A model generated the notes under the pieces. The model did not search any database. It saw only the letters and a list, made by a program, of their open reading frames with translations, and had not been told where the DNA came from. From assembly GCA_015233115.1 (NCBI GenBank), contig JADFYJ010000012.1, positions 15,557-79,556 on the forward strand: 64,000 nucleotides of DNA, read 5' to 3'. Positions 1 through 64,000 of this stretch are shown here, one piece after another. Source of the DNA: Candidatus Omnitrophota bacterium. GTDB lineage: Bacteria > Omnitrophota > Gorgyraeia > Zapsychrales > Zapsychraceae. Each line of letters begins with the position of its first letter. The stretch's first letter is position 1. Position numbers and translations under genes: made by a program.

Positions 1-1105
1 CCGTTTCAGAATAAGCCTGAATAATATTCCTCATACTGTCTTCTTTACCACCATCTGCCGCTATATTTGAATTCGTTGGATTTTCCGCACGTTGATGGTC
101 CTGAGAGCTCAAACTGACCATGCTGTCCAAATTCAACACATCACTAAATTCGTGTTTATTCTCCATAGTTCCTACGGCTGACCGATCCTTATTTTCTTTA
201 AGGTCCACCTGATCGCCGGAGCTCAAGATCGTTTTAGTATTAAGAAGCGTTCCATGACGGGAGGTTCCGGAATTGGTGTAACGAGCCCAAACCTTACATT
301 CATTCCAAAAATTATATTCAGAATACAATTTAACTTGAGGTTCATTGTCCGCATCGTTAAAGTAATCCAAAGGAAGACGGTTCCCCAGGCTGGAATCTTC
401 TCCTAAATAACCCGTTGCAGCCGTCGTAGTCACAAAATGCTCTTTCGGCGCAAAACCATGAGTGCTTACAACACTGCCGTACATATAATAATTGGAATCT
501 TTTTTAACTTTACCATCGCTAAAATAAACTCCTTTAGAATCATATTTGGTCATATATTGCGCTCCTGCTCTCATGCCAGGAGCATCTGCCGCGCCTTTAG
601 TCGTAATGTTAATAACACACTCAATGGCTCCTGGACCATAGGTAACAGATCCGGGACCCCGGACAATTTCTATCTTTTGAATATCATGCAGATCCCATTG
701 TTCAAGTTCTGCTTCCACGCCATTATGAGCGTTTGAATTAAGCCTCCGGCCGTTTACGAGAAGAATCATTTTATTATTACGGTCAGATATGATCCCGCGA
801 ATACCGACCTTAGGGCTTTCGGAATGGGTTAACCAGACAGCTCCAGGAACATAAATCTCCATCAAATCATAAATATTCCTCGCCGGAGTCATCTCAATTT
901 GTTCCGCAGTAATCGTAGTGACTGAAGCAGGCGCGTATGATGCATTACTAGACGTGGTAAGCATCCCGACAGGTGTACTTAAAAGACTGGCCATATCCTG
1001 ATTGATCAAAGTTTCCATGCTTGGAACTTGGGCTTTTACAGGAAAAGCCGTGAGACATATCATTGCAACACACCAAAATGCTACCCGTTGGATCATTCCC
1101 TTCAT
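1..1105 (-). CDS. TonB-dependent outer-membrane receptor, N-terminal part (signal peptide plus plug domain). The 3' end lies beyond the window start.
   Basis: Checked codon by codon: minus-strand frame is open from ATG at 1105 (SD GGGGGAG 6-9 nt upstream) down to position 2. Translation MKGMIQRVAFWCVAMICLTAFPVKAQ... has a signal peptide and plug-domain motifs (ITAEQIEMTPARNIYDLMEIYVPG; IEIVRGPGSVTYGPGAIECVINITTK). Absent from the ORF track because there is no in-window stop. Confidence 0.6.
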   Translation of the reverse strand, partial: MKGMIQRVAFWCVAMICLTAFPVKAQVPSMETLINQDMASLLSTPVGMLTTSSNASYAPASVTTITAEQIEMTPARNIYDLMEIYVPGAVWLTHSESPKVGIRGIISDRNNKMILLVNGRRLNSNAHNGVEAELEQWDLHDIQKIEIVRGPGSVTYGPGAIECVINITTKGAADAPGMRAGAQYMTKYDSKGVYFSDGKVKKDSNYYMYGSVVSTHGFAPKEHFVTTTAATGYLGEDSSLGNRLPLDYFNDADNEPQVKLYSEYNFWNECKVWARYTNSGTSRHGTLLNTKTILSSGDQVDLKENKDRSAVGTMENKHEFSDVLNLDSMVSLSSQDHQRAENPTNSNIAADGGKEDSMRNIIQAYSET

Positions 1106-1316
1106 ATTCTCCCCCTCTTTTTTGGTTGTATATTTTTATTGGATGAATACGCCTTCGATTTCTTAATTATAATTTTGTAATATTTAATAACAACACATTT
1201 ATTAAAAATTTTTAATTATTGAAACACTTTGAGGGAAACAGGGAGCCTTAAAAATAAAAAATACAAAAAAGGGAAGATTTAAAATGGAGAGACTTGCTCA
1301 AAATTGGATTATTTGT

Positions 1317-1640
1317 TTAAAAATTATAGAAGGGAGCCAATTCTACTAACAAAGGCTTTAGAAATTTCACACCAACATCCCACATATGATCATTGCGGAT
1401 CTTAGCCCATACGACATGACCTTCCAGCATAACCGGGGCATCTTGGCCAGGAACATGAATATTAACTTTCACCTGATCTCTATAAAAAAGCCGATTTTGA
1501 GTTTTAAGGCGGAGCCCGCTGGAACAAATTTCAGACAAAAACACCTGATCGCGAGCATGGGAGTCAGTATCGTGAAAAGATGCCGGCATAAAAAGAGCAT
1601 GACGCTCAAAAATTCGTTGTTCAGATGCTTGCTCTAACAT
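1317..1640 (-). CDS. PilZ-domain protein (c-di-GMP binding type)
   Basis: 107 aa. QRIFER...DTDSHA...EICSSGLRLKT...GHVVW resembles the RxxxR / DxSxxG PilZ signature. No obvious SD. Confidence 0.4.
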   Translation of the reverse strand: MLEQASEQRIFERHALFMPASFHDTDSHARDQVFLSEICSSGLRLKTQNRLFYRDQVKVNIHVPGQDAPVMLEGHVVWAKIRNDHMWDVGVKFLKPLLVELAPFYNF

Positions 1641-1743
1641 GATTTATGGCTTGATGGTTTTTGGTTGATGGTTCTTGGTTGATGGTTCTTGGTTGGCTGT
1701 TTCTAAAAACCAACAACTATCAACCATTAACTGTACAAAATTT
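1641..1743. repeat. Intergenic periodic repeat array (TTGATGGTTCTTGG x3) followed by an inverted partner (ACCAACAACTATCAACCAT); hairpin-forming.
   Basis: Direct reading of tggcttgatggtttttggttgatggttcttggttgatggttcttggttggctg...aaccaacaactatcaaccat between the two PilZ genes. Confidence 0.6.
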
Positions 1744-2079
1744 TTATTTAAAATAATTTGCTAATCTCGATTTAGAGCCTTGCAGCATCTCTTTAAAAGA
1801 TACCCCAATTCTGAACATTCCGTCTGATATGGGTGTGGCCCATTCCACTTCTCCCATAACAAGCACAGAATTACCATTATCGTCCAGATCTAACTCAATA
1901 GCCATTTTTTGATGAAGAGGAATTTCCTTACGCGAAACAATCCCTATTCCCCCCTTACTAAAATCAACTGTTTTTGATGTATCAAAAAAATTTCCTGCCT
2001 GTGCATCTACCGGCACCAAACAGGACAATCGTGGGCTTTTCCGTTTATTCAACAACTCACACCTTCTTTCTGAACACAT
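1744..2079 (-). CDS. PilZ-domain protein
   Basis: 111 aa. RKSPRLSCLVPV...DFSKGGIGIVS...GEVEW matches PilZ motifs (RxxxR, D/NxSxxG). Confidence 0.5.
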   Translation of the reverse strand: MCSERRCELLNKRKSPRLSCLVPVDAQAGNFFDTSKTVDFSKGGIGIVSRKEIPLHQKMAIELDLDDNGNSVLVMGEVEWATPISDGMFRIGVSFKEMLQGSKSRLANYFK

Positions 2080-2316
2080 TTTATCTTATCGGAAGCAATG
2101 AATGATTTCAATAAGTACATGATCTATTTTTTGCTTTTTTGTCATTCGTTTTCGCTTAATCTATTGCCTATTGCCTATGGCCTATGGCCTTATTTGTAAG
2201 CGCTTCCGTGATACCTAAATATAAAACATAAATCGTGATTTTGCAAACCTCATATCAAAAATATTTTTTTACCATTTATGTTGACTAATAGTTCAAAAAA
2301 TATATAAATATTAGTA

Positions 2317-3045
2317 ATGGATCAAATGACTGACAAAATAATGCTGGTGGTTATAAGTATTTGTTTCTTGATCGGCTGGCAAAAAGGATTTTTTAAGGCC
2401 ATCTTGGGCCCCATATCCCTCATCATCGGTTCCTTGATCAGCATAGCCTATTATGCCAAAACAAAAAATATGCTGTATTCCGCTCTGATCGGGCTTATCG
2501 CTCCGCTCGTCATCCAAATGGTTCTTTCAATTATATTTAACCCCTCGCGTCATAATCAAGAAAAAAAACCCAATTTAGCCATTTCTTTTTTAAGCCGGTT
2601 TTCTGGCGGCATCGTATCTGTGGCCTGGTCCGGAACCCTGGCTGTTTTTGTACTTGTTTTGATCACGCTTGTCCCTTTGCAAAATAATCTCTTTACTTCC
2701 ATGCAAAAAGACATCACCTCGTCTAAAACTTACCGCTTTTTAAATTTTTTATCCGGTCACAAACTCAAAAAAAACGCGGTTAATTTTGAACAATTGGAAA
2801 ACCTCTTAAAACAAGATAATGCCCGGGGAAATATTCAAAAATCAGAAGCCTATAAAAATTTAATGGATGATCCTGCCATAAAAAATATTGTCAGTGACAC
2901 ACAAACCATGGACAGCATCCAAAAACAAGATATTAAAAGCCTGCTTGGCAACCCCAAAATCACCGCCTTGATGAATGATCCCAACCTCATCAAAAAAATG
3001 ATGGATTTTCAAAAAGAAATCATTGAGAAATCGTCGGAAAAATAA
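2317..3045 (+). CDS. CvpA-family (colicin V production-like) membrane protein
   Basis: 242 aa. N-terminal TM helices (IMLVVISICFLIGWQKGFFKAILGPISLIIGSLISIAYY) in a CvpA-like layout, then a hydrophilic C-terminal tail. Confidence 0.4.
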   Translation: MDQMTDKIMLVVISICFLIGWQKGFFKAILGPISLIIGSLISIAYYAKTKNMLYSALIGLIAPLVIQMVLSIIFNPSRHNQEKKPNLAISFLSRFSGGIVSVAWSGTLAVFVLVLITLVPLQNNLFTSMQKDITSSKTYRFLNFLSGHKLKKNAVNFEQLENLLKQDNARGNIQKSEAYKNLMDDPAIKNIVSDTQTMDSIQKQDIKSLLGNPKITALMNDPNLIKKMMDFQKEIIEKSSEK

Positions 3046-3047
3046 CC

Positions 3048-3095
3048 CATGGACCACCGCGTCGGTGGACCAAAGGCCCACCGACGCGGTGATTT
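3048..3095. terminator. Bidirectional intrinsic terminator between convergent genes
   Basis: Perfect inverted repeat caccgcgtcggtgg / ccaccgacgcggtg with an aaaggc loop, flanked by T/A runs, between the CvpA-like stop and the mnmE stop. Confidence 0.55.
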
Positions 3096-4497
3096 ATTTT
3101 CCAATACAAAATTGATCAAAAATAGCGTCCAAGAGATCAGCATCGATATTGCGGCCAGTGATGGCGTCTAACGCATTGATGGCGGATTTGATGTGTTCGG
3201 AGATAAACTCGAGGGAAAGGTCCTGTGACAAACCTGACCGGGCATCTTGAATAGATTTTTGACATTCCTCTAACGAATGGATATGACGGATATTGCTGAC
3301 CAAAATTCCATGGGTGTCGACTTGAGACGAATGCCAGATTTTTTTGACAATCATGTCTTCTAATTGATCCAAACCTTCGCCAGTCACGGCGGAAATCCAT
3401 ACTTGCGGCGCATGAGGAAAAGCGGTTGAGATTTTTTTTTCGTCAACCTTATGCACCAAATCTTTTTTATTTAAAATGACAACCGCGTTTCGGTCTTTAA
3501 CTTGTTCGATGAGCGCTTCGTCTTCGGACGATAAAGGTTCACTCCCATCGAGTACCAGCAATACTAAATCCGCTCCCTTAATATACACATGACTGCGCTT
3601 GACTGCCTCTTCTTCAATCTTGTCACGCGGAGCAATCAAACCTGCGGTATCAACAAGCTGAAAAGGGATTCCTTTGATCTGGGCGGTTTCTTCAATCGGG
3701 TCACGAGTTGTTCCGGCGATATCTGCGACGATAGCTCGTTCCTGTTTAAGCAGTAAATTTAATAGGGAAGATTTTCCGACATTCGGCTTACCGCATAATA
3801 CGAGCCGGATGCCTTCTCTTAAAATGCGGCCATGATCGCTGGCGGATAATAAACCTTTAATCATAACGATAGCAGAATCCAAATGATTCTGTAACATCGT
3901 GGTCTTATCCGATGATGTATCATCCTCAGGAAAATTGACCAAAGCTTCAACTGAAACATACACACTCATGATTTCTTGGCGGATCTCGTCTAATTTTTGG
4001 GACAGGGAACCTTTGAGCTGATTATGGCTCACACGCAAATAAGCATCTGTCTTCGCCCGGATAACATCCAGTACAGCCTCAGCTTGGGCTAGATCAATGC
4101 GGCCGTTTAAAAAAGCACGTTTGGTAAACTCACCTGGTTCTGCTAATCGCCCGCCGCAATCAATCACTAACTGCAAAATTGCCCGCTGAGCCATCATCCC
4201 TCCATGACAGCTGATTTCAACCACATCTTCGCACGTATAACTTTTAGGTGCGCGCATAACTGTTAACAAAACTTCGTCAATAACCTCCCATTGATTGTGC
4301 ACCTTCCGGCCAATATCACCGTAGTGAACAGTGAAAGTCTTAAAATTCGATGGCAGAGCATTATTTTTCGATCGAAATATTTTATCCGCAATCGGCAACG
4401 CGTCCTGCCCGCTCAGACGGATAATGCCTAAGCCGCCCGCTCCAGCGGCAGTGGCAATGGCGACAATTGTGCCTTCTAAACCTTTGTACTGGTACAT
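3094..4497 (-). CDS. mnmE: tRNA modification GTPase MnmE (TrmE)
   Basis: 467 aa. N-terminal THF-binding domain, G-domain (GKPNVGKSSLLN, DTAG) and the C-terminal CIGK motif. GAGGA SD 6 nt upstream of ATG. Confidence 0.9.
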   Translation of the reverse strand: MYQYKGLEGTIVAIATAAGAGGLGIIRLSGQDALPIADKIFRSKNNALPSNFKTFTVHYGDIGRKVHNQWEVIDEVLLTVMRAPKSYTCEDVVEISCHGGMMAQRAILQLVIDCGGRLAEPGEFTKRAFLNGRIDLAQAEAVLDVIRAKTDAYLRVSHNQLKGSLSQKLDEIRQEIMSVYVSVEALVNFPEDDTSSDKTTMLQNHLDSAIVMIKGLLSASDHGRILREGIRLVLCGKPNVGKSSLLNLLLKQERAIVADIAGTTRDPIEETAQIKGIPFQLVDTAGLIAPRDKIEEEAVKRSHVYIKGADLVLLVLDGSEPLSSEDEALIEQVKDRNAVVILNKKDLVHKVDEKKISTAFPHAPQVWISAVTGEGLDQLEDMIVKKIWHSSQVDTHGILVSNIRHIHSLEECQKSIQDARSGLSQDLSLEFISEHIKSAINALDAITGRNIDADLLDAIFDQFCIGK

Positions 4498-4600
4498 ACA
4501 TTAATCCTCAAAAAACCGATTATTTTTATTACGGGCGATCAGGAGATCGACCCTACGAAAAAAATCGCGTGCATGAAAATTAGGTTTGGATTTAAATCTA

Positions 4601-4648
4601 ATCCCCGAGCGAGTTTCCTTGGCGCTTCGCCAAGGTTGTTTGAGCGAA
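4601..4648. repeat. Conserved hairpin element, copy 1 (TCCCCGAGCGAGTTTCCTTGGCGCTTCGCCAAGGTTGTTTGAGCGAAG), embedded in a locus-specific inverted flank.
   Basis: Near-identical to 10634..10681. The stem differs by a compensatory pair (G..C here, C..G in copy 2). Flanks gatttaaatctaatcc / ggattaggtttaaata are inverted repeats. Confidence 0.6.
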
Positions 4649-4709
4649 GGATTAGGTTTAAATACAAACCGTCCCAACCCACGCGCTATATCAACCGCGG
4701 CATACTCCG

Positions 4710-6050
4710 CTACGATATTATTTTTCGCGCTTGCGCGACGAGAAAAACCGAACCAACCACGGCGGTTAATTCTACGTCTCGTCTTTCCCTAATATAATCT
4801 AAAGCATCAACCGTAAACTGAAAAAAACTTACGGGCAGACCAGGAAAATTTTGTTTTAATTCTTCTTTGGTAAACGTGTGCGCCCGCTCATGAAAACCGT
4901 TGACCACGATGACTTCCCGCGCCACAGGTTTTAACTGATCACAAATTCCTTGAATATCTTTGTCTGACGAAATTCCAAGAATAACCACGGGCTTTTTTCC
5001 AGGGAACGCGCGGTTTAAAGTTTTCACAAATTCATGAACGGATTCTTTAGTGTGACACACATCCAAAATAAATAGTTGCTTGCCGCTGATAATTTCAAAC
5101 CGTCCCGGCCAGCTTACTGCAGCGGCTCCTTGAAAAACGGCATCATTTGAAATTTTTACCCCTTGTCCTCGTAATCCCTCGACCACGCATAAAGCGGCTG
5201 TCAAGTTAGCCCCCTGACAATCACCCAGCAAAGGCATTCGCAGACCCGTAAATTTTTGAAGGCCAATCATCACATCAATATCCTGGCCGGACCATGAAAC
5301 CTTATTAATTTTATAACCGATTTCATGGCCTATTCTAAAAACGTTAGTTGCTTTGACTTCTTCAATTTTTTGACGGATCACATGCTCGACTTCAGGATAT
5401 TGTTCGGCGATAACAACAAATTTATTGGAAGGTTTTATAATGGCCGCTTTTTCATAAGCAATTTTGCCTAAAGTATCGCCTAATATTTGTGTGTGTTCCA
5501 GGCCGATCGGAGTAATGACAGCGGCCCAGGAATCAACCACATTGGTCGCGTCCAAGCGTCCGCCCAACCCGGTTTCCAACACGACCCAGTCGACCTGTTG
5601 TTCAAAAAAACATAAAAACGCCGCGATAGTCAGCCACTCAAAATAGGTTAACTGCTCCCTTAAGGTCTCATCAAGCGTATTTTTGATATGAAAAATAATA
5701 CGGGCAAAATCATCCCTTGCTATTTCATCGCCGAAAATGCCGTCGGGTGTTTGTTTTTGGTGTGATAGAATCCTCATTCGCTCACGCATATCGTATAAAT
5801 GAGGAGAAGTATACAGCCCGGTCTTAAAACCTGCCGCCTTTAACATAGCCGCGATCATGGCTGCGGTGGATCCTTTGCCTTTAGATCCGGCTATATGAAC
5901 GCATTTGAGATTCGCGTGGGGATTTCCTAATTTCTGCAGAGCTTCCCGGACAATATTAAGTTTAAAATCCGCCGAACGCGCCTTATTGAGCATCCGCTCG
6001 AAATTGACATGGTGGTCTAGAAAAGTAAGAGATTCGGAATAATTGAACAT
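4710..6050 (-). CDS. folC: Folylpolyglutamate synthase / dihydrofolate synthase (Mur ligase family)
   Basis: 446 aa. P-loop HIAGSKGKGSTAAM, Mur-ligase middle and C-terminal domains. Confidence 0.85.
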   Translation of the reverse strand: MFNYSESLTFLDHHVNFERMLNKARSADFKLNIVREALQKLGNPHANLKCVHIAGSKGKGSTAAMIAAMLKAAGFKTGLYTSPHLYDMRERMRILSHQKQTPDGIFGDEIARDDFARIIFHIKNTLDETLREQLTYFEWLTIAAFLCFFEQQVDWVVLETGLGGRLDATNVVDSWAAVITPIGLEHTQILGDTLGKIAYEKAAIIKPSNKFVVIAEQYPEVEHVIRQKIEEVKATNVFRIGHEIGYKINKVSWSGQDIDVMIGLQKFTGLRMPLLGDCQGANLTAALCVVEGLRGQGVKISNDAVFQGAAAVSWPGRFEIISGKQLFILDVCHTKESVHEFVKTLNRAFPGKKPVVILGISSDKDIQGICDQLKPVAREVIVVNGFHERAHTFTKEELKQNFPGLPVSFFQFTVDALDYIRERRDVELTAVVGSVFLVAQARKIIS

Positions 6051-6054
6051 TTTA

Positions 6055-7611
6055 TTAATGTTTAAAGTGTCTCGCGCCTGTCATAACCATGACCATGCCA
6101 TATTTATCCGCGGCCTGGATGACATCGGGATCCGCGATAGAACCGCCGGTTTGAATGATGGCAGTAATGCCGGCTTTCGCGGCCAATTGCACATTATCCG
6201 TTTTAGGCAAAAACGCGTCGGAAACCATAATTGCTCCTTTGGCTTCTTTGCCGGCTTTCCGGACAGCGATATTAACGCTTTCCACGCGGCTGGTTTGTCC
6301 GCACCCTATACCGAGAACGCGCTGGCCTTTCACTAAAATGATCGCATTAGATTTAACTCCACGGACCACTTTCCATCCAAACAGCATGGACGTCAGTTGT
6401 ATTTTGGTAGGCTTTTTCTTTGATACCACTTTCAAATCTTTAGCCGTAATCTCCAGCTCATCCTTATCCTGCAATAAAAGACCGCCATACACTTTTTTAA
6501 AATCAACGCCGCCGCGCTTTAATCCTTTTAAATCAAATTCAATCAAACGCACATTTTTTTTCTGGGTCAAAATTTCTAACGCTGTTTTAGAAAATGCCGG
6601 TGCAATCACGCATTCCATAAAACCGCTTTTGCTGATAAGCTTGGCTGTCGCTTCGTCAACTGGACGGTTGACTCCGATAATTCCGCCGAATGCTGAAACA
6701 GGATCAGGCGCCAAGGCTTGTTTATAAGCCAGAGACAATTTGGCGTTCTCAGCCAAACCCGTAGGATTATTGTGTTTGATAATAACGGCCGCGGGATTCG
6801 CAAAATCTTTGATAAAATCAACCGCCGCGTTTAAATCCAAAATATTGTTAAACGATAATTCCTTGCCGTGAAGCTGTTTCAAATTCGCTAACCCGGTGAC
6901 CGGCCCTTGATCTTTATAAAAAGCGGCTTTCTGGTGAGGGTTCTCGCCATAGCGTAAATCCTGGACTTTGGTAAAATCAAACGCGATTTTCGACGGTAAG
7001 GTTGCTTCTGAAATTTTGGCCTCCAACATGCGTTCCGACAAAAACGACGCGATCGCCGAATCATACGCGGCAGTCCGCGCATAAACTTCCTGAGCTAAAA
7101 TAAAGCGAGTCGAATCTGCTACCACTCCTTTATTTTGTTTTAATTCTGCTAATACAGATTCATAACGGTTGGGATTGCAAATGACTGTCACACTGCGGTA
7201 ATTTTTCGCGGCAGAACGCAGCATAGACGGCCCACCGATATCAATATTTTCAATCGCGTGTTCCAAGGCGATCTTTTTATCTTTAATAACCTCTTCAAAC
7301 GGATATAAATTCACAACCACCAAATCAATCAGTCCGATACCATGCGCCGCAACCTGGGACATATGTTCCGGGTTATCCCGCAAGGCCAAAAGCCCGCCAT
7401 GGATTTTTGGATGCAAGGTCTTAACCCGTCCGCTCAACATTTCCGGAAAACCCGTGTAATCAGAAACCTCGATAACAGAAATTCCCGCGGAACGCAAAGC
7501 TAATGCCGTGCCTCCGGTGGATAAAATTTCTACTCCCAATTCCCGCAAACCCTTTACAAACGGGACTAATCCTGTTTTGTCGGAAACACTGATCAATGCG
7601 CGCTTTATCAT
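6055..7611 (-). CDS. purH: Bifunctional AICAR transformylase / IMP cyclohydrolase
   Basis: 518 aa. MGS-like N-terminus (ALISVSDKTGL...STGGT) and an AICARFT C-terminal domain, conserved throughout. Confidence 0.9.
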   Translation of the reverse strand: MIKRALISVSDKTGLVPFVKGLRELGVEILSTGGTALALRSAGISVIEVSDYTGFPEMLSGRVKTLHPKIHGGLLALRDNPEHMSQVAAHGIGLIDLVVVNLYPFEEVIKDKKIALEHAIENIDIGGPSMLRSAAKNYRSVTVICNPNRYESVLAELKQNKGVVADSTRFILAQEVYARTAAYDSAIASFLSERMLEAKISEATLPSKIAFDFTKVQDLRYGENPHQKAAFYKDQGPVTGLANLKQLHGKELSFNNILDLNAAVDFIKDFANPAAVIIKHNNPTGLAENAKLSLAYKQALAPDPVSAFGGIIGVNRPVDEATAKLISKSGFMECVIAPAFSKTALEILTQKKNVRLIEFDLKGLKRGGVDFKKVYGGLLLQDKDELEITAKDLKVVSKKKPTKIQLTSMLFGWKVVRGVKSNAIILVKGQRVLGIGCGQTSRVESVNIAVRKAGKEAKGAIMVSDAFLPKTDNVQLAAKAGITAIIQTGGSIADPDVIQAADKYGMVMVMTGARHFKH

Positions 7612-7636
7612 AGGAACCTTTCAACTTAAAATTTTG

Positions 7637-7785
7637 TAAGTCACAAAGACACAAAGTCACAAGGTCACAAAGGCAAATAAAGATAAAAGAATTAAAAACT
7701 AAAAAATCAAATCATTCGCTTTTTTAGTTTTTTTTATAAAATTTTTCCTTTGTGACCTTGTGTCCTTGTGACGCTGTGACCTTGT
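7637..7785. repeat. Inverted arrays of a 9-nt periodic repeat (GTCACAARG family) bracketing a ~65-nt AT-rich core; likely purH promoter region.
   Basis: Left arm gtcacaaagacacaaagtcacaaggtcacaaagg (7640-7673). Right arm cctttgtgaccttgtgtccttgtgacgctgtgaccttg (7747-7785) is its imperfect reverse complement. Confidence 0.7.
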
Positions 7786-7796
7786 AAAAAATAAAA

Positions 7797-7827
7797 AAGG
7801 GGCAATAAAAATATATTGCCCCCAAAT
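7797..7827 (-). terminator. Intrinsic terminator downstream of rpsU
   Basis: ggggcaat / attgcccc stem with an 8-nt loop, followed on the minus strand by a U-run (ttttttatttttt). Confidence 0.5.
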
Positions 7828-7840
7828 TTACTTAAACACC

Positions 7841-7999
7841 TTAATGTTTTTTTGCTTTATGACGTTTTTTTTCTGACGGTTTAGAGTAAAAACGGCGTTC
7901 TTTTAACTCCATTAAAAAACCGTCTTTCATACAAGCTTTTTTAAAAAGGCGCATAGCCTTTTCAAAATTCAATGAATCATTAACTTTTACTTCAATCAC
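7841..7999 (-). CDS. rpsU: 30S ribosomal protein S21 (bS21), GTG start
   Basis: 52-aa frame, so absent from the >=60-aa ORF track. VIEVKVNDSLNFEKAMRLFKKACMKDGFLMELKERRFYSKPSEKKRHKAKKH matches the S21 consensus (ALRRFKk.C.K.G.l.E.rrR.fYEKPSE.rKR). SD AAGGTGGTGA upstream of the GTG at 7999. Confidence 0.75.
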   Translation of the reverse strand: MIEVKVNDSLNFEKAMRLFKKACMKDGFLMELKERRFYSKPSEKKRHKAKKH

Positions 8000-8073
8000 G
8001 CGAAATCACCACCTTAAGATATTATTTATTTTGTGACAATGTAACAGTGTAACAGTGTGACAATGATTAAAAA

Positions 8074-8376
8074 CTATATCGCGCTCGCGCCGGTTTGGCC
8101 ATCGCGGATGCGGATTATATTCGACATATCAATTACGGCGATTTTTCCGTCGCCGGTAACACCGGTCCGGGCATACTTGCGGATCGTCTCGACAATTTTA
8201 TCTACTTGAAATTCATCCGCGTAAATATCCAGCTTCATTTTTTCCTGAAGGCCGTTGCGATGATGCCCAAATCCTTTCGCTTCAGTCACAGTCAATCCGC
8301 CAATGCCTGAGTCTTCCAGAGCTCGGAATACTTCTTCGAATTTTTCTTTTCTAACGATCGCTTCGATCTTTTTCAT
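8074..8376 (-). CDS. Nitrogen regulatory protein P-II family
   Basis: 100 aa. MKKIEAIVR...GLTVTEAKGFGHHRNG...DGKIAVIDMSNIIRIRDG matches GlnB/GlnK signatures. No adjacent amt or glnA. Confidence 0.8.
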   Translation of the reverse strand: MKKIEAIVRKEKFEEVFRALEDSGIGGLTVTEAKGFGHHRNGLQEKMKLDIYADEFQVDKIVETIRKYARTGVTGDGKIAVIDMSNIIRIRDGQTGASAI

Positions 8377-8517
8377 AATAACGCCTCTTTTCTAACCCTT
8401 ACGCTTTTCACCAATCGCTTTTTCTTCCCTCATCCATCATTTCCGTACTCTGTACTCTCTACTCTATACTTCTTTTCCACGATTGGGTCGATATAGTAAC
8501 ACAAAGAAAAAATACGG

Positions 8518-9177
8518 TCAACGCTTTTTAAGTACCCCGGCCTGTTTACACCAAACATTCACCGGACACTGCGAGCACAGAGGCGAAACAGGTTTACAAA
8601 TATTTTGGCCCCACACGACTAGCAGGGTATTGTATTCAATCCAATATTGGGAGGGAAGTTTTTCACGCAGGGCAAATTCAGTTTCTTCCGGTGTCTTGGT
8701 TTTTACATAACCCAAACGGTTTGAAATGCGGTGCACATGCGTATCAACGCAAATCCCTAATTTTCCGAAACCTTCGGTTAAAACCAAATTCGCGGTTTTC
8801 CGGCCTACCCCGTTAAAAGAAAGCAAAACATCCAAATCATCCGGAACTTTTCCTTTGAATTCATCAATTAGCCGCCGGCAAATACCCAGAATATTTTTCG
8901 CTTTGGTGTGATAAAATCCTACCGGATAAATCGCCTTTTCAATCTGTTTAACGGTCAATTGGGCCATTGAAAAAGGATCTTTCGCTAATTGAAATAATCG
9001 TTCCGCAGCCGGCAGGGTCGTCGCATCCTGAGTCCGTAAACTTAAAATACAGGATATCCAGACTAAAAAGGGGTCATGCCATCTTTTTCCCACCAAAGTG
9101 ACTGACGGATCAGGAAAATCTTTTTCCGCCTTGCGAAGGGTTTTGATAATGAGGGTAATAATTTGATTTGTCAGCAT
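8518..9177 (-). CDS. nth: Endonuclease III (DNA-(apurinic/apyrimidinic) lyase)
   Basis: HhH-GPD domain (LSFNGVGRKTANLVL) and a C-terminal 4Fe-4S cluster CKPVSPLCSQCPVNVWC. The track's start at 9216 would make the first 13 codons out of the intergenic GTCACAARG repeat array, so the start is moved to the in-frame ATG at 9177 (MLTNQ...). Confidence 0.8.
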   Translation of the reverse strand: MLTNQIITLIIKTLRKAEKDFPDPSVTLVGKRWHDPFLVWISCILSLRTQDATTLPAAERLFQLAKDPFSMAQLTVKQIEKAIYPVGFYHTKAKNILGICRRLIDEFKGKVPDDLDVLLSFNGVGRKTANLVLTEGFGKLGICVDTHVHRISNRLGYVKTKTPEETEFALREKLPSQYWIEYNTLLVVWGQNICKPVSPLCSQCPVNVWCKQAGVLKKR

Positions 9178-9190
9178 ACTGATAAATTTT

Positions 9191-9370
9191 GTTAAGTCAC
9201 AAGGACACAAGGACACAATGTCACAAAGAATAAAAAAAATTAAAACAAAACACTCAATAAAATCATAAAATTAAATTATAAAAAAATTGCGATTTGTTTA
9301 TATTTCCCAAATCGCCATTTTATTTTTCTGATCCTTTGTGACCTTGTGACATGTGACTTTGTGACCTTGT
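9191..9370. repeat. Second locus of the GTCACAARG inverted repeat arrays around a ~100-nt AT-rich core (nth promoter region).
   Basis: Left arm gttaagtcacaaggacacaaggacacaatgtcacaaag. Right arm cctttgtgaccttgtgacatgtgactttgtgaccttgtc. Confidence 0.7.
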
Positions 9371-9373
9371 CTG

Positions 9374-10306
9374 TCAAGCCACACTCTTTAAATCATATCC
9401 CTGATCAGCCAAAGATGACAGGTCATCACGCCAATCTTTTTCCACTTTCACGAAACACTCCAGAAAAACTTTGGTTCCTAATAACTCTTCCAGTTCGATG
9501 CGTGCTTCCGTGCCGATTTTCTTCAGCAAACTGCCGCCTTTGCCAATGACTATTTCTTTTTGCGTTTCGCGTTCAACGATAATAAGCGCTTTAATGTGCG
9601 TGGTTTTGACCCGTTTCGGCTGGATGTGTTCGATCATGACCGCTAAAGAATGAGGCAGTTCATCGCGCATTTCATTAAATAATTTTTCCCGGATAATATC
9701 CGCGATAGCCCAGCGCTGGGGATAATCCGTGACGATATCTGCTGGATATAATGCCGGACCTTCTGGAAGAAGATCAAACACCAGTTCAATCAGTTTCTCC
9801 ACATTCGTCCCTTTTTCGCCGGACAAAGGCAAAAGCGTGATATTCGGCATGTCGCTCAAATTTTTACCCATAATTCTCTCAAAAAATTCAATATATTCGG
9901 GAATCCTCGCGCCTTTTTTGATGTCAATCTTATTCATGGCCAAAATAACCGGCCCCTTAACTTTTTTAATTTTTTCTGCCAGATATTCTTCTTCTTGACC
10001 GGTCTGCCGGGTCGTATCAACTAAATAGATTACCACATCCACGTCGGAAAAAGTGCCTTCCGAGGCCCGGTTCATATATTTATCCAGCTTATCCCGTCCG
10101 ATATGCAGACCCGGGGTATCAATAAAAACAATTTGGCCGCGTTCATCCGTTAATATGCCGCGGATTTGCTGGCGGGTCGTTTGCGGGATCTTAGAAACTA
10201 TCGAAACTTTCTCTTCGCATATACTGTTGAGCAATGTCGACTTGCCCGTATTCGGACGGCCTACGATTGAAACCATCCCGCATTTTATTTTTTTTTCTTC
10301 AGTCAT
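9374..10306 (-). CDS. era: GTPase Era
   Basis: G-domain (GRPNTGKSTLLN, DTPG, NKID) plus a C-terminal KH domain. Start taken at ATG 10306 (MTEEKK, SD GGAAGTGGGGA), which forms an ATGA overlap with the upstream stop. Confidence 0.85.
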   Translation of the reverse strand: MTEEKKIKCGMVSIVGRPNTGKSTLLNSICEEKVSIVSKIPQTTRQQIRGILTDERGQIVFIDTPGLHIGRDKLDKYMNRASEGTFSDVDVVIYLVDTTRQTGQEEEYLAEKIKKVKGPVILAMNKIDIKKGARIPEYIEFFERIMGKNLSDMPNITLLPLSGEKGTNVEKLIELVFDLLPEGPALYPADIVTDYPQRWAIADIIREKLFNEMRDELPHSLAVMIEHIQPKRVKTTHIKALIIVERETQKEIVIGKGGSLLKKIGTEARIELEELLGTKVFLECFVKVEKDWRDDLSSLADQGYDLKSVA

Positions 10307-10569
10307 TTTCCCCACTTCCTATATTTTAATGTTGCAATAACAACGAACGTAAAAAATATCACATTCATGTAATTATATGTCCGCCAAACCATATCCGGAG
10401 AACGGAAACCCGCCGGAGCCATAAGAATAATACAGCCCCAAATCCCCAACGCCCACATCAGGCTAATATCTTCAGACGATTTCCGCTGGAACATTTTAAT
10501 AATCAACGGAATATTAAATAGAGGCATAGCCACTGCCGCGACAAAACCCATTTTTTCTATAAAATCCAT
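10303..10569 (-). CDS. PQ-loop / SemiSWEET-like small sugar transporter (3 TM)
   Basis: 88 aa, three hydrophobic helices, and a PQ-loop-like MPLFNIPLIIKMFQRKSSEDIS motif. Confidence 0.5.
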   Translation of the reverse strand: MDFIEKMGFVAAVAMPLFNIPLIIKMFQRKSSEDISLMWALGIWGCIILMAPAGFRSPDMVWRTYNYMNVIFFTFVVIATLKYRKWGK

Positions 10570-10633
10570 GCTTGCCCCCTTTTAATTAAACCTAAAGTTA
10601 CATTTAAAATTTTGCGAAATTGGCTTTTGTGTA

Positions 10634-10681
10634 TTCCCGAGCGAGTTTCCTTGCCGCTTCGGCAAGGTTGTTTGAGCGAAG
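10634..10681. repeat. Conserved hairpin element, copy 2 (TTCCCGAGCGAGTTTCCTTGCCGCTTCGGCAAGGTTGTTTGAGCGAAG).
   Basis: Matches copy 1 at 4601..4648 except for the compensatory G/C swap in the stem. Flanked by inverted repeats cttttgtgtatt / aatatacaaaag. Confidence 0.6.
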
Positions 10682-10723
10682 AATATACAAAAGTTAAATT
10701 CGTAAAATTTTACTTCTGCCAAT

Positions 10724-11626
10724 TTAAGCTTTCATAAACGCAGCATAAATTTTCTTACGATTTTCTATGTCTTGCAACGTCAGCTTAGCCGTCTTTTCCA
10801 TCGCAAAACCTTCCACATTAAATGACGAGCACATCGTCGCGTAAATGAGAGCTTTGCGGATTTCCTTTTCATTAATTTTCTTCACTTTACTCAAATATCC
10901 CATCAAGCCGCCGGCAAACGTATCGCCCGCGCCAGTCGGATCCACAACTTTTTCAACCGGGAAAGCGGGAAAACCACACATAAAAGCTTTAGAATAAAAC
11001 AGCACACCATGTTCGCCCTTTTTAACCACGACGAATTTCGGGCCTAAAGCAGCTAAGGCTTTCGCGGCCTTGATTAAATTTGTTTCACCCGTAATATCCT
11101 GCGCTTCTTTATCATTCGCGACGAACAAATCAACCTTTTTAATCAATTTAATCAGCGCGTCTTTCTTAATATTAATCCACAGATTCATACTGTCTAAACC
11201 GACCAGCCTGGGCAATTTCATCAGCGATAAAAATTCATCCTGCACTTCCGGATCAATATTGCCTAAAAACACATTCGGAATATTTTTTTGCGCTTCGGAA
11301 ACTACCGGCTTATATTGTCCTAACACGCCTAATACTGTCGCGTGCGTGATAGCCGCGTTTAAATTCTCTTTTTTATATTCCCCATCCCATTGAAACGTTT
11401 CACCTTCATAAACGATAACCGATGAAATATCTATGCCTTTGGTTTTTAAAAAATTCCAGTACTTCTTCGGGAAATCCTTCCCTACATTCGCCGCAATCGA
11501 CACCTTCGTAAACAAGCTGGCGCTCATGGAAAAATGAGACGCTGACCCGCCTAACAATCCCCTTTTTTCTCCAGCCGGTGTTTTTAAATTATCTAAAGCC
11601 ACTGTCCCTGTAACAATTAAACTCAT
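10724..11626 (-). CDS. PfkB-family carbohydrate kinase
   Basis: 300 aa. DPTGAGDTFAGG ATP-binding signature and ribokinase-like fold motifs. Confidence 0.7.
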   Translation of the reverse strand: MSLIVTGTVALDNLKTPAGEKRGLLGGSASHFSMSASLFTKVSIAANVGKDFPKKYWNFLKTKGIDISSVIVYEGETFQWDGEYKKENLNAAITHATVLGVLGQYKPVVSEAQKNIPNVFLGNIDPEVQDEFLSLMKLPRLVGLDSMNLWINIKKDALIKLIKKVDLFVANDKEAQDITGETNLIKAAKALAALGPKFVVVKKGEHGVLFYSKAFMCGFPAFPVEKVVDPTGAGDTFAGGLMGYLSKVKKINEKEIRKALIYATMCSSFNVEGFAMEKTAKLTLQDIENRKKIYAAFMKA

Positions 11627-11730
11627 AAATAATCCTTTTCGCTTTGTTTGAATATCTTCGGTTGATGGTTTTTAGTTTTTGGTCAATGATCTCGTAATCA
11701 ATCGCTTTTCTCAGTTACTCTGTTATTCGC

Positions 11731-12840
11731 TCACTTTGTTACTTTAAATTTCTCCCCTACCGCAATTCTTTCTTTTAACGGCGGATGATCATAAAAAAAT
11801 AATTTTTCCATGAGCGATGGATTCTCTTTGGCTAAATTCATCTCTCCCAGTTTTTTCATAAGAGAAATAAAATCCGCCGGCTTTTGCGTCATGGTCAGGC
11901 AAAACAAATCCGCCTGCTTTTCCAAATACCGGCTGAAAGCGTTCAGCGGAATGGCCGTGGCCAAACTGAACACCACGAAGGCTACCGTGATCATGGGCAA
12001 AAACGCGATATCATCAATCCCCCTTAAATGAAAAGCCCCGACTGAATAATTCAAAAATAACGCAATCAAATAAAATCCCACAAAAATGACGATCCCGTTC
12101 ACGATCAACAATTTAAAAATATCCCGATGTACATAATGCCCTAATTCGTGAGCTACCACCGCCTCGATTTCATCAACAGTGTATTGGTTTACCAATGTGT
12201 CCCCTAACACGACCCGGCGGGTACGGCCTATGCCACAAACAAACGCGTTAGCTTTTTTAGTTTTTTGCGACATATCAATCATGTAAACATCTTGTAAAAA
12301 AACTTTACATTTCTTGAACATGTCAAAGATGCGATCCTTTAAAGACGCGTTATTGATCGGCACATATTTGTAAAAAATCGGAATAATAACATTCGGCGTG
12401 ATCTTGGCCATGATGACCGCCATAAAAACCCAAAATATCCACGCGCAGATCCACCAACCAGAAGGAAAATGTCTCAAGAAAAAATATACGACTTCCACCA
12501 AAACCACGACCATCACTAAACCTAATGCCGACTGTTTGAGATCATCCGTCCACCATTGAAAAAAATTTTGGTTAGATAACTGAAATTTGTGTTCCCAGAT
12601 ATATCCGAGGAAGAAATTAAGCGGAAGATGCAAAAGATATAACAGTGACGAGAATAAAAAAACATACAGCCCATTCGCGATCCAAAAGTTGGACGATATG
12701 ACAAAAGTCCAATTACGGACGGTCAAACTCCAGCCCGCAAAGAAAAAAATCATTAAAAACGCGAAATCCAAAAATAACCCGGAAAAAAACATCCGGTTTT
12801 TAACGCGATGATATTGATCAGATCGAGCCGCTGGCATCAT
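11731..12840 (-). CDS. M48-family zinc metallopeptidase (HtpX/Ste24-like), polytopic membrane protein
   Basis: 369 aa. N-terminal TM helices and HELGHYVHRD (HExxH). ATGA overlap with the upstream TPR gene. Confidence 0.7.
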   Translation of the reverse strand: MMPAARSDQYHRVKNRMFFSGLFLDFAFLMIFFFAGWSLTVRNWTFVISSNFWIANGLYVFLFSSLLYLLHLPLNFFLGYIWEHKFQLSNQNFFQWWTDDLKQSALGLVMVVVLVEVVYFFLRHFPSGWWICAWIFWVFMAVIMAKITPNVIIPIFYKYVPINNASLKDRIFDMFKKCKVFLQDVYMIDMSQKTKKANAFVCGIGRTRRVVLGDTLVNQYTVDEIEAVVAHELGHYVHRDIFKLLIVNGIVIFVGFYLIALFLNYSVGAFHLRGIDDIAFLPMITVAFVVFSLATAIPLNAFSRYLEKQADLFCLTMTQKPADFISLMKKLGEMNLAKENPSLMEKLFFYDHPPLKERIAVGEKFKVTK

Positions 12841-13253
12841 ATATCGGTTGAATCCTCGACCATAATCTTATTTTTCAACCCACCTAAATAAGACTGGAAT
12901 CTATAATCTTTACGCAAATTATGCAAGTCTTCATCTTCTTGTAAAAAAGCAAAATCATCATACCCGCAAAGAATCGCCTTTTTAATGGTCTCAAGCGCCA
13001 AATCCACATAATTGAGCAATGAATAACTGCACGCTAAATTATAAAGGATATACGCGTCATCTGACCGCAATAAAGCCAGTTTCTCGTCAATCTTGAGACC
13101 CGCTTCAAACTCACCACTGAGCGTATAAACATCGCCGAGCGCGATCAGCGCCTCAATAAAATCAGGGGTTCTCTGCAATATCCCCTCATAAAACTTTTTT
13201 TCAAACTCGACGGCCTTTTTCTTCATTCCTCGTGCCATAACAGCCTCCACCAT
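12837..13253 (-). CDS. TPR-repeat protein
   Basis: 138 aa with helical-repeat periodicity (ALIALGDVYTLSGEFEAGL...LYNLACSYSLLNYVDLA). Confidence 0.4.
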   Translation of the reverse strand: MVEAVMARGMKKKAVEFEKKFYEGILQRTPDFIEALIALGDVYTLSGEFEAGLKIDEKLALLRSDDAYILYNLACSYSLLNYVDLALETIKKAILCGYDDFAFLQEDEDLHNLRKDYRFQSYLGGLKNKIMVEDSTDI

Positions 13254-14408
13254 TTATTTTAAAAACTTTTTAACCCGCGCCATCGCTTCTTTAAGAGCTT
13301 CAAAACTCGACGCGTAAGAAATACGAACATGTCCTTCTGCCGACGGGCCAAATGCCACACCCGGCACCAATGCTACTTTTTGTTCCTTAAGCAACTCCTG
13401 GGCAAAATCAATGGATGTCATAGATGTTTTTTTAATCGACGGAAAAGCATAAAACGCTCCTTGCGGCATATGACACTCCAGGCCCATTTCATTCAAAGAA
13501 TCAACGATAAATTGACGGCGGCGCTTGTATTCCGTCTTCATGGCCGCCACACTTTTATGGCCATTCACCAATGCTTCTTCCGCAGCCATCTGCCCATTAA
13601 TCGGCGCGCACAAGATAGTGTACTGATGAATCTTGGTCATACCCGCAATGACATTTTCCGGGCCGCACGCGAACCCGATCCTAAAACCAGTCATAGCGTA
13701 TGCCTTAGAAAAACCATTCATATAAATAACCCGCTCTTTCATTCCCGGCAAGGTAGCCAAAGGCACATGGTCAAAATCATACGTCAGATCATCATAAACC
13801 TCATCGCTGATTACCACCACATTGTTTTTTTTAATAACTTTAACTAAAGCCTCCAACTCTTTGCGGTTATATGACGCTCCGGTCGGATTAGACGGATAGT
13901 TGATCATCAAATATTTAATGCCCTCTTTTTTACAGATCTGGTCTAATTCTGCTGGCAGCATTTTAAAATGATTTTTTGTTTGAGTGACCATGCGGATCAC
14001 CCGGCCGCCTGCCATGTCAGCCAAAGGAGCGTAGGACACATAACAAGGCTCAGGCACTAGCACCTTATCACCCGGATTAATCAGAGTCCGCCAAGCTAAA
14101 TCAAGGCCTTCGCTGACGCCAACCGTAATCAATATTTCGGTTTCCGGATCATAGACCAAATCGAATTTGTGCTTCAAAAAATGCGCGATTTGTTTGCGGA
14201 GCGAGATTAATCCCTTATTCGACGTATAAGACGTATACCCTTCTTCATAAGCTGTAATCGCCTTTTCCCGTATGTTCCACGGCGTCACAAAATCAGGTTC
14301 ACCCACGCCAAGGGAAATAACATCTTTCATCCCCAGAACCAAATCAAAAAATGCCCTGATCCCCGAAGGGGCCATGTCATCCACTTTTTTAGAAATCTGT
14401 ATTTTCAT
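13254..14408 (-). CDS. Class I/II PLP-dependent aminotransferase (aspartate aminotransferase-like)
   Basis: 384 aa. GEPDF, NPSNPTG-like NYPSNPTGASY, and a PLP lysine in SKAYAMTGFRIGF. Confidence 0.8.
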   Translation of the reverse strand: MKIQISKKVDDMAPSGIRAFFDLVLGMKDVISLGVGEPDFVTPWNIREKAITAYEEGYTSYTSNKGLISLRKQIAHFLKHKFDLVYDPETEILITVGVSEGLDLAWRTLINPGDKVLVPEPCYVSYAPLADMAGGRVIRMVTQTKNHFKMLPAELDQICKKEGIKYLMINYPSNPTGASYNRKELEALVKVIKKNNVVVISDEVYDDLTYDFDHVPLATLPGMKERVIYMNGFSKAYAMTGFRIGFACGPENVIAGMTKIHQYTILCAPINGQMAAEEALVNGHKSVAAMKTEYKRRRQFIVDSLNEMGLECHMPQGAFYAFPSIKKTSMTSIDFAQELLKEQKVALVPGVAFGPSAEGHVRISYASSFEALKEAMARVKKFLK

Positions 14409-14418
14409 AATATTTTAT

Positions 14419-14599
14419 AGTGACCGAGTAACAGAGTAACCGAGTAACAAAGAAAAAGCTTAAAAACCAAAATGAAACAAAAAAATAATTAAAAAACACA
14501 AACAATAAAATCTCTAATTTTTTTACATTTAAATTCTTTATCGTCAATCGTTTTTCTCTGTCACTCGGTTACTCGGTTACTCGGTTACTTTGTTACTTG
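14419..14599. repeat. Inverted arrays of a 9-nt periodic repeat (GTAACCGAG family) bracketing a ~100-nt AT-rich core.
   Basis: Left arm tagtgaccgagtaacagagtaaccgagtaacaaag. Right arm ctctgtcactcggttactcggttactcggttactttgttacttg. Confidence 0.7.
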
Positions 14600-14601
14600 T
14601 T

Positions 14602-15087
14602 TTAATATGATATATTTAACCTTTTGCTCGTTTCTTTTTGCTTAAGCACGTGGCCGTCTTCTTTGTATTTTTTCAAAAGAAAATGCGTAGCCGTGCCGCG
14701 CACATTTTCCATAGGAGAAAGCTTCGACGCAATAAAGTTAGAGACTTTTTGAATATTTTCTCCCTCGACAATCAACAATAAATCATACGTCCCAGATACC
14801 AAATAGCAGCTCACCACTTCCGGAAAACTATAAATCCTTTCCGCGATATGATCAAACCCTACATCCTTTTGAGGAGTAACACTGACTTCTATTAAAGCGC
14901 GTACAAACGAATTGGATTCGCGCACTAAATCATGATTGATCAAAGTTTTGTACTGAACAATCACGCCGCTTTGTTCATATTTCTTAATCGCTTTTTGCAC
15001 CGCATCTTTTGATTTGCCGGTCATTTTCGCGATCTCGACCGGAGTCACGCGAGCGTCACCTGCCAATATGTCTAGTATTTCATCCAT
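14602..15087 (-). CDS. Lrp/AsnC-family transcriptional regulator
   Basis: HTH (ILDILAGDARVTPVEIAKMTGKSKDAVQKAI) and a C-terminal RAM/AsnC domain. Start moved to ATG 15087 (MDEIL, SD GGAGA), 11 nt after the upstream stop. The track start at 15171 overlaps the upstream CDS. Confidence 0.7.
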   Translation of the reverse strand: MDEILDILAGDARVTPVEIAKMTGKSKDAVQKAIKKYEQSGVIVQYKTLINHDLVRESNSFVRALIEVSVTPQKDVGFDHIAERIYSFPEVVSCYLVSGTYDLLLIVEGENIQKVSNFIASKLSPMENVRGTATHFLLKKYKEDGHVLKQKETSKRLNISY

Positions 15088-15097
15088 AAAATCTCCA

Positions 15098-16048
15098 TTA
15101 TCTTTTTTTCCGTTGAATAATTTCTTCACGTAAAAGCTGATTTTCTTTATCCAGCGCAATAATCTGTTCAACCAAAGCCTGATGGGACTTTTGCTGTTCT
15201 ATGGTATTCCGGACTGCTCCATCTAAATCCGAGTAGTCCCGTTCTAAGCCCTGCACTTCCAATTGCAAATCTTTTTTTTGTTTTTCTTTCTCCATCCTCT
15301 GTCTATCTATCTCCACCAAACGTTCATCTTTAAACGAAACTTTATCCTGTCTCGACACTTGTTGTTTTTGATCAATCAAATCCGCGTATTCTTTTTCCAA
15401 ATCTCCGATATCACCCGCCATTTTTTCTGCCGCCCCCAAAGCATCCCCGCGTTTACTTTCCCAATCATTAATCTCTAAAAGCACTTTCTTTTCTTTGTCT
15501 TTATAATCATCCAACTTGGCCCGCAAATCATTGACTTCAGCCGTACGCTCATGTTTTTTATTTTGAAGTCCCAATTCATTAATTTTGATATCCAATTCCA
15601 GCTTGCGTTTTTCATATTGTAAGTCAGCAAATTTCAATTTTAAAACCCGAGTCTCTTCTTCCAAATCCAGCATTTGTTTCTTTAAAGCCAAATTTTTTGC
15701 CTGATGAACCATCACATCATTCTCAACCGTGGCCACTTGTTTCCGGTATTCCGCAATCTTCTCTGTTTCCTGCGCCTGCATCGCCCGGATCACTTCCGAG
15801 GTTTCGGCCGAAGTTTGAGAATTTTTTTTAACGTCGGAAATTTGTTGCTCCAATGCGGCTTTTTGCTGCATCACTTGATCATATTCAGCTTGAAGTTTAT
15901 GATTCGCGGTTAAAGCAGCGCTGGATTTTTCTTTCAAAACCGTGATCGCGCGTAAAATCGAGCCATCCGGAACAGACTGCGCCCAAAGCGGCGAAGAACT
16001 GGCGCAAAAAATCGTAAATATAAATATTTTATATAATTTACATTTCAT
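15098..16048 (-). CDS. Secreted coiled-coil protein (hypothetical)
   Basis: 316 aa. Signal peptide MKCKLYKIFIFTIFCASSSPLWAQS, then a long heptad-rich, E/K/Q-rich sequence. Confidence 0.4.
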   Translation of the reverse strand: MKCKLYKIFIFTIFCASSSPLWAQSVPDGSILRAITVLKEKSSAALTANHKLQAEYDQVMQQKAALEQQISDVKKNSQTSAETSEVIRAMQAQETEKIAEYRKQVATVENDVMVHQAKNLALKKQMLDLEEETRVLKLKFADLQYEKRKLELDIKINELGLQNKKHERTAEVNDLRAKLDDYKDKEKKVLLEINDWESKRGDALGAAEKMAGDIGDLEKEYADLIDQKQQVSRQDKVSFKDERLVEIDRQRMEKEKQKKDLQLEVQGLERDYSDLDGAVRNTIEQQKSHQALVEQIIALDKENQLLREEIIQRKKR

Positions 16049-16105
16049 ATGAACAAATATTATACAGACTCAACCGCTTTTGGGCAAGTTAAATGAGCCG
16101 TGAGC

Positions 16106-17068
16106 TCATCTCTCCATATAGACCACATTTTCCGCAGTGAATATCGCGGTGTGGCGTGAAGGAACGCGCGTTTTTTTGCGCAAAGTATATGAGGGAACCA
16201 TTAAAACCGGGCGGAAAGATTCTTTGGTGGCTGTGAGATTCGGTATACCCGTATCATCCATCGCGTTCAATAATTTATATGGACGGACTTGTGCATCATT
16301 ACAAAATTCACGGAAAATATACGTCGGTAAACCCTTCATGGAAAGATCAGCCACTTCTAGAACTACGCAAAACATATCCTTGGTCAATGGGTACCCAAAA
16401 GTATACGCACAAATTTTACCTTCCACCTTAACGACTCGCCCTACCATCCCTAACAACTCAAAATTTTCAAAAACCGTTTTATTGACAGTAATATTTTCCT
16501 CCAGCATCAAATTATACAAATCATCCTGACCTGTTGAACCACGCTCCTCGGTCCAGTCCCGCAATAATTTCAGGCATTCGCCGGACATGGATTTTTCATA
16601 CGGCAAAAATTGACAAGACGGATAAACATTCACAAAGCGATTATATTCTGACCGTTTGGATTTATATCTATTCCCGACCAAACCGGCGATATCTTCCGTC
16701 CGGTAACAATATTCTTTTAATTTCAAAGACTGTTCATGTTTTTCCGGAGCAGAGCCGTAAGTCATGCCAATGCCCACATTTTCAATCCGGGTCACAGTTT
16801 TGTCTGTATTGCGCTCATTCATAATGCGAAAACAAGTTTTAATGGCTTCCGGATTGGGGGATGAGGCTAAAGGCGGAAAATATAAAAATGATCCCATATT
16901 ATTTTTCGCAAACACGCACAAACTTTCTTTAATGATTCTGAAATCAAACGCGAAGAAATCTTTCCATAAAAATAAATTCACAAACGACAAAGCCGATAAA
17001 TAATGCGGCTTACGCTGTAAATAAGTATTGATTAACGCGCGTTTTGAAAGTAAATCGTCGGTTGACAT
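16106..17068 (-). CDS. DUF2156-like protein (resembles the C-terminal domain of lysyl-phosphatidylglycerol synthases)
   Basis: 320 aa. Weak similarity only (LSALSFVNLFLWKDFF...). Treat as a hypothetical protein. Confidence 0.3.
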   Translation of the reverse strand: MSTDDLLSKRALINTYLQRKPHYLSALSFVNLFLWKDFFAFDFRIIKESLCVFAKNNMGSFLYFPPLASSPNPEAIKTCFRIMNERNTDKTVTRIENVGIGMTYGSAPEKHEQSLKLKEYCYRTEDIAGLVGNRYKSKRSEYNRFVNVYPSCQFLPYEKSMSGECLKLLRDWTEERGSTGQDDLYNLMLEENITVNKTVFENFELLGMVGRVVKVEGKICAYTFGYPLTKDMFCVVLEVADLSMKGLPTYIFREFCNDAQVRPYKLLNAMDDTGIPNLTATKESFRPVLMVPSYTLRKKTRVPSRHTAIFTAENVVYMER

Positions 17069-17193
17069 TTAAACCCCTATATTGCGTTATTCAAAGTTTT
17101 TGTTTGACTCCCGACGCATCGTTATGCATGCTCCGGCTTGGGTTTAACCCCGCAGGTTTGATTAAATCTCGGCAAGATTTAATCATGCGGTGG

Positions 17194-17685
17194 CTAGATG
17201 TTCACCTCAAACAAGTCTTCGAATTCTTCTTGATATCCCGGATAATCACCGGCCAAATGTTTATTTTGTTTTACAAAATTTTTTACGTCTGGTTTACTAA
17301 AAAATTCACGCAATTGCTTTTCATAATCCGCGAATTTTTGTGAATGCCGATACTCGACGACCATCGGGCAGCTCAGGTGAATACTCACCATCACTTTTTC
17401 GCCCCGCTTCATTAAAACGCACGGGTAAACCTGACATTCAAACGGCCGTGACGTGTAAATCGCGCAATAATGCTCATCCTTTTCCAGGCACACGCACAAA
17501 TGTTTTCCGTCGGATTCATCCGCCTTGATGTACGAACGGCCGTCTATCCGCTCAGCGCCGATGGCCTTAATCTCAACCTCGCCGCAACGCGGGCGCCAGC
17601 AACTGTCTTTTTCATAAAAACGGCAACAGCCATCACACTTTAAACATACATCAGATACCGCAAATGAAGGCACCCCTTCCAACAT
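17194..17685 (-). CDS. YkgJ-family Cys-cluster (putative Zn/Fe-chelating) protein
   Basis: 163 aa. CLKCDGCCRF and CAIYTSRPFECQVYPC match the UPF0153 CxxCxxCC signature. Confidence 0.55.
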   Translation of the reverse strand: MLEGVPSFAVSDVCLKCDGCCRFYEKDSCWRPRCGEVEIKAIGAERIDGRSYIKADESDGKHLCVCLEKDEHYCAIYTSRPFECQVYPCVLMKRGEKVMVSIHLSCPMVVEYRHSQKFADYEKQLREFFSKPDVKNFVKQNKHLAGDYPGYQEEFEDLFEVNI

Positions 17686-17811
17686 GAATTCTCCCTTACA
17701 CTTTATTTATATTTCAATTTAAAACAAAATCTATAAAAAATTAATATATTTTTAACAAACAGGCAAATAGTTATAAAAGGCGATAGGCCATAGACGATAG
17801 GTTTAAAAAAA

Positions 17812-18132
17812 TTAACTAACTCTACTTCCTAATGCCACCGGGCGTTCGATTGTTAATACGGATAATTGTTCCGTGTCTTTTACGGCTAAAAGCATGCCCT
17901 GCGATTCTTCTCCGCGTAATAGGGCAGGTTGTAAATTTTTAACCACCACCACTTTTTTGCCCACCAATTCTTCTTTAGTATAGAACTTACGGATCCCCGC
18001 CACAATCTGCCGTTTTTCTTCGCCTAAATCGACGAGCAATACATAAAGCCGGTCCGCGTTCGGGTGATCCTTGACTTCCAACACCTGCCCGAGAGCCAGC
18101 TCAACTTTCGCGAAATCTTCAATAGTAATCAT
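17812..18132 (-). CDS. tRNA-binding domain protein (CsaA/Trbp111-like, EMAP fold)
   Basis: MITIEDFAKVELALGQVLEVKDHPNADRLYVLLVDLGEEKRQIVAGI... Start set at ATG 18132 (SD AAAGGAAC). The track start 18258 extends into the ATGTAGT repeat array. Confidence 0.65.
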   Translation of the reverse strand: MITIEDFAKVELALGQVLEVKDHPNADRLYVLLVDLGEEKRQIVAGIRKFYTKEELVGKKVVVVKNLQPALLRGEESQGMLLAVKDTEQLSVLTIERPVALGSRVS

Positions 18133-18144
18133 ATTGTTCCTTTT

Positions 18145-18407
18145 GTAACGTATGTAGCATGTAGTATGTGGTATGTAGTAAAAAAATAAAATCCAAAAAC
18201 GAAAACAGCAAAAACAATACAGCTTAAAGATTTTTAAAAGATGAAATGTAGCACGCAAAAACTAAAATGTAAAATAAAAATTTTTATCTAAAAATATCAA
18301 AAAATATATTTAATTTTTTTAAAACAGGAAGCCCCGTAAATTACCGCTACGCCTTTTAAACCAATCAATTTTTTTACCACATACCACCTGCCACATACGA
18401 CATACTA
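18145..18407. repeat. Inverted arrays of an 8-nt periodic repeat (ATGTAGYA family) bracketing a ~195-nt AT-rich core.
   Basis: Left arm ttgtaacgtatgtagcatgtagtatgtggtatgtagta. Right arm ccacataccacctgccacatacgacatacta is its imperfect reverse complement. Confidence 0.65.
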
Positions 18408-18617
18408 TTTTTATTTTAGCCCCTTGGAGCGTGCGGATCGTTCAAAGGGTGCCGTCGAGAATCTAAGAAAGGATCAACTATTTTCATCTTCAAATGAATA
18501 AAAAATTTCAGAACATGAAAAAGCACGATCGCGGCAAGGGCCAATAATGTGACCGCGACACTGGCGAGACTTAATAAAATTTTGATTAGAGTGGTCATTT
18601 GTTTTTTTCCAATATTA

Positions 18618-20204
18618 TTAAAATATTGTAAAATCACTTTTATAAAATAATTGATGACGTAAATACCTCACCAAAGCCAAATCCGGAACAAACTTATACA
18701 TTTTATATTTTAAACGCTGACGATAATAATAACTCACTGGCCGGGCTACGGCTTGAGCTACGCCGCGCAATACCGGATTTTTTAAACTTCCCATGACATT
18801 ATGCAACGCATTCGACAAAATACTCATATAAGAAATATTTCCCAAATGCACCCGCTCTTTTTTGTTAAACCACGGACTGCGCAAACCTTTTAAATCATAA
18901 TCATCAAATATCCAGTCCGCCCATTCCTCGAGAGTTTGAGGCGGCTTCAGCCCATGTTTGACGGAAAGTTCAAAATCCGGCGTGCCAGGTAAAGGCGTAA
19001 AACAGGCCATGGTTTCAAACTGCGCCTCTGGATTCGCCTTTCTGATTTGATACGTTAAATCAATCGTCATGTTAATATCATCAAACGTTTCCGTAGGATA
19101 TCCAATCAATAACCCGAAACAGGGCGTGATGCCGTGCTTCATGCACCGCTCATTGGCTTCGCGTGTCTGCTCGACTCTGATCCCTTTATTCATCAGATCC
19201 AAAATCCGTTGGGATCCAGATTCCGCGCCGAATTTTAAAGTATGCGCTCCAGCCCGCTTTAATATATCAATGTCATAATCCGACGCTTTGGAAAACACAT
19301 CCACCCGCGTTCCCGACGTGTAAAAACTGATGTTGAGCTTTTCTTTCACGATGCCTTCACAGATCGCGGTCGCCCGCGCCCGGTCAATATAAAATTCATC
19401 GTCGCGCAGCCAAATGCCGTTGAGCTTAAACCGCCGGACATTTTCAACAATCAACTGCAAACTTTTTTCAATCGACATAGCGCGCCACTTACGGCCGCGG
19501 ATGGAAGCACTGCTACAAAACCCGCAGTTAAACGGACAACCCCGGCTGGTCTGGCCAATATCCAGTGCGCGGGAACTGCCGTGCAAATACATATCGCGGT
19601 GAATATAACGTTCTACATCGATCAACTCCCACGGCGTCGGCAATAATTGTTCCACATCCAACAACGGACGATATTCATTTTTTATAATAGCTGAGCCGTC
19701 TTTGTATGCCAGGCCAAGAACACCTTTTAAACTTTGCTTGTGTTCCAATTTTTGAACCAGCTCTAAGAGCGTGGCTTCCCCTTCACCCATAATGACCACA
19801 TCGACTAATTCATGCTGTAAAGTCTGCTCCGGCGCCACAGACGGATGACAGCCGCCCCAGACAATCGGCACTTTTCCGCCGGTTAAATTCCGGGCCATTT
19901 GCGCCAAATGCAGAGCATACCGGATTTGCGTCCCGGTCATGGTCGATATTCCAATACAAAGCAAATCCGTAGAAATATACGGCTTAAGATTTTCTTCCGT
20001 GATCATGTGAGCGCGCTGGTCAAGGATCGCGACTTTGTACCCGTGCTTTAATAATGGCGCGGCATTCGCCAAAAGCGCGTGCGGCGGAGCAATGGTGGAT
20101 CCAAAATCCATTCCTGTTTTCGGATACAACAAAAGGACATGCGGTTTTTGTTCTATATTCTGCATAATAAAATAAATACTGACAAAAAAAATAGTGCCTG
20201 TCAC
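18618..20204 (-). CDS. B12-binding radical SAM enzyme
   Basis: 528 aa. N-terminal cobalamin-binding Rossmann region ([12 protein letters not shown]...) and a radical-SAM CxxxCxxC motif ([12 protein letters not shown]). Exact start is uncertain: GTG and ATG candidates lie at 20165-20205. I could not reconcile the track start with the printed bases to within 1 nt. Confidence 0.75.
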
Positions 20205-20220
20205 TATTTATTTGATATAA

Positions 20221-21879
20221 TTGCGCATGTCTTTAAAATCAAAAATTACTTTTTCCCAATTTATCGAGAAGCATCTCAACATTATTTTTGTCATCCTCAC
20301 GCTTTTGACAGGGTTTTTCATTGTTTTACCATTTGCCAATTTTCAGGCTTATCTGGCTCAAGGAGATCATGGCCGCGACCTTTATGGTTACTGGATCGTT
20401 TATCAGGGCGGACTGCCTTACCGCGACTTCACCCATTTGTTCGGGCCGCTCATGCCGGAATATTACGCGCTCATGTTTAAATTGTTCGGAGTCAAAATTC
20501 AAAGTGTTTTACTCGGGCAGAATATTCTCATCGTATTAAACGGTTTTCTGGTTTATCAAATTTGCCGACAATTTGGAACTAATTTTTTCGCGTATACGTT
20601 TAGCTTGATGTATTGGGGATTCAGGGATATTGAATTTTTTTATACTTATAATCATACCGGCGGGTTAACGGCCATACTTCTCTTAGTATATGCTTTAATT
20701 CGGTACTTAAATTCTTACGAAATCCGCTATTTATACGTTGGATTTTTCAGCAGCACGCTTCTCATGTTAATTCGATTAAACATGGGCATCGCGTTTTGGT
20801 TTGGTTTTGGATTCTGCGTTTTATTGATTCATGGGATCAACCAAAAACCCATCACCCGAACCGTGATAAAACATTTATTGCGAAGCGCGATTATTTTCGT
20901 TATTCCGGTTATTTTCATTTACTGGCAATTGCTTCACGACTTACCGGATTATGTCCTCAGGCAAAGCTTTCCCTGGGGCAGTAATCAAAGGTCTGACGCC
21001 ACCTCTTCTCCCCTGCAAGCATTATTCCTTTTGAGACAATGGCTTTTGTTTTTCTTTACACAGTCCAAACTTTATATATTTGAAGGTTGGTTAATTATTT
21101 TGGGATTACTGTATACTGCCCAGCTCACTCTTACCAAAAAATTTAATAATCCTGAAGGCCGTAAACTGTTAACCCAGTTGGTTATTTTAGCTGCGTTAAT
21201 CACTATTGGTCTCCATGAATATCTCACGAGCGGAGTGCATTATCGCGTTGAGTGGGTGGGGCCCATCTGTTATGTTTTTTTAGCCTCTTTGTTAGCCAGC
21301 ATACTCCAAAAAGGGCACAAGATATTTAATCTAAAAATTATTCAAACCTTTATCCTTTTTGGAATCATCCTGTTTTCCTATTTAAAATTTTCAGGATATT
21401 ACGAAGTCATTACTAAGTCCAAAACTCCGGGACAATATTTAAATTGGAACGGAACTAAAATTTTTACGACTCAAGACCCTTCCTGGTTCAATACGGTATA
21501 TTCCACGTTAAATTTTATTGACCGCAACATTCCCGCGAATGAACCGATATTATGCGCACCGTATGACGCTCTTTATTTGTTTTTAACCCAGCACAAAAGC
21601 CCGTCACGCGAAGTCATGATATTTAAACATTTCCGCATATCGCCAGAACAAGATCAGGCCATAGCCGACAACCTGGAAAAAAAACATGTGAACTGGGTTA
21701 TTCTATCTAACCGTGCCATTTCCTCTGACCCTGGCTTAGGAATATTGGGAAAAGACTATTGCCCCAAACTGGAATCATATCTTGAGAAAAATTTTAAGAT
21801 TGCGGCTAAAATCGGGCCATGGAACGGGGAGGACAGCTGGGCATGGAATCATGGGACGAGGATATTGAAAAGAAAATGA
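20221..21879 (+). CDS. Polytopic membrane protein, GT-C-like (PMT/ArnT-type glycosyltransferase fold) candidate
   Basis: 552 aa, TTG start, at least 10 predicted TM helices, a first-loop motif QGDHGRDLYGYW...GGLPYRDF, and a C-terminal soluble domain. Confidence 0.35.
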   Translation: MRMSLKSKITFSQFIEKHLNIIFVILTLLTGFFIVLPFANFQAYLAQGDHGRDLYGYWIVYQGGLPYRDFTHLFGPLMPEYYALMFKLFGVKIQSVLLGQNILIVLNGFLVYQICRQFGTNFFAYTFSLMYWGFRDIEFFYTYNHTGGLTAILLLVYALIRYLNSYEIRYLYVGFFSSTLLMLIRLNMGIAFWFGFGFCVLLIHGINQKPITRTVIKHLLRSAIIFVIPVIFIYWQLLHDLPDYVLRQSFPWGSNQRSDATSSPLQALFLLRQWLLFFFTQSKLYIFEGWLIILGLLYTAQLTLTKKFNNPEGRKLLTQLVILAALITIGLHEYLTSGVHYRVEWVGPICYVFLASLLASILQKGHKIFNLKIIQTFILFGIILFSYLKFSGYYEVITKSKTPGQYLNWNGTKIFTTQDPSWFNTVYSTLNFIDRNIPANEPILCAPYDALYLFLTQHKSPSREVMIFKHFRISPEQDQAIADNLEKKHVNWVILSNRAISSDPGLGILGKDYCPKLESYLEKNFKIAAKIGPWNGEDSWAWNHGTRILKRK

Positions 21880-21951
21880 ATTGTTAAGCCTTGACCAAAT
21901 TAATATCAAATGATATCATTTGTTTACAAAAGATACCAAAGGGAGGATTTT

Positions 21952-22203
21952 ATGATAGCAGCAAATATGGTGGCTTTGGGCGCAAGAATACCTGCCGGAC
22001 TTAAAAATAATATTATGACCTATTGTGATCGCCATGGAATCAAACTTAGATTTTTTGTTGAACAAGCGCTCGAAGAGAAACTCCGGGAAGAACAGGAAAC
22101 ACAAGAAGACAATGCCGAAATTGATAAACGGCTTAAGAACGCCCACTATGCCGGAACCGAAGAACTAACAAAGTATATATCCTTACGAAAGAAACGGGCT
22201 TAA
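21952..22203 (+). CDS. Ribbon-helix-helix (CopG-like) antitoxin
   Basis: Start at ATG 21952 with a perfect SD AAGGGAGGA. Small helical protein whose stop overlaps the downstream RelE start (TAATG). Confidence 0.6.
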   Translation: MIAANMVALGARIPAGLKNNIMTYCDRHGIKLRFFVEQALEEKLREEQETQEDNAEIDKRLKNAHYAGTEELTKYISLRKKRA

Positions 22204-22460
22204 TGTATACCGTTTTAATTGAAAAACGCGTATTAAAAGATTTAGACCATTTCCCTTGCGCCGATGTCGAACGCATTCAAGGCATTATTATCGCTTTAAA
22301 AAACGAACCCCGGCCACAGGGCGTTCAAAAACTTCGCGGTTACGCGGCACGTTATCGTGTACGGCAAGGCAACTATCGAATTGTTTACGAGATTGATGAA
22401 AGAAACAAATCCGTGCGGGTTCTGTTAGCAGGACACCGCAAAGATATTTATCGTAAATAA
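22203..22460 (+). CDS. relE: RelE/ParE-family toxin (type II TA)
   Basis: 85 aa. RelE/StbE-like motifs (KLRGYAARYRVRQGNYRIVYEIDERNKSVRVLLAGHRKDIY). Start overlaps the antitoxin stop. Confidence 0.7.
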   Translation: MYTVLIEKRVLKDLDHFPCADVERIQGIIIALKNEPRPQGVQKLRGYAARYRVRQGNYRIVYEIDERNKSVRVLLAGHRKDIYRK

Positions 22461-22466
22461 AAAAAA

Positions 22467-25397
22467 TCAAAGACCCATAATCGGCAAAGGGCTTTGGATC
22501 GGGATGATCCGAAGAATTATTCCCTCAACGCCGGTAAAATTGCCTTTTTGAAATTCCGCGACCATAGCCGGGTCAACCGTCATTTGAACGCCTTTGCCTT
22601 CCTTGGAAATATCCAGACCCATATTCTTGGCGTTTAAATCAATACCCCCGTTCACCATCGCTTCATCGCCTTTCGCTGCCGCTTTATTCACAAACCGCAC
22701 AGACGATTCAGAGCTCCAAGTTTGGCCTGATTTTATTTTTACCAAATCCGCGTCAATGCCATGGAAATCCAAATACAACGCGCTCGGCGATGCGGGGATG
22801 CTTTGCCAGCTCATGGTATTTTCTAAACCAGCCATGCCAACTGGAATCCACAGCATACCGTTTTTCTCTTCCCGGCTAGGCTTAAATTGCATAATCTCAC
22901 CCGTTACATTATTTCTGAATTCCGCGACGACACCATCATTAACGTCAAAATCCAAATCTGTAAAAGGAATTTCAATCGATTCTTTTAAATCTTTTAAAGA
23001 AACCCAGTCATTAAAGTCCTGAGCCTGACCAATATTCTCAGCCGGCTGCAATAATGGTATTTTGTTTTTTGGATCGAGCTTCCAATATTTCTTCGCCTTA
23101 ACCCTGACTGACCAGTCATTGCGATCTGTCTTTGTTTTTTCATCTTTAGCGTCAAAAAATCCATGCAAGCCGCCGCTCCACGGAATAATTTGATCCTCTT
23201 CTACAACTGCGGGATTTAATTTTCCTTTGTTCTCAACTTCCCATTTATAATCATAACCGGATTCGGTCACCCAAAAAGTAAAAGTCACTTTGGCCTCACC
23301 AAAAACATCATTCTTTAAATCTTTATATTGCGGCAAAGTCGTGTCCACCGACATCTTGATAAAAGAACCCTTCGCGTCTTTGCCCTGTTCATCAATAGTC
23401 CAAAGCAAATTAACTTGCGAAAGGCCGTGCAAACCATGTTCAACTCCGTCGGAATCAGCCCAGGAACGGATTAAAGGATTACTTTTGAAATCCGCGGTCT
23501 TGGTTGTATGTAAAGTTTTAAATTGCGCAATTTTGTTAGGCAAACGGCCGGTCCAAAAAGCCATGAGCGGAATCCCCTTGCCCGGCACCAACCGTTCTTT
23601 GCCATTGATGATCAAAGATTCAATTTTTCCGTTTAAAGGATTTACAACAGAGGAATTCCCGGAATTTTGGTCCATAATCGTAATAGGTGTTTTTTGTATC
23701 CTAGCGGCGTCAGGCTGGTGAGATTGCGACACGTTATCAACTATCATGGCCATATCAATAATTTTTCCTTGTAAAAATTCAGCTAACTCATTATCACCTT
23801 TACCCGCATCGACCATTTCTAAAATAGTTTGTCGGATATTGGTCTCGCCCAATCTTTTCAAAATATTAAAAAAATCCTGATAATCAATTCTTTCAAAAAC
23901 TAATAAATTTCTCACTCTCCCGTTTATTTCCCGAGATGCCAAACCAAGAACGTGCGCCTCAGAACCATCACCCTTTATAATCTTACTTATTTCGTATCCA
24001 CGTATTTCTGAATGAGAAAAATCATCCCAAGGTAAACTAACTCCCTTTTGAGTTCTTTCGCCTTTATATTGACGCACGGCATTTCTTAAAAAAATTGTTT
24101 CAGTTTCTTGAAAAATGGCTTGGACTTCTTCGATCACGTTTGTATAAATAAATATATTTCCAACCATAAAACGATCATTATCTAATCCATGAATTAATCG
24201 ATTAGCATCATAAAAATTATAAAAATGTACAAATTTATGAAGTAATGTTTGTAAATTATTGTTATTAGCATAAAAGTTTTCCCAATAACGGTCATTCATA
24301 TCAAAAACATGTACTGGCGAATCCGCGCGGGAAGAATCCTTTTCCTTCACCAAAAAACTAATAAAATTCAACCATGCCATAAAATTATTTAAATCACTTT
24401 TTTTTCTATTTCTATTTCCATAAAATTTAGCTAATTTTTTATTTAAAGCATTTATCTTTAAATCCGTTAGCGTATTATATTTTTTTCCTTTATTGCTAGA
24501 ATCTCCAATGAGAGCGTTATCTATTATCGCTGCGCCAGGTAAGCCGTTGACCTTTGCCATATTTGTCTGGACCATAGCCATATCGCCAACCGCGGACATT
24601 GCTACTTTGTCTGACGGCGTTGCGATCTGCGCGCGGTCGAGAATTTTTGGGATGCCCATATCCGGAGCCAGCCCGCCGGAAAAATATTTGCGCGGGACGA
24701 TTTGCTGGCTGGATGCGTCGTATTCTTCCTTAATATAGTCAAACGTGCCTTTTTTAAATGACTGCAGATATTGATTATAAATTTTTTCTTTGACTGCCGG
24801 ATCATTGGACAAAACGCCGCTGGTCTTCCCTTTATTACTATAGACCTGATTTAACAACGCGTCTTTAAGCGCGAGCTTGTACCATGTAGCCAGGATCATG
24901 GAATAAAACATTTGACGCAATTGCGCGAAATGCTCACCCTGGTTCACTTCTTTTTCGATTTCGGGAATGATAATTTCTTTAATTATAGAAGTTAGAGGAT
25001 AGACGGGAGACGATAGATCAGAAGCGATTGATGCTGTTGTTTTGTTTTTTGTTGCTTGTCTATCTTCTATCTTCTCTTTTCTATTTTCTTGTGCCGCTAA
25101 ATAATCCTGCTCCAAAAGCACTTTCAAATGCGCGCCGACTACGTAGGCGGCATTATTTCTTTCCAGCACTTTGGCTTTGTCAGCGACGATCCAAACTTTG
25201 TTAAAAGTATCTGTGGGGATGTCAAAACCCCTCACCCTGCCCTCTCCCCGGAGGGGAGAGGAAGCGTAGATTTTACTATAAACGCGTTCCCAAAACTTCT
25301 TACCTAATTCTTTTTCTGGATACATGAGCGAGGCGGTTAATTGCTTGAAGATATAATCCTGCGCCAGCATGTCGCGGCCTAACTCAGTCTTGCCCAA
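22467..25397 (-). CDS. Large hypothetical protein (976 aa); probably the body of a secreted protein whose signal-peptide exon is ORF 25409..25783
   Basis: Long frame starting at TTG with no SD. No recognisable catalytic motif. The N-terminal part carries an in-frame GC-rich hairpin element at 25241-25261 encoding PLRGEGRVRG. Confidence 0.5.
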   Translation of the reverse strand: MGKTELGRDMLAQDYIFKQLTASLMYPEKELGKKFWERVYSKIYASSPLRGEGRVRGFDIPTDTFNKVWIVADKAKVLERNNAAYVVGAHLKVLLEQDYLAAQENRKEKIEDRQATKNKTTASIASDLSSPVYPLTSIIKEIIIPEIEKEVNQGEHFAQLRQMFYSMILATWYKLALKDALLNQVYSNKGKTSGVLSNDPAVKEKIYNQYLQSFKKGTFDYIKEEYDASSQQIVPRKYFSGGLAPDMGIPKILDRAQIATPSDKVAMSAVGDMAMVQTNMAKVNGLPGAAIIDNALIGDSSNKGKKYNTLTDLKINALNKKLAKFYGNRNRKKSDLNNFMAWLNFISFLVKEKDSSRADSPVHVFDMNDRYWENFYANNNNLQTLLHKFVHFYNFYDANRLIHGLDNDRFMVGNIFIYTNVIEEVQAIFQETETIFLRNAVRQYKGERTQKGVSLPWDDFSHSEIRGYEISKIIKGDGSEAHVLGLASREINGRVRNLLVFERIDYQDFFNILKRLGETNIRQTILEMVDAGKGDNELAEFLQGKIIDMAMIVDNVSQSHQPDAARIQKTPITIMDQNSGNSSVVNPLNGKIESLIINGKERLVPGKGIPLMAFWTGRLPNKIAQFKTLHTTKTADFKSNPLIRSWADSDGVEHGLHGLSQVNLLWTIDEQGKDAKGSFIKMSVDTTLPQYKDLKNDVFGEAKVTFTFWVTESGYDYKWEVENKGKLNPAVVEEDQIIPWSGGLHGFFDAKDEKTKTDRNDWSVRVKAKKYWKLDPKNKIPLLQPAENIGQAQDFNDWVSLKDLKESIEIPFTDLDFDVNDGVVAEFRNNVTGEIMQFKPSREEKNGMLWIPVGMAGLENTMSWQSIPASPSALYLDFHGIDADLVKIKSGQTWSSESSVRFVNKAAAKGDEAMVNGGIDLNAKNMGLDISKEGKGVQMTVDPAMVAEFQKGNFTGVEGIILRIIPIQSPLPIMGL

Positions 25398-25408
25398 ATC
25401 ATCGGTTA

Positions 25409-25783
25409 TTATACGATTTTTTTCATAAGGCGATAAATTGACCCATAGGTCTTCTTCTTTGATGGTGAGGGAAGCAAAAAATATTTGATAAGTTTTTGAG
25501 ATTCGGTTTTAAATGCGGGACTATTGACCTTTAGACCGGATTTTCCAGTGTCGATTATAAAATCAAAAAGCAGAGGATTATCAGGATGAACTTGCATGCC
25601 TTTCATCATAACCGGCATAAACGCGGGTGTGATTGTAATCATGGTGCCGGGAGCGGGTAAATTCAGCCCGTTGGCAAATATCTGGGCATTCGCAGGAGTA
25701 ACTGCTGAAACAATAAAACTGAAAATAATCCAGCAAGCTATCAATCGAAAAGTGAAGGTCTTTTTAAAAACACTTTTACGCAT
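25409..25783 (-). CDS. Signal-peptide-bearing N-terminal fragment (124 aa), likely once in-frame with 22467..25397
   Basis: MRKSVFKKTFTFRLIACWIIFSFIVSAVTPANAQ signal peptide. Stops at 25409. The downstream large ORF is open in the other frame across 25398-25508. Homopolymers T7 (25417-25423) and A6 (25476-25481) lie in the overlap. Confidence 0.4.
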   Translation of the reverse strand: MRKSVFKKTFTFRLIACWIIFSFIVSAVTPANAQIFANGLNLPAPGTMITITPAFMPVMMKGMQVHPDNPLLFDFIIDTGKSGLKVNSPAFKTESQKLIKYFLLPSPSKKKTYGSIYRLMKKIV

Positions 25784-25966
25784 AGTTTTTCCTTGTTGGG
25801 AGTAATATGCGGAAAGGATAACATATAAAATATAAAAATGCCAACCGAAGAGCCTAAAAATTTTATCCTAAAAATCGTTTTCTATAAGGTTAATTTACAC
25901 GGTAAGATAGCGCCATGAAAAAATTAAAAGCTAACTAAATAATATCAGTTCGATGCCCTGCGACGC

Positions 25967-26314
25967 TCATTTGTCATCTCCCCAAAACCACTCATCAATA
26001 TTTTTTTGCTTCCCATAGGATGATGCCCGCTGCCTAACTCTCCCTTGATGTTTCATCTGCTGGAGCGGACTGACCGGTACCTCTGGGATTAACGCGTTGA
26101 TATTTTCCATTAAATTTAAAGCGCGCATAATACGGATCAATTTTAATAACTGAATAGATTCCCCACTTTCAGCCCTTTGCACAGTCGCGATAGATACTCC
26201 CGCTTCCTGGGCTAATTCGGATTGTTTCATATTTTTATTAAGACGATACCTAGCCATCCGTTTCCCTATTTGGTTTAAAACAGCCGGGTCCGATGAAATG
26301 TTTATATGTTCCAT
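25967..26314 (-). CDS. XRE-family HTH transcriptional regulator
   Basis: HTH_3 signature MKQSELAQEAGVSIATVQRAESGESIQLLKLIRIMRAL. Confidence 0.65.
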   Translation of the reverse strand: MEHINISSDPAVLNQIGKRMARYRLNKNMKQSELAQEAGVSIATVQRAESGESIQLLKLIRIMRALNLMENINALIPEVPVSPLQQMKHQGRVRQRASSYGKQKNIDEWFWGDDK

Positions 26315-26414
26315 ATAATAACTCTTTTTTGATTTGTTATAGCATATTATACAGATAATATATCATTTTTGATGTTTTATGGTGAGTAATATTTGAAGAC
26401 ATGCGTGTAACGAT

Positions 26415-27026
26415 CTATATAACCCCTGCCGAAACAACGGCGATCCCAGCTTTTTGCATCTCGTCGATCGCGTACTTCACGTCACCGGCCGTTAAATCCA
26501 CACCTTTACACGCATCAACAATCAGTGAAGTTTTATATCCCAAATTGACCGCATCTAAAGCCGTAAATTTAACGCAATAATCTGTGGCCAATCCGACCAC
26601 AAAAACTTCTTCAACGCCCTGTTTTTTCAAATAATCATGAAGGCCCGTGTCTTTGATGTTGCCGTTATCAAAAAATCCGCTATAGCTGTCTATATTCGGA
26701 TCCAAGCCTTTTTGAAAAATACGTTGAATATTTTTACTGTCCAGATCTTGGCGCAATGCCGCGCCAGCTGATCCCTGCACACAATGGTCCGGCCATAACA
26801 CTTGAGTTAAACCGTTTAATGAAATAACCTCGCCGATATTTTTGCCTGGATGGTTGCTGGCGAAACTTTTATGATTCTTGGGGTGCCAGTCCTGGGTCGC
26901 AACTACGACGTCAAACCGCGGCAGTATTTTATTGATGATGGGGATGATTTTATCGCCATCTTTTACGGCTAAAGCACCTCCGGGGCAGAAATCGTTTTGG
27001 ACGTCGACAACAATTAATGCTTTCAT
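26415..27026 (-). CDS. pncA: Nicotinamidase / pyrazinamidase (isochorismatase family)
   Basis: MKALIVVDVQNDFCPGGALAV and the catalytic Cys region (...LIVDACKGVD...). Confidence 0.8.
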   Translation of the reverse strand: MKALIVVDVQNDFCPGGALAVKDGDKIIPIINKILPRFDVVVATQDWHPKNHKSFASNHPGKNIGEVISLNGLTQVLWPDHCVQGSAGAALRQDLDSKNIQRIFQKGLDPNIDSYSGFFDNGNIKDTGLHDYLKKQGVEEVFVVGLATDYCVKFTALDAVNLGYKTSLIVDACKGVDLTAGDVKYAIDEMQKAGIAVVSAGVI

Positions 27027-27039
27027 AGATTCCCCTTTA

Positions 27040-28500
27040 TTAAAGAACCGACTCCCTGGCTTGTAAAATTAGTTCCGTTCTTAGAGAATACAAAGATTTT
27101 TCTATGCCGACCGGGTACTGATGCGGGTTGATAAAACGTTTGACGCCGGAATGGAAACCTCCCAAACTTTTTTGAGCCAGATCTCTGATCGTGCCGATGT
27201 GGGGCAAATTATAAACACTTTTTCCCTGACGGAAAACCGGTTTTAGTAAATCTTCATGTTCGGTATCTGCCGCGATCCGCTTTTGCCGGGTCATATCCAG
27301 AGGATCAACCATGACGCACCCATCTTTTAAATCCGTTTTATCATCGTAAATGACATCCGCGATATATTCCCCTTTCCGCTGATAACGCCTGACCTGCTGG
27401 ATACCCGGATTGGAAACTTTAATCACCTGTTCAGAAACTTTCACCTTATATTGCCAAGCGCCTCCGGCATCACGGATCGCCGCCAATTTGTAAACACCGC
27501 CTAACGCCGGCTGATCATAAGCTGTGATCAATTTTGTTCCCACGCCCCAGACATTAATTTTGCCGCCCTGATCTTTGATGCTTTGAATAATATTTTCATC
27601 CAGATCATTCGTCGCGACAATCTTCGCTTTGGAAAATCCTGCCTCATCCAATAATTTTCTCGCCTCAACACTTAAATAAGCCAAATCACCGGAATCGAGC
27701 CTGATCCCGATCATCTCGTGGCCGTTTTCGCGGAGCCATTTTCCCACTTCAATGGCCCGTCTTACGCCCTCTAACGTGTCATAAGTATCGACGAGAAAAA
27801 TACAATTGTTCGGCATGGTTTTCGCGTAAGATTTAAAAGCCTCCAGTTCTTCGTCGAAAGACATGATCCAACTGTGCGCATGCGTTCCTCTCACCGGAAT
27901 ACCAAACATTTTCCCAGCCAGAACATTGGAGGTTGCCGCGCATCCGCCGATATAAGCAGCTCTGGACGCGGCTAAAGCGCCATCAAAGCCCTGCGCCCGC
28001 CTTAATCCAAATTCAAGGACCGGTTCTCCCTGAGCCGCTAAACATATTCTGGCGGCTTTGGTCGCGATCAGACTTTGAAAATTGATAATATTTAAAAGCG
28101 CGCTCTCTAAAATCTGACAATGAATGAGCGGGCCTTTTACCCTTATTAACGGTTCATGCGGCAGAACAATAGTCCCCTCAGGAATAGCGTCAATATCACA
28201 AGACAAATCCATTTTTCCGAGAAAGGAAAGAAAATCTTCTTCAAACAACGGCTTATCGTCATTGCCCTTTAAAGTACGGAGATAATTAATGTCGGACGAT
28301 TCAAACTTAAAATCTTTAAGAAAGTCCACCACATATTCCAACCCGCACGCAATCGTAAACCCGCCTTTAAAAGGATGCTGTCTAAAAAATAAATTAAAAA
28401 CCGCCTCCTTCTGCCCCATGCCTGCTTTCCAATACCCATAAGCCATGGTCAATTCGTATAAATCAGTCAATAGGGCTAGGGATTGCTGAGATTTATTCAT
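27040..28500 (-). CDS. pncB: Nicotinate phosphoribosyltransferase
   Basis: 486 aa, NAPRTase family signatures throughout (LTDLYELTMAYGYWK..., HAHSWIM). Confidence 0.85.
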   Translation of the reverse strand: MNKSQQSLALLTDLYELTMAYGYWKAGMGQKEAVFNLFFRQHPFKGGFTIACGLEYVVDFLKDFKFESSDINYLRTLKGNDDKPLFEEDFLSFLGKMDLSCDIDAIPEGTIVLPHEPLIRVKGPLIHCQILESALLNIINFQSLIATKAARICLAAQGEPVLEFGLRRAQGFDGALAASRAAYIGGCAATSNVLAGKMFGIPVRGTHAHSWIMSFDEELEAFKSYAKTMPNNCIFLVDTYDTLEGVRRAIEVGKWLRENGHEMIGIRLDSGDLAYLSVEARKLLDEAGFSKAKIVATNDLDENIIQSIKDQGGKINVWGVGTKLITAYDQPALGGVYKLAAIRDAGGAWQYKVKVSEQVIKVSNPGIQQVRRYQRKGEYIADVIYDDKTDLKDGCVMVDPLDMTRQKRIAADTEHEDLLKPVFRQGKSVYNLPHIGTIRDLAQKSLGGFHSGVKRFINPHQYPVGIEKSLYSLRTELILQARESVL

Positions 28501-28543
28501 GATGCGTCCTCTCTAATAAACTTTCAAGTAAAAGTATATTTGT

Positions 28544-28576
28544 GCCATTTTACCAAAAAATCACATGACTTGTAAA
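28544..28576 (-). promoter_or_regulatory. Putative sigma70 promoter of pncB-pncA
   Basis: On the minus strand: TTTACA, an 18-nt spacer, then TAAAAT, about 45 nt upstream of the GAGAGGA SD and ATG 28500. Confidence 0.3.
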
Positions 28577-28627
28577 ATAAATAGGGGAACGAGTATTAAT
28601 TTTCGAAAAAGACATGTTGACTGGAAT

Positions 28628-28962
28628 GCGACTAGATTGCCTTCGGCTTCGCCTGCGGATTGATTGCTTTTCTAAACTTACGTTTTGGAAGCAATCAATA
28701 GAACTCGCAAAATCCTACGGATTTTTGCGAAGCAATCTGTGGGCCAGCACCAAATATAAAAGCCCCCTCTCAAAAGAGGGGTAACATTTGAATTTTAACT
28801 CGATTTCGACTCGATTACCTTCGGCTTCGCCTGCGGATTGATTGCTTTTCTAAACTTACGTTTTGGAAGCAATCAATAGAACTCGCAAAATCCTACGGAT
28901 TTTTGCGAAGCAATCTGTGGGCCAGCACCAAATATAAAAGCCCCCTCTCAAAAGAGGGGGCT
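28628..28962. repeat. Perfect tandem duplication (period 178 nt; ~156-nt unit plus 22-nt spacer) of a hairpin-rich element, each unit ending in a terminator-like hairpin.
   Basis: Units 28628-28783 and 28806-28961 are identical over ~145 nt (ccttcggcttcgcctgcggattgattgcttt...gccccctctcaaaagagggg). Internal 11-bp stem gattgattgctt/aagcaatcaat and stem cgcaaaatcc/ggatttttgcg. Confidence 0.7.
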
Positions 28963-28971
28963 TTTATATTT
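28931..28971. terminator. Bidirectional intrinsic terminator after tRNA-Asp
   Basis: gccccctc-tcaaaa-gagggggc stem-loop with U-runs on both strands (ttttatattt), immediately 3' of the tRNA-Asp CCA end. Confidence 0.6.
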
Positions 28972-29048
28972 GGCGGACCCGACGAGATTTGAACTCGCGA
29001 TCTCAAGCGTGACAAGCTTGCATGTTAACCAGACTACACCACGGGTCC
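28971..29048 (-). tRNA. tRNA-Asp (anticodon GTC), CCA encoded
   Basis: Cloverleaf folded by hand: acceptor GGACCCG/CGGGTCC, anticodon stem CAAGC/GCTTG with loop TTGTCAC, T-loop TTCAAAT. 78 nt. Confidence 0.85.
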
Positions 29049-29075
29049 TGATATTTGTTCACTAGAGCGATTAAA

Positions 29076-29148
29076 TGGGCGGTGCTGGGCTCGAACCAAC
29101 GGCCGCCTGAATGTAAGTCAGGAGCTCTACCAACTGAGCTAACCGCCC
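29076..29148 (-). tRNA. tRNA-Val (anticodon TAC), CCA not encoded
   Basis: Acceptor GGGCGGT/ACCGCCC, D-arm GCTC-AGTTGGTA-GAGC, anticodon stem CCTGA/TCAGG with loop CTTACAT, T-loop TTCGAGC. 73 nt. Confidence 0.85.
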
Positions 29149-29231
29149 TAAAATTTTTCTATTGTTTTAGCAAACCACTACTTCCCAAAACGTGCGATAT
29201 ATTACAATATAAAACTTTTCCTGTCAATACC

Positions 29232-29630
29232 CTATTCCCACACAGCCTGTTTATAATATTTATGAATCCGTTCGTCCTTAGTCAACAATTTATGCCTATT
29301 AATCGCCGCTTGAGCCACAATAATTCTATCAAACGGGTCTCTGGTCCAGAAATGCGGCAATCCTTCTAAAATAATTTCATTAAAACCCGCCTCATCAATC
29401 TTCAACCCCACAGTTTCCTTAAGAACATTGATAATTTTTAAAGACTTGTCCGTAATTTTTTGAACTTCCTGGAGATATTGCAATTCGAGCATAACTATAG
29501 GCGAGATGACTAATTCATTATCTTCAAGCAAAGCTTTCGCTTTCTCACTCAACAATTTCACTTCACCATAATAAAGCCAAACAATAACGTGGGTATCGAG
29601 ATGGATTATCCGTTCCATTCTGATGTCCAA
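29232..29630 (-). CDS. vapC: PIN-domain ribonuclease toxin (VapC-like)
   Basis: 132 aa. LDTHVIVW...ISPIVMLEL...TRDPFDRIIVAQA PIN acidic-residue motifs. Confidence 0.7.
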   Translation of the reverse strand: MDIRMERIIHLDTHVIVWLYYGEVKLLSEKAKALLEDNELVISPIVMLELQYLQEVQKITDKSLKIINVLKETVGLKIDEAGFNEIILEGLPHFWTRDPFDRIIVAQAAINRHKLLTKDERIHKYYKQAVWE

Positions 29631-29824
29631 TCTAAATGAACAAGATCTTCGGGCTTCCCTTTTAACCCCGAACGTTTTTTTAAATGAGCCAATTTCTTTA
29701 TTTTTACCTCAGGAACAATCTTAAACCGCCGCCCCTTTCCCCCTATTTCTAAAGGAATACCGGTTTCAGCTATGCGATCCAAAAGTTTATAAATGTTCTG
29801 TCGAAAATGTGACGTTGTCATCAT
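29606..29824 (-). CDS. Phd/YefM-like antitoxin partner of the PIN toxin
   Basis: Start at ATG 29824 (SD AAGAGGA). Small protein MMTTSHFRQNIYKLLDRIAETGIPLEI... Overlaps the toxin start by 25 nt. Confidence 0.5.
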   Translation of the reverse strand: MMTTSHFRQNIYKLLDRIAETGIPLEIGGKGRRFKIVPEVKIKKLAHLKKRSGLKGKPEDLVHLDWTSEWNG

Positions 29825-29901
29825 GCTCTCATCCTCTTTTCTCACTCAAGGATAACAGCAAAAACGTACGTTGTCAAATATAAGGCGTACGTATTAGAAG
29901 G

Positions 29902-30627
29902 CTACACTGCAGGAGCCGCTTCAATCTCCCCCAGAATATCTTTCGCGGCCTGCACCGGATCTTTCGCATTTAATATCGGCCTTCCTACCACTAAATAATT
30001 ACTACCATTGCTAATCGCATCAAACGGCGTGGTAATTCTTTTTTGATCGCCCGCATCCGCGCCTTTCGGCCGTATGCCCGGAGTCACAATCACAAAATCT
30101 TGACCTAATTCATGACGCAGTAAAGCCGCCTCCTGACTCGACGCTACTACTCCATCCAGCCCCGCTTTCTTAGCTAATTGCGCCCGCTCCAAAACTAAAC
30201 TTGCCACCCCTTCGGTTTTTCCATCACTGGTTAAAACCGTTATTCCAACGATTAACGGTTTAATAACCCCCAATTGAAATGACATGTCGCGCGCGGCTTC
30301 TGCCGCCCGTTTCATCATTTCTACGCCGCCTTGTGTATGAACGGTGCACATAAAAATCGAATTTTGATTCTCGCCAATTTTAGCCATCTGAATAGCTGAC
30401 CCGACCGCGCTCGCGACAGTATTGGGGATATCATGAAATTTCAAATCCAAAAAAACTTTTTTCCCCTGACTTAACACATAACGCACTACCTCAGGCCCGC
30501 ACGCCGTAAAAAGCTGACTGCCGATTTTATAGATATCGACCACATCTTTCAACCGATTAATAACATCCTTGGCTTCTTCAAGCGTATACACGTCAAGAGC
30601 GAGAATTAATTTGTCTTTTGCTGTCAT
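29902..30627 (-). CDS. pyrF: Orotidine 5'-phosphate decarboxylase
   Basis: 241 aa. LILALDV...DLKFHDIPNT OMPdecase signatures. Confidence 0.9.
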   Translation of the reverse strand: MTAKDKLILALDVYTLEEAKDVINRLKDVVDIYKIGSQLFTACGPEVVRYVLSQGKKVFLDLKFHDIPNTVASAVGSAIQMAKIGENQNSIFMCTVHTQGGVEMMKRAAEAARDMSFQLGVIKPLIVGITVLTSDGKTEGVASLVLERAQLAKKAGLDGVVASSQEAALLRHELGQDFVIVTPGIRPKGADAGDQKRITTPFDAISNGSNYLVVGRPILNAKDPVQAAKDILGEIEAAPAV

Positions 30628-30640
30628 CAGATTTTCCCCT

Positions 30641-30686
30641 CATCCCTGCTCACGCAGGACCCCTTCTCCCCAGAGGGGAGAAGAAA
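30641..30686. repeat. GC-rich hairpin element (CCCCTCATCCCTGC...CTTCTCCCC-AGA-GGGGAGAAG) in the pyrD-pyrF spacer
   Basis: 9-bp perfect stem with a 3-nt loop plus an inner cctgc/gcagg hairpin. A close relative lies in-frame inside CDS 22467..25397 at 25226-25261. Confidence 0.55.
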
Positions 30687-30709
30687 TATCTTATATTTAT
30701 ATTTTATTC

Positions 30710-31621
30710 TTATTTTATAAACCCAATCAAATCTTTTATGTCATTTATTTTATGTTTACGCATGTAGACTTTAATGCCATCTAAAACTTTAATAGCTGTA
30801 TTCGGATCAATAAAACTCATCGTACCAACCGCGACCATGGTGGCTCCGGCGATTAAAAATTGCAACGCGTCTTCCGCGTTGGATATGCCGCCCATGGCCA
30901 TGATAGGGATTTTAATTCGTTGCGCGGTTTGATAAACCATATTGACCGCTATCGGACGGATCGCAGGGCCGCTTAAACCTCCCGTAAAATTTCCGATCAT
31001 GGATTTGCGTTTTTCCACGTCAATCACCATCGCCTGAAAAGTATTCACCATGCTGACCGCGTCAGCGCCTGCCGCTTCTGCCGCAGCCGCGATATCCGCG
31101 ATACTGGTGACGTTGGGTGACAATTTAGCAATAATAGGCTGATTCACAATTTTTCTGACCAAAGCCACAACCTGCTGAGTCGCTCCGGCATCTTGCGCCA
31201 CCAAAACTTTATGTTTTAAATTGGGGCAGGATAAATTCAGCTCAATGGCAGACACAGACGATAAACCGGCTAATTTTTCCGCCATAATTTGAAACTCTTC
31301 GTCGCTTTTTCCTGAAATACTGACAATCACTGGCACGCCGATTTTCGCATACATGGACAATTTATTTTCGATAAACGCGTCAATGCCGTCATTTTCAATG
31401 CCGATCGCGTTGACCATGCCTGACGGGGTTTCAACAATGCGCGGCGGCAGATTACCCTGTTGAGGAAGCAAAGTCACTGTTTTAGGAACAATCGCGCCTA
31501 ATTGTTTGGCCGCTTTAAGATCCCAACATTCCCCCACAGCGCCAAATGTTCCGGACGCCACAGTGACAGGATTAGAAAATTTTAAATTAGCAATTTTAAC
31601 GGATAAATTCATATTCACCAC
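30710..31621 (-). CDS. pyrD: Dihydroorotate dehydrogenase (class 1B catalytic subunit)
   Basis: 303 aa, a FMN-binding TIM-barrel with DHOD family motifs. Confidence 0.9.
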   Translation of the reverse strand: MVNMNLSVKIANLKFSNPVTVASGTFGAVGECWDLKAAKQLGAIVPKTVTLLPQQGNLPPRIVETPSGMVNAIGIENDGIDAFIENKLSMYAKIGVPVIVSISGKSDEEFQIMAEKLAGLSSVSAIELNLSCPNLKHKVLVAQDAGATQQVVALVRKIVNQPIIAKLSPNVTSIADIAAAAEAAGADAVSMVNTFQAMVIDVEKRKSMIGNFTGGLSGPAIRPIAVNMVYQTAQRIKIPIMAMGGISNAEDALQFLIAGATMVAVGTMSFIDPNTAIKVLDGIKVYMRKHKINDIKDLIGFIK

Positions 31622-32394
31622 ACGATTTCATGTAAATCAAATACTGGGCCGTCATGGCACACAGTTTTATAACCCGCTGTCGTCTTAACCACACAACCTA
31701 AACATACGCCTACGCCGCAGGCCATGACTTCTTCGCAGGAGCATTGACCTTTTAATCCGTGCTCTTGCGCGAATTTTTGAACGGAGGCCATCATGGGGCG
31801 GGGTCCGCAGGTATAAAGCATGGTTGTGTCAGGATTTATTTCAATTTTATCAAATAGTTCAGATACCCGGCCTTTCACGCCAACAGACCCGTCATCCGTT
31901 GAAATAAAAACTTTACACCCGTTCTTTTTAAACTCAGCCATATTAAAGGTAAATTCTTTTGACCTGCCGCCGTAAAGTAAAAGCAAATCATGCCCGCGGT
32001 TTTTTAAAGCATCGGATAAAGCCATAAACGGCGCCACGCCTATTCCTCCGCCGATCATCACGACTTGTTTAATTTTTTTAGCAGGTAAAGTAAATGCTGT
32101 TCCCAGCGGACCCATCACATCCAGCATCGCGCCTTTAACTTGAGAGGACAAAATCCCTGTGCCTTTTCCCCTGACCTCATAAAAAATTTCCACAGCTTTC
32201 TGACTACGGAACACGCTAAAAGGCCGGCGGAAAAACGGCTCTAAGCTCTCTTGTATCCTCACCTCTACAAATTGGCCCGGCTTAACTTGCGCGGCTAATT
32301 TTCCGTGTTCAAGGACCAGATGATACAATTTATCTGTAATTTTTTTATTGGATATGATTTTGAGTTGATGTTGAATTTTCATAATATTTGACAT
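31615..32394 (-). CDS. pyrK: Dihydroorotate dehydrogenase electron-transfer subunit
   Basis: 259 aa. FAD/NAD-binding domain and a C-terminal 2Fe-2S cysteine cluster (CGVGVCLGCVV...C). Confidence 0.85.
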   Translation of the reverse strand: MSNIMKIQHQLKIISNKKITDKLYHLVLEHGKLAAQVKPGQFVEVRIQESLEPFFRRPFSVFRSQKAVEIFYEVRGKGTGILSSQVKGAMLDVMGPLGTAFTLPAKKIKQVVMIGGGIGVAPFMALSDALKNRGHDLLLLYGGRSKEFTFNMAEFKKNGCKVFISTDDGSVGVKGRVSELFDKIEINPDTTMLYTCGPRPMMASVQKFAQEHGLKGQCSCEEVMACGVGVCLGCVVKTTAGYKTVCHDGPVFDLHEIVW

Positions 32395-33209
32395 TTCTCA
32401 CAATAAAACGTACTGCGCTGGGCTTGGACTATTTTCTTAATGAGTTGGCCGCATTTCAGACACGGCTTCCCACCCCGTCCGTAAACTTTCAGACGTCCGG
32501 CGAATTGGCCGTGTTCGCCTGACGCGTCGCGGTAATTCCGCAGGGTTGTCCCCCGATGCAAAACCGCGTATTCCAAAATTTTCTTAACCGCCTTTACCAG
32601 CAAGCTGATTTGCGCCGGCTTTAAAGAACAAGCCGTTGTCCGCGGATCAATTTTCGCCTCAAACAAAATCTCCGACGCGTAAATGTTTCCGATCCCTGCC
32701 ACAAATTTCCCGTCCATTAATAAAACTTTAACCGCGATCCGCCGTCCGGCAATATTTTTTTCAACATAATCTTTATTAAAATCTGCCAATAACGGCTCAG
32801 GGCCCAAAGATCGAAAATATTTTACTTCATCTAAACTCCCGGCTAAACGTATCCGTCCGAACATGCGCTGATCATTATAAATTAACTTCGCGCCATTAGA
32901 AAGCTTAAATATAACTTTGGCAAATTTTACATCATCCCCATCTTGAGCATTTTCCCGCGCTGGAACCAAAACTAACTGTCCGGTCATACCCAGCTGAATG
33001 ATCAAAAATAATTTATCCAGTTCAAATACCAGCGCTTTACCTCGCCGGTAAATATTTAAAATGTGTAATTTTTTTAATCGGTAAGATAATTGTGCGGAAG
33101 TCATTCCACCGCAAACTCTTTGTTCATTGACCTGCACAGATACAATGGTCTGCCCAACAATTTTCCGCAAATCCCGCGCGATCGTCTCTACTTCAGGAAG
33201 TTCTGGCAT
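32379..33209 (-). CDS. mutM: Formamidopyrimidine-DNA glycosylase (Fpg/MutM)
   Basis: Real start at ATG 33209 (MPELPEVETIARDL, SD AGGGGA). C-terminal zinc finger CLKCGQ...CEKCQ. The track start 33341 is an upstream extension. Confidence 0.8.
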   Translation of the reverse strand: MPELPEVETIARDLRKIVGQTIVSVQVNEQRVCGGMTSAQLSYRLKKLHILNIYRRGKALVFELDKLFLIIQLGMTGQLVLVPARENAQDGDDVKFAKVIFKLSNGAKLIYNDQRMFGRIRLAGSLDEVKYFRSLGPEPLLADFNKDYVEKNIAGRRIAVKVLLMDGKFVAGIGNIYASEILFEAKIDPRTTACSLKPAQISLLVKAVKKILEYAVLHRGTTLRNYRDASGEHGQFAGRLKVYGRGGKPCLKCGQLIKKIVQAQRSTFYCEKCQIL

Positions 33210-33290
33210 GTTCTGTCCCCTATAAAAAGCTTCTAATCTTATATGACCAATATAATGTAGCAGTGTAACAATGTGACAATGCCAAGAACA

Positions 33291-33320
33291 AAAAATGCAA
33301 AGCGGGGCAAGTGCATTTTT
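33291..33320 (-). terminator. Terminator/attenuator-like hairpin between pyrC and mutM
   Basis: aaaaatgca / tgcattttt 9-bp stem, followed on the minus strand by ttgttcttgg. Confidence 0.35.
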
Positions 33321-33490
33321 GCTCGTTCGCATAATTTCCAAATTATATTTTTAAAATTAATTATCATTCCGCTTTTTCTGCTTTAAGTTTTTTCCTGAAT
33401 TCCCTTTTAAACTCCGTGTCACCGATAAACCTTCCCCGGGCATTTATCATGATAAGTTGAAAGGATCACATGATGGGCACTGCTAAACAA

Positions 33491-34771
33491 TTACTCTACG
33501 TTATATACCACATTTCCGCCGCAAATAGTGGCTAAAACTAGTCCTTTTAATGTCTTCCCTATAAAAGGAGAGTTTTTTGATTTGGACGCAAAACCCGCCG
33601 CTTTCACCTGCCACGGAGCCTCGGAATCAAAAACCGTTAAATCCGCGTCCATGCCTTCAGCTATTTTGCCTTTAGCAGAAAGGCCGGTTATTTTTGCCGG
33701 AGATGCGGACATTTTGTCAATCAGCTGGGGTAACGTTAAAATTTTAGCGTCTACCAACTCAGTAATTCCCAGCCCAAACGCGGTTTCCAGGCCAATCATG
33801 CCTGAAGGAGCCTGATCGAAATCCAATTCTTTTTCCTCCTGGCTATGCGGGGCATGATCAGTCGCTATACAATCTATTGTCCCATCTTTTAATCCGCGCT
33901 TAATCTCAGCCACATCTTCTTCCGAACGCAGAGGCGGTTTGACTTTCAAATTCGTGTTAAAAGATCTGATCTCTTTTTCCGTCAATGAAAAATGATGCGG
34001 ACACGCTTCCGCTGAAACTTTCACGCCATCCGTTTTCGCGCGGCGGATCAATTCAACTGAACGCTTGGTGCTCACATGCGCGAAATGAATACGGCAATCC
34101 AAATAATGCGCCAGCTCTATATCCCGGCTGATAATGGTGGTTTCCGACACTGCCGGATCGCCTTTCATGCCCAACAATGTAGAAAAATAGCCTTCATTGA
34201 CTACTCCCGTTTTACTGAGCAAAGGATCTTCACAATGCTCAGAAATCAAAATACCAACCATCTGACTGTATTGCAAAGCCATACGCATTAAGTGCGAATT
34301 ATGAACTGATTTCCCATCGTCAGATAACATCAGGCAGCCCGCCCTGCGCATTTCAAACATATCGGTTAATTCTTCATCCTGCTGTCCTTTGGTGATAGCG
34401 CCAACTGGGTAAACATTTACCAGCCCAACCCGCTTGCCTTCTCTAATGATAAAATCCACCAAAGCGATATTATCAATCGGGGGCTTGGTATTCGGCATGC
34501 AAAATACCGACGTAAACCCGCCTTTAGCCGCTGCCGCGGAACCGGTTTCAATGGTCTCTTTGTATTCCTGCCCGGGCTGACGGAAATGAGCGTGAAGATC
34601 TATGAAGCCAGGAGAAACGAATTTCCCCTTGGCATCAATAATGTCGGCCCCATCACTCTTTAAGTTTTCACCGATTTTTACAATTTTCCCGTCTTGAATC
34701 AGTATATCTTTAATCCGGTCATCTATCCCATCAGAGTTGACTATTTTCGCGTTTTTGATTAACAACATCAT
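33491..34771 (-). CDS. pyrC: Dihydroorotase
   Basis: 426 aa. Amidohydrolase metal-binding motif DLHAHFRQPG and the DHOase family. Confidence 0.85.
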   Translation of the reverse strand: MMLLIKNAKIVNSDGIDDRIKDILIQDGKIVKIGENLKSDGADIIDAKGKFVSPGFIDLHAHFRQPGQEYKETIETGSAAAAKGGFTSVFCMPNTKPPIDNIALVDFIIREGKRVGLVNVYPVGAITKGQQDEELTDMFEMRRAGCLMLSDDGKSVHNSHLMRMALQYSQMVGILISEHCEDPLLSKTGVVNEGYFSTLLGMKGDPAVSETTIISRDIELAHYLDCRIHFAHVSTKRSVELIRRAKTDGVKVSAEACPHHFSLTEKEIRSFNTNLKVKPPLRSEEDVAEIKRGLKDGTIDCIATDHAPHSQEEKELDFDQAPSGMIGLETAFGLGITELVDAKILTLPQLIDKMSASPAKITGLSAKGKIAEGMDADLTVFDSEAPWQVKAAGFASKSKNSPFIGKTLKGLVLATICGGNVVYNVE

Positions 34772-34811
34772 TTAAAATCCTTTCTGCGTTCTACTCTATA
34801 CTCTGTACTTT

Positions 34812-35738
34812 TTACTCCTTAGCCCCTAACGCCAGATATAATACCGCCATGCGTACAGCTACGCCGTTGGTGACTTGTTCTAAAATTAATGATTGCGGGC
34901 CGTCAGCTACGTCGGAGGAAATTTCTATGCCGCGGTTCATGGGGCCGGGATGCATGATGAGAAGCTCTTTTTTCCCTTTTTTCAATCTTTCCGCATTTAC
35001 ACCGAACTCCATCGCGTATTCTCTAATCGAAGGAAAATAATTTTCTTTTTGCCTTTCTTTTTGAATACGCAGGAGCATTAAGACATCGCTGCGTTTAATC
35101 ACTTCCTCAACGCTATAGCAAACCTTGGCTCCTAATTTTTCAATTCCAAACGGGATCAAAGTTGACGGTCCGCATACCGTGACTTCCACGCCCATTTTCG
35201 TCAAGCCCACCACATTGGAACGGGCCACGCGCGAATGCATGATGTCGCCGACAATTCCCACTTTTATCCCTTCCAGCTTGCCTAATTTTTCTTTAATGGT
35301 AAACATATCCAGAAGAGCCTGCGTTGGATGAGACCGGCAGCCGTCTCCCGCGTTAATAATAGACGATTTTAAATTGTTAGCCAATATCTGCGGCACGCCT
35401 GATGACCCATGCCGCACCACAATCGCGTCCACATTCATGGCTTCCACATTCCGCGCCGTATCTAAAATCGTTTCGCCTTTAGACATCGAGCTAGAACTGA
35501 CCGCGATATTAATCGTGTCCGCGGAAAGCCGCTTGGCTGCCAGCTCAAAAGATGTCCGAGTTCTCGTAGACGGTTCAAAAAATAGCATCACCACAGTTTT
35601 ACCCCTTAAAGCCGGCACTTTTTTAACATCCCGCGAAGACACTTCCTTAAATGATTTGGCTGTATCCAAGACCTGCTGAATTTCCTCTTTGGTCAACTCT
35701 TCTACATCCAGTAAATGACGTTTATTCCATTCCACCAT
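34812..35738 (-). CDS. pyrB: Aspartate carbamoyltransferase catalytic subunit
   Basis: 308 aa. STRTR carbamoyl-phosphate binding motif and an HPGP-type aspartate-binding motif. Confidence 0.9.
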   Translation of the reverse strand: MVEWNKRHLLDVEELTKEEIQQVLDTAKSFKEVSSRDVKKVPALRGKTVVMLFFEPSTRTRTSFELAAKRLSADTINIAVSSSSMSKGETILDTARNVEAMNVDAIVVRHGSSGVPQILANNLKSSIINAGDGCRSHPTQALLDMFTIKEKLGKLEGIKVGIVGDIMHSRVARSNVVGLTKMGVEVTVCGPSTLIPFGIEKLGAKVCYSVEEVIKRSDVLMLLRIQKERQKENYFPSIREYAMEFGVNAERLKKGKKELLIMHPGPMNRGIEISSDVADGPQSLILEQVTNGVAVRMAVLYLALGAKE

Positions 35739-35739
35739 A

Positions 35740-36400
<661 letters not shown>

Positions 36401-36423
36401 AAAAGTTAAACTTCACTTTTAAA

Positions 36424-36452
36424 AATATACCATCTTACAACGGAAAAGTCAA
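36424..36452 (-). promoter_or_regulatory. sigma70-type promoter of the pyr operon
   Basis: Minus strand: TTGACT (36447-36452), 17-nt spacer, TATATT (36424-36429), directly downstream of the giant-gene stop. Confidence 0.5.
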
Positions 36453-36494
36453 AAATTTTTTCTCGTCCGGTGATATGAACTTGATCCTAAAAAC

Positions 36495-39400
36495 CTAAGA
36501 TTTAAAAATCTCGCCTCTGACAAATCTATTTTTAAATCCTAAAATATCCTCCTGGCTGAAATGCTTGTAAAATTTACGAAGCGCATCCAGCACCTTATCC
36601 TGTTTTTCTCGATCACCGATTATTTTCAAAGCTTCCCGATAATAACGCGAAGAAATGTTCATTAAAAATTTTTTGTTGCTCAAAGACTGACCTTCCATGC
36701 TGGCAAACATTTCTACTACCACACATCGATAAATAAGACTCTCGTAAAGATTGCGATAAACATGTATTTTCTTCCATCTGGCTTGCTCAAAAAACTTTGA
36801 ACCCTTCTTCGTCCCTTCTGGAAATAATAAAACTGTCATTGCCTCTGTCATGATTTCATTCAGAATAAACTGCGCGTGTAACCATTCTAATTGATCATAC
36901 TTCAATTGTTCCGTAAAAATTTTCGTAAATTCTCTGTCTAAACTTAAATATTGTTCTTTCAACCAGGCCTGAAGCTGATTCTGCGGATGCTTCAACTGCA
37001 CAGATGAATAACCATTTCTGTTTAAAATAAAATGACATGATTCATGCCTTATCGTGTAAGGAACGGAGTGAATAGCATCTAGGGGGCTAAATCGTTCATT
37101 TGCCAAATTAATCTTCATTTCCGTTCCAGGATCATTAACCGCAAATAAAAAGCTCACCCGCGAACACACTAAATGCATTACGATATCTTCAGGGAAATAT
37201 TTGTTTGCGAGAATATCTTTGAAATACCGATAAAACAGTCTTGGTGTCCAGCCCAGACGGAAAGCAGGCTCAAAAGAATCATCATATGTCAAAAATTTTA
37301 GAAGGTTTTCTGATGATAATCGGGCTCCTTCACTCAAATAAAATCTTTGCGCAGCTAAACCATTCTTCTCATTCGATTGATATTCATAAATATCAATCTG
37401 CTCTTTAGTAAAAACAATGATTTCTTCGGGGTAACCAAGGCTCCCCAGAAAATGTTGAACACACTGCAAAACTTGTTCCCGTTTCAAATTCCAAAGTTCA
37501 TTCGTAAAAATTTCCAAATTTTCATAATTTGTTTTACTGAGTCCTTTAGACAAACTATTTAAAAATTCTTTCGTAGGGAGCTCGGTGAATTTATCGCTCT
37601 TTTTCAAATATTCCACCAAAGCCAAATCGCGCAAGGCTCGCAAAAATCCTTTATATAATTTAATTTTGTCTACGGACAATCCCCTTTTGCCTATCAAAAA
37701 ACACATCAGGCTTTTTTGAGATTTAAATGTCATGCCATGCGTTAGGATGTTTTGTAACGACACTTCGGCAGACAAAGGCTCAAGCAGCCGTTGATCGAAA
37801 AGAGTTGATTCATTGGCTAAATCGAGCGCATTTTGAATCCTGATAAATTCTTCACAATATGCCAGAATTTCACCTGTATCCTCAATCAAAATAATCCCTT
37901 CTTGGGCAAGCCGCGGATGCATGTGTTCTTCAAAATCGAGCACAGTCCGGATCATTTTTTCCGCTTCATCAATACTTTGCAATTGCCACATCTGCTCACT
38001 CAACTCACAGAATAACTGATAATCTTCGTTAAACCTGCGCTCATCTTTCTGTTTTAATGCTTGGACTCTGTGCTCGCGCTCTTGACGAGCTTGTTCTTTC
38101 TGTCGCAACATATTCTCAGTCTTTAACCTTACCAAACGATCCGCCTCAGCCGTTGCTTCTGTCTGTTTCTGAACCCGATCCCGATTTCTTTGTTCATCTG
38201 CTATAGCGGTGCGCCATTTCTTAATCTGTCGGGTAATGTTGCGGATATCTGCCGGACGAAAATCTATTTCTCCCAAACCCGCCTCGATTTGTTCCAATTC
38301 TTCTTTCAGTCCTGCTAAATCATGCGTTTTGATATTTTGAAAAATCTTTTTTAATCCCTCTACTTTTTGCAGGAAATTTAATTTTTGCTCTGCTTTTTTA
38401 TTTTGTATTTGCTTTTCTTTTTTAGCTTCAAATTTTTTGACAAACCGCGCCCAATATTCTTTCCCATCTGAAAACATAAAAATTCCCGCAAGAAATACCA
38501 AAACGAATAAAGCAACGACGACAGTGATATTTTTTGTAACCATTAAAGAACCAAAGATAACCCCCGCAACAACTATCACAAAAAGCAAAGCATTTAATAT
38601 CGAACCGGTTTGACCGGAATGAAAACTTCTTGATCCTGCTAAAATGGCACACCGGGCATTTAATTTTTTTTGTGCTTGATCGATCTCTTCCATCTTTTTA
38701 TTAAAATCAGGAACAATTTCCTGCGGCGGGACCAAAGACAAAATCAATTCTTTAATCATCTGTGATATGCCAGATTGCGGCTTGGAAGAAACAGCCAATT
38801 TTCTCGTTGTTTTAAAATAGGTAACGGCTGATGATGTCGCGAATCCTAACCATAATGAATAAAAAATAATTCGCTGTAAAACTGTCGGGCTTGCCGTTAA
38901 CATTGGCAAAGCAAACAACGCGCCGAACATGGCGAACAGCACCATGCCATACGAATGAAGCATTGTATCTCCGGCCTTATGTATCTCTAATGCTTCCCAC
39001 GTTTGGATCATGGATTCCGCTTGTAAAATTTCTTGGGGACTATTACAAGAATAAAATTTGTCTTTCTCATCAAGATTTGCCACCGTAACTGTCATATTGC
39101 GCCGTCGCATCTCTTTTAGAATCTCCCCCACTGAAAAACTTTTTTGGCTGTCCGCAAAATAAGCCAAGACTTCTAATAATTTTGACTTTGTAAAAAGGAT
39201 GACATTAGTGTTGCATTCTTTAATGGCCTTAACTTCAGACATAGGAATATCCTGCTCGAATATTGTCCCCTTGCCGATTGCGATAGATGTCTCATTAAAT
39301 CTGGAGGGTTCAACTATTTGATAAAAAGAACCATTGGATTGGCGGATTACTCTTCCAAAATTCAATGGTTCTTGGTTGTGAACAGTTAAAACAACAGCCG

Positions 39401-42400
39401 CTTGCTCACGGCATTGAGTTTGGATCATCGTCGTAATAAAAACATCATTCGGATAAATATCATCCAAATTCATGACCAAAACATATTCACAGGGATCAGC
39501 CGCTAGCGCGTCTTGAATAAATAAAAAATTATTTCCCGTATTGATCAGACCCGTTCCATCCGGAGCGGATACGCGATGAAAACACGGAGCATTTTTACCG
39601 TAACGATTTATAATACTTTGTTCTAGAGCCGGAGCACCAAATCCTGTTATAATAGTGACTGGTATTTCAAGTTTAAGCAATTTATCGAGCGTGTACGAGT
39701 AGATAGGACGACCATTAACCTCAATTAAGGGTTTAGGCATGTTTATGGTCGCTCTGGCTCTTTTGCCTCGCCCTGCTCCTAACACATAAGCCCGGACAGA
39801 TAAACCACTCTCTCTTTTCAAAAATTCCTTAATGTAACTCGCGCTCCCCGCAAAACCAATTTTCCCTCTAATATAAAGCTGTTCTCCTAGCTTAACCAAG
39901 GCCTTGGCCTCTTCTAAAGATGTAACATTAACCCACCTGTAATCACTGCTGGGAATTTCGCAATACGCGTGCTTCGACGAGCTCATGGCCTCAATCGAAT
40001 CAAAAAGCTGTCTGGTATTTTTCAGCATAAAGTTAAAGGTTTTGTCCATGACCGGATACGGCACCACAATATAATTGCCCTCGCCTGCCTGCTTAGCGGC
40101 CCATTGCAATACTTTTTCTCCGATTCCCTGCCTGGTATCCTGGACCCTAAAAACATGAACCATTAATCGCATTTCTTTGTGACCGGTGATCAGCCGGGCT
40201 TCCACAAAACCTATAACGGTGCCGTATTTTTCCAAAAAATATAATTCTTTGGCAAAAGGTTTCATAATCAAACCATCTGCCAAATCAACTTTACTTCCGG
40301 ACAATGCTGAACCAAACTGGGGTGGGGCCTGGGTTCTATAAGCAGAAAAACATTCTTGAAGCGTTTCTAGAGGAGAACACTCTGACCATTCCTGCACGAG
40401 TAATTCCATAATATGCGGCATATCCGCTGTTACTATCTTACTGCTCAACCAAATCAGACGTTCAATAATTTCCGCGATAGCCGCTTTTTTAAATTCATCG
40501 GTATCTTGCTGATGAAGGATTTTGAAAATTAGCGAGGCGCATATTTCAAGAAGCAATGGTTCCTCTTCACAAATTTTCGCGATATCCATGGTCATGCCAT
40601 GATGAATACAACACGGCTGCCAGGTAAAATCCACGGCGAGTTTTATGATGCTCTCGATCGCCTCAAACAAACGCTCTGTCAACTGTCCGCGAAATAATTG
40701 GACTACATGCTCAACGATTTGCTTATGGTCATCCAAACCCTTCCATGATTGGATCCGGGAAAACTCATCTAAAGGTTCTGCCCATTCGCGTAAAATTTGT
40801 CCGACCCGTGCTATTTCCTCGTCACACTTTCCCGCGAAATTCATTTGCAGATATTTCAGGTATATTTGATACAGCTCAAACAAGGCTTCCGGATCCTGGC
40901 GCAAACCTTCGCTATTCGCCGCATCATGCGACAGGTGGTTAACTTGTTCAAGTGTGGCATGAAGCAACACAGCCTGAGTGAGCCGTGTTTTTCCTGATCG
41001 GGTCGAATCTTTGATGGCGTTTAGGAAATATTGTTCCCAAAGACAATCTGAGAAGAAAAACTGTAACTGTCCGTCTACAAAACGTTCCCAAATAAAAACC
41101 GGCGGAGCGCGTTCACTTTTTTTGTTAAAAGCATAAACGTTGGGTTGTACATCTTTATCAATTGTAAGCCAATCCTTTTCAACTGGCATGACCTCTACAT
41201 TTTTCAAACTTTGCGCCGAAACGTTCAGTTCCTGTTCCGCGTTTTCAGACACGTTGCCGAATATACCGGCCATGCCAAACCAGCGGCGTTTCGCTTTTTG
41301 GACGGGATTAATAACCTGGTCGTATTCCTGCACAATTTCCTGGACTCCCCTGCATCCTGGCTGGCCATGCCATTTAGTATCAATCACCTGCTCCATCACC
41401 CGGATAAAATTATTTCCGATTTTGTCACGATTACGGGCGGATAAAATTAACTGCACCATTGGCTCTTTGTAAATACCCTGCAAATCACACAAACTAATAA
41501 CCAATTCGCCATCTTCAAAAAAAACCGTCACATAAAAATTCCGCAAAACCTTATTCCAAGAAAATTGTTTATAAAATTTTGGCTCGATATAAAGAGTGCT
41601 CCGATAGTTAGCGTGTTTTTCAGTAATCTGTTCGACTATTGCGTTGAATTGATCCAAAGTAAGAATGTTGTTATCAGGTAATTTTTTAAAAACCAAATTT
41701 TTGTTTACAAGGGGAACACCTAAAAATTCTTCCAACCAGGTTATTGGTTCCAAATGACGCCGATAGGGCACTGCCACCACTTGAGCCTCAAACGCGCCAG
41801 TCTGCAATGCCGGGACAGAAACCAGTAAAACATTTCCCATGGAATCCATTATCCGTATATCTCCCAATTCATTGGCCGCTTTCCTCGATGAAAAACTATC
41901 CTCATTCATAGCCACATGAATCCCCAAAATCAACCGTTCCTTTTGACGGGCCAAGTCGGAATTTTCGTCAGTCAAAAGGCCGCCGGCGGATTGATCCGGA
42001 TTCCATACTGACGTACCCCCGCCTTCAAAAACCAATTTAAAGGTATCCTCAAAAAATTTCGCCGAAGCCGTCATCTCAACTGAAATAAAATCTAAAATTT
42101 CCTTAGCTATCATTTCTTCGGAAATCAAATCTTCCCGATCCTTTAATTCTGTTAAGAACTCAAAAAGTTGCCCCACAAAATCATGCAAACTATTCTGGGT
42201 TATAAGCGGCCGCCCGTATAATATATCCAACTTGTGTTGTTTATCAAAAAATGCATCGAGTTGATGGCGGATTTTTACCAAAAAAATGCTCCGTAAAACA
42301 GGTATACTTTTTGTTTCACTCACCATATCCCAAACCTGTGTTGTTATTTCCAACAATGCCATACAAAGCCGCAAGTCATTTTTAATTTTTTGTTCAATTA

Positions 42401-45400
42401 TCTTCAATTCTTCAATCATTAGCGCGTGTTTGGGAATAGATCCGACCAAATAAGCTCTATGACTCAAATCTTCATAAAATACCAACCTAGCGTTTTCAAT
42501 GATAAACCGGGCGATTTCCAAAACTTTGGGATGGAAACGGTAATATCTGGCCCACAAAACCGGCAAACTTTCACCTGTTGCATTTGCCAAGCCCTTTAAC
42601 CGTTCATTAAATGCGCGGGCCTCGTTAATTTCAGTCCGTTCTTTTTCAGATTTCGCGGCTTCTGGTGATTTACCGGACAATACCTGTAAAGAATGCCACA
42701 AAGCCGGACCGCCAAAGACGGGCCGCGTAAGCCAGTTCATTTTATCTTCTTTTTTGGTTCTAATCCCGACAGATGTGGTTTGTTTAGGCAGCGACGGATC
42801 ATACTGAAATAATGACTGGAGAAATAAGTATTCACTTTTTCCAGCTAAAAAAACCAGCTCGAACTTCTGTCCGGACCGCGGTAAATCTCTTAAATAATCA
42901 AAAATCTCAACAGTAAATCCGCCTTCTAAAACCGGAGTATATGGAGAGGGCATTTCACCCGGCCATAATTTTTTGCGCGCAAAAATATCGCCGGCAATAA
43001 CCGCGCGCTTATACCCTTGGCTAATCAACCAATCAACCGCGGATTTTAAACGGCTGAGATGCCCATGGGGCTGGCTGATAAACACGTCTCGGTCAACCGT
43101 GTGATAAGCTAAATTACTGATCCATCTGCGGTATATATGATCCAACTCTCTCAAACGCGTTAAATCATATTCGGTGGCCCGCACATCAACATTCTTGACT
43201 TCATATTTGACGCGAGCCGGCCTGTTCATAGATTTCTGTAATAGAATTTCAATGGTATTGATATCATTGAATTTTAACTCGTATTTAGTTCTTGCTGTTG
43301 TGTTCAAGGCTTTTCGCAATATAACAGCAATTTTATTTATATCTTTTGGCTTCAACTTATTAATAGCCTCTATAATCTGCTCTTTGCTCTTTTTATTTAA
43401 ATTTAAACGCACCTGTCGAAAAGATATTTTCCCCCAAACAGTATTTTGGGTATCCGGATCTAAAACCGTGCCTTTCAGCGACTTGATTTTTATAAGAGAC
43501 GCTTTCTTAACGACCTCGTAACTCGCCCCCGCGTTTTCTTTTCGAATAACTTTTATAGCTTCAAAAACCTTATCTGTAATTAGCCGAAGCTGGACTTTAC
43601 GATCAATGACATTGCTCTGGTCAGTGCCTTGATCCGCGATAATGAGCACCAGAGCACTTTTTGTGATACGGGCTAAAGCGGCCCGGGTCTCTTCCATAAT
43701 TTTACTGACATGCACGTTGCCGCGAATCACTAAAACAGCTTCAGAACGTTCATCCGGCGTTTCTATACCAACAACTTGCGGTTCGTTATCTTCACCTTTT
43801 AACCATTCTCTCCATCGGCAAGGCTGTCCTTCAATAATATAACGTCCATGGACGTACCCGCTGATCATGTTATCGATTTCTGCTGGCGTTAATTTTGTTC
43901 TGCGGCGGGAAACGGGATAATAATATCCGCTGGCAGTTCTCCGTTCCCCCCTCAGCTTTACAAAATAAGTCGCTAAAGATGAAAAATACATTGTGTATAA
44001 CAATAGACCAAAAACATATCCCAGCGATACAGGCGTAACTGGAAATCCAAATAAAAAGCCTATCATTAACCCGCCCGAAATAAACAAAAGCTTTTTAGCC
44101 ATCGGATAACAAAACGTCATTTGTACCGCAAATGTTTCATCCCGGAAGCCCATAAGATAATGCAAAGTGGCGTGAAAATAGATAATTTTTTGAATAAACG
44201 GCGGAACAAAGCGCATAGCTTTAAAATCAATAAACATTTCACCAAAACCCCGGCTGAACTTGACATACTCAATTTTATGAAGAGATTCCGGATCGCGTTC
44301 ATAAAGATCGCGGATATCGCGCGCCTTGTGTAAATCCTTAAATTCAGGAATAAGTTCGTAATTGTTTCGCTGGAACCAGAAGTTATTCAAACGGAAATCC
44401 ATTGCCGACTCAATGAAACTTGCCGTAGCTAAGGGAAGAATGATCATGGAAGCCAAAACACTTAAGCAAGTGACATCCACCCATAATGCGCAGGGGATCA
44501 AAAAACGGGCAACGCCGTATATTAAAAAACCCACATATCCGGCATACGCACCGTAGCGGATACTCTCGTCTATGGCATTGCCTGTAGACGGCTCTTCTTC
44601 TGGGAACATCTGCGAATTTTTCACCAGCCATTTTGACGCGGTTAAATTTTTATCCGCAAGTGCTTTTGAAAAATATATTTGCTTTTTAAAATCCCATTCA
44701 TCTTGTTCGCCAATATACGTTTTTTTAGGATAATAACCTAACCAGTCATACAAAGCTTTTTGATCTTCACCTTTGGTAATATCAATCAATACAAAATCAT
44801 CTAACTCCTGTTCAAAATACCACTGTAAATATTCGATCCTGGCGATCGGTAATGGCTGACGGTCATCATTCGCGGTGAGCTTATCATCACTCTTTTGTCC
44901 TGGATAACCGGCAGAAAATTGGCCGTCTGTAAAGCTTAAATAAAATTTGCGTTTTTCAAATATAACTTCCAGCCACTGATGGAAATACTGTCGCGAACGG
45001 TCCCAGCCATCTTTCCGGGTTAATGTTATTCGAGGGCCAAAACGATTTTGTAAAATAAGCTCTGAAAGGCCTGAAGCATAGACACAGGTACGTGGATAAG
45101 TAAGGCCGTGTGAACCATCTGCCAAAAGAACTTCGCTTCCGGCGATAAGCTCGTATTGGACCGGTCGGTTTATCTCACGGATAAACGCTATCAGCTGTGA
45201 TGCGGAAGAAATTTCCATCAAATACGCGTTTAATTCCTGCTCTACAGCCAAAAACGAAAATTTGTATTCTTTTGCATGCGTTTCTTCATGAGTTATTATG
45301 GCCTGTCGAACAGCGGTGGGTAAGAAATAAAATGCCGGATGGTAATAAATTTTCCCGTCGATGGTCTGGGCCATTTCAAAGAAAGCAAATCTAGTTTCCA

Positions 45401-48400
45401 CAGGCGGCGCCCAATAACCAAACGTTATGGCTTTCAAAAAATAATATATCGCCAACGCGGAAATAATACACCCATCGTGCCATAAAAGTTGAGCCAAACC
45501 GCGCCAGCCTGTTTCCCTATGGATATCGTGCCACAGCGAAAACCAGGCAAAAACCCGACGAGCCATGATTATGGGTGCCAGATCCAACAACGCCGGATCT
45601 GAAAATTCGCCTTGCTGACCGTTACCACGGTTCACGCTGACCCAAACCGCATCAAATTTTTTGAAAGGCAGCTTCCCGGCAAAAGGATGAATGGGTTCTA
45701 GATAAAAAGGTGAATCTCGCTGAATATCGCAGCCAAAAGATAACTCCAGAGTATATTCCGACAAATATACCGCCATACTGTTACTTATACTTTCTACGTC
45801 CTGTGCGTAGGCCCAATAATCGATTAAAAACAAGGGGCAAACGCTCTCGCTTTGTCCTATCGAAGCGGTATCTAAAGATTTGATAACAATTTTAATGATT
45901 CTTTTTTTATTCTCCCCTCGTGGTTTAAATACGGCAACATGATCAAGATTTTTGACGTAAACTGAATTTTTCGGCAATGCCAACAATTTATGTAGCAAAT
46001 CACCAAAAACAATTGCAGATGCGTCCTTCCATCCAGTCAAACCCTTCCGATGATTAATCGCCGAATCCAAGACCTCATTAATTTCTTTGGTCATAAAAAA
46101 TTCAACAAATCCGGAGTTAACTTGTTCTATATTGATCTTCATTTCCGGCACTAAATCCACATAAAGTTCAACCGCGCATCCAGCCCCCCTGACTAAAGTT
46201 TGCACGACGCTGAATATGTCCTTCGCTACAGCTGATGTCAACAAAGCGTAATCCAGCACAAAAATATTTTTGTCGAAAAATTCCGCTTGATCGGCCACAT
46301 ATTCAGCTAAATTATCAAAACCAAATTTATCTAAATACTGGCGGACCTCGGCCATCATGTTGACCCGGTTAATGCCCATGTCCCCATTACAGCAGATTTC
46401 ATCCCGACTATTTTTCATAGACTCTTCATATTGTCGGATCATTTCGCGGCGTAAATGCTGAAGTAAAACAATCAATGGACTTACTTCGTCCTTTTTGTGC
46501 TCTGGGCAAACCAAAACAGCAAACGCGCTCTCTCGTGCATGAAGGCTCCCTTTTAGATCAAGCAAGCCTAAATCCCGACGTTCTTCATCGGGAATTTGAC
46601 AGTTCTTTTTAGCTTGTTTTTCAATTTCTTCATCAATAGCTTTACGTAATTCCGGGCTCTCTTCATATCCAGCTTCCCGGAAAGCGCCATAAGCCTCATG
46701 GGCTAATACTTCCTGCCTTAAATCTCTCGGCGCTTTATACCAAAGCCCTTCTGCGACCCATATCTGAATTTTTTTATGATCCTCATCTATACTCCTCGTC
46801 GCAAAGATATCTCGTCCAGGAGCAAAATCCTCAGCCGGAAAATCCTCGTTCTGTAGCACGCCCAACCCATATGTTTTTCCCCGCGTCCCTGTAGATAAAG
46901 GCGACACGACCATATAAGATATGTTCCATCCGTTCGCGAAATTTTCTAAATCGGCCGCATTAATACCCCGCTTTCTTAAGCCATCTAAAATAAACTGCCA
47001 ATAAGTTTTTTTAAAATCATTAGAGTGGATTAATGCTTTTTTGAAAATTGTATCCATAATCCGTTCCGCCACAGCCTGAACCTTTCGAGGGAGCTGATAT
47101 CCGCAGGCCGACACGGCGCCTCGCGATCCAAACACTACACAAATATCTGTTAGATAATACCGGCGGGCACCTGGAAAACGCTCTTTAAGGTCTAATGAGA
47201 AAACAACTTCTTTTACGGCCTGGCCCTGCCAGTCAAAAGGCTGGTCATAAATAATCTTGATCCTGGTTTCTTCACCATTATTAGATGAAATTATTTTTTT
47301 GCGGCCCTCTTTCAACATGCGCGCTATTATATCTGGAGTTTCTGGAGCAGTACTTATTCTTATTCCCTCTGCCTCCCTGCCGCGTACTCTAAAAGCAAGA
47401 CGAATATTAGACAACACCTTATCGTGCTCACCATTAATATCTAAAGAGAAATCTGACCGACGAATTGATTTTCGCCAATACCAAAAATAGAAATCTCTTA
47501 ATTCTCCCCTTTTATACCGGTTATTTTTACCAAATAAGGGGAACGCATTAATAATTTCCCATACCTTCCCTTGCTCGGAATCTTTTCTTAAAGAAACGCC
47601 CACATGCATAAACTCAATACCAAAACGGCCAGACTCATCTTCGGTTAAAAAATAACGATAGCAATCATCACCCGACAATGTATTAGTGTGGTAACCTTTT
47701 TCTAAAGTCAAAAGAATTAAACCCAGGATCTGATGGTCAGAAAGATGTTGAGGAAAAATAGAATCACCGCTCGGACGTAAAAGTTTCCCTGCTATAGTAT
47801 GACGAGCCAAGATATGACGCCAGCCCTTTGTTGAAGCCGCGCCTTGTTTAAGAATAAATTGTTGCTGCTTATTATTGTATTCACGCGTTAACGAAAACAC
47901 TTCCTGCTCCATAAAGTCACGCGTAATAAGAACTTCATTGTCCCGGTTCACTGGTTCCGGTCCTTTACTTTCAGCGGAGACTTCTTCTGGCTCAGTATTT
48001 TCCTTATTTTCAGTAGATAAAGGCTGACTCTTTATAAAGGTATTTTTATTAGTGAACCGGTATTTAATTAACGTCCAAATCGCGCTGACACCATCGATCC
48101 AGTTAATGGATTTGCCCTGTTCAATGGTCCGGGGAGTCCATTGAATTTGTTTTTCAATTATTTTGTGCCCTAAACGAAGCACTTTGGCAGTAATTTCTGG
48201 CTCTAATTCAAAGTGCTCGCCTTTTAAAACTAACTGTCGTAGAAGACGAGTCCGATAGAGTTTATATCCAGTCGGTTCATCAGTAATTTGAGAACGGTAT
48301 AAGAAATTTGTCAACCAGGTCAAAAGCCGGCCGCCAAAATAAAATCTCATATACGGGACGTTTTCGGGTTCATGTTCTAGACGGCGGGAACCATAAACCA

Positions 48401-51400
48401 CGTCCACGTTAGGCTGTTCAAACAATTCCACTAAACCCGGAATATCGTTCGGATCATATTCACCGTCGCTATCCTGAACCACGAAAATCTCTCCCGTAGC
48501 CGCCTGAAGCGCGGAGCGGACGGTCATGCCTTTTCCCATATTGGAAGGATGCTCAATAACCACGACATTAGGCTGATTTGCCAAAGAGCGTAACTGGTTT
48601 AAAATAGCCGGGTTGGCCTTATTCACTCCGTCGATAACAATAATAATTTCTTTGTTGATAGGAAGGGCTTGCACGTGTTCGAAAACAGAAAATATAGTGA
48701 TTCGCTTAGCGCGCGACGGCATCACAATAGAAATTTTTACTTGCGGTAATGCCATCAATGCTGACCTGGTTGGTGATCCAGATAACCCCGCGTCATGCTT
48801 GCCAAACATTTTGACTAAAGCATCTCTCCTGAGCTTTAAGGCAAACTTAATATATTCCGCCAAACCTCCAGCTTTGATAGCGGCATGGAAGGTATTTATG
48901 GGTGCCATGCGTTGATAACGAGCTTTACGATTCCAGCGTCCGGCTTTATTTTCTGTTTCCAATTGCCTAATCCACTGAGCGAGGATGGCAAGGCCCTGTT
49001 CTCCTGAGGGCATTCCTGACCTATCCACAATCGTGGCGATTTGTTCATCCGTAATCGAGCCGATGCGCTCTACCAAGGCGGAAAGATAATGTTCGTTTTG
49101 CGCCGCGAATCCATAAGCTTCATTGACAATATCTCTTGAGCCTAAACGGGGCGAACGTAAAATATCCTGCATAATCAATGCGTCCATGCTCGCGGGAAAA
49201 GGTAAAAATCCACCTGTGGCGCGGAACATTAAAGAACAACCAAAATCAATGTGCAGAACCGGCGGACCGCGTATGTCATCCGAACGTTTAAAAAGCATAT
49301 TTTTAGGAACACGATCCCTCTCTCCTAGTAATAAACTTAAAATAAATGCGCCTTGTATTTCAGCAGTATGATGAAAAGGCGCATCCAACCATAATCCTCC
49401 CATACGGTAACCTTCGGCATATTCCATGGCCAAGACATCAGCCATATCTGGTTCCGCGTTAGTCGTCTGCTGTAATTTACCAAACCGGTCCCTTTGTTGC
49501 ACCTTGACACGCTGCATTTTAACAACCGGCAATCCTAATAATGCGAAAAACTTATGGGCGATAATCTCGGTCCAGATCAAATAATCAACGCCGCTCTTAA
49601 TAAGAATTTTTTCGCCGGCCAGTGAATCCGTGTGCACATCAATGGGGTTAGTAAAAAACCGAGTGACGTCTAAAGGCTTTACAAATGAAAATCTCGAATC
49701 TAATTTGCCTCTGTCATCCGCGTAATTTCCTTCGGCTAAATGAATAAGTTCTTCACCTTTAATAGCGGCAATAGCTTCCGGAGTCCTTAAACCTTGTAAA
49801 AGATCCTGTTCTGTTGGAGCGGAATACCGTCGGATCAGCATTCGTCCTTCCCGTCCGTACAATTTAACCATGGCATCATCAATCGTTTGCCGCGCTTCCG
49901 GATCTTTAACCTGTTGGAGAGCCTGCCTCATATAGCGTCGAATCGAAACTTTAACCGGCCGCATTTCTCCTAATATAAAAGCCGCGCTTTCCACAATCCA
50001 CGGTTGGCGGGACAATAAATTCTGACGAAGAACTTTAACCAGCGTCGGGTTTTCCAGTTTTCCGCGCACCGGAATGATGGCTTCGATAACCGCGATCCAC
50101 GCTTCTTTTTCCGCTTCCCGTTGAAAGGAATCGAGGCACCGTTTAAACGCCGGCGCCCAAATTTCAAAATCAAAACTCTCCAACATTTCCGTTAATATTT
50201 CCTTGGCGTTTTTCCATAAATCTTCGTCTAAGGTTTTATGAATTAAGACCGCGAAAATTTTTTCTAAAATTTCAAAACGTTCCCCCCTGTTCAGCTCGCC
50301 AAAATATCTTGATCGTATCGCCCACAAATGCGCTATCCGGTTTGATAAAACGTCACCTGCGCCTGCTGTTGGCTCAGAAGCCCAATTAAAATAATATGCC
50401 GCTCTAGGATTTTTATTAAAATGCTCCCGGTAACTCAACACTAATTGTGCCGAGTTCCACACGTACTGTTGATCCGCGTTATAAAAACTTGGAACACGCA
50501 GCTTTAGAAAATTCCGGTATATAAAAAATTGGGCAAACAACTCTTTTGCATAAACATAACCGTGCATAGCCGTGATGATAATCGGAATAAACCAAGAAGC
50601 CGCTATTGTCAATAAACTTCCTGGATACATTTTTTGCCGTAACCGCATTAACCGGCTCAACATAATCGGCGCGTCTTTTTCCAGATCAACCGACGTGCCT
50701 TTTTTGTCTTCATTCCAAACAATAGGAACCTCTTTTAAACGGTATCCTGCTATAGCGGCTAAAAACAAAAGCTCGACATCAAAAGACATTTGCCGGTCTT
50801 CCGCACGACTTAAAATATCTTCCAGCGCTTCTCTCGAAAATGCTTTAAACCCGCATTGCGTATCCGAGACCCGCTTTAAGGGAGGGAATAAACTATGAAT
50901 AAAAAAATTAAAAACAAAACTGGATAAGCGAGCCTGTTCTGATCGGCCTTGCGTTTTAGCATCCTTGACATAACGCGATCCGAACACCACATCCGCGGTC
51001 TGTTTGACCAAACTATCGAGTAAGAGATGAATTTGTTTTAAATCTGTCGATAAATCTGTATCCGTGTAAAACACATAATCCGCTCCATTTCTAAGTGCGT
51101 CACGCATTCCATATAAAACCGCCCCACCTTTTTTTGATTCGTCAACTGAACTTAACCCCTCTTGGGCCAAAACATCTTCCAGCGCCAAAGTCCGCACTTG
51201 ATGATTTTTAACAAATTCCGCGAAATCTGGATTAGACCTTAAAATCTGATCAATAAGTTGTTTCGTTTCCTGTAAGGGAGACCCATCATCAACAAACACA
51301 ACTTCCCACACTGTGTCAACATGGTTCCGGAAAGCTTCCTTCATTTGCGCTAATTTTTCATAAAGAGAATTTTGTCCGTCAACATGAAAATTGGGATGCC

Positions 51401-54400
51401 ATAAACGGGCGCCGCTCCGGCAGGGAACGATCACACTAATCTTTTTGCGCGCGGCTATTTCTCGGGCCGCTTCTTTTTGAATACCCAATAAAATCTCCGC
51501 GATGATCTCCCGCCATCCGTCAGAGCCGACGAAAATAGTCCCATCCCAAGCCCATATAACTAATTGTGGATTAATGCGGTTAATAATTTCCTTAAATTTT
51601 GCTTCGTCCGTAAAATCTTTTATGATGATGGCGCTTGGATTGACTTCTAATAATTTTTCCGCGTCTTTTGACTGACGGGCCACAGCAATAAATGGTAATC
51701 CCAAATCTTTAGCTAAACGCGCGTCTTGCCTGCCGTCGCCAATGGACAAAACTCGCCGAGGATCAATTTGCTGTTGTTTGATAACCGCTTCAACGATTTT
51801 CTTTTTATCAAAAAGAGCCACACCCAAAGCCAAAGAACTCGGGCTCAGCTCAGCATAAACTTCTTCAAAATATTGCCGAACATTTAACGCGGCCAATTCC
51901 CAGACTTTATGTTCAATCGGCCCGCCGGAAACTAAAACCATTGGCGCAGACATGCTTCGCAAAAATTCCAGAAAATTTTCAACACCTTTGGCCAATGGTT
52001 TTTCAACTTCCCATAATGAAGATTTGGATTTTTTTAATTCCAATGTTCGCTCATTAAAAATTTGATAATATTCCCCGGCCGATTTCAGCGCCCGCGCCCC
52101 TTTTGTTTTTAAATAATCCAAAACCCATTCAATTTGCTCCAGAGGAAGAGATTTAGGATTTTGGCTCAGTTCCCCCGACCACGACCCCATTAAATCCCGC
52201 GCCTTTGTCCTCGCAGTCTTTTCTGTCAATTCAAATTTTAAAGCACTTTCCGAAGAAAAAACAAAAAAACGGTCTGTAAGATCACCCGTGTTTCTGGCAA
52301 TCAGATTATTATTCTGTAATAATTCTATGGTGAGGGGTTCCGCGTCTCGTTCTTTCAATCTTAACAACGCGTGCAGAATAAATTCATGGTGAGCCATGAT
52401 CTGGGAATATTTTAAGGACACATCGTTCGACAAATGCACGGCCTGAATATGGACAGCATTCTCAACGTAATCATACCACATCGACGAAGCATTAATTTCC
52501 GCAGGTTCGATAATGATATTTGTTTTAAGCGGCGGCCCGGTTACATAATGTGACATAAAGCCCATAATTTCTTTTAACCGTTCCTGATAAGCCGGATTCA
52601 TTTGGGCCCATAAAGTCTCATCCCATTTAAAATTATTTTTCCCGCGAATAATGACTTGGCCTAAAGGCACAGGTGTAAAACCGGCCACATCCGCGGGGAT
52701 TGCCATAACTTTATCCGGCGCGTTCACACGTGTCTGGTCTAAAAACTCCTTAATGTATGCCACCGTCAGCCGCTTGGTTTCCTTTAATCGGTTAAGCCCG
52801 TAAATCAATTTACCTTGGGGATCTACGCCATCAATTCTGGCATCGTGAGTCCAGGCCGGATCTTCATAAGGCAAGAAATCACCATGCGCGGTAATATCCT
52901 GAAGCGCGTGTACGCCCCGTCCTAAATAATAAAAAATTTGATAATGAGATGTGCCTTTTTGAGCAGCCGTTTCAAGGGCTTTTTCCAACATTTCTTTCGC
53001 AAAGATTATCCGTGAATCATTTTCCTGATCTCCTGCCCCATTAGGTTTACGGTTCATGTTCATATGCATACGTAGATATTGATATTCAGCGCTGCGATAA
53101 AATGGCACAAAATTCAGATAAGAATCGGTGGTGATGCAAGCGGAAGCCAGAAGTCGAGCTTCCCATTTATCGAATCCTGCTTTTAATGCCCACGCATAAG
53201 TTGAATCTACATAATACCGGTTGAAAAGCGGCACACCATAATGAATTTGGTTGGCTGCCCAATTAATCATAATGCGTCGGTCAAAATGTCCCCAATGATT
53301 GACCGGACAAATATAAAAAATAAATCCAATCGCCCGGCGTAAAAGGCTATAAATAAAACCATTGAGCAAAAGTAAATATTCGTGAATACGGTCAACAGCA
53401 TGGGAAGGCAAGATATCTCTGCTGATAATCCCTGGCGGTTGATTTTTGAATAAACGAAATATTTTAACTTTGTGGTGAAAATCTTCAATCAGTGCGACTA
53501 CGAAAAATTTCCACAATGCCCTTTGGATCGAGTATCCATAAATCATAAATCCCACAAAAAATATCACCGCAAACAGTCCGATAGGAATCGCAATGCACCC
53601 CAATGCGGCCCAGTCCAAGTCATTTCCTGCGAGAGAATCAACATACATTGTTCTGGTCCAGGCTTTTGATGAAACAGCCATGAACGCGGCCATGAAAATA
53701 AATTTAACAACAGAATACCCGTTGCTTCCCCCTGCCGTTTTTATCGCTTCAAATTTTATTTGTCTCAAAAGCCAGCCGGTTGCTTCAGCTCTTTTTAATT
53801 TACAGATTAAAGATACCGGTATTTGGTTTTCAGATTCATAATCATACCTATTAACCGAAAAACTTCCTTTCCCAACTAATAAAGAATGGTCAACAGCTTC
53901 TTTTTCTGCCATATCTCCAATTTTCACGACTTTATCTAATTCTAAACTAGTGTCTTTTAAAAAATGCTTTAAAGCTGTTCCCTTATTTAATCCTTTGGAT
54001 GAAATAGTTATTGATCCTGAAGTTTCTATTGAACTGCTGCGTAAAGCGGTTAGCGGTAGTCCTGACAAATCAAACAACTGATTAATTCTTTGGACCATAT
54101 TCATTTGATTCCCAGGTTTTTTAGGCCAAATATGTATTTTATATTTACTCACGGAATAATCTTCATCATAGGCCAAAATATATGTTCTCAATAATGAGAT
54201 GGCGGCTTGGGTAACATATGCGGGTATGGTTTTTTCATAAAATTTACTAACAGATCCTCTATCTAAACGATAACCATACGCGCCATTGACAGGATAAATA
54301 TAGAAAAATGGTAAAGTATGAAGATTGCAGCGAGCATGATTTAGAATTAGATTTAAAAATTTATTACGCAAAGAATCATCCGTACGTGCTGTAATAATAC

Positions 54401-57400
54401 CTACATAAATTTTTTTATTTGCTAAATCCACTAATTGATCAACGATAAATTCTGGCAATTTACCTCGTTCATCCGTCAAAGTTTCATCCACGTCAACCAC
54501 AACACCTTGATAACCCTGCGCCAAATATTCATTAAAACGATATAAATATCGGTCAATGTTTTCCGGCGAAACCTGGCTTGCTTGTTCATCATTTTTGATT
54601 GAATTCAATGCGTCAAAAATCAATTGCTTATTTATGGACGCTTTTCTGCCATTGTTTGCCTTATTTCGCATCAAATAATAATACTGCTGCACTTGAGCGG
54701 CTTCTTCTTGAGTATTAAAACCAATCACTTCATATGGATCAGAACAAGCAATTCCTATAACCGTCTCACCTAAACGAGTTAACAAAGGAATGATTTTTAA
54801 AAAATTTAATTCTGAGATTTTACCATCCATAACCCCGGAATCATTGATAAGCTTTTGATTATAAGCAAACACTTTTCGCTTATCAAAAATGAACACGCTA
54901 CTATCATGCTCACCAAATAAACGTTTTTGTTCAGGGTGTTCTTTGGTTAGAAAAATACCCTCGACCTCCCCTTGGTCATTTCGGGTTAATCCGGCATACG
55001 GCTCTCGTTCCCAAACCGTAGGCATGGTCATAACCGTATGATCTAATAACTGGTGAACAGCCAAAGCGGTTTTTAAAGTCTTATCTTGAATATTTGTAAT
55101 ATCACCCCACATCAGCAATACGTCTCCATCGAAATCTTTTAAAATGCGTTCACTGCTCATCAACGCAACGGCTGTTCCGGGGAGAGTTTTAACCACTACA
55201 ACTTCCACTTGATACTTTGGATAAGTGGTTAAGAAATCGTTGATCGCGAACTCGTCTTCTTCCCTTACAACTAAGACTGGTTTAGTATCAATATTTTTAG
55301 TTGCTTCTAAAAGATGCGCCAAATTAGGACGTCCGGCTATGGGATACAACACTTTAGGTTTATCCGACTGCAGACGGGAAGCTTTTCCTGATGCTAAAAT
55401 AACCACGCGTACAGGCCGAAGGGGTCGGTATTGCCCAATGTCCTTAATGCCGGCCAAATCGCAAATAATATTTTTAATTTTTCCTTCATAGTCATCAAAT
55501 AAAATTGGATTATTTAATAAATACCTTAATTGATCTTTGGCCTTTGCCACCAAATCATACAGATTTTTATGGGTTAACCGTCCTTTAAAAATTCTATATC
55601 CAAGATCATCCAAACCCTCCAGACTACACAAAATTTCAGCCGTTAAATGCGAATCATGCTTCCCGCCCTTGCTAATCGCCGCTTTTATCGGTTCAATGCC
55701 CATAGAACAAATATATTCGTCATCAATCGGTATATGATGAGCTTGCACGACACCATCTGTCCGGTTTCCGTGATAATCCACCAAGACATAATCAAGGACA
55801 GAATCAACCCCCGTGTCTTTTCCGTCATTGAGATACTGCTGCAATTGACGCATATTTTCACCTACCGTCAATTTCCCCCTTTCACGGACTAAATTAGCTA
55901 CGACTATTTTTAAACATTTTTTTTCCCGTACCGCCTGCGCAATGCCCTGGGTTATTAATGTGGGCGACAAGCTGGAGTCAAAAGTCGTGGGAGCAAACAC
56001 AATCGCGTTAGTCCCTTTTATCGCGTCCAGTGCTACTTGCTCCGCCTGAGGATAAATGGCAAAGCGGTTCTTCATAAAAGCTTTCTTTTCGACGATAGAA
56101 CAGCACGCGTTGAACTCTGCCATTTCATATTGATCAAGAGTTTTTCGTACTAAATATATAGCCGAAATTTCATCTTCCAAATTGCGGTCAACAATCTCCG
56201 CTTCACAATTTAATAATTGTCCCTGCTCAGTAATAGCCACCAGCCATAAAGGTTCCTGGTTATTTAAAACAATACTCCCTTTCAAATTAAAATCCTTAAT
56301 CATTCGATTAATAGCCTGGTGATAATCTCCACCATAAAAATAAAATGCGCCCACAAAAATTATGTTGCGCACACCGTAATCCCTCAAATCATATGTTTTT
56401 CCATTTTGCTGTTCCCATTCATCTAGTCTGGCGTTAAACGCACTTAAATAATTTAAAATAATTCGCCGCATTGACGGGTTAAGTTTGTCGACCAATCTCC
56501 CCAGCTCATTACTTAGATTCCGTTCTGCCGTGACATCCATGATCATTTGACGATAATAATTAACTGAACCTGTCCGCCCCAATCTGTGCTCTAATAGCTG
56601 AGTCATATCCGGGTGCAGATCTTGAAATAAAACCACCCAATTTTTCGCAATGTCTGACGGTCCCAACAAACCAAAATTTTTTCTTATATCCCCAGTACTC
56701 TTGCCATCATCATAAGCATTTAAAAGCATTACCGGGTTTACCCCTTGACCGAGTAACCCTGTGGTCAATTTGTTTGAGCCTGTTCCTCCCGAAAATATAA
56801 CCATAGAATTTTGACTATTTAATTTTTGCGCAAAAATTATTTCATATATCTTTACAAATTCTTCTTCTTTTTTATCCTCATTTGGACCTTTTTGAACGTT
56901 GGCCAGTTTTGCCCTCAAAACCCGTAAAACATCTTCTCTATTTTTTAAAATAGAGTGTTGTTCGATATAAGAAAATAGTTCCTGTCTACCCTGTGAACAA
57001 ACCTCCAACAAACTAGTCTTATTTAAACAAGGCCTAACACTGACTAAATTTAATTTTTGAACGGTTTCCAATATTTGTTGTTCGTACATATCATTTTCGA
57101 TAACGCTTTCCTGAGCACTACCAAAAAGGCCATCTGCTTTTTTTTCCTGCCCATATAAAATACTTGTTAACGGTCTCCGGTCCACGCCAAGACCAGAACC
57201 TTTTCTGGTCTTCGCGGTTAATAGTTTATTTTGTTCCGCGGCCACATATTGCTGCACATCCGCGCTGGAACCTAAAAGCATGGCATCGACAATTTCTAAT
57301 TCATCAAAAAGCTTCACGACATCATACAAACCTAGTTCATCTTTTTCCTCCGGATTGCCGCGCAAAGATATTTGGACAATTTTTCCGTTTTTATTTAAGC

Positions 57401-60400
57401 CAATGATCGACATCGCGAACCGCGCTACATTTTTATCCCAAGTCGCCTCGTGTTGAGCTATGTGAGGACAAGCTTTTTGAATTTCGGATATGCGGTTCTC
57501 ACCGTTAACCCTTAAAAGCGGTCCGGTCAGTGCGTTTTTAATATCATAAATGTCTTCTACTGCGGCACCATTTCTTATCGTCACCTTGCGGAAGCCTAAA
57601 TTATTCGAGTCCAAAACAAAAAACACATACTCACCATTTAATGGCGTGAATTCCTGCTGGCCAATGCCATGCGCAGTTTTTGAGATAATTTGTCCGTCAA
57701 CAATTAACAAAGTATTCGCCAAATAAAAATTCCCTTGATGTCCATTAACCGCAAAAATTAAATCCTTATTAGCCACAAATTCTTCTACGGTTAAACCCGG
57801 AAATTCCTTAAATTGCAACCCGTGATCCACCGCGAATTTTTCCAAAACAGCATACCGCGAAAAATCATACGCGCGTCCTTCCGGATCAAACCAAAGTTTC
57901 AAATCAATTTTAACGGGATCGAAAACTATCACCCTGCCTTGCGCAGCCTGATTATCCTTTTCAAATGAAACATCAGAAATCACAACACCATTGCCGGCTG
58001 GCCGATTCTCAGAAATATTAAATAGTGATAATGCATTAACATTTTGTAATAATTTTTTTCTATATATTTTTTCCTGTTCTTCCAAAAATAATATATGCCC
58101 AGCTCCTTCCTCCACAACCATCCCTGTACTGACATCCATTTTAATGAGCTCATACAATAATGGATAAAGCCGATGGTTAAAAACAGCGGCCAATTTCTCA
58201 AATGAAACTTTAGGATCCCGTACCACTCCACCAAAACAATGATTGTTTACCAGCCATGTTACATCGCGTACGACCCCGGCCCCAAAGCCTATTTCTCTTA
58301 ATATACGACGGGTCATAACCGCTGAATATCGATTATGCTGTCTGCCTTTTTGATCCTTAAATGATTTCTGCCCGTCCGCATCTATTTTCTGCAACGCGGG
58401 ATGTCCTTTTGAAATGTCGTGGAAAAGAACAGCCAGTTGTAAAATAAACTTGCTTTCTCCCAAAATCAGTTTAGGAAAATGATTAAATAGATGAATCGTA
58501 TGCTGTAGCGCGTCACCTTCAAAATGAAATTTATAACCCTGATGCGCGCCGTCCAGTATAGATAAAAAGGGTAGTAAAGATGTCAACAGCCCATTCGTTC
58601 TTAAAATCTGCAGCGTTTGCCCAACATGAGGTGTCTTGAAAATATGTTCAATATTCAACCTAATATTGCCGGCATCTACAATCCCAATGCTGGCTAGTTC
58701 TCTTTGGATTTGTTTTAAATATAAACAGGTCTTATTAACTCCGGCTTCTTGTTTATCCGCAGGCCGTCCCGGTTCTTGAATAATAACGGCCATCCGCGTG
58801 TGATCAAATTCAAAACCATGGACGCTGAACTGAGCCAGAAGCAAAGTTTCATTTTCTTTGACCTCTATATCTTTAATCTCAACCGCCTGAACATTGGATA
58901 CCTGCGCATTCGCTGTGCCTCCCTTAACCAAAATAGCTTCTATGCGGCTTCGCCCATCTTTATTATGCTGATGCATGGCCTCTTGGCCCGTTGCTTCTTT
59001 AATTCCCACTCCGATCGCCGCGGATTTAGGAGTAATGAGCGCCATTTTCGACGGCATAGCCATAGTTTCTCTATAAATTGACGCCAGCAACAACCCGTCC
59101 TGATCCCGGTAAACTTCAGCGGCAATTGCCCCATCCCGTATTATAAATCGGCCGTCCGCGGTTTCCTGTTCCCCCTCGATCATTTCGTGTCTGTCCGCGA
59201 CAACCGCTAGCTCGTCAGTCTGCCGGTAAACCAAATATTCTGAATCTTTGGCAAAAGTCAGATCCATATGGCTAAAGGACGCGATAATATCCCCCGCTTT
59301 GACCAGGAATTCCCGACCATCCGCTTTAATTTTAACTACTGCCTCGCCGCTCTTTAAATAAATGACAGCCTCATATTTCTCATTCGCAAAACCGGTCATT
59401 GATGAACCGCTTCGATACGATCCGGTTTCTATCTGAATCGGATCATTAATACTGGTTCGCGCTTTATTACCTACCTTAATCTTTATCGCCACGTCTTCAT
59501 CTTCAACTTCCACCAACTGCATCATGCCAATTTCTTGTTTCACTTGATCAACAGCGGCTTGGATATCCGTCGGAAGCTTACCGCGATCAACACCCTCGAA
59601 TGATAAAGCCGGAATATAATTAAATCTCGGCTTAGCATAAATTTCTAATTTCTCGGCTTCATCAATTAAAGTTGCCAGATAATCAAGATCATCTAATAAA
59701 TCCCCCTCAGGAATAAATGCCGCGCGGTTGAATGCTTTGACATCCGGATATTTAGTTCTAAACCATTTATCAAAAGTTAAGCCCATTCTTCTTTGCAAAG
59801 GCGGTTGTTGAATGAGAATCACCTTGTCTACCGGTAATCCTAAAAATTCAATCTTGTCGCGGGCTAATTCAACATTTTCCTGGCAATTGCGGGACTCAGT
59901 TACAAGATAAAGTTTTATGTTATTAATTTCAGCTTCACTCAAACCTTCTCCCCTAAGATATGCCCTGAACACTTGCTCCATAATTTCCGCCTCCGCCAAC
60001 CCGGAAAGCTTATCCGTAGATATCTGAAGATATTTTGCCGCCTCTTCCACCAAATTCACTGTCGAATGCCCAATCCCGCCGACAAACATAATGGCATCCG
60101 CCTTACCATCCAAATATAAACGAGCCGTTTCAAAAACCGTTTCAAGATATTCGTTGCCGAAAGCCATAATCCAATCAACCTTGGCGGGCAGCGCGTCTCT
60201 TTGGGCGAGAAAAGAAACTAAAAAGTTTTTAGCTAAGGACGCGATACCAGCTACGGTTATAGTGCGCCTTATTACTTCTTCTTTTTTATCATTTAAAACT
60301 GTAATAACCCCTGGACCATTTTGAATTTTTCTGAAAATAGCATTTTCAACCGCGGATGGCTTTTCAGTAGGAACTTCAGATTCGATAAACTTAATATCTA

Positions 60401-63400
60401 CAAAACCTTCTTGTTGCGTTGCCGGTGGAGCGTTAGCTTGAACAACATTTTTAGTCTGCTCTAATATTGCGTCGATTTTTGTTTGGTAACAAGCTTTACT
60501 ATTTGCACCGGTCAGCATCAAAACAACATGTTTAACACCGATACGAATTAAGTATTCTTTCAAGTTTTGTAAAGCCACATAAGGAGTAACGGCTCCTCCT
60601 TCTGCGGCAATTCCCGCAAACAAAAACTCTTTTGCCGCATCATAAATATGTTTTGACGATACTGTGATCACCCCGTCACTTAAGGCGTTGAGTACTTCAA
60701 ATGCTGTTGGCTCCAAAACTTTTGTATCCAAACTATCCTCTGCTAATCTTCCGGAATAATCAGTATAATAACCAACCAATTTCCCTGCTTTTAATGAACA
60801 ATATGCATGTTTAGTTCTTTCGGTCTGAACAAGAAAAATCTTAGTCCGCGAATTTTCTCGTTTAAAAGCCAGCGTAACACCGCTGGCAAATCCACCAGAA
60901 CCAACCGGCGCGATAACAACTGCTCGATTCAAATCCATATTTTTTAATTTTAATTGTCGTATAATATTTTCATTCAATGCGGCATATCCAGCAATAGTAA
61001 ACTCATTGGCATGTCGTACAAAATACCTGTTCTCTTCCAGTTTAGACTGAGTTAACGCAGCATCATAAGCTTCTTCATAATTCATAAATTTTTGGTCTGT
61101 ATTATCTTTATATTGAACAACTTTTGCGCCTAGCTCTCTCATTTTTAATATTTTAGTTTCCGGAGTATTTGCTCCCACATAAATAATTGCCTCTAATTTC
61201 CTCCCCAACTTTTCTCCTACAACCTTTACAATATAGCTCATGGCAATTCCTTGATTTCCAGTAGTAGCAGTTACAAAACTATCTATTTTGGAATTGCTCC
61301 TGGCAATCTTGATCATCTCATATCCGGACCAAGACTTAAACGACCCTGTAGGTTGTTCACCCAACTCAACAACAACAGTGTTTAAATCTTCACTTTGAAA
61401 AATTTCAGAAATCTTAACTTCAGATAAACCTAATACGTCACCCAATACTACCTTAGCCTCATCTACATCAAAAATACTGTCTAATTCTCCATAATTATCC
61501 TCACCATCTCTGACTAAAAAACTAAAATCTAGGTTTTCAGTATGGATTTTAAACTGTGGTTTTGATAAATAACGCACACTCCTTAACAATTTGTCCAACC
61601 GATCACTTCTTCCTATTAGTTCTCCCAATGAATAATATTCATCTTCCGCACATTCTAAATATTTATCTCTTATTTCATTAAAAAATTCCCGGCCTTTTGA
61701 TCCGCCAAAATAATATTCATATGCCAAATATTTTAAAATATATTTTCGTGGATTATCCTTTAAGGTGAACTGCTTGGAAACCAACCTACCGCTTTGATCA
61801 TGATGTCTGATCCAAAATAAAGAATCGAATTCACTTGCCCTCTCGATTAAATAATCTCTAATTTGTTCCCTTAGGTCAAGGTCAGTTAAATTGGCTTGAT
61901 CAAAATACCTAAAGAAAAAATCAACTTCTTTTATAAACATCGTACCAAACGATATATCGGCAATCGATCGTTCCGGTATCATTCGTTTAATGTTCTCAAA
62001 ATTCATATCCCATTCTTTAATGAATCCATTTAAAGTTTGAGCGAAAAACTCAAGCATGTTGTCAACATCTTCATCCGCGGCATCTCTAAGCAAATTAACA
62101 TTAAAATCAAAATCTCCAAATTTCTCTACCCCTATTTTTTTTAATCCAGCCGCCAAAAAATCCAAACTCCCCCCAACCTCAATCGATATCAATTGAGGAT
62201 ATATTTCCTTTGTTTTTTCAGAGCTAATTCGAACAGCTTTTGAAAAAACGGCACATGGGAATGATTTTCTGTCCGTTAAATTATAACCATGATCGACTAA
62301 AGAAATACTTGCACGCATGAATTCTAATGTTTTTATTTTTAAGCGCCGGACAGCTTCTTCAATCACCTCATCAGCCACAATGCCATAAAACGCACCGTGA
62401 TCCAACTCCTCTATCGTCGCGTCTAAATTATCTTTATTATCTTTGAATTTTTGAATTGTACTCGCGCAATTTATAGAAGCCTGACCTTGAATATCAGATC
62501 TTTTTTTAATTATTTTTCCCATATTTACTAAATAAGCTTCCTTTTCACTTGCCCCTTCAAGATGTGCTTGCTCATGCACATCAATGGCTTGTTGATAAAG
62601 CCTCGACAAATGTTTAAACGCGATATCGTGTGAATTAGGCGTAGCCAGCGGAGCTGTTAACGCTTTATAAAAACCTTTGAATAATCCATATTCCTTGATA
62701 AACGCTTTTAATATTTCTACCGCTTGCCGCAGAAGACTCCTGCCCCCTCTTCGCAAGAAATAAATACCAAACCATACTGTTCCCCAAAAACATACCGCAC
62801 TATTCATCCAAATTTTTATATGTTCATAAACCACTAATACTTCTTTTAATTGTTCTTCTTTTTTGAGTTGTTCCTCTTTTGGCAGATGAGTATTCTTATC
62901 TCTATGCAATTCTTTGGCTAATTTATTTCGCGCGGCCTTCACTTCTGCCCAAGACGCGCCTTTTTGCAAACCTAAAACTTCAAAAGCAGGTGCTTCATGA
63001 CCGTTATTTCTGCTTCTGCGCTGATTTTTTTGCTCTTCGGATTTCTTTTCTTCTTCGTGTTGTCGCTTTTCCTCTCGCTTTCTTCGCTCCTCCTGCTCTT
63101 GTCGTTCTTTTTCTTCGCGTTTTGCTCTTTGCTGCTGTTCACGCTCTCGGTTGGCCTTATCTCTTTCTCTTTCCTGATTTAAAATTTTTTCATTATAAAT
63201 ACTGACTAAAATTTTATTAAATTTCCCAATATCCTCTCCACCTTCTAAATTATAAGCTTCAAAAAATTCATTATTAAATACTTTTTCGCAATCAATATTT
63301 TGCTCATGCAATCTATTTAAAAAATCAAGAATAAATTCAACCCGTGGCTGTACTTCATGCTTTTTAGAAGAATAAAGAGCTATTTCTAAAACTAAGCCCT

Positions 63401-64000
63401 GCAATATCGTCGACATCCAGCTATTCGTTTGCGTCTGAATGCGCTTTAAAGCATCTAATATTTCTTTTTCCCCTTCAGGTTTGCCCTTTGACCCGTATTT
63501 TTCATTCAAATAATTTTCTACAAGTAACCGCTGTTGCTTTGAAAGATCGGCAAAAAGATCTTGGTCTGGTCTTTCTTTCGCTTTCCCTTTATTCCCGCTT
63601 TTTTGCTCTCGTATATATTTTTCATAAATGGTTCGTAATAATTCAAAAAATTGAATGTCCGTGTCTGTACCATTCAAAGCACTCAGCTCCACAAAAAGAA
63701 CTTGTTCCCAATCAATGCCTTGTTCACGGATTCTAAAAAACACATCTATCAAAGCAACAAGCCTCACTTTTACTCTATCCAGAGGTATTGTTAAACCTCT
63801 GGCCGCAATTTCGAAGAAAATCAAACCTATCGAAGGGGATATCCCAAAATTAGTCGCTAAAATAAAATTCAATTCCATGATTTGTTTTTCAAATTCTACT
63901 TCAGCGTCCTCAGTTGACTTCCTCTCTGCCTGGAGAGCGCCGTCCAACTTATTTTTTTTATAAATATTAAAAAATCCAGCAATGATCAAAAGCCCAACAC
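36495..64000 (-). CDS. Giant multidomain polytopic membrane megaprotein (>=9,164 aa). The 5' end runs off the window; the first in-window start-like codon is TTG at 63989 and the frame is still open to position 64000.
   Basis: Single uninterrupted 27.5-kb reading frame, impossible by chance in ~40% GC DNA. Recognisable enzyme motifs at many positions (listed as sub-features below). More than 10 hydrophobic helices. No recognisable adhesin or RTX-type repeats. Confidence 0.8.
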   Translation of the reverse strand, partial: VGLLIIAGFFNIYKKNKLDGALQAERKSTEDAEVEFEKQIMELNFILATNFGISPSIGLIFFEIAARGLTIPLDRVKVRLVALIDVFFRIREQGIDWEQVLFVELSALNGTDTDIQFFELLRTIYEKYIREQKSGNKGKAKERPDQDLFADLSKQQRLLVENYLNEKYGSKGKPEGEKEILDALKRIQTQTNSWMSTILQGLVLEIALYSSKKHEVQPRVEFILDFLNRLHEQNIDCEKVFNNEFFEAYNLEGGEDIGKFNKILVSIYNEKILNQERERDKANREREQQQRAKREEKERQEQEERRKREEKRQHEEEKKSEEQKNQRRSRNNGHEAPAFEVLGLQKGASWAEVKAARNKLAKELHRDKNTHLPKEEQLKKEEQLKEVLVVYEHIKIWMNSAVCFWGTVWFGIYFLRRGGRSLLRQAVEILKAFIKEYGLFKGFYKALTAPLATPNSHDIAFKHLSRLYQQAIDVHEQAHLEGASEKEAYLVNMGKIIKKRSDIQGQASINCASTIQKFKDNKDNLDATIEELDHGAFYGIVADEVIEEAVRRLKIKTLEFMRASISLVDHGYNLTDRKSFPCAVFSKAVRISSEKTKEIYPQLISIEVGGSLDFLAAGLKKIGVEKFGDFDFNVNLLRDAADEDVDNMLEFFAQTLNGFIKEWDMNFENIKRMIPERSIADISFGTMFIKEVDFFFRYFDQANLTDLDLREQIRDYLIERASEFDSLFWIRHHDQSGRLVSKQFTLKDNPRKYILKYLAYEYYFGGSKGREFFNEIRDKYLECAEDEYYSLGELIGRSDRLDKLLRSVRYLSKPQFKIHTENLDFSFLVRDGEDNYGELDSIFDVDEAKVVLGDVLGLSEVKISEIFQSEDLNTVVVELGEQPTGSFKSWSGYEMIKIARSNSKIDSFVTATTGNQGIAMSYIVKVVGEKLGRKLEAIIYVGANTPETKILKMRELGAKVVQYKDNTDQKFMNYEEAYDAALTQSKLEENRYFVRHANEFTIAGYAALNENIIRQLKLKNMDLNRAVVIAPVGSGGFASGVTLAFKRENSRTKIFLVQTERTKHAYCSLKAGKLVGYYTDYSGRLAEDSLDTKVLEPTAFEVLNALSDGVITVSSKHIYDAAKEFLFAGIAAEGGAVTPYVALQNLKEYLIRIGVKHVVLMLTGANSKACYQTKIDAILEQTKNVVQANAPPATQQEGFVDIKFIESEVPTEKPSAVENAIFRKIQNGPGVITVLNDKKEEVIRRTITVAGIASLAKNFLVSFLAQRDALPAKVDWIMAFGNEYLETVFETARLYLDGKADAIMFVGGIGHSTVNLVEEAAKYLQISTDKLSGLAEAEIMEQVFRAYLRGEGLSEAEINNIKLYLVTESRNCQENVELARDKIEFLGLPVDKVILIQQPPLQRRMGLTFDKWFRTKYPDVKAFNRAAFIPEGDLLDDLDYLATLIDEAEKLEIYAKPRFNYIPALSFEGVDRGKLPTDIQAAVDQVKQEIGMMQLVEVEDEDVAIKIKVGNKARTSINDPIQIETGSYRSGSSMTGFANEKYEAVIYLKSGEAVVKIKADGREFLVKAGDIIASFSHMDLTFAKDSEYLVYRQTDELAVVADRHEMIEGEQETADGRFIIRDGAIAAEVYRDQDGLLLASIYRETMAMPSKMALITPKSAAIGVGIKEATGQEAMHQHNKDGRSRIEAILVKGGTANAQVSNVQAVEIKDIEVKENETLLLAQFSVHGFEFDHTRMAVIIQEPGRPADKQEAGVNKTCLYLKQIQRELASIGIVDAGNIRLNIEHIFKTPHVGQTLQILRTNGLLTSLLPFLSILDGAHQGYKFHFEGDALQHTIHLFNHFPKLILGESKFILQLAVLFHDISKGHPALQKIDADGQKSFKDQKGRQHNRYSAVMTRRILREIGFGAGVVRDVTWLVNNHCFGGVVRDPKVSFEKLAAVFNHRLYPLLYELIKMDVSTGMVVEEGAGHILFLEEQEKIYRKKLLQNVNALSLFNISENRPAGNGVVISDVSFEKDNQAAQGRVIVFDPVKIDLKLWFDPEGRAYDFSRYAVLEKFAVDHGLQFKEFPGLTVEEFVANKDLIFAVNGHQGNFYLANTLLIVDGQIISKTAHGIGQQEFTPLNGEYVFFVLDSNNLGFRKVTIRNGAAVEDIYDIKNALTGPLLRVNGENRISEIQKACPHIAQHEATWDKNVARFAMSIIGLNKNGKIVQISLRGNPEEKDELGLYDVVKLFDELEIVDAMLLGSSADVQQYVAAEQNKLLTAKTRKGSGLGVDRRPLTSILYGQEKKADGLFGSAQESVIENDMYEQQILETVQKLNLVSVRPCLNKTSLLEVCSQGRQELFSYIEQHSILKNREDVLRVLRAKLANVQKGPNEDKKEEEFVKIYEIIFAQKLNSQNSMVIFSGGTGSNKLTTGLLGQGVNPVMLLNAYDDGKSTGDIRKNFGLLGPSDIAKNWVVLFQDLHPDMTQLLEHRLGRTGSVNYYRQMIMDVTAERNLSNELGRLVDKLNPSMRRIILNYLSAFNARLDEWEQQNGKTYDLRDYGVRNIIFVGAFYFYGGDYHQAINRMIKDFNLKGSIVLNNQEPLWLVAITEQGQLLNCEAEIVDRNLEDEISAIYLVRKTLDQYEMAEFNACCSIVEKKAFMKNRFAIYPQAEQVALDAIKGTNAIVFAPTTFDSSLSPTLITQGIAQAVREKKCLKIVVANLVRERGKLTVGENMRQLQQYLNDGKDTGVDSVLDYVLVDYHGNRTDGVVQAHHIPIDDEYICSMGIEPIKAAISKGGKHDSHLTAEILCSLEGLDDLGYRIFKGRLTHKNLYDLVAKAKDQLRYLLNNPILFDDYEGKIKNIICDLAGIKDIGQYRPLRPVRVVILASGKASRLQSDKPKVLYPIAGRPNLAHLLEATKNIDTKPVLVVREEDEFAINDFLTTYPKYQVEVVVVKTLPGTAVALMSSERILKDFDGDVLLMWGDITNIQDKTLKTALAVHQLLDHTVMTMPTVWEREPYAGLTRNDQGEVEGIFLTKEHPEQKRLFGEHDSSVFIFDKRKVFAYNQKLINDSGVMDGKISELNFLKIIPLLTRLGETVIGIACSDPYEVIGFNTQEEAAQVQQYYYLMRNKANNGRKASINKQLIFDALNSIKNDEQASQVSPENIDRYLYRFNEYLAQGYQGVVVDVDETLTDERGKLPEFIVDQLVDLANKKIYVGIITARTDDSLRNKFLNLILNHARCNLHTLPFFYIYPVNGAYGYRLDRGSVSKFYEKTIPAYVTQAAISLLRTYILAYDEDYSVSKYKIHIWPKKPGNQMNMVQRINQLFDLSGLPLTALRSSSIETSGSITISSKGLNKGTALKHFLKDTSLELDKVVKIGDMAEKEAVDHSLLVGKGSFSVNRYDYESENQIPVSLICKLKRAEATGWLLRQIKFEAIKTAGGSNGYSVVKFIFMAAFMAVSSKAWTRTMYVDSLAGNDLDWAALGCIAIPIGLFAVIFFVGFMIYGYSIQRALWKFFVVALIEDFHHKVKIFRLFKNQPPGIISRDILPSHAVDRIHEYLLLLNGFIYSLLRRAIGFIFYICPVNHWGHFDRRIMINWAANQIHYGVPLFNRYYVDSTYAWALKAGFDKWEARLLASACITTDSYLNFVPFYRSAEYQYLRMHMNMNRKPNGAGDQENDSRIIFAKEMLEKALETAAQKGTSHYQIFYYLGRGVHALQDITAHGDFLPYEDPAWTHDARIDGVDPQGKLIYGLNRLKETKRLTVAYIKEFLDQTRVNAPDKVMAIPADVAGFTPVPLGQVIIRGKNNFKWDETLWAQMNPAYQERLKEIMGFMSHYVTGPPLKTNIIIEPAEINASSMWYDYVENAVHIQAVHLSNDVSLKYSQIMAHHEFILHALLRLKERDAEPLTIELLQNNNLIARNTGDLTDRFFVFSSESALKFELTEKTARTKARDLMGSWSGELSQNPKSLPLEQIEWVLDYLKTKGARALKSAGEYYQIFNERTLELKKSKSSLWEVEKPLAKGVENFLEFLRSMSAPMVLVSGGPIEHKVWELAALNVRQYFEEVYAELSPSSLALGVALFDKKKIVEAVIKQQQIDPRRVLSIGDGRQDARLAKDLGLPFIAVARQSKDAEKLLEVNPSAIIIKDFTDEAKFKEIINRINPQLVIWAWDGTIFVGSDGWREIIAEILLGIQKEAAREIAARKKISVIVPCRSGARLWHPNFHVDGQNSLYEKLAQMKEAFRNHVDTVWEVVFVDDGSPLQETKQLIDQILRSNPDFAEFVKNHQVRTLALEDVLAQEGLSSVDESKKGGAVLYGMRDALRNGADYVFYTDTDLSTDLKQIHLLLDSLVKQTADVVFGSRYVKDAKTQGRSEQARLSSFVFNFFIHSLFPPLKRVSDTQCGFKAFSREALEDILSRAEDRQMSFDVELLFLAAIAGYRLKEVPIVWNEDKKGTSVDLEKDAPIMLSRLMRLRQKMYPGSLLTIAASWFIPIIITAMHGYVYAKELFAQFFIYRNFLKLRVPSFYNADQQYVWNSAQLVLSYREHFNKNPRAAYYFNWASEPTAGAGDVLSNRIAHLWAIRSRYFGELNRGERFEILEKIFAVLIHKTLDEDLWKNAKEILTEMLESFDFEIWAPAFKRCLDSFQREAEKEAWIAVIEAIIPVRGKLENPTLVKVLRQNLLSRQPWIVESAAFILGEMRPVKVSIRRYMRQALQQVKDPEARQTIDDAMVKLYGREGRMLIRRYSAPTEQDLLQGLRTPEAIAAIKGEELIHLAEGNYADDRGKLDSRFSFVKPLDVTRFFTNPIDVHTDSLAGEKILIKSGVDYLIWTEIIAHKFFALLGLPVVKMQRVKVQQRDRFGKLQQTTNAEPDMADVLAMEYAEGYRMGGLWLDAPFHHTAEIQGAFILSLLLGERDRVPKNMLFKRSDDIRGPPVLHIDFGCSLMFRATGGFLPFPASMDALIMQDILRSPRLGSRDIVNEAYGFAAQNEHYLSALVERIGSITDEQIATIVDRSGMPSGEQGLAILAQWIRQLETENKAGRWNRKARYQRMAPINTFHAAIKAGGLAEYIKFALKLRRDALVKMFGKHDAGLSGSPTRSALMALPQVKISIVMPSRAKRITIFSVFEHVQALPINKEIIIVIDGVNKANPAILNQLRSLANQPNVVVIEHPSNMGKGMTVRSALQAATGEIFVVQDSDGEYDPNDIPGLVELFEQPNVDVVYGSRRLEHEPENVPYMRFYFGGRLLTWLTNFLYRSQITDEPTGYKLYRTRLLRQLVLKGEHFELEPEITAKVLRLGHKIIEKQIQWTPRTIEQGKSINWIDGVSAIWTLIKYRFTNKNTFIKSQPLSTENKENTEPEEVSAESKGPEPVNRDNEVLITRDFMEQEVFSLTREYNNKQQQFILKQGAASTKGWRHILARHTIAGKLLRPSGDSIFPQHLSDHQILGLILLTLEKGYHTNTLSGDDCYRYFLTEDESGRFGIEFMHVGVSLRKDSEQGKVWEIINAFPLFGKNNRYKRGELRDFYFWYWRKSIRRSDFSLDINGEHDKVLSNIRLAFRVRGREAEGIRISTAPETPDIIARMLKEGRKKIISSNNGEETRIKIIYDQPFDWQGQAVKEVVFSLDLKERFPGARRYYLTDICVVFGSRGAVSACGYQLPRKVQAVAERIMDTIFKKALIHSNDFKKTYWQFILDGLRKRGINAADLENFANGWNISYMVVSPLSTGTRGKTYGLGVLQNEDFPAEDFAPGRDIFATRSIDEDHKKIQIWVAEGLWYKAPRDLRQEVLAHEAYGAFREAGYEESPELRKAIDEEIEKQAKKNCQIPDEERRDLGLLDLKGSLHARESAFAVLVCPEHKKDEVSPLIVLLQHLRREMIRQYEESMKNSRDEICCNGDMGINRVNMMAEVRQYLDKFGFDNLAEYVADQAEFFDKNIFVLDYALLTSAVAKDIFSVVQTLVRGAGCAVELYVDLVPEMKINIEQVNSGFVEFFMTKEINEVLDSAINHRKGLTGWKDASAIVFGDLLHKLLALPKNSVYVKNLDHVAVFKPRGENKKRIIKIVIKSLDTASIGQSESVCPLFLIDYWAYAQDVESISNSMAVYLSEYTLELSFGCDIQRDSPFYLEPIHPFAGKLPFKKFDAVWVSVNRGNGQQGEFSDPALLDLAPIIMARRVFAWFSLWHDIHRETGWRGLAQLLWHDGCIISALAIYYFLKAITFGYWAPPVETRFAFFEMAQTIDGKIYYHPAFYFLPTAVRQAIITHEETHAKEYKFSFLAVEQELNAYLMEISSASQLIAFIREINRPVQYELIAGSEVLLADGSHGLTYPRTCVYASGLSELILQNRFGPRITLTRKDGWDRSRQYFHQWLEVIFEKRKFYLSFTDGQFSAGYPGQKSDDKLTANDDRQPLPIARIEYLQWYFEQELDDFVLIDITKGEDQKALYDWLGYYPKKTYIGEQDEWDFKKQIYFSKALADKNLTASKWLVKNSQMFPEEEPSTGNAIDESIRYGAYAGYVGFLIYGVARFLIPCALWVDVTCLSVLASMIILPLATASFIESAMDFRLNNFWFQRNNYELIPEFKDLHKARDIRDLYERDPESLHKIEYVKFSRGFGEMFIDFKAMRFVPPFIQKIIYFHATLHYLMGFRDETFAVQMTFCYPMAKKLLFISGGLMIGFLFGFPVTPVSLGYVFGLLLYTMYFSSLATYFVKLRGERRTASGYYYPVSRRRTKLTPAEIDNMISGYVHGRYIIEGQPCRWREWLKGEDNEPQVVGIETPDERSEAVLVIRGNVHVSKIMEETRAALARITKSALVLIIADQGTDQSNVIDRKVQLRLITDKVFEAIKVIRKENAGASYEVVKKASLIKIKSLKGTVLDPDTQNTVWGKISFRQVRLNLNKKSKEQIIEAINKLKPKDINKIAVILRKALNTTARTKYELKFNDINTIEILLQKSMNRPARVKYEVKNVDVRATEYDLTRLRELDHIYRRWISNLAYHTVDRDVFISQPHGHLSRLKSAVDWLISQGYKRAVIAGDIFARKKLWPGEMPSPYTPVLEGGFTVEIFDYLRDLPRSGQKFELVFLAGKSEYLFLQSLFQYDPSLPKQTTSVGIRTKKEDKMNWLTRPVFGGPALWHSLQVLSGKSPEAAKSEKERTEINEARAFNERLKGLANATGESLPVLWARYYRFHPKVLEIARFIIENARLVFYEDLSHRAYLVGSIPKHALMIEELKIIEQKIKNDLRLCMALLEITTQVWDMVSETKSIPVLRSIFLVKIRHQLDAFFDKQHKLDILYGRPLITQNSLHDFVGQLFEFLTELKDREDLISEEMIAKEILDFISVEMTASAKFFEDTFKLVFEGGGTSVWNPDQSAGGLLTDENSDLARQKERLILGIHVAMNEDSFSSRKAANELGDIRIMDSMGNVLLVSVPALQTGAFEAQVVAVPYRRHLEPITWLEEFLGVPLVNKNLVFKKLPDNNILTLDQFNAIVEQITEKHANYRSTLYIEPKFYKQFSWNKVLRNFYVTVFFEDGELVISLCDLQGIYKEPMVQLILSARNRDKIGNNFIRVMEQVIDTKWHGQPGCRGVQEIVQEYDQVINPVQKAKRRWFGMAGIFGNVSENAEQELNVSAQSLKNVEVMPVEKDWLTIDKDVQPNVYAFNKKSERAPPVFIWERFVDGQLQFFFSDCLWEQYFLNAIKDSTRSGKTRLTQAVLLHATLEQVNHLSHDAANSEGLRQDPEALFELYQIYLKYLQMNFAGKCDEEIARVGQILREWAEPLDEFSRIQSWKGLDDHKQIVEHVVQLFRGQLTERLFEAIESIIKLAVDFTWQPCCIHHGMTMDIAKICEEEPLLLEICASLIFKILHQQDTDEFKKAAIAEIIERLIWLSSKIVTADMPHIMELLVQEWSECSPLETLQECFSAYRTQAPPQFGSALSGSKVDLADGLIMKPFAKELYFLEKYGTVIGFVEARLITGHKEMRLMVHVFRVQDTRQGIGEKVLQWAAKQAGEGNYIVVPYPVMDKTFNFMLKNTRQLFDSIEAMSSSKHAYCEIPSSDYRWVNVTSLEEAKALVKLGEQLYIRGKIGFAGSASYIKEFLKRESGLSVRAYVLGAGRGKRARATINMPKPLIEVNGRPIYSYTLDKLLKLEIPVTIITGFGAPALEQSIINRYGKNAPCFHRVSAPDGTGLINTGNNFLFIQDALAADPCEYVLVMNLDDIYPNDVFITTMIQTQCREQAAVVLTVHNQEPLNFGRVIRQSNGSFYQIVEPSRFNETSIAIGKGTIFEQDIPMSEVKAIKECNTNVILFTKSKLLEVLAYFADSQKSFSVGEILKEMRRRNMTVTVANLDEKDKFYSCNSPQEILQAESMIQTWEALEIHKAGDTMLHSYGMVLFAMFGALFALPMLTASPTVLQRIIFYSLWLGFATSSAVTYFKTTRKLAVSSKPQSGISQMIKELILSLVPPQEIVPDFNKKMEEIDQAQKKLNARCAILAGSRSFHSGQTGSILNALLFVIVVAGVIFGSLMVTKNITVVVALFVLVFLAGIFMFSDGKEYWARFVKKFEAKKEKQIQNKKAEQKLNFLQKVEGLKKIFQNIKTHDLAGLKEELEQIEAGLGEIDFRPADIRNITRQIKKWRTAIADEQRNRDRVQKQTEATAEADRLVRLKTENMLRQKEQARQEREHRVQALKQKDERRFNEDYQLFCELSEQMWQLQSIDEAEKMIRTVLDFEEHMHPRLAQEGIILIEDTGEILAYCEEFIRIQNALDLANESTLFDQRLLEPLSAEVSLQNILTHGMTFKSQKSLMCFLIGKRGLSVDKIKLYKGFLRALRDLALVEYLKKSDKFTELPTKEFLNSLSKGLSKTNYENLEIFTNELWNLKREQVLQCVQHFLGSLGYPEEIIVFTKEQIDIYEYQSNEKNGLAAQRFYLSEGARLSSENLLKFLTYDDSFEPAFRLGWTPRLFYRYFKDILANKYFPEDIVMHLVCSRVSFLFAVNDPGTEMKINLANERFSPLDAIHSVPYTIRHESCHFILNRNGYSSVQLKHPQNQLQAWLKEQYLSLDREFTKIFTEQLKYDQLEWLHAQFILNEIMTEAMTVLLFPEGTKKGSKFFEQARWKKIHVYRNLYESLIYRCVVVEMFASMEGQSLSNKKFLMNISSRYYREALKIIGDREKQDKVLDALRKFYKHFSQEDILGFKNRFVRGEIFKS
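38010..38957 (-). other. C-proximal four transmembrane helices followed by a ~150-aa coiled coil, aa ~8345-8660
   Basis: GMVLFAMFGALFALPMLTA, IIFYSLWLGFATSSAVTYF, ILNALLFVIVVAGVIFGSLMV, VVVALFVLVFLAGIFMF, then the E/K/Q/R heptad-rich run KKEKQIQNKKAEQKLNFLQKVEGLKK...REHRVQALKQKDERR. Confidence 0.5.
39090..39800 (-). other. Sugar-phosphate nucleotidyltransferase domain no. 2, aa ~8064-8300
   Basis: VRAYVLGAGRGKRARATINMPKPLIEVNGRPIYSYTLDKL. Confidence 0.6.
40020..40292 (-). other. GNAT-like acetyltransferase motif region, aa ~7900-7990
   Basis: VHVFRVQDTRQGIGEKVLQWAAKQA resembles GNAT motif A (Q/R-x-x-G-x-G/A). Confidence 0.35.
43950..44558 (-). other. Second transmembrane cluster (~4 helices), aa ~6478-6680
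   Basis: YGAYAGYVGFLIYGVARFLIPCALWVDVTCLSVLASMIILPLATASFI; KKLLFISGGLMIGFLFGFPVTPVSLGYVFGLLLYTMYFSSLATYFV. Confidence 0.5.
48090..48737 (-). other. GT2 glycosyltransferase domain no. 2 (DPM1-like), aa ~5085-5300
   Basis: KISIVMPSRAKR...IIIVIDGVN...GKGMTVRSALQAATGEIFVVQDSDGEYDP...VVYGSRR...TGYKLYRTRLL. The nucleotide mapping was verified (DSDGEYD equals 48453-48473). Confidence 0.75.
50730..51443 (-). other. GT2 glycosyltransferase domain no. 1 (DPM1/GtrB-like polyprenyl-phosphate glycosyltransferase type), aa ~4183-4420
   Basis: KISVIVPCRSG...VVFVDDGSP...YGMRDALRNGADYVFYTDTDLS...VVFGSRY...DTQCGFKAF...EVPIVW. Confidence 0.75.
53310..53717 (-). other. Cluster of ~4 transmembrane helices, aa ~3425-3560
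   Basis: VVKFIFMAAFMAVSS, ALGCIAIPIGLFAVIFFVGFMIYGY, YLLLLNGFIYSLLRRAIGFIFYI. Confidence 0.5.
53850..54512 (-). other. HAD-superfamily phosphatase domain (Cof/IIB-like), aa ~3160-3380
   Basis: VVVDVDETLT (DxDxT motif I)...GIITARTDDS...KIGDMAEKEAV (motif IV). Confidence 0.55.
54690..55418 (-). other. Sugar-phosphate nucleotidyltransferase domain no. 1, aa ~2858-3100
   Basis: VRVVILASGKASRLQSDKPKVLYPIAGRPNLAHLLE (GxGxRL plus a PK..l.i.g.P fingerprint). Confidence 0.65.
55710..56807 (-). other. CofD / YvcK (UPF0052) family domain, aa ~2395-2760
   Basis: MVIFSGGTGSNKLTTGL...NAYDDGKSTGDIRKNFGLLGPSDIAKN parallels GGGTG...DDGGSSGrLR...PGDiRN of YvcK/CofD. Confidence 0.65.
58140..58547 (-). other. 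HD-domain metal-dependent phosphohydrolase, aa ~1815-1950
   Basis: QHTIHLFNH...LQLAVLFHDISKGHP (H...HD...K pattern). Confidence 0.65.
60420..61382 (-). other. PLP-dependent enzyme domain of the tryptophan-synthase-beta / cysteine-synthase fold (PALP), aa ~870-1190
   Basis: PTGSFKSWSG (PLP lysine), TATTGNQGIAMSY, VIAPVGSGGFASGVTLAFK. Confidence 0.7.
62844..62984 (-). other. J-like domain (DnaJ N-terminal domain with HRD instead of HPD), aa ~336-382 of the giant protein
   Basis: FEVLGLQKGASWAEVKAARNKLAKELHRDKN follows the J-domain consensus (YeiLGv...As..eIKkAYrkLA.kyHPDKN). Preceded by an E/R/K-rich low-complexity stretch (aa 271-330). Confidence 0.5.

Follow-up and report, generated by a model that had tools for sequence, protein, structure and literature searches.

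The locus raises two questions: whether one minus-strand frame that takes up 43% of the window (the whole 64,000-nucleotide stretch analysed here) is a single real gene, and what its product would do. The frame, of at least 27.5 kb, is open from 63998 down to 36498, where it meets a TAG stop (36497–36495), and upstream it reaches the window edge without a stop. The protein therefore has at least 9,167 residues; on the present contig, which measures 81,496 bp and so has 17,496 bases beyond the window, its upper limit is about 15,000 residues unless the gene runs off the contig end. The residue numbers used here are 3 higher than those of the initial annotation, which counted from a TTG at 63989. 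With 16 neighbouring genes as the training set, the codon-usage log-odds score for frame 0 is above zero in 30 out of 30 consecutive 300-codon blocks; the remaining two frames score negatively and contain 13–44 stops per 300 codons, and no ORF of 120 or more residues is found in the other frames between 36.6 and 64 kb. Tandem repeats are absent from the DNA of the gene, as is any repeat longer than 37 nt. The proteins of the window are exact matches to the NCBI entries MBF0479284–MBF0479318 (‘Candidatus Omnitrophica/Omnitrophota bacterium’; locus tags HQL26_*; nine identical). The uninterrupted minus-strand ORF described in the initial annotation is thus confirmed by the open frame, the coding signal over its whole length and the lack of repeats and of competing ORFs.

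An artefact, either several genes joined in a chimera or stops erased by a consensus error, would be the obvious objection. The source contig belongs to a short-read MAG, the 9,167-residue translation is absent from the protein collection searched and was not returned by protein-database searches, though its neighbours sit in NCBI nr, and GC3 drifts between the N-terminal end (0.27–0.30) and the rest of the gene (0.35–0.47). Against this, an error would have to delete several hundred expected stops, which is impossible because 9,167 codons of the same base composition would lack any stop by chance with a probability of about 1e-285. One frame carries an even coding signal throughout, no repeat is able to drive a misjoin, the region of residues 2300–3420 is collinear with its homologues and free of frameshifts, and comparable genes in the same phylum have been validated by complete long-read genomes. 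The artefact was rejected on the stop statistics, the uniform frame, the missing repeats and the collinear region, and we consider it highly improbable. The ordinary chromosomal genes next to it, and a downstream pyr operon with a promoter and PyrR attenuator of its own, also speak for a real gene. The ORF represents one real gene from an Omnitrophota bacterium. The features of the gene are listed in the table below.

Features of the giant gene and its 3′ flank, in the order of the protein chain (aa, residue numbers of the giant protein; positions are those of the window)
Feature	Position	Strand	Evidence or remark
Giant ORF	36495..63998	minus	9,167 codons + TAG stop; 5′ end cut by window edge
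J-like domain (aa 339–392)	62823..62984	minus	25.7 bits (Pfam cut-off 27.8)
PLP-dependent enzyme (PALP), threonine/serine-dehydratase-like (aa 881–1164)	60507..61358	minus	E 1e-38
YdcF/DUF218-like domain (aa 1257–1437)	59688..60230	minus	PDB 3ca8, E 1.8e-8
HD phosphohydrolase-like segment (aa 1846–1925)	58224..58463	minus	weak, 19.9 bits (cut-off 22)
NAGPA phosphodiester glycosidase domain (aa 2081–2242)	57273..57758	minus	E 8e-7, over cut-off
Three-domain module (aa 2300–3420)	53739..57101	minus	end-to-end homology to stand-alone proteins of ~1,000–1,200 aa
CofD-family domain, GlmR/YvcK (UPF0052) type (aa 2400–2773)	55680..56801	minus	Pfam E 2e-28; fold matches
GlmU-N-type sugar-1-phosphate nucleotidyltransferase 1 (aa 2863–3113)	54660..55412	minus	Pfam E 2e-8; GlmU model E 2e-27
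HAD-IIB phosphatase (Hydrolase_3, aa 3166–3363)	53910..54503	minus	E 5e-14; DVDET motif
Strong hydrophobic TM segment (aa 3463–3492)	53523..53612	minus	hydrophobicity; marginal aa 3430–3447 ahead of it
Second HAD domain, C-terminal half only (aa 3999–4131)	51606..52004	minus	E 9e-11
GT2 glycosyltransferase 1 (aa ~4186–4420; Pfam core 4289–4395)	50739..51443	minus	DTD motif
Hydrophobic 28-aa segment directly behind GT2 1 (aa 4457–4484)	50547..50630	minus	hydrophobicity
PI3/PI4-kinase-like domain (aa 4834–4939)	49182..49499	minus	26.5 bits (cut-off 27.1)
GT2 glycosyltransferase 2, DPM1/AglJ-like (aa 5082–5317)	48048..48755	minus	5mlz, E 7e-8; DSD motif
HEETH motif (aa 6237–6241)	45276..45290	minus	downstream of hydrophobic aa 6177–6195; no family match
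Two tight TM hairpins (aa 6483–6529, 6637–6680)	43959..44552	minus	hydrophobicity
GNAT-like segment (aa 7919–7975)	40074..40244	minus	weak, E 0.04
GlmU-N-type nucleotidyltransferase 2 (aa 8070–8347)	38958..39791	minus	TIGR01173, E 6e-18
Two tight TM hairpins (aa 8345–8395, 8467–8510)	38469..38966	minus	hydrophobicity
Charged, coiled-coil-like stretch (aa 8513–8693)	37920..38462	minus	charged sequence
C-terminal HExxH (HESCH) domain (aa 8888–9145)	36564..37337	minus	motif at aa 8985
Promoter-like site, PyrR-box-like sequence and terminator hairpin of downstream pyr operon	36302..36452	minus	outside giant gene

Profile searches of the visible 9,167 residues against Pfam, NCBIfam and the PDB assign about 28% of the chain to recognisable domains, and about 72% has no detectable family. 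Some 11 distinct Pfam families are present, none in more than two copies, and internal similarity is negligible. The giant is built as a mosaic, without repeats, of unassignable sequence and diverse enzyme modules. A repetitive adhesin or RTX-type giant was rejected, in agreement with the initial annotation: Ig-like, cadherin and RTX arrays are absent from the scans at the DNA, protein and Pfam level, with almost no protein self-similarity and no Pfam repeat families. An NRPS/PKS megasynthase was likewise rejected, as the Pfam and NCBIfam scans contain no carrier-protein, condensation, adenylation or ketosynthase domains. PADLOC gave zero matches, and the giant is therefore not a known defence protein. 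Inspection of the catalytic motifs found them intact in the identified domains; motif I is absent from the second HAD domain. All equivalog-level NCBIfam scores are far under their cut-offs.

The many catalytic domains in one chain with TM clusters between them, as initially read from the sequence, hold, and the profile searches recover the PALP enzyme, the CofD-like domain and the pairs of nucleotidyltransferase, HAD and DPM1-like GT2 domains. The J-like, HD, cupin-like (E 0.015 only) and GNAT segments are weak or sub-threshold matches. Three domains are new to the list: YdcF/DUF218, the NAGPA phosphodiester glycosidase and the PI3/PI4-kinase-like domain. The PALP domain carries the SFK lysine and a GSGG loop. 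The kinase-like domain, although scoring just under its cut-off, carries both catalytic motifs, DRxxxN (GERDRVPKN) and DFG (HIDFG). The J-like domain is surrounded by a stretch rich in E, K, R and Q (residues 242–369) and reads HRD in place of HPD; with its score under the gathering cut-off, a canonical J-domain co-chaperone was rejected. Residues 1–700 have no relative among the GTDB species representatives, and for residues 5350–6500 no homologue was found at E ≤ 1e-5 among 5.8 billion clusters.

The best-defined part of the chain is the module of residues 2300–3420. Over about 90% of its length it shares 32–47% identity with proteins of 1,009–1,198 residues from DPANN archaea, WOR-1 and Omnitrophota, such as Woesearchaeota COV11_01130 (P0001; 1,029 aa), P0002, L010 (Pacearchaeota) and L009 (WOR-1). 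The alignment runs end to end in the same domain order, and all 58 of the 58 invariant columns of the family are retained; the difference is that the module here is internal to a giant chain. The AlphaFold2 model folds confidently as a single unit (pLDDT 88, pTM 0.86), and its confidence collapses exactly where the stand-alone homologues end and the TM segment starts. Fold searches match it to UPF0052 proteins of the YvcK type, to the pyrophosphorylase domain of GlmU and to a HAD/PMM-like protein. When the module alignment was used to scan metagenomes and GTDB, only stand-alone modules came back, at up to 46% identity (47% in the trimmed alignment), plus one fusion, a 2,913-residue ORF of Omnitrophota MBPbin6 (L008); no orthologous giant was among them. 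In a simple neighbour-joining tree the MBPbin6 module is the nearest relative, and the closest relatives beyond Omnitrophota are from DPANN archaea. The sequence comparison identifies residues 2300–3420 as an imported, apparently intact putative enzyme in which a uridylyltransferase of the GlmU type lies between a GlmR/YvcK-like domain and a HAD-IIB phosphatase; the occurrence of this module as a free-standing protein in other lineages is a new detail.

The CofD-family domain (PF01933, 99.7 bits) has the motifs FSGGTGS and YDDGKSTG. In the comparison with CofD proper (LPPG:FO 2-phospho-L-lactate transferase, F420 synthesis), its best NCBIfam models are the GAK-system CofD-like family (84 bits, cut-off 340) and YvcK, its top folds are YvcK-type, and no F420 genes lie within the window. 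Foldseek superposes it on 2hzb and 2o2z with a target-normalised TM-score of 0.86, and the range over the GlmR/YvcK structures (2hzb, 2o2z, 2ppv, 2q7x) is 0.75–0.86, with the GGTGS and DDGKSTG motifs in common; however, the domain is only 16–18% identical to these structures, is about 100 residues longer and is fused to the nucleotidyltransferase and HAD domains. The module nucleotidyltransferase superposes on the GlmU pyrophosphorylase domain with an rmsd of 2.6–3 Å over about 260 columns, but the module lacks the acetyltransferase β-helix of GlmU. GlmR/YvcK is a UDP-sugar-binding protein that catalyses the formation of UDP-GlcNAc (PMC5482804, PMC10128056). CofD-like and nucleotidyltransferase domains are paired in 113 of the 160 loci fetched, a DPM1-like GT2 joins them in 17 loci, and fusion proteins with both domains are common. 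The giant adds comparative evidence that ties GlmR/YvcK-like proteins to enzymes of nucleotide-sugar and polyprenyl-phosphate glycosylation.

The two GT2 domains share the GT-A GT2 fold and the DxD motif of the DPM1/AglJ/GtrB-type glycosyltransferases (5mlz). PF00535 scores 107.5 bits for the pair and 40.6 bits for copy 1 alone, and the two are 24.5% identical to each other. The second resembles archaeal AglJ and Dol-P hexose transferases, but its score with the AglJ model is 67.5 bits against a cut-off of 325, and so far under the equivalog level. A hydrophobic segment follows the GT2 domain in membrane-anchored Dol-P-Man synthases, as it does behind GT2 1. Both HExxH motifs of the initial annotation are present (residues 6237 and 8985), and there is a third at residue 475. 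Residues 8340–9167 have only two homologues among 1.84 billion representative proteins; the C-terminal HExxH domain is shared with a 3,331-residue protein in which the motif is retained. The single-sequence AlphaFold2 model of residues 8690–9167 is unusable (pLDDT 33).

Two hydrophobicity scales predict 12–13 candidate TM helices in 6–7 clusters, more than the ‘at least three’ clusters first noted; the charged, coiled-coil-like stretches noted with them are also present. Eight of the helices form four tight hairpins. Three to five hydrophobic segments are isolated (residues 396, 3468, 4460 and 6177, and marginally 3430). Were all of these membrane-spanning, at least one nucleotide-dependent domain would lie outside. 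By K/R count the long flanks exceed the hairpin loops of 1–4 residues, which speaks for the membrane-tethered reading given below. Simple hydrophobicity scans did not yield a self-consistent topology.

The kinship with Omnitrophota giant genes proposed in the initial annotation is correct, since the source MAG carries an Omnitrophota annotation. The kind of architecture is less new than was implied, since preprints of 2023 and 2026 already describe membrane-anchored multi-enzyme giants (‘multi-enzyme metabolic cluster’) in the phylum (bioRxiv 10.1101/2023.11.21.568195, 10.64898/2026.06.07.730766). Nielsen & Lui (2026) list multi-enzyme giants with HAD, GNAT, HD and sugar-metabolism domains; 46% of their catalogue has TM segments only, which they take to mean inner-membrane anchoring and domains in the cytoplasm, and sequence singletons make up 80% (bioRxiv 10.64898/2026.06.07.730766). 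The giant belongs to this described class of membrane-anchored, multi-enzyme giants, with 9,167 residues visible against a class threshold of 10,000 and the frame open at the edge. It shares with the class the phylum, the many Pfam families that tile the chain with none dominant by copy number, the HAD, GNAT, HD and sugar-metabolism content, TM helices at roughly one per several hundred residues, the large unassigned fraction and the unique sequence. Starch-synthase, GT1, PGM and ROK domains are highlighted by Nielsen & Lui, whereas this chain has PALP, YdcF, NAGPA, GlmR-like, two GlmU-N, two DPM1-like GT2 and PI3/4K-like domains. The Archaeovorin-type giants (bioRxiv 10.1101/2023.11.21.568195) are likewise from Omnitrophota and have many TM segments and glycosyltransferases and other enzymes amid mostly unannotated sequence. 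They are, however, longer than 30,000 residues, and of their set of glycosyltransferase, methyltransferase, glycoside-hydrolase, peptidase and NUDIX domains the visible 9,167 residues here contain GT2 twice and a NAGPA glycosidase, with no match to HEAT/TPR, GT5/GT1, methyltransferase, NUDIX, SLT or peptidase families (C39/S8 included); a divergent SecA DEAD/preprotein-binding domain also gave no Pfam match.

The flanks differ as well. T2SS/pilus and glycoside-hydrolase genes are reported beside the largest giants in the preprints, with secretion/pilus or GH2 flanks for the multi-enzyme giants and T2SS/carbohydrate-import genes near the Archaeovorin type. Here the 36 kb downstream hold housekeeping operons (pyr, NAD salvage, purH, folC, mnmE and similar ordinary chromosomal genes) and no T2SS/pilus, secretion, carbohydrate-import or glycoside-hydrolase genes. 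The giant is a new example of a catalogued protein type, and no new kind of system. For a protein of its kind it is small and without repeats, and it has many enzymes that are recognisable and apparently intact. This small size, together with the recognisable enzymes and a confidently modelled module with free-standing homologues, makes it tractable for part-wise expression and for tests of which side its domains face.

On balance we favour the reading of the giant as a membrane-tethered mosaic that joins nucleotide-sugar activation with polyprenyl-phosphate glycosyl transfer, which we regard as probable. In this arrangement the chain would act as a scaffold with the nucleotide-dependent domains working at the cytoplasmic face, and the hairpins would be anchors that leave the chain on the same side of the membrane. 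Nucleotide sugars or sugar phosphates would be made and edited, probably at a UDP-HexNAc node, by the GlmR-like domain, the HAD phosphatases and the pair of uridylyltransferase domains, and the two DPM1/AglJ-like GT2 domains would load sugars on polyprenyl phosphate beside the membrane. A GT-C enzyme could then use the lipid-linked sugars outside the membrane; a candidate would be the PMT_2 protein encoded 15 kb from the giant. Further activities, as yet without a place in the scheme, may reside in the dark regions and in the NAGPA, PALP, HD, YdcF and kinase-like domains. The initial annotation went further and proposed one linear pathway in one chain, leading to a single glycoconjugate or compatible solute. 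The nucleotidyltransferase, HAD and GT2 domains that it invoked are confirmed, and other genomes repeatedly combine CofD-like, nucleotidyltransferase and GT2 domains. As stated, the proposal is unsupported and, in our judgement, unlikely: the dehydratase-like PALP domain and the NAGPA, HD, YdcF, kinase-like and J-like domains do not form the steps of any single known sugar pathway, most of the protein is unassigned, the paired domains (the GT2 domains, for example) are too divergent for recent duplicates, and just one block of the protein acts as a unit in other genomes.

A surface-exposed effector of predation or episymbiosis, similar to the Archaeovorins, would have most of the chain exported and its enzymes attacking envelope glycans of the host or prey. 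NAGPA-type enzymes are usually extracytoplasmic, which counts for export, as do the archaeal resemblance of GT2 2 and the DPANN relatives of the module. West-Roberts (2023) and Nielsen & Lui (2026) favour such a role for many Omnitrophota giants, including multi-enzyme ones with a signal peptide. We judge it rather unlikely here: the nucleotidyltransferase, GT2, kinase-like and PLP domains need NTPs, NDP-sugars and cofactors that are absent outside the cell, the hairpins that contain most of the hydrophobic helices leave the chain on the same side, the genes in the 36 kb downstream include none for secretion, pili or glycoside hydrolases, and SecA_DEAD, C39, dockerin, lectin and glycoside-hydrolase domains are absent from the visible 9,167 residues. 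The chain might instead be translated as a polyprotein and cut into separate enzymes, for instance by its HExxH modules. Three such motifs, the last in a conserved domain, and a module whose boundaries are exactly those of a free-standing protein are consistent with this, and self-cleavage has been raised for giants with C39 or S8 domains (West-Roberts 2023; bioRxiv 10.1101/2023.11.21.568195). However, none of the HExxH segments matches a peptidase family in Pfam, NCBIfam or the PDB, recognisable cleavage sites were not found, and a bare HExxH is frequent by chance in 9,167 residues, so that we hold processing of this kind to be improbable. Cleavage would be compatible with the membrane-tethered scaffold.

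Read as a ‘Rosetta stone’, the giant would hard-wire the GlmR/YvcK-like, GlmU-type, HAD, NAGPA and DPM1-like GT2 domains on one membrane-tethered chain. It would assign the widespread family of CofD-like and nucleotidyltransferase proteins (with GT2 or HAD) to sugar-1-phosphate or nucleotide-sugar transfer, and would make the Omnitrophota giants substrate-channelling assembly lines at the cytoplasmic face and not extracellular weapons; we give this extension little credence. If true, it would mean that the family feeds polyprenyl-phosphate-linked, possibly phosphodiester-linked, glycans.

An Rfam scan of the window found two tRNAs only. At the other end of the reading frame from the window edge, the promoter/attenuator region of the pyr operon sets the 3′ limit of the transcription unit to which the giant belongs.

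The giant ORF lies on the minus strand and is free of stop codons from 36498 to 63998 (9,167 codons, numbered here from 63998), where it runs off the window edge; its terminator codon is TAG (36497–36495). As the base composition predicts about 1 stop per 14 codons, a run of 9,167 codons without any has a probability of about 1e-285. With codon log-odds trained on 16 neighbouring genes, frame 0 scores positive in 30 of 30 consecutive 300-codon blocks; the other two frames score negative and contain 13–44 stops per block. No other ORF of at least 120 aa is found in any frame between 36.6 and 64 kb. The open frame and the one-frame coding signal bear out the initial annotation, which had described a single uninterrupted ORF of at least 27.5 kb. 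The source is a public short-read MAG contig of 81,496 bp, of which the window covers 64 kb; as at most 17.5 kb lies outside it, the protein would not exceed about 15,000 aa on this contig. Tandem Repeats Finder reported no tandem repeats, and no repeat in the DNA exceeds 37 nt. Within the protein, only a small N-terminal repeat (aa 76–147 with 216–303) and the pair of glycosyltransferase (GT2) domains (24.5% identity) show self-similarity. Repeat-driven misassembly is unlikely, and an assembly artefact as the origin of the ORF is very unlikely. GC3 is 0.27–0.30 at window 60400–63998 (aa 1–1200) and 0.33–0.47 in the remainder, except for one block of 0.27 (aa 3001–3300); the neighbouring genes have a GC3 of 0.46. 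The shift along the giant may reflect a mosaic origin of its modules.

Profile searches of the translation place about 28% of the residues in recognisable domains, with the rest lacking a family match. The domain reading made earlier from motifs was largely accurate: the PLP-dependent enzyme (PALP), CofD, both nucleotidyltransferases, both HADs and both GT2 domains reach significant scores, and the J-like, HD, cupin and GNAT calls correspond to matches that are all sub-threshold. The PALP, HAD, GT2 and CofD-like domains retain intact catalytic motifs. In the visible 9,167 aa the searches detected no SecA_DEAD, C39, S8, dockerin, methyltransferase, NUDIX or carrier-protein domain and none typical of defence systems.

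Features of the giant ORF (aa numbering) and of the rest of the window (nucleotide positions)
Feature	Location	Remark
PALP, threonine/serine-dehydratase-like	aa 881–1164	E 1e-38
YdcF/DUF218	aa 1257–1437	PDB 3ca8, E 2e-8
NAGPA phosphodiester glycosidase	aa 2081–2242	significant profile match
CofD family	aa 2400–2773	E 2e-28
GlmU-N-type nucleotidyltransferase, first	aa 2863–3113	E 2e-27
HAD Hydrolase_3	aa 3166–3363	significant profile match
HAD, C-terminal half	aa 3999–4131	significant profile match
GT2 1	about aa 4186–4420	significant profile match
GT2 2	aa 5082–5317	resembles Dol-P-Man synthase 5mlz and AglJ
GlmU-N-type nucleotidyltransferase, second	aa 8070–8347	E 6e-18
J-like, sub-threshold		25.7 bits, cut-off 27.8; HRD instead of HPD
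HD, sub-threshold		19.9 bits, cut-off 22
PI3/PI4-kinase-like, sub-threshold		26.5 bits, cut-off 27.1; DRxxxN and DFG motifs
Cupin, sub-threshold		E 0.015
GNAT, sub-threshold		E 0.04
Tight TM hairpins (four)	aa 6483–6529, 6637–6680, 8345–8395, 8467–8510	loops of 1–4 residues
Isolated hydrophobic segments	near aa 396, 3430, 3468, 4460, 6177	396 weak, 3430 marginal
PyrR attenuator	36276–36494 (-)	between giant's stop and pyrR
Promoter-like site	36452–36424 (-)	3' of giant's stop
PyrR-box-like GGTCCTGAGAGGCCGG box	minus strand	3' of giant's stop, ahead of pyrR
Terminator hairpin	36338–36302 (-)	16 bp, then T-run; ahead of pyrR
pyrR-pyrB-pyrC-fpg-pyrK-pyrD-pyrF	window, outside giant	
fpg (formamidopyrimidine-DNA glycosylase)	32379–33341 (-)	within pyr operon, pyrC/pyrK interval
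976-aa ORF MBF0479306.1	22467–25397 (-)	no Pfam or NCBIfam match
PMT_2/GT-C-type membrane glycosyltransferase	20221–21879 (+)	only plus-strand gene in 36 kb
tRNA-Asp, tRNA-Val, pncB, pncA, B12-radical-SAM enzyme, aminotransferase	window, outside giant	
M48 peptidase, era, nth, purH, folC, mnmE, two PilZ genes, TonB-receptor plug	window, outside giant	

Giant Omnitrophota genes with many transmembrane (TM) regions have been described, the majority with SecA-like domains, and include the glycosyltransferase-rich 'Archaeovorin' type, which carries other enzymes as well (West-Roberts et al. 2023, 10.1101/2023.11.21.568195). A catalogue of 916 Omnitrophota proteins that reach 10,000 aa or more (Nielsen & Lui 2026, 10.64898/2026.06.07.730766) defines a 'multi-enzyme metabolic cluster' class, whose chains are tiled by many distinct Pfams, and reports co-occurrence modules with HAD, GNAT, HD and sugar-metabolism domains; 80% of its giants are singletons at 30% identity, and 46% are TM-only, read by the authors as inner-membrane-anchored with cytoplasmic domains. 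The present protein shares with this class its phylum, non-repetitive multi-enzyme tiling, TM helices and unique sequence; against the threshold of at least 10,000 aa, its visible length is 9,167 aa and still open at the window edge. It is very probably the product of a genuine giant gene of this class. The kind of protein is thus already known and the sequence itself is public; the main addition made here is to dissect one module that is intact and can be modelled.

The module (aa 2300–3420) comprises the CofD-like, first nucleotidyltransferase and HAD-IIB domains. Searches with aa 2300–3450 gave 71 homologues, the best 15 of which (990–1,198 aa) have the same domain order and 28–46% identity across about 90% of the query. 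Sources are a Woesearchaeota MAG, Pacearchaeota, WOR-1, Omnitrophota and unassigned metagenome contigs. The module is a free-standing gene (1,009–1,127 aa) at 12 loci; in Omnitrophota MBPbin6 it is embedded in a 2,913-aa ORF with unassigned flanks, and the giant's module groups with this copy in a simple neighbour-joining tree. All 58 invariant alignment columns are kept in the giant. AlphaFold2 with the module alignment gave pLDDT 88 and pTM 0.86 over the entire 1,151-residue stretch, with confidence dropping exactly where the stand-alone homologues end and a hydrophobic segment starts. By Foldseek, the first domain resembles YvcK/GlmR-type UPF0052 structures (target-normalised TM-score up to 0.86), the second the GlmU pyrophosphorylase domain (rmsd 2.6–3 Å) and the third a HAD/PMM-like fold. 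GlmR/YvcK is a UDP-sugar-binding protein that catalyses the synthesis of UDP-GlcNAc (PMC5482804; PMC10128056). In one uncultured bacterium (binchicken_co113_64, locus L011, 13230–23027), the stand-alone three-domain gene has directly behind it an ORF without a Pfam match, which exceeds 3,266 aa and runs off the locus.

The CofD-like motif was used to fetch 160 loci. It is paired with a nucleotidyltransferase region in 113, and 17 of these additionally contain GT2 genes resembling the giant's GT2 2; proteins of 640–955 aa in which a GT2 is fused to a CofD-like domain are common. Part of the giant's domain set therefore repeats a functional association present in many genomes, and the link that this comparison draws from GlmR/YvcK-like proteins to enzymes of polyprenyl-phosphate glycosylation is a further addition. 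The uncharacterised CofD/GlmR-like and GlmU-N-like pair is widespread (Prochlorococcus, Sphingomonas, Acidobacteriota, Chitinophagales, SAR86 and Patescibacteria; loci L008–L168), frequently with two DPM1-like GT2 genes behind it or a GT2 domain fused to it.

By two hydrophobicity scales alike, the giant has 12–13 candidate TM helices. K/R residues are enriched in the long flanks as compared to the hairpin loops, which fits anchors with both flanks cytoplasmic. We favour a membrane-tethered scaffold acting at the cytoplasmic face, with lower confidence than the assignment to gene and class. The two GlmU-type uridylyltransferases, the GlmR-like domain and the HAD phosphatases would handle nucleotide sugars and sugar phosphates, and the two DPM1/AglJ-like GT2 domains would load polyprenyl phosphate beside the membrane. 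PMT_2/GT-C enzymes use polyprenyl-phosphate sugars made by DPM1-like GT2 domains, and the GT-C gene in the window is a candidate downstream user. The single coherent pathway proposed in the initial annotation receives only partial support: several of the confirmed domains have no place in it, and the greater part of the chain lacks an assignment.

Were all isolated hydrophobic segments membrane-spanning, some nucleotide-dependent domain would lie outside; the topology of Omnitrophota giants poses the same difficulty in published work (10.1101/2023.11.21.568195). Export of the giant as a predation effector is unlikely: in contrast to the largest Omnitrophota giants, it has no SecA-like domain in the visible 9,167 aa, and the window flank is without their secretion/pilus or glycoside-hydrolase genes. 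Processing of the giant into separate enzymes by the HExxH modules, a reading compatible with the scaffold, is also unlikely. Only two homologues of aa 8340–9167 were found in 1.84 billion representatives; the better, a metagenomic protein of 3,331 aa (P0202), has in common with the giant a HExxH domain of about 260 aa, placed after a TM cluster in both. P0202 is large and mostly without family matches, with several HExxH motifs, TM clusters and a RamC_N domain, and is the only clear homologue of this C-terminal domain. Residues 5350–6500 have no homologue at E ≤ 1e-5 and aa 1–700 no relative among GTDB representatives; judged by these searches, the unassigned regions are near-orphans. Homologue searches recovered no orthologous giant, and the protein itself is absent from the protein collections searched.

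Outside the giant, the remaining 36 kb is ordinary chromosome. PurH is 100% identical to NCBI MBF0479286.1, and nine further window proteins match entries within MBF0479284–MBF0479318 exactly; all of these are assigned to an Omnitrophota bacterium, have locus tags HQL26_* and lie on the one 81,496-bp contig. The PyrR attenuator is textbook-looking, although Rfam does not report it at the gathering threshold; pyrR likely starts at ATG 36276 rather than TTG 36297. The promoter-like site, PyrR-box-like sequence and terminator directly after the giant's stop make the giant a transcription unit apart from the pyr operon. Contig JADFYE010000008.1 of a close relative (GCA_015233195.1) is collinear with window 1.3–11.6 kb (PurH 83%, Era 85%, MnmE 78% identity). 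Additional unannotated ORFs of 1,467, 1,406 and 325 aa lie between the common genes there, together with mgtE and an Nramp gene; large ORFs without family matches are evidently gained or lost among near relatives.

Follow-up and report, generated by a model that had tools for sequence, protein, structure and literature searches.

Does a giant protein that carries three enzyme superfamilies twice owe these pairs to internal duplication, or did the members of each pair have separate origins? The question is raised by an open reading frame (ORF) of 9,164 codons on the minus strand of the 64,000-nucleotide stretch of DNA analysed here (the window; ORF at 36495..63989, and all features below lie on the same strand). 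The ORF is open at the right edge of the window, with no upstream stop codon before that edge; the protein is therefore longer than 9,164 aa, and its N-terminus falls outside the window. Pfam domains tile the ORF, and an ORF scan of the window revealed no overlapping ORF of at least 150 aa, whether on the opposite strand or in another frame. The contig comes from a Candidatus Omnitrophica MAG, a protein of which is 100% identical to the product of a gene neighbouring the giant ORF. The genes on either side serve housekeeping functions (pyr operon and NAD salvage) and do not encode secretion machinery.

A sequence-only reading of this locus had reported two nucleotidyltransferase (NTase), two HAD-like and two GT2 domains in one protein. 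When these were scored against Pfam curated thresholds, all six were present above the cut-offs: NTP_transf_3/NTP_transferase at aa 2860-3106 and aa 8067-8330, Hydrolase_3 at aa 3163-3360, Hydrolase/HAD_2 at aa 3996-4103, and Glycos_transf_2 at aa 4286-4392 (4181-4454 once aligned with its family) and at aa 5087-5252 (extending to 5085-5315). The positions given earlier for domains and motifs were correct within one residue (DVDETLT at 3166, AWDGTI at 4147 and SIGDGRQD at 4082). Catalytic motifs are retained in every one of the six domains but HAD no. 2. The NCBIfam equivalog cut-offs were all missed by a wide margin. The domain order is NTase no. 1, HAD no. 1, transmembrane (TM) segment, HAD no. 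2, GT2 no. 1, TM segment, kinase-like module and GT2 no. 2, followed after approximately 2,750 aa by NTase no. 2. A Kyte-Doolittle hydropathy scan predicted five TM hairpins, including those at aa 3427-3487 (53529..53711) and, directly after NTase no. 2, at aa 8348-8392 (38814..38948), as well as a single helix at aa 4457-4477 (50559..50621) directly C-terminal to GT2 no. 1.

NTase no. 1 and HAD no. 1 are part of a conserved CofD-like/NTase/Cof-HAD three-domain block (aa 2298-3419) common to two other Omnitrophica proteins, P0001 and P0002, to which it is 42-44% identical. The first part of the block is a CofD/YvcK-like domain (aa 2395-2790; 55620..56807; Pfam CofD, E 3.7e-28), also matched by the NCBIfam models CofD_rel_GAK and YvcK, both below cut-off. 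NTase no. 1 (aa 2858-3110; 54660..55418) resembles the N-terminal half of GlmU (Pfam; NCBIfam glmU, E 2e-27, profile positions 2-238 of 452; PDB GlmU 9dqf, E 2.2e-16) and lacks the acetyltransferase half; its GlmU-type motifs LA.G.A.RL...K.L and WGD are conserved with P0001 and P0002. HAD no. 1 (aa 3160-3405; 53775..54512) is of the Cof-type/IIB class (Pfam Hydrolase_3; NCBIfam HAD-SF-IIB and Cof-subfamily), sharing with other HAD phosphatases four intact motifs (DVDETLT, ITART, KG and KIGD...VD, all conserved in P0001 and P0002) and a IIB-type cap. The CofD-family domain directly adjoins an NTase, which mirrors the logic of the CofC/CofD pair of F420 biosynthesis, that is, NMP-activation followed by phospho-group transfer; YvcK is a CofD-family protein that binds UDP-sugars. 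However, the NTase here is GlmU-like rather than CofC-like, and against the F420 CofD equivalog model of NCBIfam, with a cut-off of 257, the CofD-like domain reaches just 16.6 bits.

NTase no. 2 (aa 8064-8335; 38985..39800), which falls outside the segment to which the paired domains had been assigned earlier, is a divergent relative of the GlmU N-terminal domain (Pfam NTP_transferase 34.1 bits and NTP_transf_3 31.1 bits; NCBIfam glmU, E 6.8e-18; PDB GlmU, E 3e-4), for which a word-based search yielded no homologue at E<=1e-5. GlmU, the bifunctional UDP-GlcNAc pyrophosphorylase/acetyltransferase, is the best NCBIfam and PDB match of both NTases, and both have the signature loop G-x-G-(T/S/K)-R...PK and the acidic metal-binding residue; in NTase no. 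2 the loop reads G-x-G-K-R...PK and the acidic residue occupies the Mg2+-binding position of GlmU. In contrast with GlmU, they match its N-terminal half only (profile positions ∼2-250 of 452), lack the left-handed beta-helix acetyltransferase domain, and score 96 and 65 bits against an NCBIfam cut-off of 367. As 2,750 residues separate NTase no. 2 from the nearest GT2, any assignment of it to one particular GT2 is conjecture.

The HAD motifs proposed earlier were only partly borne out: DVDETLT of HAD no. 1 and SIGDGRQD of HAD no. 2 held, whereas AWDGTI is no canonical motif I, as it has Ala at the position of the nucleophilic Asp and lies C-terminal to motifs II-IV. The core of HAD no. 2 (aa 3953-4127; 51609..52133) is IA-like and homologous to the HAD of P0125. 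Like IA/IB-like HADs such as TM_1254 (PDB 3kbb), it has motifs II-IV (VLVSGG, K and SIGDGRQD) and a helical cap region; unlike them, it lacks a canonical motif I. The expected position (aa 3909) reads FVFSSES, the Pfam Hydrolase and HAD_2 matches cover profile positions ∼76-191 only, and the alignment to 3kbb begins at chain residue 66. The strand and helix that resemble motif I, LVIWAWDGTIFVGSDGWREIIAEILLGI (aa 4141-4170; 51480..51569), follow the core and carry Ala at the nucleophile position. They align with residues 1561-1588 of P0125, which sit N-terminal to the HAD core of that protein, with 11/28 residues identical by eye, although the phmmer match covering this segment reached just 3 bits. 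Because the canonical nucleophile is absent, HAD no. 2 may be inactive or circularly permuted, and the Ala-bearing strand after the core suggests that it is permuted or decayed; the AF2 single-sequence model of the region was poor (pLDDT 46.7).

Both GT2 domains had been described as DPM1/GtrB-like, and their placement in the DPM1/GtrB/ArnC-like group was upheld, whereas neither is a true mannose-specific DPMS. The nearest solved structures are polyprenyl-phosphate glycosyltransferases, and the DxD and the arginine of GSR are invariant in both families. GT2 no. 1 (aa 4181-4454; 50628..51449) is a DPMS/ArnC/GtrB-like GT-A domain (Pfam, NCBIfam, family profile and AF2/Foldseek) with the motifs VDDGS, KGGA, TDTD, GSRY, RLSS, DTQCGFK, FDVE and EVPIVW. 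Members of its subfamily are almost confined to large multi-enzyme proteins, some of which have two or three of them. Its AF2 model (pLDDT 83.7, pTM 0.86) best matched 5mlz in Foldseek (E 4.3e-15, TM 0.67), followed by ArnC and GtrB, and all of the top 22 matches were DPMS, ArnC or GtrB chains; the family profile matched Pyrococcus furiosus DPMS (PfDPMS) in PDB at 1.8e-17. GT2 no. 2 (aa 5085-5315; 48045..48737; Pfam 83 bits; NCBIfam AglJ, E 7e-21) belongs to another, widespread family of small GT2s that are often fused to enzymes of polyprenyl-phosphate-linked sugars. Its homologues (40-47% identity) include proteins fused to PMT_2 (P0130), YfhO (P0131) and Glycos_transf_4 of the WecA type (P0140). 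Its motifs are IDG, GKG, QDSDGEYDP, YGSR, TDEPTGYK, FELEPEITAK and PR..EQGKSI, and it matched 5mlz at E 2.3e-9 as a single sequence and 8.5e-29 as a family profile, which also matched ArnC (3e-26) and GtrB (2.6e-22). The best NCBIfam matches of both GT2s were dolichyl-phosphate hexose transferase, AglJ and PpgS models. Thus, by sequence profile both families are nearest to DPMS, ArnC and GtrB, with which the predicted structure of GT2 no. 1 agrees.

Compared with PfDPMS (5mlz), Salmonella ArnC (9bhc, 8vxh, 9hwj) and Synechocystis GtrB (5ekp, 9nyc-f), both GT2s share the GT-A fold, the DxD (TDTD in no. 1, DSD in no. 2), the GSR arginine (the acceptor-phosphate residue Arg117 in PfDPMS) and the C-terminal acceptor-loop region E..PI..(R)..G.S. 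Ser135 of PfDPMS, which also contacts the acceptor phosphate, falls in the alignment on a Ser-Ser that is invariant in the GT2 no. 1 family, but has no counterpart in GT2 no. 2; Lys178 of PfDPMS is replaced by Asp in no. 1 and Glu in no. 2. GT2 no. 1 resembles DPMS and GtrB in having a TM helix behind it; however, GtrB and PfDPMS have 2-4 TM helices, whereas there is one after GT2 no. 1 and none after GT2 no. 2. Further differences are that the known enzymes stand alone (230-370 aa) while the GT2s here are embedded in >9,000 aa, and that in GT2 no. 1 the YNE that usually follows strand 1 is missing, an extra segment (family consensus NP.GED.LR.K..QL) is present there and a second insertion precedes the KGGA loop. 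Between the two GT2s lies a HEAT-like plus PI3/PI4-kinase-like module (aa 4549-5076; 48762..50345) with the motifs GERDRVPKNMLF and HIDFG; its Pfam PI3_PI4_kinase match (E 6e-6, 26.7 bits) is just below the cut-off of 27.1, it is 35-43% identical to segments of P0123, P0124, P0127, P0227 and P0230, and a search of PDB sequences gave no match. This module, together with a J-domain-like segment, has a eukaryote- or effector-flavoured character (Pfam).

The relationship within each pair was then compared with that to outside proteins. Aligned with each other, the two GT2s were 24% identical (32 bits) and did not share a subfamily, whereas their outside relatives were 34-47% identical at 125-210 bits (125-170 bits for no. 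1 and 165-210 bits for no. 2 within their own families); across the two families, matches reached 15-48 bits or were absent. Alignment of the two family profiles by hhalign gave 17% identity at 99.7% probability (E 1.4e-26), which indicates that the GT2s share a superfamily only. The DxD and GSR motifs are conserved in both families, and both are polyprenyl-phosphate-glycosyltransferase-like. The two NTases aligned over their N-terminal halves only (∼25% identity over 104 columns; hhalign probability 56%), whereas NTase no. 1 was 42-44% identical to domains of P0001 and P0002. The HADs belong to different cap classes (Cof/IIB vs IA-like), with an hhalign probability of 0.8%. Self-BLAST of the giant protein revealed no internal repeat and TRF no tandem repeat in the DNA, and the domain order implies that no cassette recurs. 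The sequence comparisons thus argue that each of the three pairs consists of distant members of one superfamily that joined the polypeptide independently, as modules brought in through fusion or shuffling, rather than of copies from an internal duplication.

We therefore favour, with a probability of roughly 0.7, a membrane-anchored multi-enzyme giant protein assembled as a mosaic of separate origin, with proposed roles in lipid-linked sugar metabolism. The GlmU-like domains would make NDP-sugars from sugar-1-phosphates, from which the two GT2s would transfer two, probably different, sugars to polyprenyl phosphate, and the resulting lipid-linked monosaccharide donors would feed envelope glycosylation. 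The proposed role of HAD no. 1 is that of a sugar-phosphate phosphatase, and HAD no. 2 would probably be a non-catalytic or permuted remnant. The two GT2s may handle two different sugars; substrate channelling between the domains would be pure inference. It should be noted that the lone helix at aa 4457-4477, if it spans the membrane, would place GT2 no. 2 and what follows up to the next hairpin across the membrane from GT2 no. 1. Unless this helix is re-entrant or interfacial, such a topology is at odds with a model in which all domains are cytoplasmic.

Other explanations were also considered. First, the giant might be secreted or displayed on the cell surface and serve as a multi-effector weapon aimed at prey or host, like Archaeovorins or MARTX-type toxins. 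Its GT2, NTase, kinase-like and J-like domains would then target extracellular polymers or the molecules of a different cell, rather than make lipid-linked sugars for the producer itself. A link to predation and cell-wall attack has been drawn for giant proteins of Omnitrophota, many of which carry signal peptides; the kinase-like and J-domain-like segments would fit such a role, and a signal peptide is possible since the N-terminus is outside the window. However, we consider this unlikely: NTases and Leloir-type GT2s need NTPs and NDP-sugars, which are cytoplasmic, the TM segments are mostly hairpins, which leave the domains before and after them on the same side of the membrane, the neighbouring genes are housekeeping ones, and the Pfam scan detected no dockerin, glycoside hydrolase, peptidase or secretion-related domain. 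Second, some or most of the duplicated domains might be decayed, non-catalytic remnants (pseudo-enzymes or scaffolds), so that the two-track logic would be biochemically meaningless. The missing DxD nucleophile of HAD no. 2, the high divergence of NTase no. 2 and the missing YNE of GT2 no. 1 point that way, but decay on this scale is quite improbable, as alignments with homologues at 34-47% identity show no loss of a family-invariant residue from either GT2 or from NTase no. 1, NTase no. 2 retains its signature loop and acidic residue, and a 27.5-kb frame without a stop codon argues for selection on the whole ORF. Finally, the ancient tandem duplication suggested by the sequence-only reading, in which an NTase-HAD-GT2 cassette was copied, whether its fusion into the giant gene came later or had already taken place, and the cassettes add two sugars in succession, is very improbable and largely refuted here: although each superfamily is present twice, the GT2 profiles are clearly homologous at the superfamily level and GlmU is the best match of both NTases, the domain order shows no repetition, with NTase no. 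2 far beyond GT2 no. 2, every copy tested is much closer to outside relatives than to its inside partner, the HADs lack specific similarity and internal repeats are absent from protein and DNA.

The separate-origin mosaic agrees with what two preprints report for this phylum. In the 'multi-enzyme metabolic cluster' proteins of Omnitrophota (bioRxiv 10.64898/2026.06.07.730766), many enzyme Pfams (HAD, HD, GT and kinase-like) likewise tile one polypeptide; 65% of Pfam-positive long proteins repeat at least one Pfam, and nearly half of the long multi-enzyme proteins are transmembrane-only and are read as anchored at the cytoplasmic face. As here, Pfams in the long or giant proteins recur without nucleotide tandem repeats, TM anchors are present and the sequence is nearly unique except for shared modules. 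On the other hand, unlike Archaeovorins (West-Roberts et al., bioRxiv 10.1101/2023.11.21.568195), the giant has no dockerin, GT5/GT1, glycoside hydrolase or peptidase domain in Pfam, and against the 10-kAA length threshold of the long-protein class its ORF, cut by the window, is >9,164 aa. The combination of a CofD-like/NTase/HAD block, two Pol-P-type GT2s and a PI3/4-kinase-like module goes unmentioned in the accessible parts of both preprints. That a superfamily should occur twice is expected for a protein of such size and kind and is no statistical anomaly: repeated Pfam families in long Omnitrophota proteins are already reported as the rule, and the giant protein described here is typical of that class.

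A single minus-strand ORF of 9,164 codons, running from window position 63989 to 36495, encloses the stretch of interest (window 48090-55418), which corresponds to aa 2858-5300 of the encoded protein, hereafter the giant (amino acid N lies at window position 63989-3(N-1)). No in-frame stop was found upstream of this ORF up to the window edge, and the protein is thus longer than 9,164 aa. With a G+C content of 41%, stops would make up ∼6% of random codons, so that a chance origin of the 27.5-kb stop-free frame could be ruled out, and no overlapping ORF of at least 150 aa was found on the opposite strand or in other frames of the giant. The protein is tiled by about 14 different Pfam families, none of them present more than twice, and has five transmembrane hairpins predicted by hydropathy scan. 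The sequence-only reading had proposed that two nucleotidyltransferases (NTases), two HAD-like domains and two GT2 glycosyltransferases are present in the same polypeptide. All six were identified on the minus strand above the curated Pfam cut-offs, and the motif positions quoted for them were correct within one residue: NTP_transf_3/NTP_transferase at aa 2860-3106 (NTase no. 1) and aa 8067-8330 (NTase no. 2), Hydrolase_3 at aa 3163-3360 (HAD no. 1), Hydrolase/HAD_2 at aa 3996-4103 (HAD no. 2), and Glycos_transf_2 at aa 4286-4392 (GT2 no. 1; 4181-4454 by homologue alignment) and aa 5087-5252 (GT2 no. 2; 5085-5315 by homologue alignment). NTase no. 1 and HAD no. 1 are followed by a transmembrane hairpin, ∼460 aa of unknown sequence, HAD no. 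2 and GT2 no. 1, and then by a transmembrane helix, a HEAT/kinase-like module, GT2 no. 2, ∼2,750 aa and NTase no. 2. For the ∼460-residue stretch that separates the first transmembrane hairpin from HAD no. 2 (aa 3488-3952; window 52134-53528), there was no significant Pfam match (best DUF6765, E 0.038), and a PDB sequence search with it was empty. A J-domain-like segment was also observed at aa 336-389 (window 62823-62984), which scored 23-25 bits against a Pfam cut-off of 27.8 and has HRD instead of the canonical HPD tripeptide.

Both GT2 domains resemble polyprenyl-phosphate glycosyltransferases in sequence. Their best NCBIfam models were dolichyl-phosphate hexose transferase, AglJ and PpgS, and the scores were far under the equivalog cut-offs both for GT2 no. 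2 (74.9 versus 325 for AglJ, TIGR04182; 54.1 versus 375 for dolichyl-phosphate hexose transferase, NF041391; 39.1 versus 370 for PpgS, NF058614) and for GT2 no. 1 (30.1, 38.2 and 27.5 bits for AglJ, dolichyl-phosphate hexose transferase and PpgS, respectively). When family profiles were compared with the PDB, the dolichyl-phosphate mannose synthase of Pyrococcus furiosus (PfDPMS, PDB 5mlz) was the sole match of the GT2 no. 1 profile (E 1.8e-17), and PfDPMS (8.5e-29), ArnC (3e-26) and GtrB (2.6e-22) were among the top matches of the GT2 no. 2 profile. PDB hits of GT2 no. 1 to de novo TIM-barrel and WD40 entries were rejected as low-complexity or repeat artefacts, because no individual matched stretch was significant. 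GT2 no. 1 was also modelled with AlphaFold2 from the alignment of its family (pLDDT 83.7, pTM 0.86), and in a Foldseek search of the PDB with this model ranks 1-22 were all chains of DPMS, ArnC or GtrB, with 5mlz as the best (E 4.3e-15, TM 0.67); this structural match rests on the model of GT2 no. 1, and GT2 no. 2 was placed by its family profile. Thus, the earlier proposal that both domains are DPM1/GtrB-like is supported as far as the enzyme group is concerned, with a GT-A fold for which DPMS, ArnC and GtrB are the nearest structures.

The catalytic hallmarks were then compared with those of PfDPMS, in which 89-DAD-91 is the DxD donor/metal motif and Arg117 of the GSR motif binds the acceptor phosphate (PMC5526996). 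TDTD of GT2 no. 1 (aa 4309-4312) and QDSDGE of GT2 no. 2 (aa 5172) align to DAD of 5mlz, and FGSRY (aa 4336) and YGSRR (aa 5199), respectively, align to its IGSRY. Both Asp residues and the Arg counterpart of Arg117 are invariant in the family alignments of the two domains, so that the DxD and GSR hallmarks claimed from the sequence hold in both GT2s. Three further residues, Arg131 and Ser135 at the acceptor phosphate and Lys178 at mannosyl O4/O6, are described as conserved among true DPMSs, and Lys178 of PfDPMS contacts mannose (PMC5526996). In the GT2 no. 1 family, an invariant Ser-Ser falls at the position of Ser135, and the Arg is offset by one position; in GT2 no. 2, Arg131 aligns in a single-sequence alignment and the position of Ser135 is occupied by Phe/Leu. 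Lys178 is replaced by Asp in GT2 no. 1 and by Glu in GT2 no. 2. With DxD and GSR kept and Lys178 replaced, both domains are polyprenyl-phosphate-glycosyltransferase-like, and neither is a true mannose-specific DPMS. The DPMS label was rejected for either GT2, since the set of Arg131, Ser135 and Lys178 is incomplete in both. GT2 no. 1 presumably also resembles the eukaryotic Dol-P-Glc synthase ALG5, for example in its DTQCGFK motif, which we take as a lead. Fusion partners seen in homologues of GT2 no. 2 are PMT_2 (P0130), YfhO (P0131) and WecA/MraY-type Glycos_transf_4 domains (P0140), all of which use polyprenyl-phosphate-linked substrates. These fusions independently support a lipid-carrier role and lend indirect support to a putative transfer of sugar from NDP-sugar to polyprenyl phosphate. 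A transmembrane helix was predicted by hydropathy scan directly after GT2 no. 1 (aa 4457-4477) and none beside GT2 no. 2, whose family consists mostly of soluble proteins of 225-250 aa.

Both NTases are GlmU-like in having the pyrophosphorylase G-x-G-T-R-M...P-K loop and an acidic residue at the Mg2+-binding Asp, and differ from GlmU in being without its C-terminal left-handed beta-helix acetyltransferase domain. They covered positions 2-238 (no. 1) and 3-252 (no. 2) of the 452 positions of the NCBIfam glmU profile, with scores of 96.2 and 64.7 bits, respectively, versus a cut-off of 366.85. NTase no. 1 contains LASGKASRLQSDKPK and WGD, both conserved in P0001 and P0002, two database proteins in which this region of the giant recurs. 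NTase no. 2 is divergent; it contains LGAGRGKRARATINMPK, and its NLDD aligns to GD of GlmU in a weak match (PDB E 3e-4). A GNAT-like acetyltransferase signature, RQGIGEKV, was observed in aa 7916-7975 (window 40065-40244), ∼90 residues upstream of NTase no. 2 (Pfam E 0.16); together they might mimic the two activities of GlmU with another acetyltransferase fold. A word-based search with the GNAT-like region and NTase no. 2 found no homologue. HAD no. 1 matches Pfam Hydrolase_3 and NCBIfam HAD-IIB and has all four motifs (DVDETLT, ITART, KG and KIGD..VD), which are also conserved in P0001 and P0002.

Several parts of the giant recur in other proteins. Beyond generic similarity, a word-based search with aa 2850-5330 found only P0001 (2,677 aa) and P0002 (2,866 aa; from Omnitrophica MAGs), both matching in the NTase no. 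1/HAD no. 1 block alone. The shared CofD-like/NTase/Cof-HAD block (aa 2298-3419 of the giant) is 42-44% identical in them, and the rest of the two proteins and their neighbour genes gave no further match to the giant. Fusion of the genes at the P0002 locus was rejected as the origin of the giant, since in two Omnitrophica MAGs the genes next to P0002 show no homology to its other parts. The CofD/YvcK-like domain, with NTase no. 1 and HAD no. 1 fused behind it, is closely preceded by an NAGPA phosphodiester-glycosidase domain (aa ∼2078-2240; 29.9 bits versus a cut-off of 25); the NAGPA and CofD/YvcK-like stretch spans aa 2078-2790 (window 55620-57758). The succession of NAGPA, CofD-like, NTase and HAD domains would suggest a sugar-phosphodiester chemistry of NMP-activation, phospho-sugar transfer and then uncovering; of this succession, P0001 and P0002 share only the CofD-NTase-HAD part.

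Relatives of GT2 no. 1 also reside in multi-enzyme proteins other than the giant (600-4,246 aa), beside very different partners, including UDP-glucose dehydrogenase, PRPP synthetase, phosphorylase, NUDIX, HPr, APH and histidine-kinase ATPase domains. Since P0125 carries three such copies, P0253 and P0208 two each, and the small proteins P0126 and P0157 (472-482 aa) two GT2 domains each, the presence of two or more GT2s of predicted polyprenyl-phosphate type in one polypeptide is a recurring theme. The HEAT-like and PI3/PI4-kinase-like module that separates the two GT2s (aa 4549-5076; window 48762-50345) contains the catalytic-loop-like GERDRVPKNMLF and HIDFG, and scored 26.7 bits in Pfam, just below the cut-off of 27.1. 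It occurs with 35-43% identity and at differing positions in five large proteins (P0123, P0124, P0127, P0227 and P0230), all of which keep DRxPxN and DF(G/A); a PDB sequence search with the module was empty. No orthologue of aa 3930-5330 was found in genome and metagenome contig scans, which gave only generic GT2 matches at 23% identity. As its modules recur in other proteins with other partners and at other positions, the giant seems to have been assembled from shuffled modules.

In the mechanism that we consider most likely, the GlmU-like domains of the giant would produce NDP-sugars, the two unrelated GT2s would put two sugars on polyprenyl phosphate, and the resulting lipid-linked donors would feed envelope glycosylation. 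A bolder reading, proposed tentatively and with a probability of roughly one in five, is that the giant would work by itself as a factory for lipid-linked sugars tethered to the membrane, with a whole envelope-glycosylation pathway in one polypeptide. This bolder reading takes in, as parts of one joint proposal, two independent lines from sugar-1-phosphate via NDP-sugar to polyprenyl-phosphate-sugar through two unrelated GT2 subfamilies, a physically coupled sugar-phosphodiester module (NAGPA-like phosphodiester glycosidase, CofD-like transferase, GlmU-like NTase and Cof-type phosphatase), a PI3/PI4-kinase-like lipid kinase and a circularly permuted HAD. Which NTase would serve which GT2, and whether there is channelling between them, is a matter of conjecture. 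The chief difficulty of the favoured mechanism is the single helix at aa 4457-4477: if it spans the membrane, GT2 no. 1 and GT2 no. 2 would lie on opposite sides.

The genes around the giant include one that may be relevant to such a pathway. Bacterial housekeeping genes lie downstream, beginning with a minus-strand pyrimidine operon (phosphoribosyltransferase, pyrB, pyrC, pyrK, pyrD and pyrF; window 29902-36297) directly after the giant, in which an fpg/mutM DNA glycosylase gene is inserted between pyrC and pyrK. Genes for nicotinate phosphoribosyltransferase and isochorismatase are found beyond the pyr genes, and mnmE, purH, era and others further on. The encoded nicotinate phosphoribosyltransferase shows 100% identity to a protein from a Candidatus Omnitrophica MAG, in line with an Omnitrophota origin of the giant. 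A plus-strand ORF of 552 aa at window 20221-21879 matches Pfam PMT_2; all other Pfam-matched ORFs of 150 aa or more in its stretch lie on the minus strand. PMT_2 is a GT-C glycosyltransferase family using polyprenyl-phosphate-sugar donors, and this gene could be a candidate user of the products of the DPM1-like GT2s. Between it and the NAD-salvage genes lies a minus-strand ORF of 976 aa (window 22467-25397), which had no Pfam match at E<=0.001. Another explanation is that the giant is a secreted multi-effector aimed at prey or host. Its N-terminus lies outside the window, which leaves some room for this idea; it is nevertheless unlikely, because both the NDP-sugar-dependent chemistry and the anchoring by transmembrane hairpins speak against secretion.

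HAD no. 2 raised a different question, namely whether the domains of the giant are decayed pseudo-enzymes. Of the HAD motifs named in the sequence-only reading, those of HAD no. 1 are canonical, whereas AWDGTI of HAD no. 2 lies C-terminal to motif IV and has Ala at the position of the nucleophile. Motifs II-IV are present in HAD no. 2, and the Pfam and PDB alignments begin past motif I; the expected site of motif I reads FVFSSES and differs from the canonical DxDx(T/V) with its nucleophilic Asp. The region from FVFSSES to the AWDGT strand spans aa 3909-4170 (window 51480-52265). Its core (aa 3953-4127) matches P0125 at 1619-1790, whereas aa 4141-4170 resemble P0125 1561-1588, which lies N-terminal of the HAD core in that protein, giving a permuted order in which the AWDGT strand is similar to AIDWHRS, the motif-I strand at the N-terminus of the P0125 HAD. 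This second match is weak (3 bits in phmmer; 11/28 identities by eye), and the single-sequence AlphaFold2 model of HAD no. 2 is poor (pLDDT 46.7) and does not separate a permuted from a decayed motif I. HAD no. 2 is therefore best described as non-canonical, possibly inactive or circularly permuted. Decay is plausible for this domain only and quite improbable as an account of the giant, in which the catalytic motifs of NTase no. 1, HAD no. 1, both GT2s and, with weak support, NTase no. 2 are intact.

The paired domains had also been suggested to reflect an ancient tandem duplication of a biosynthetic cassette. In pairwise alignment, GT2 no. 1 and no. 2 were 24% identical over 194 residues (32 bits), and each is far nearer to outside relatives: an exhaustive HMMER search with aa 4141-5329 against 1.84 billion representatives revealed homologues for GT2 no. 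1 with 34-41% identity (125-170 bits) and hundreds for GT2 no. 2 with 40-47% identity (165-210 bits), versus 15-48 bits or no match across the two families. Comparison of the two family profiles gave a probability of 99.7% with an identity of 17%, and the families thus have a common superfamily and nothing closer. The two NTases could be aligned only over 104 N-terminal columns (25% identity; hhalign probability 56%), whereas the NTase domains of P0001 and P0002 share 42-44% identity with NTase no. 1. HAD no. 1 is of Cof-type IIB and HAD no. 2 IA/IB-like, with no specific similarity between them (hhalign probability 0.8%). In addition, no internal protein repeat was found in the giant at E<0.01 by self-BLAST, no DNA tandem repeats were detected across the 27.5 kb of its gene by Tandem Repeats Finder, and no domain cassette recurs in its domain order. 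Judged from these comparisons, in which the GT2, NTase and HAD partners are all distant, the duplication reading is wrong, and an origin of the pairs from a duplicated cassette is largely refuted and very improbable.

Proteins of this kind have been described before in Omnitrophota. West-Roberts et al. (2023) report Omnitrophota giants that contain glycosyltransferase, HAD and HD domains among other enzymatic ones. Archaeovorins, as presented there, combine dockerin/cohesin-type domains with GT5/GT1, glycoside hydrolase, peptidase and NUDIX domains (West-Roberts et al., 2023), whereas dockerin/cohesin, GT5/GT1, glycoside hydrolase, peptidase and NUDIX Pfams were undetected in the 9,164 aa of the giant. 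A 2026 preprint (bioRxiv 10.64898/2026.06.07.730766) covers 916 Omnitrophota proteins at least 10 kAA long, one class of which consists of 'multi-enzyme metabolic clusters'. At least one Pfam is repeated in 65% of the Pfam-positive long proteins of that set, these repeats are not recent nucleotide tandems, and most of the long proteins are sequence-unique; 46% are transmembrane-only, which its authors read as cytoplasmic domains anchored at the inner membrane. The giant is like the multi-enzyme clusters in its Omnitrophota origin, its tiling of ∼14 Pfam families, its lack of tandem repeats and its five transmembrane hairpins. Class 1 of the preprint has many different Pfams along the polypeptide, with no dominant one, and a length of at least 10 kAA; the giant is at least 9,164 aa long, its ORF being cut by the window. 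On present evidence, the overall pattern has already been described for this phylum, and the giant extends it and reveals no new one.

Our analysis suggests that Omnitrophota giants are built from modules of large superfamilies that were added and shuffled separately, and not by duplication within the gene. The CofD-like/NTase/HAD block, the giant-protein-specific GT2 subfamily and the HEAT and PI3/4-kinase-like module are open to study in isolation. If it is true that the two GT2s load two different sugars onto polyprenyl phosphate, the giant would lend itself, as a compact system, to work on the supply of lipid-linked sugars in a phylum that is uncultured and whose cell-surface biology is unusual and possibly predatory.
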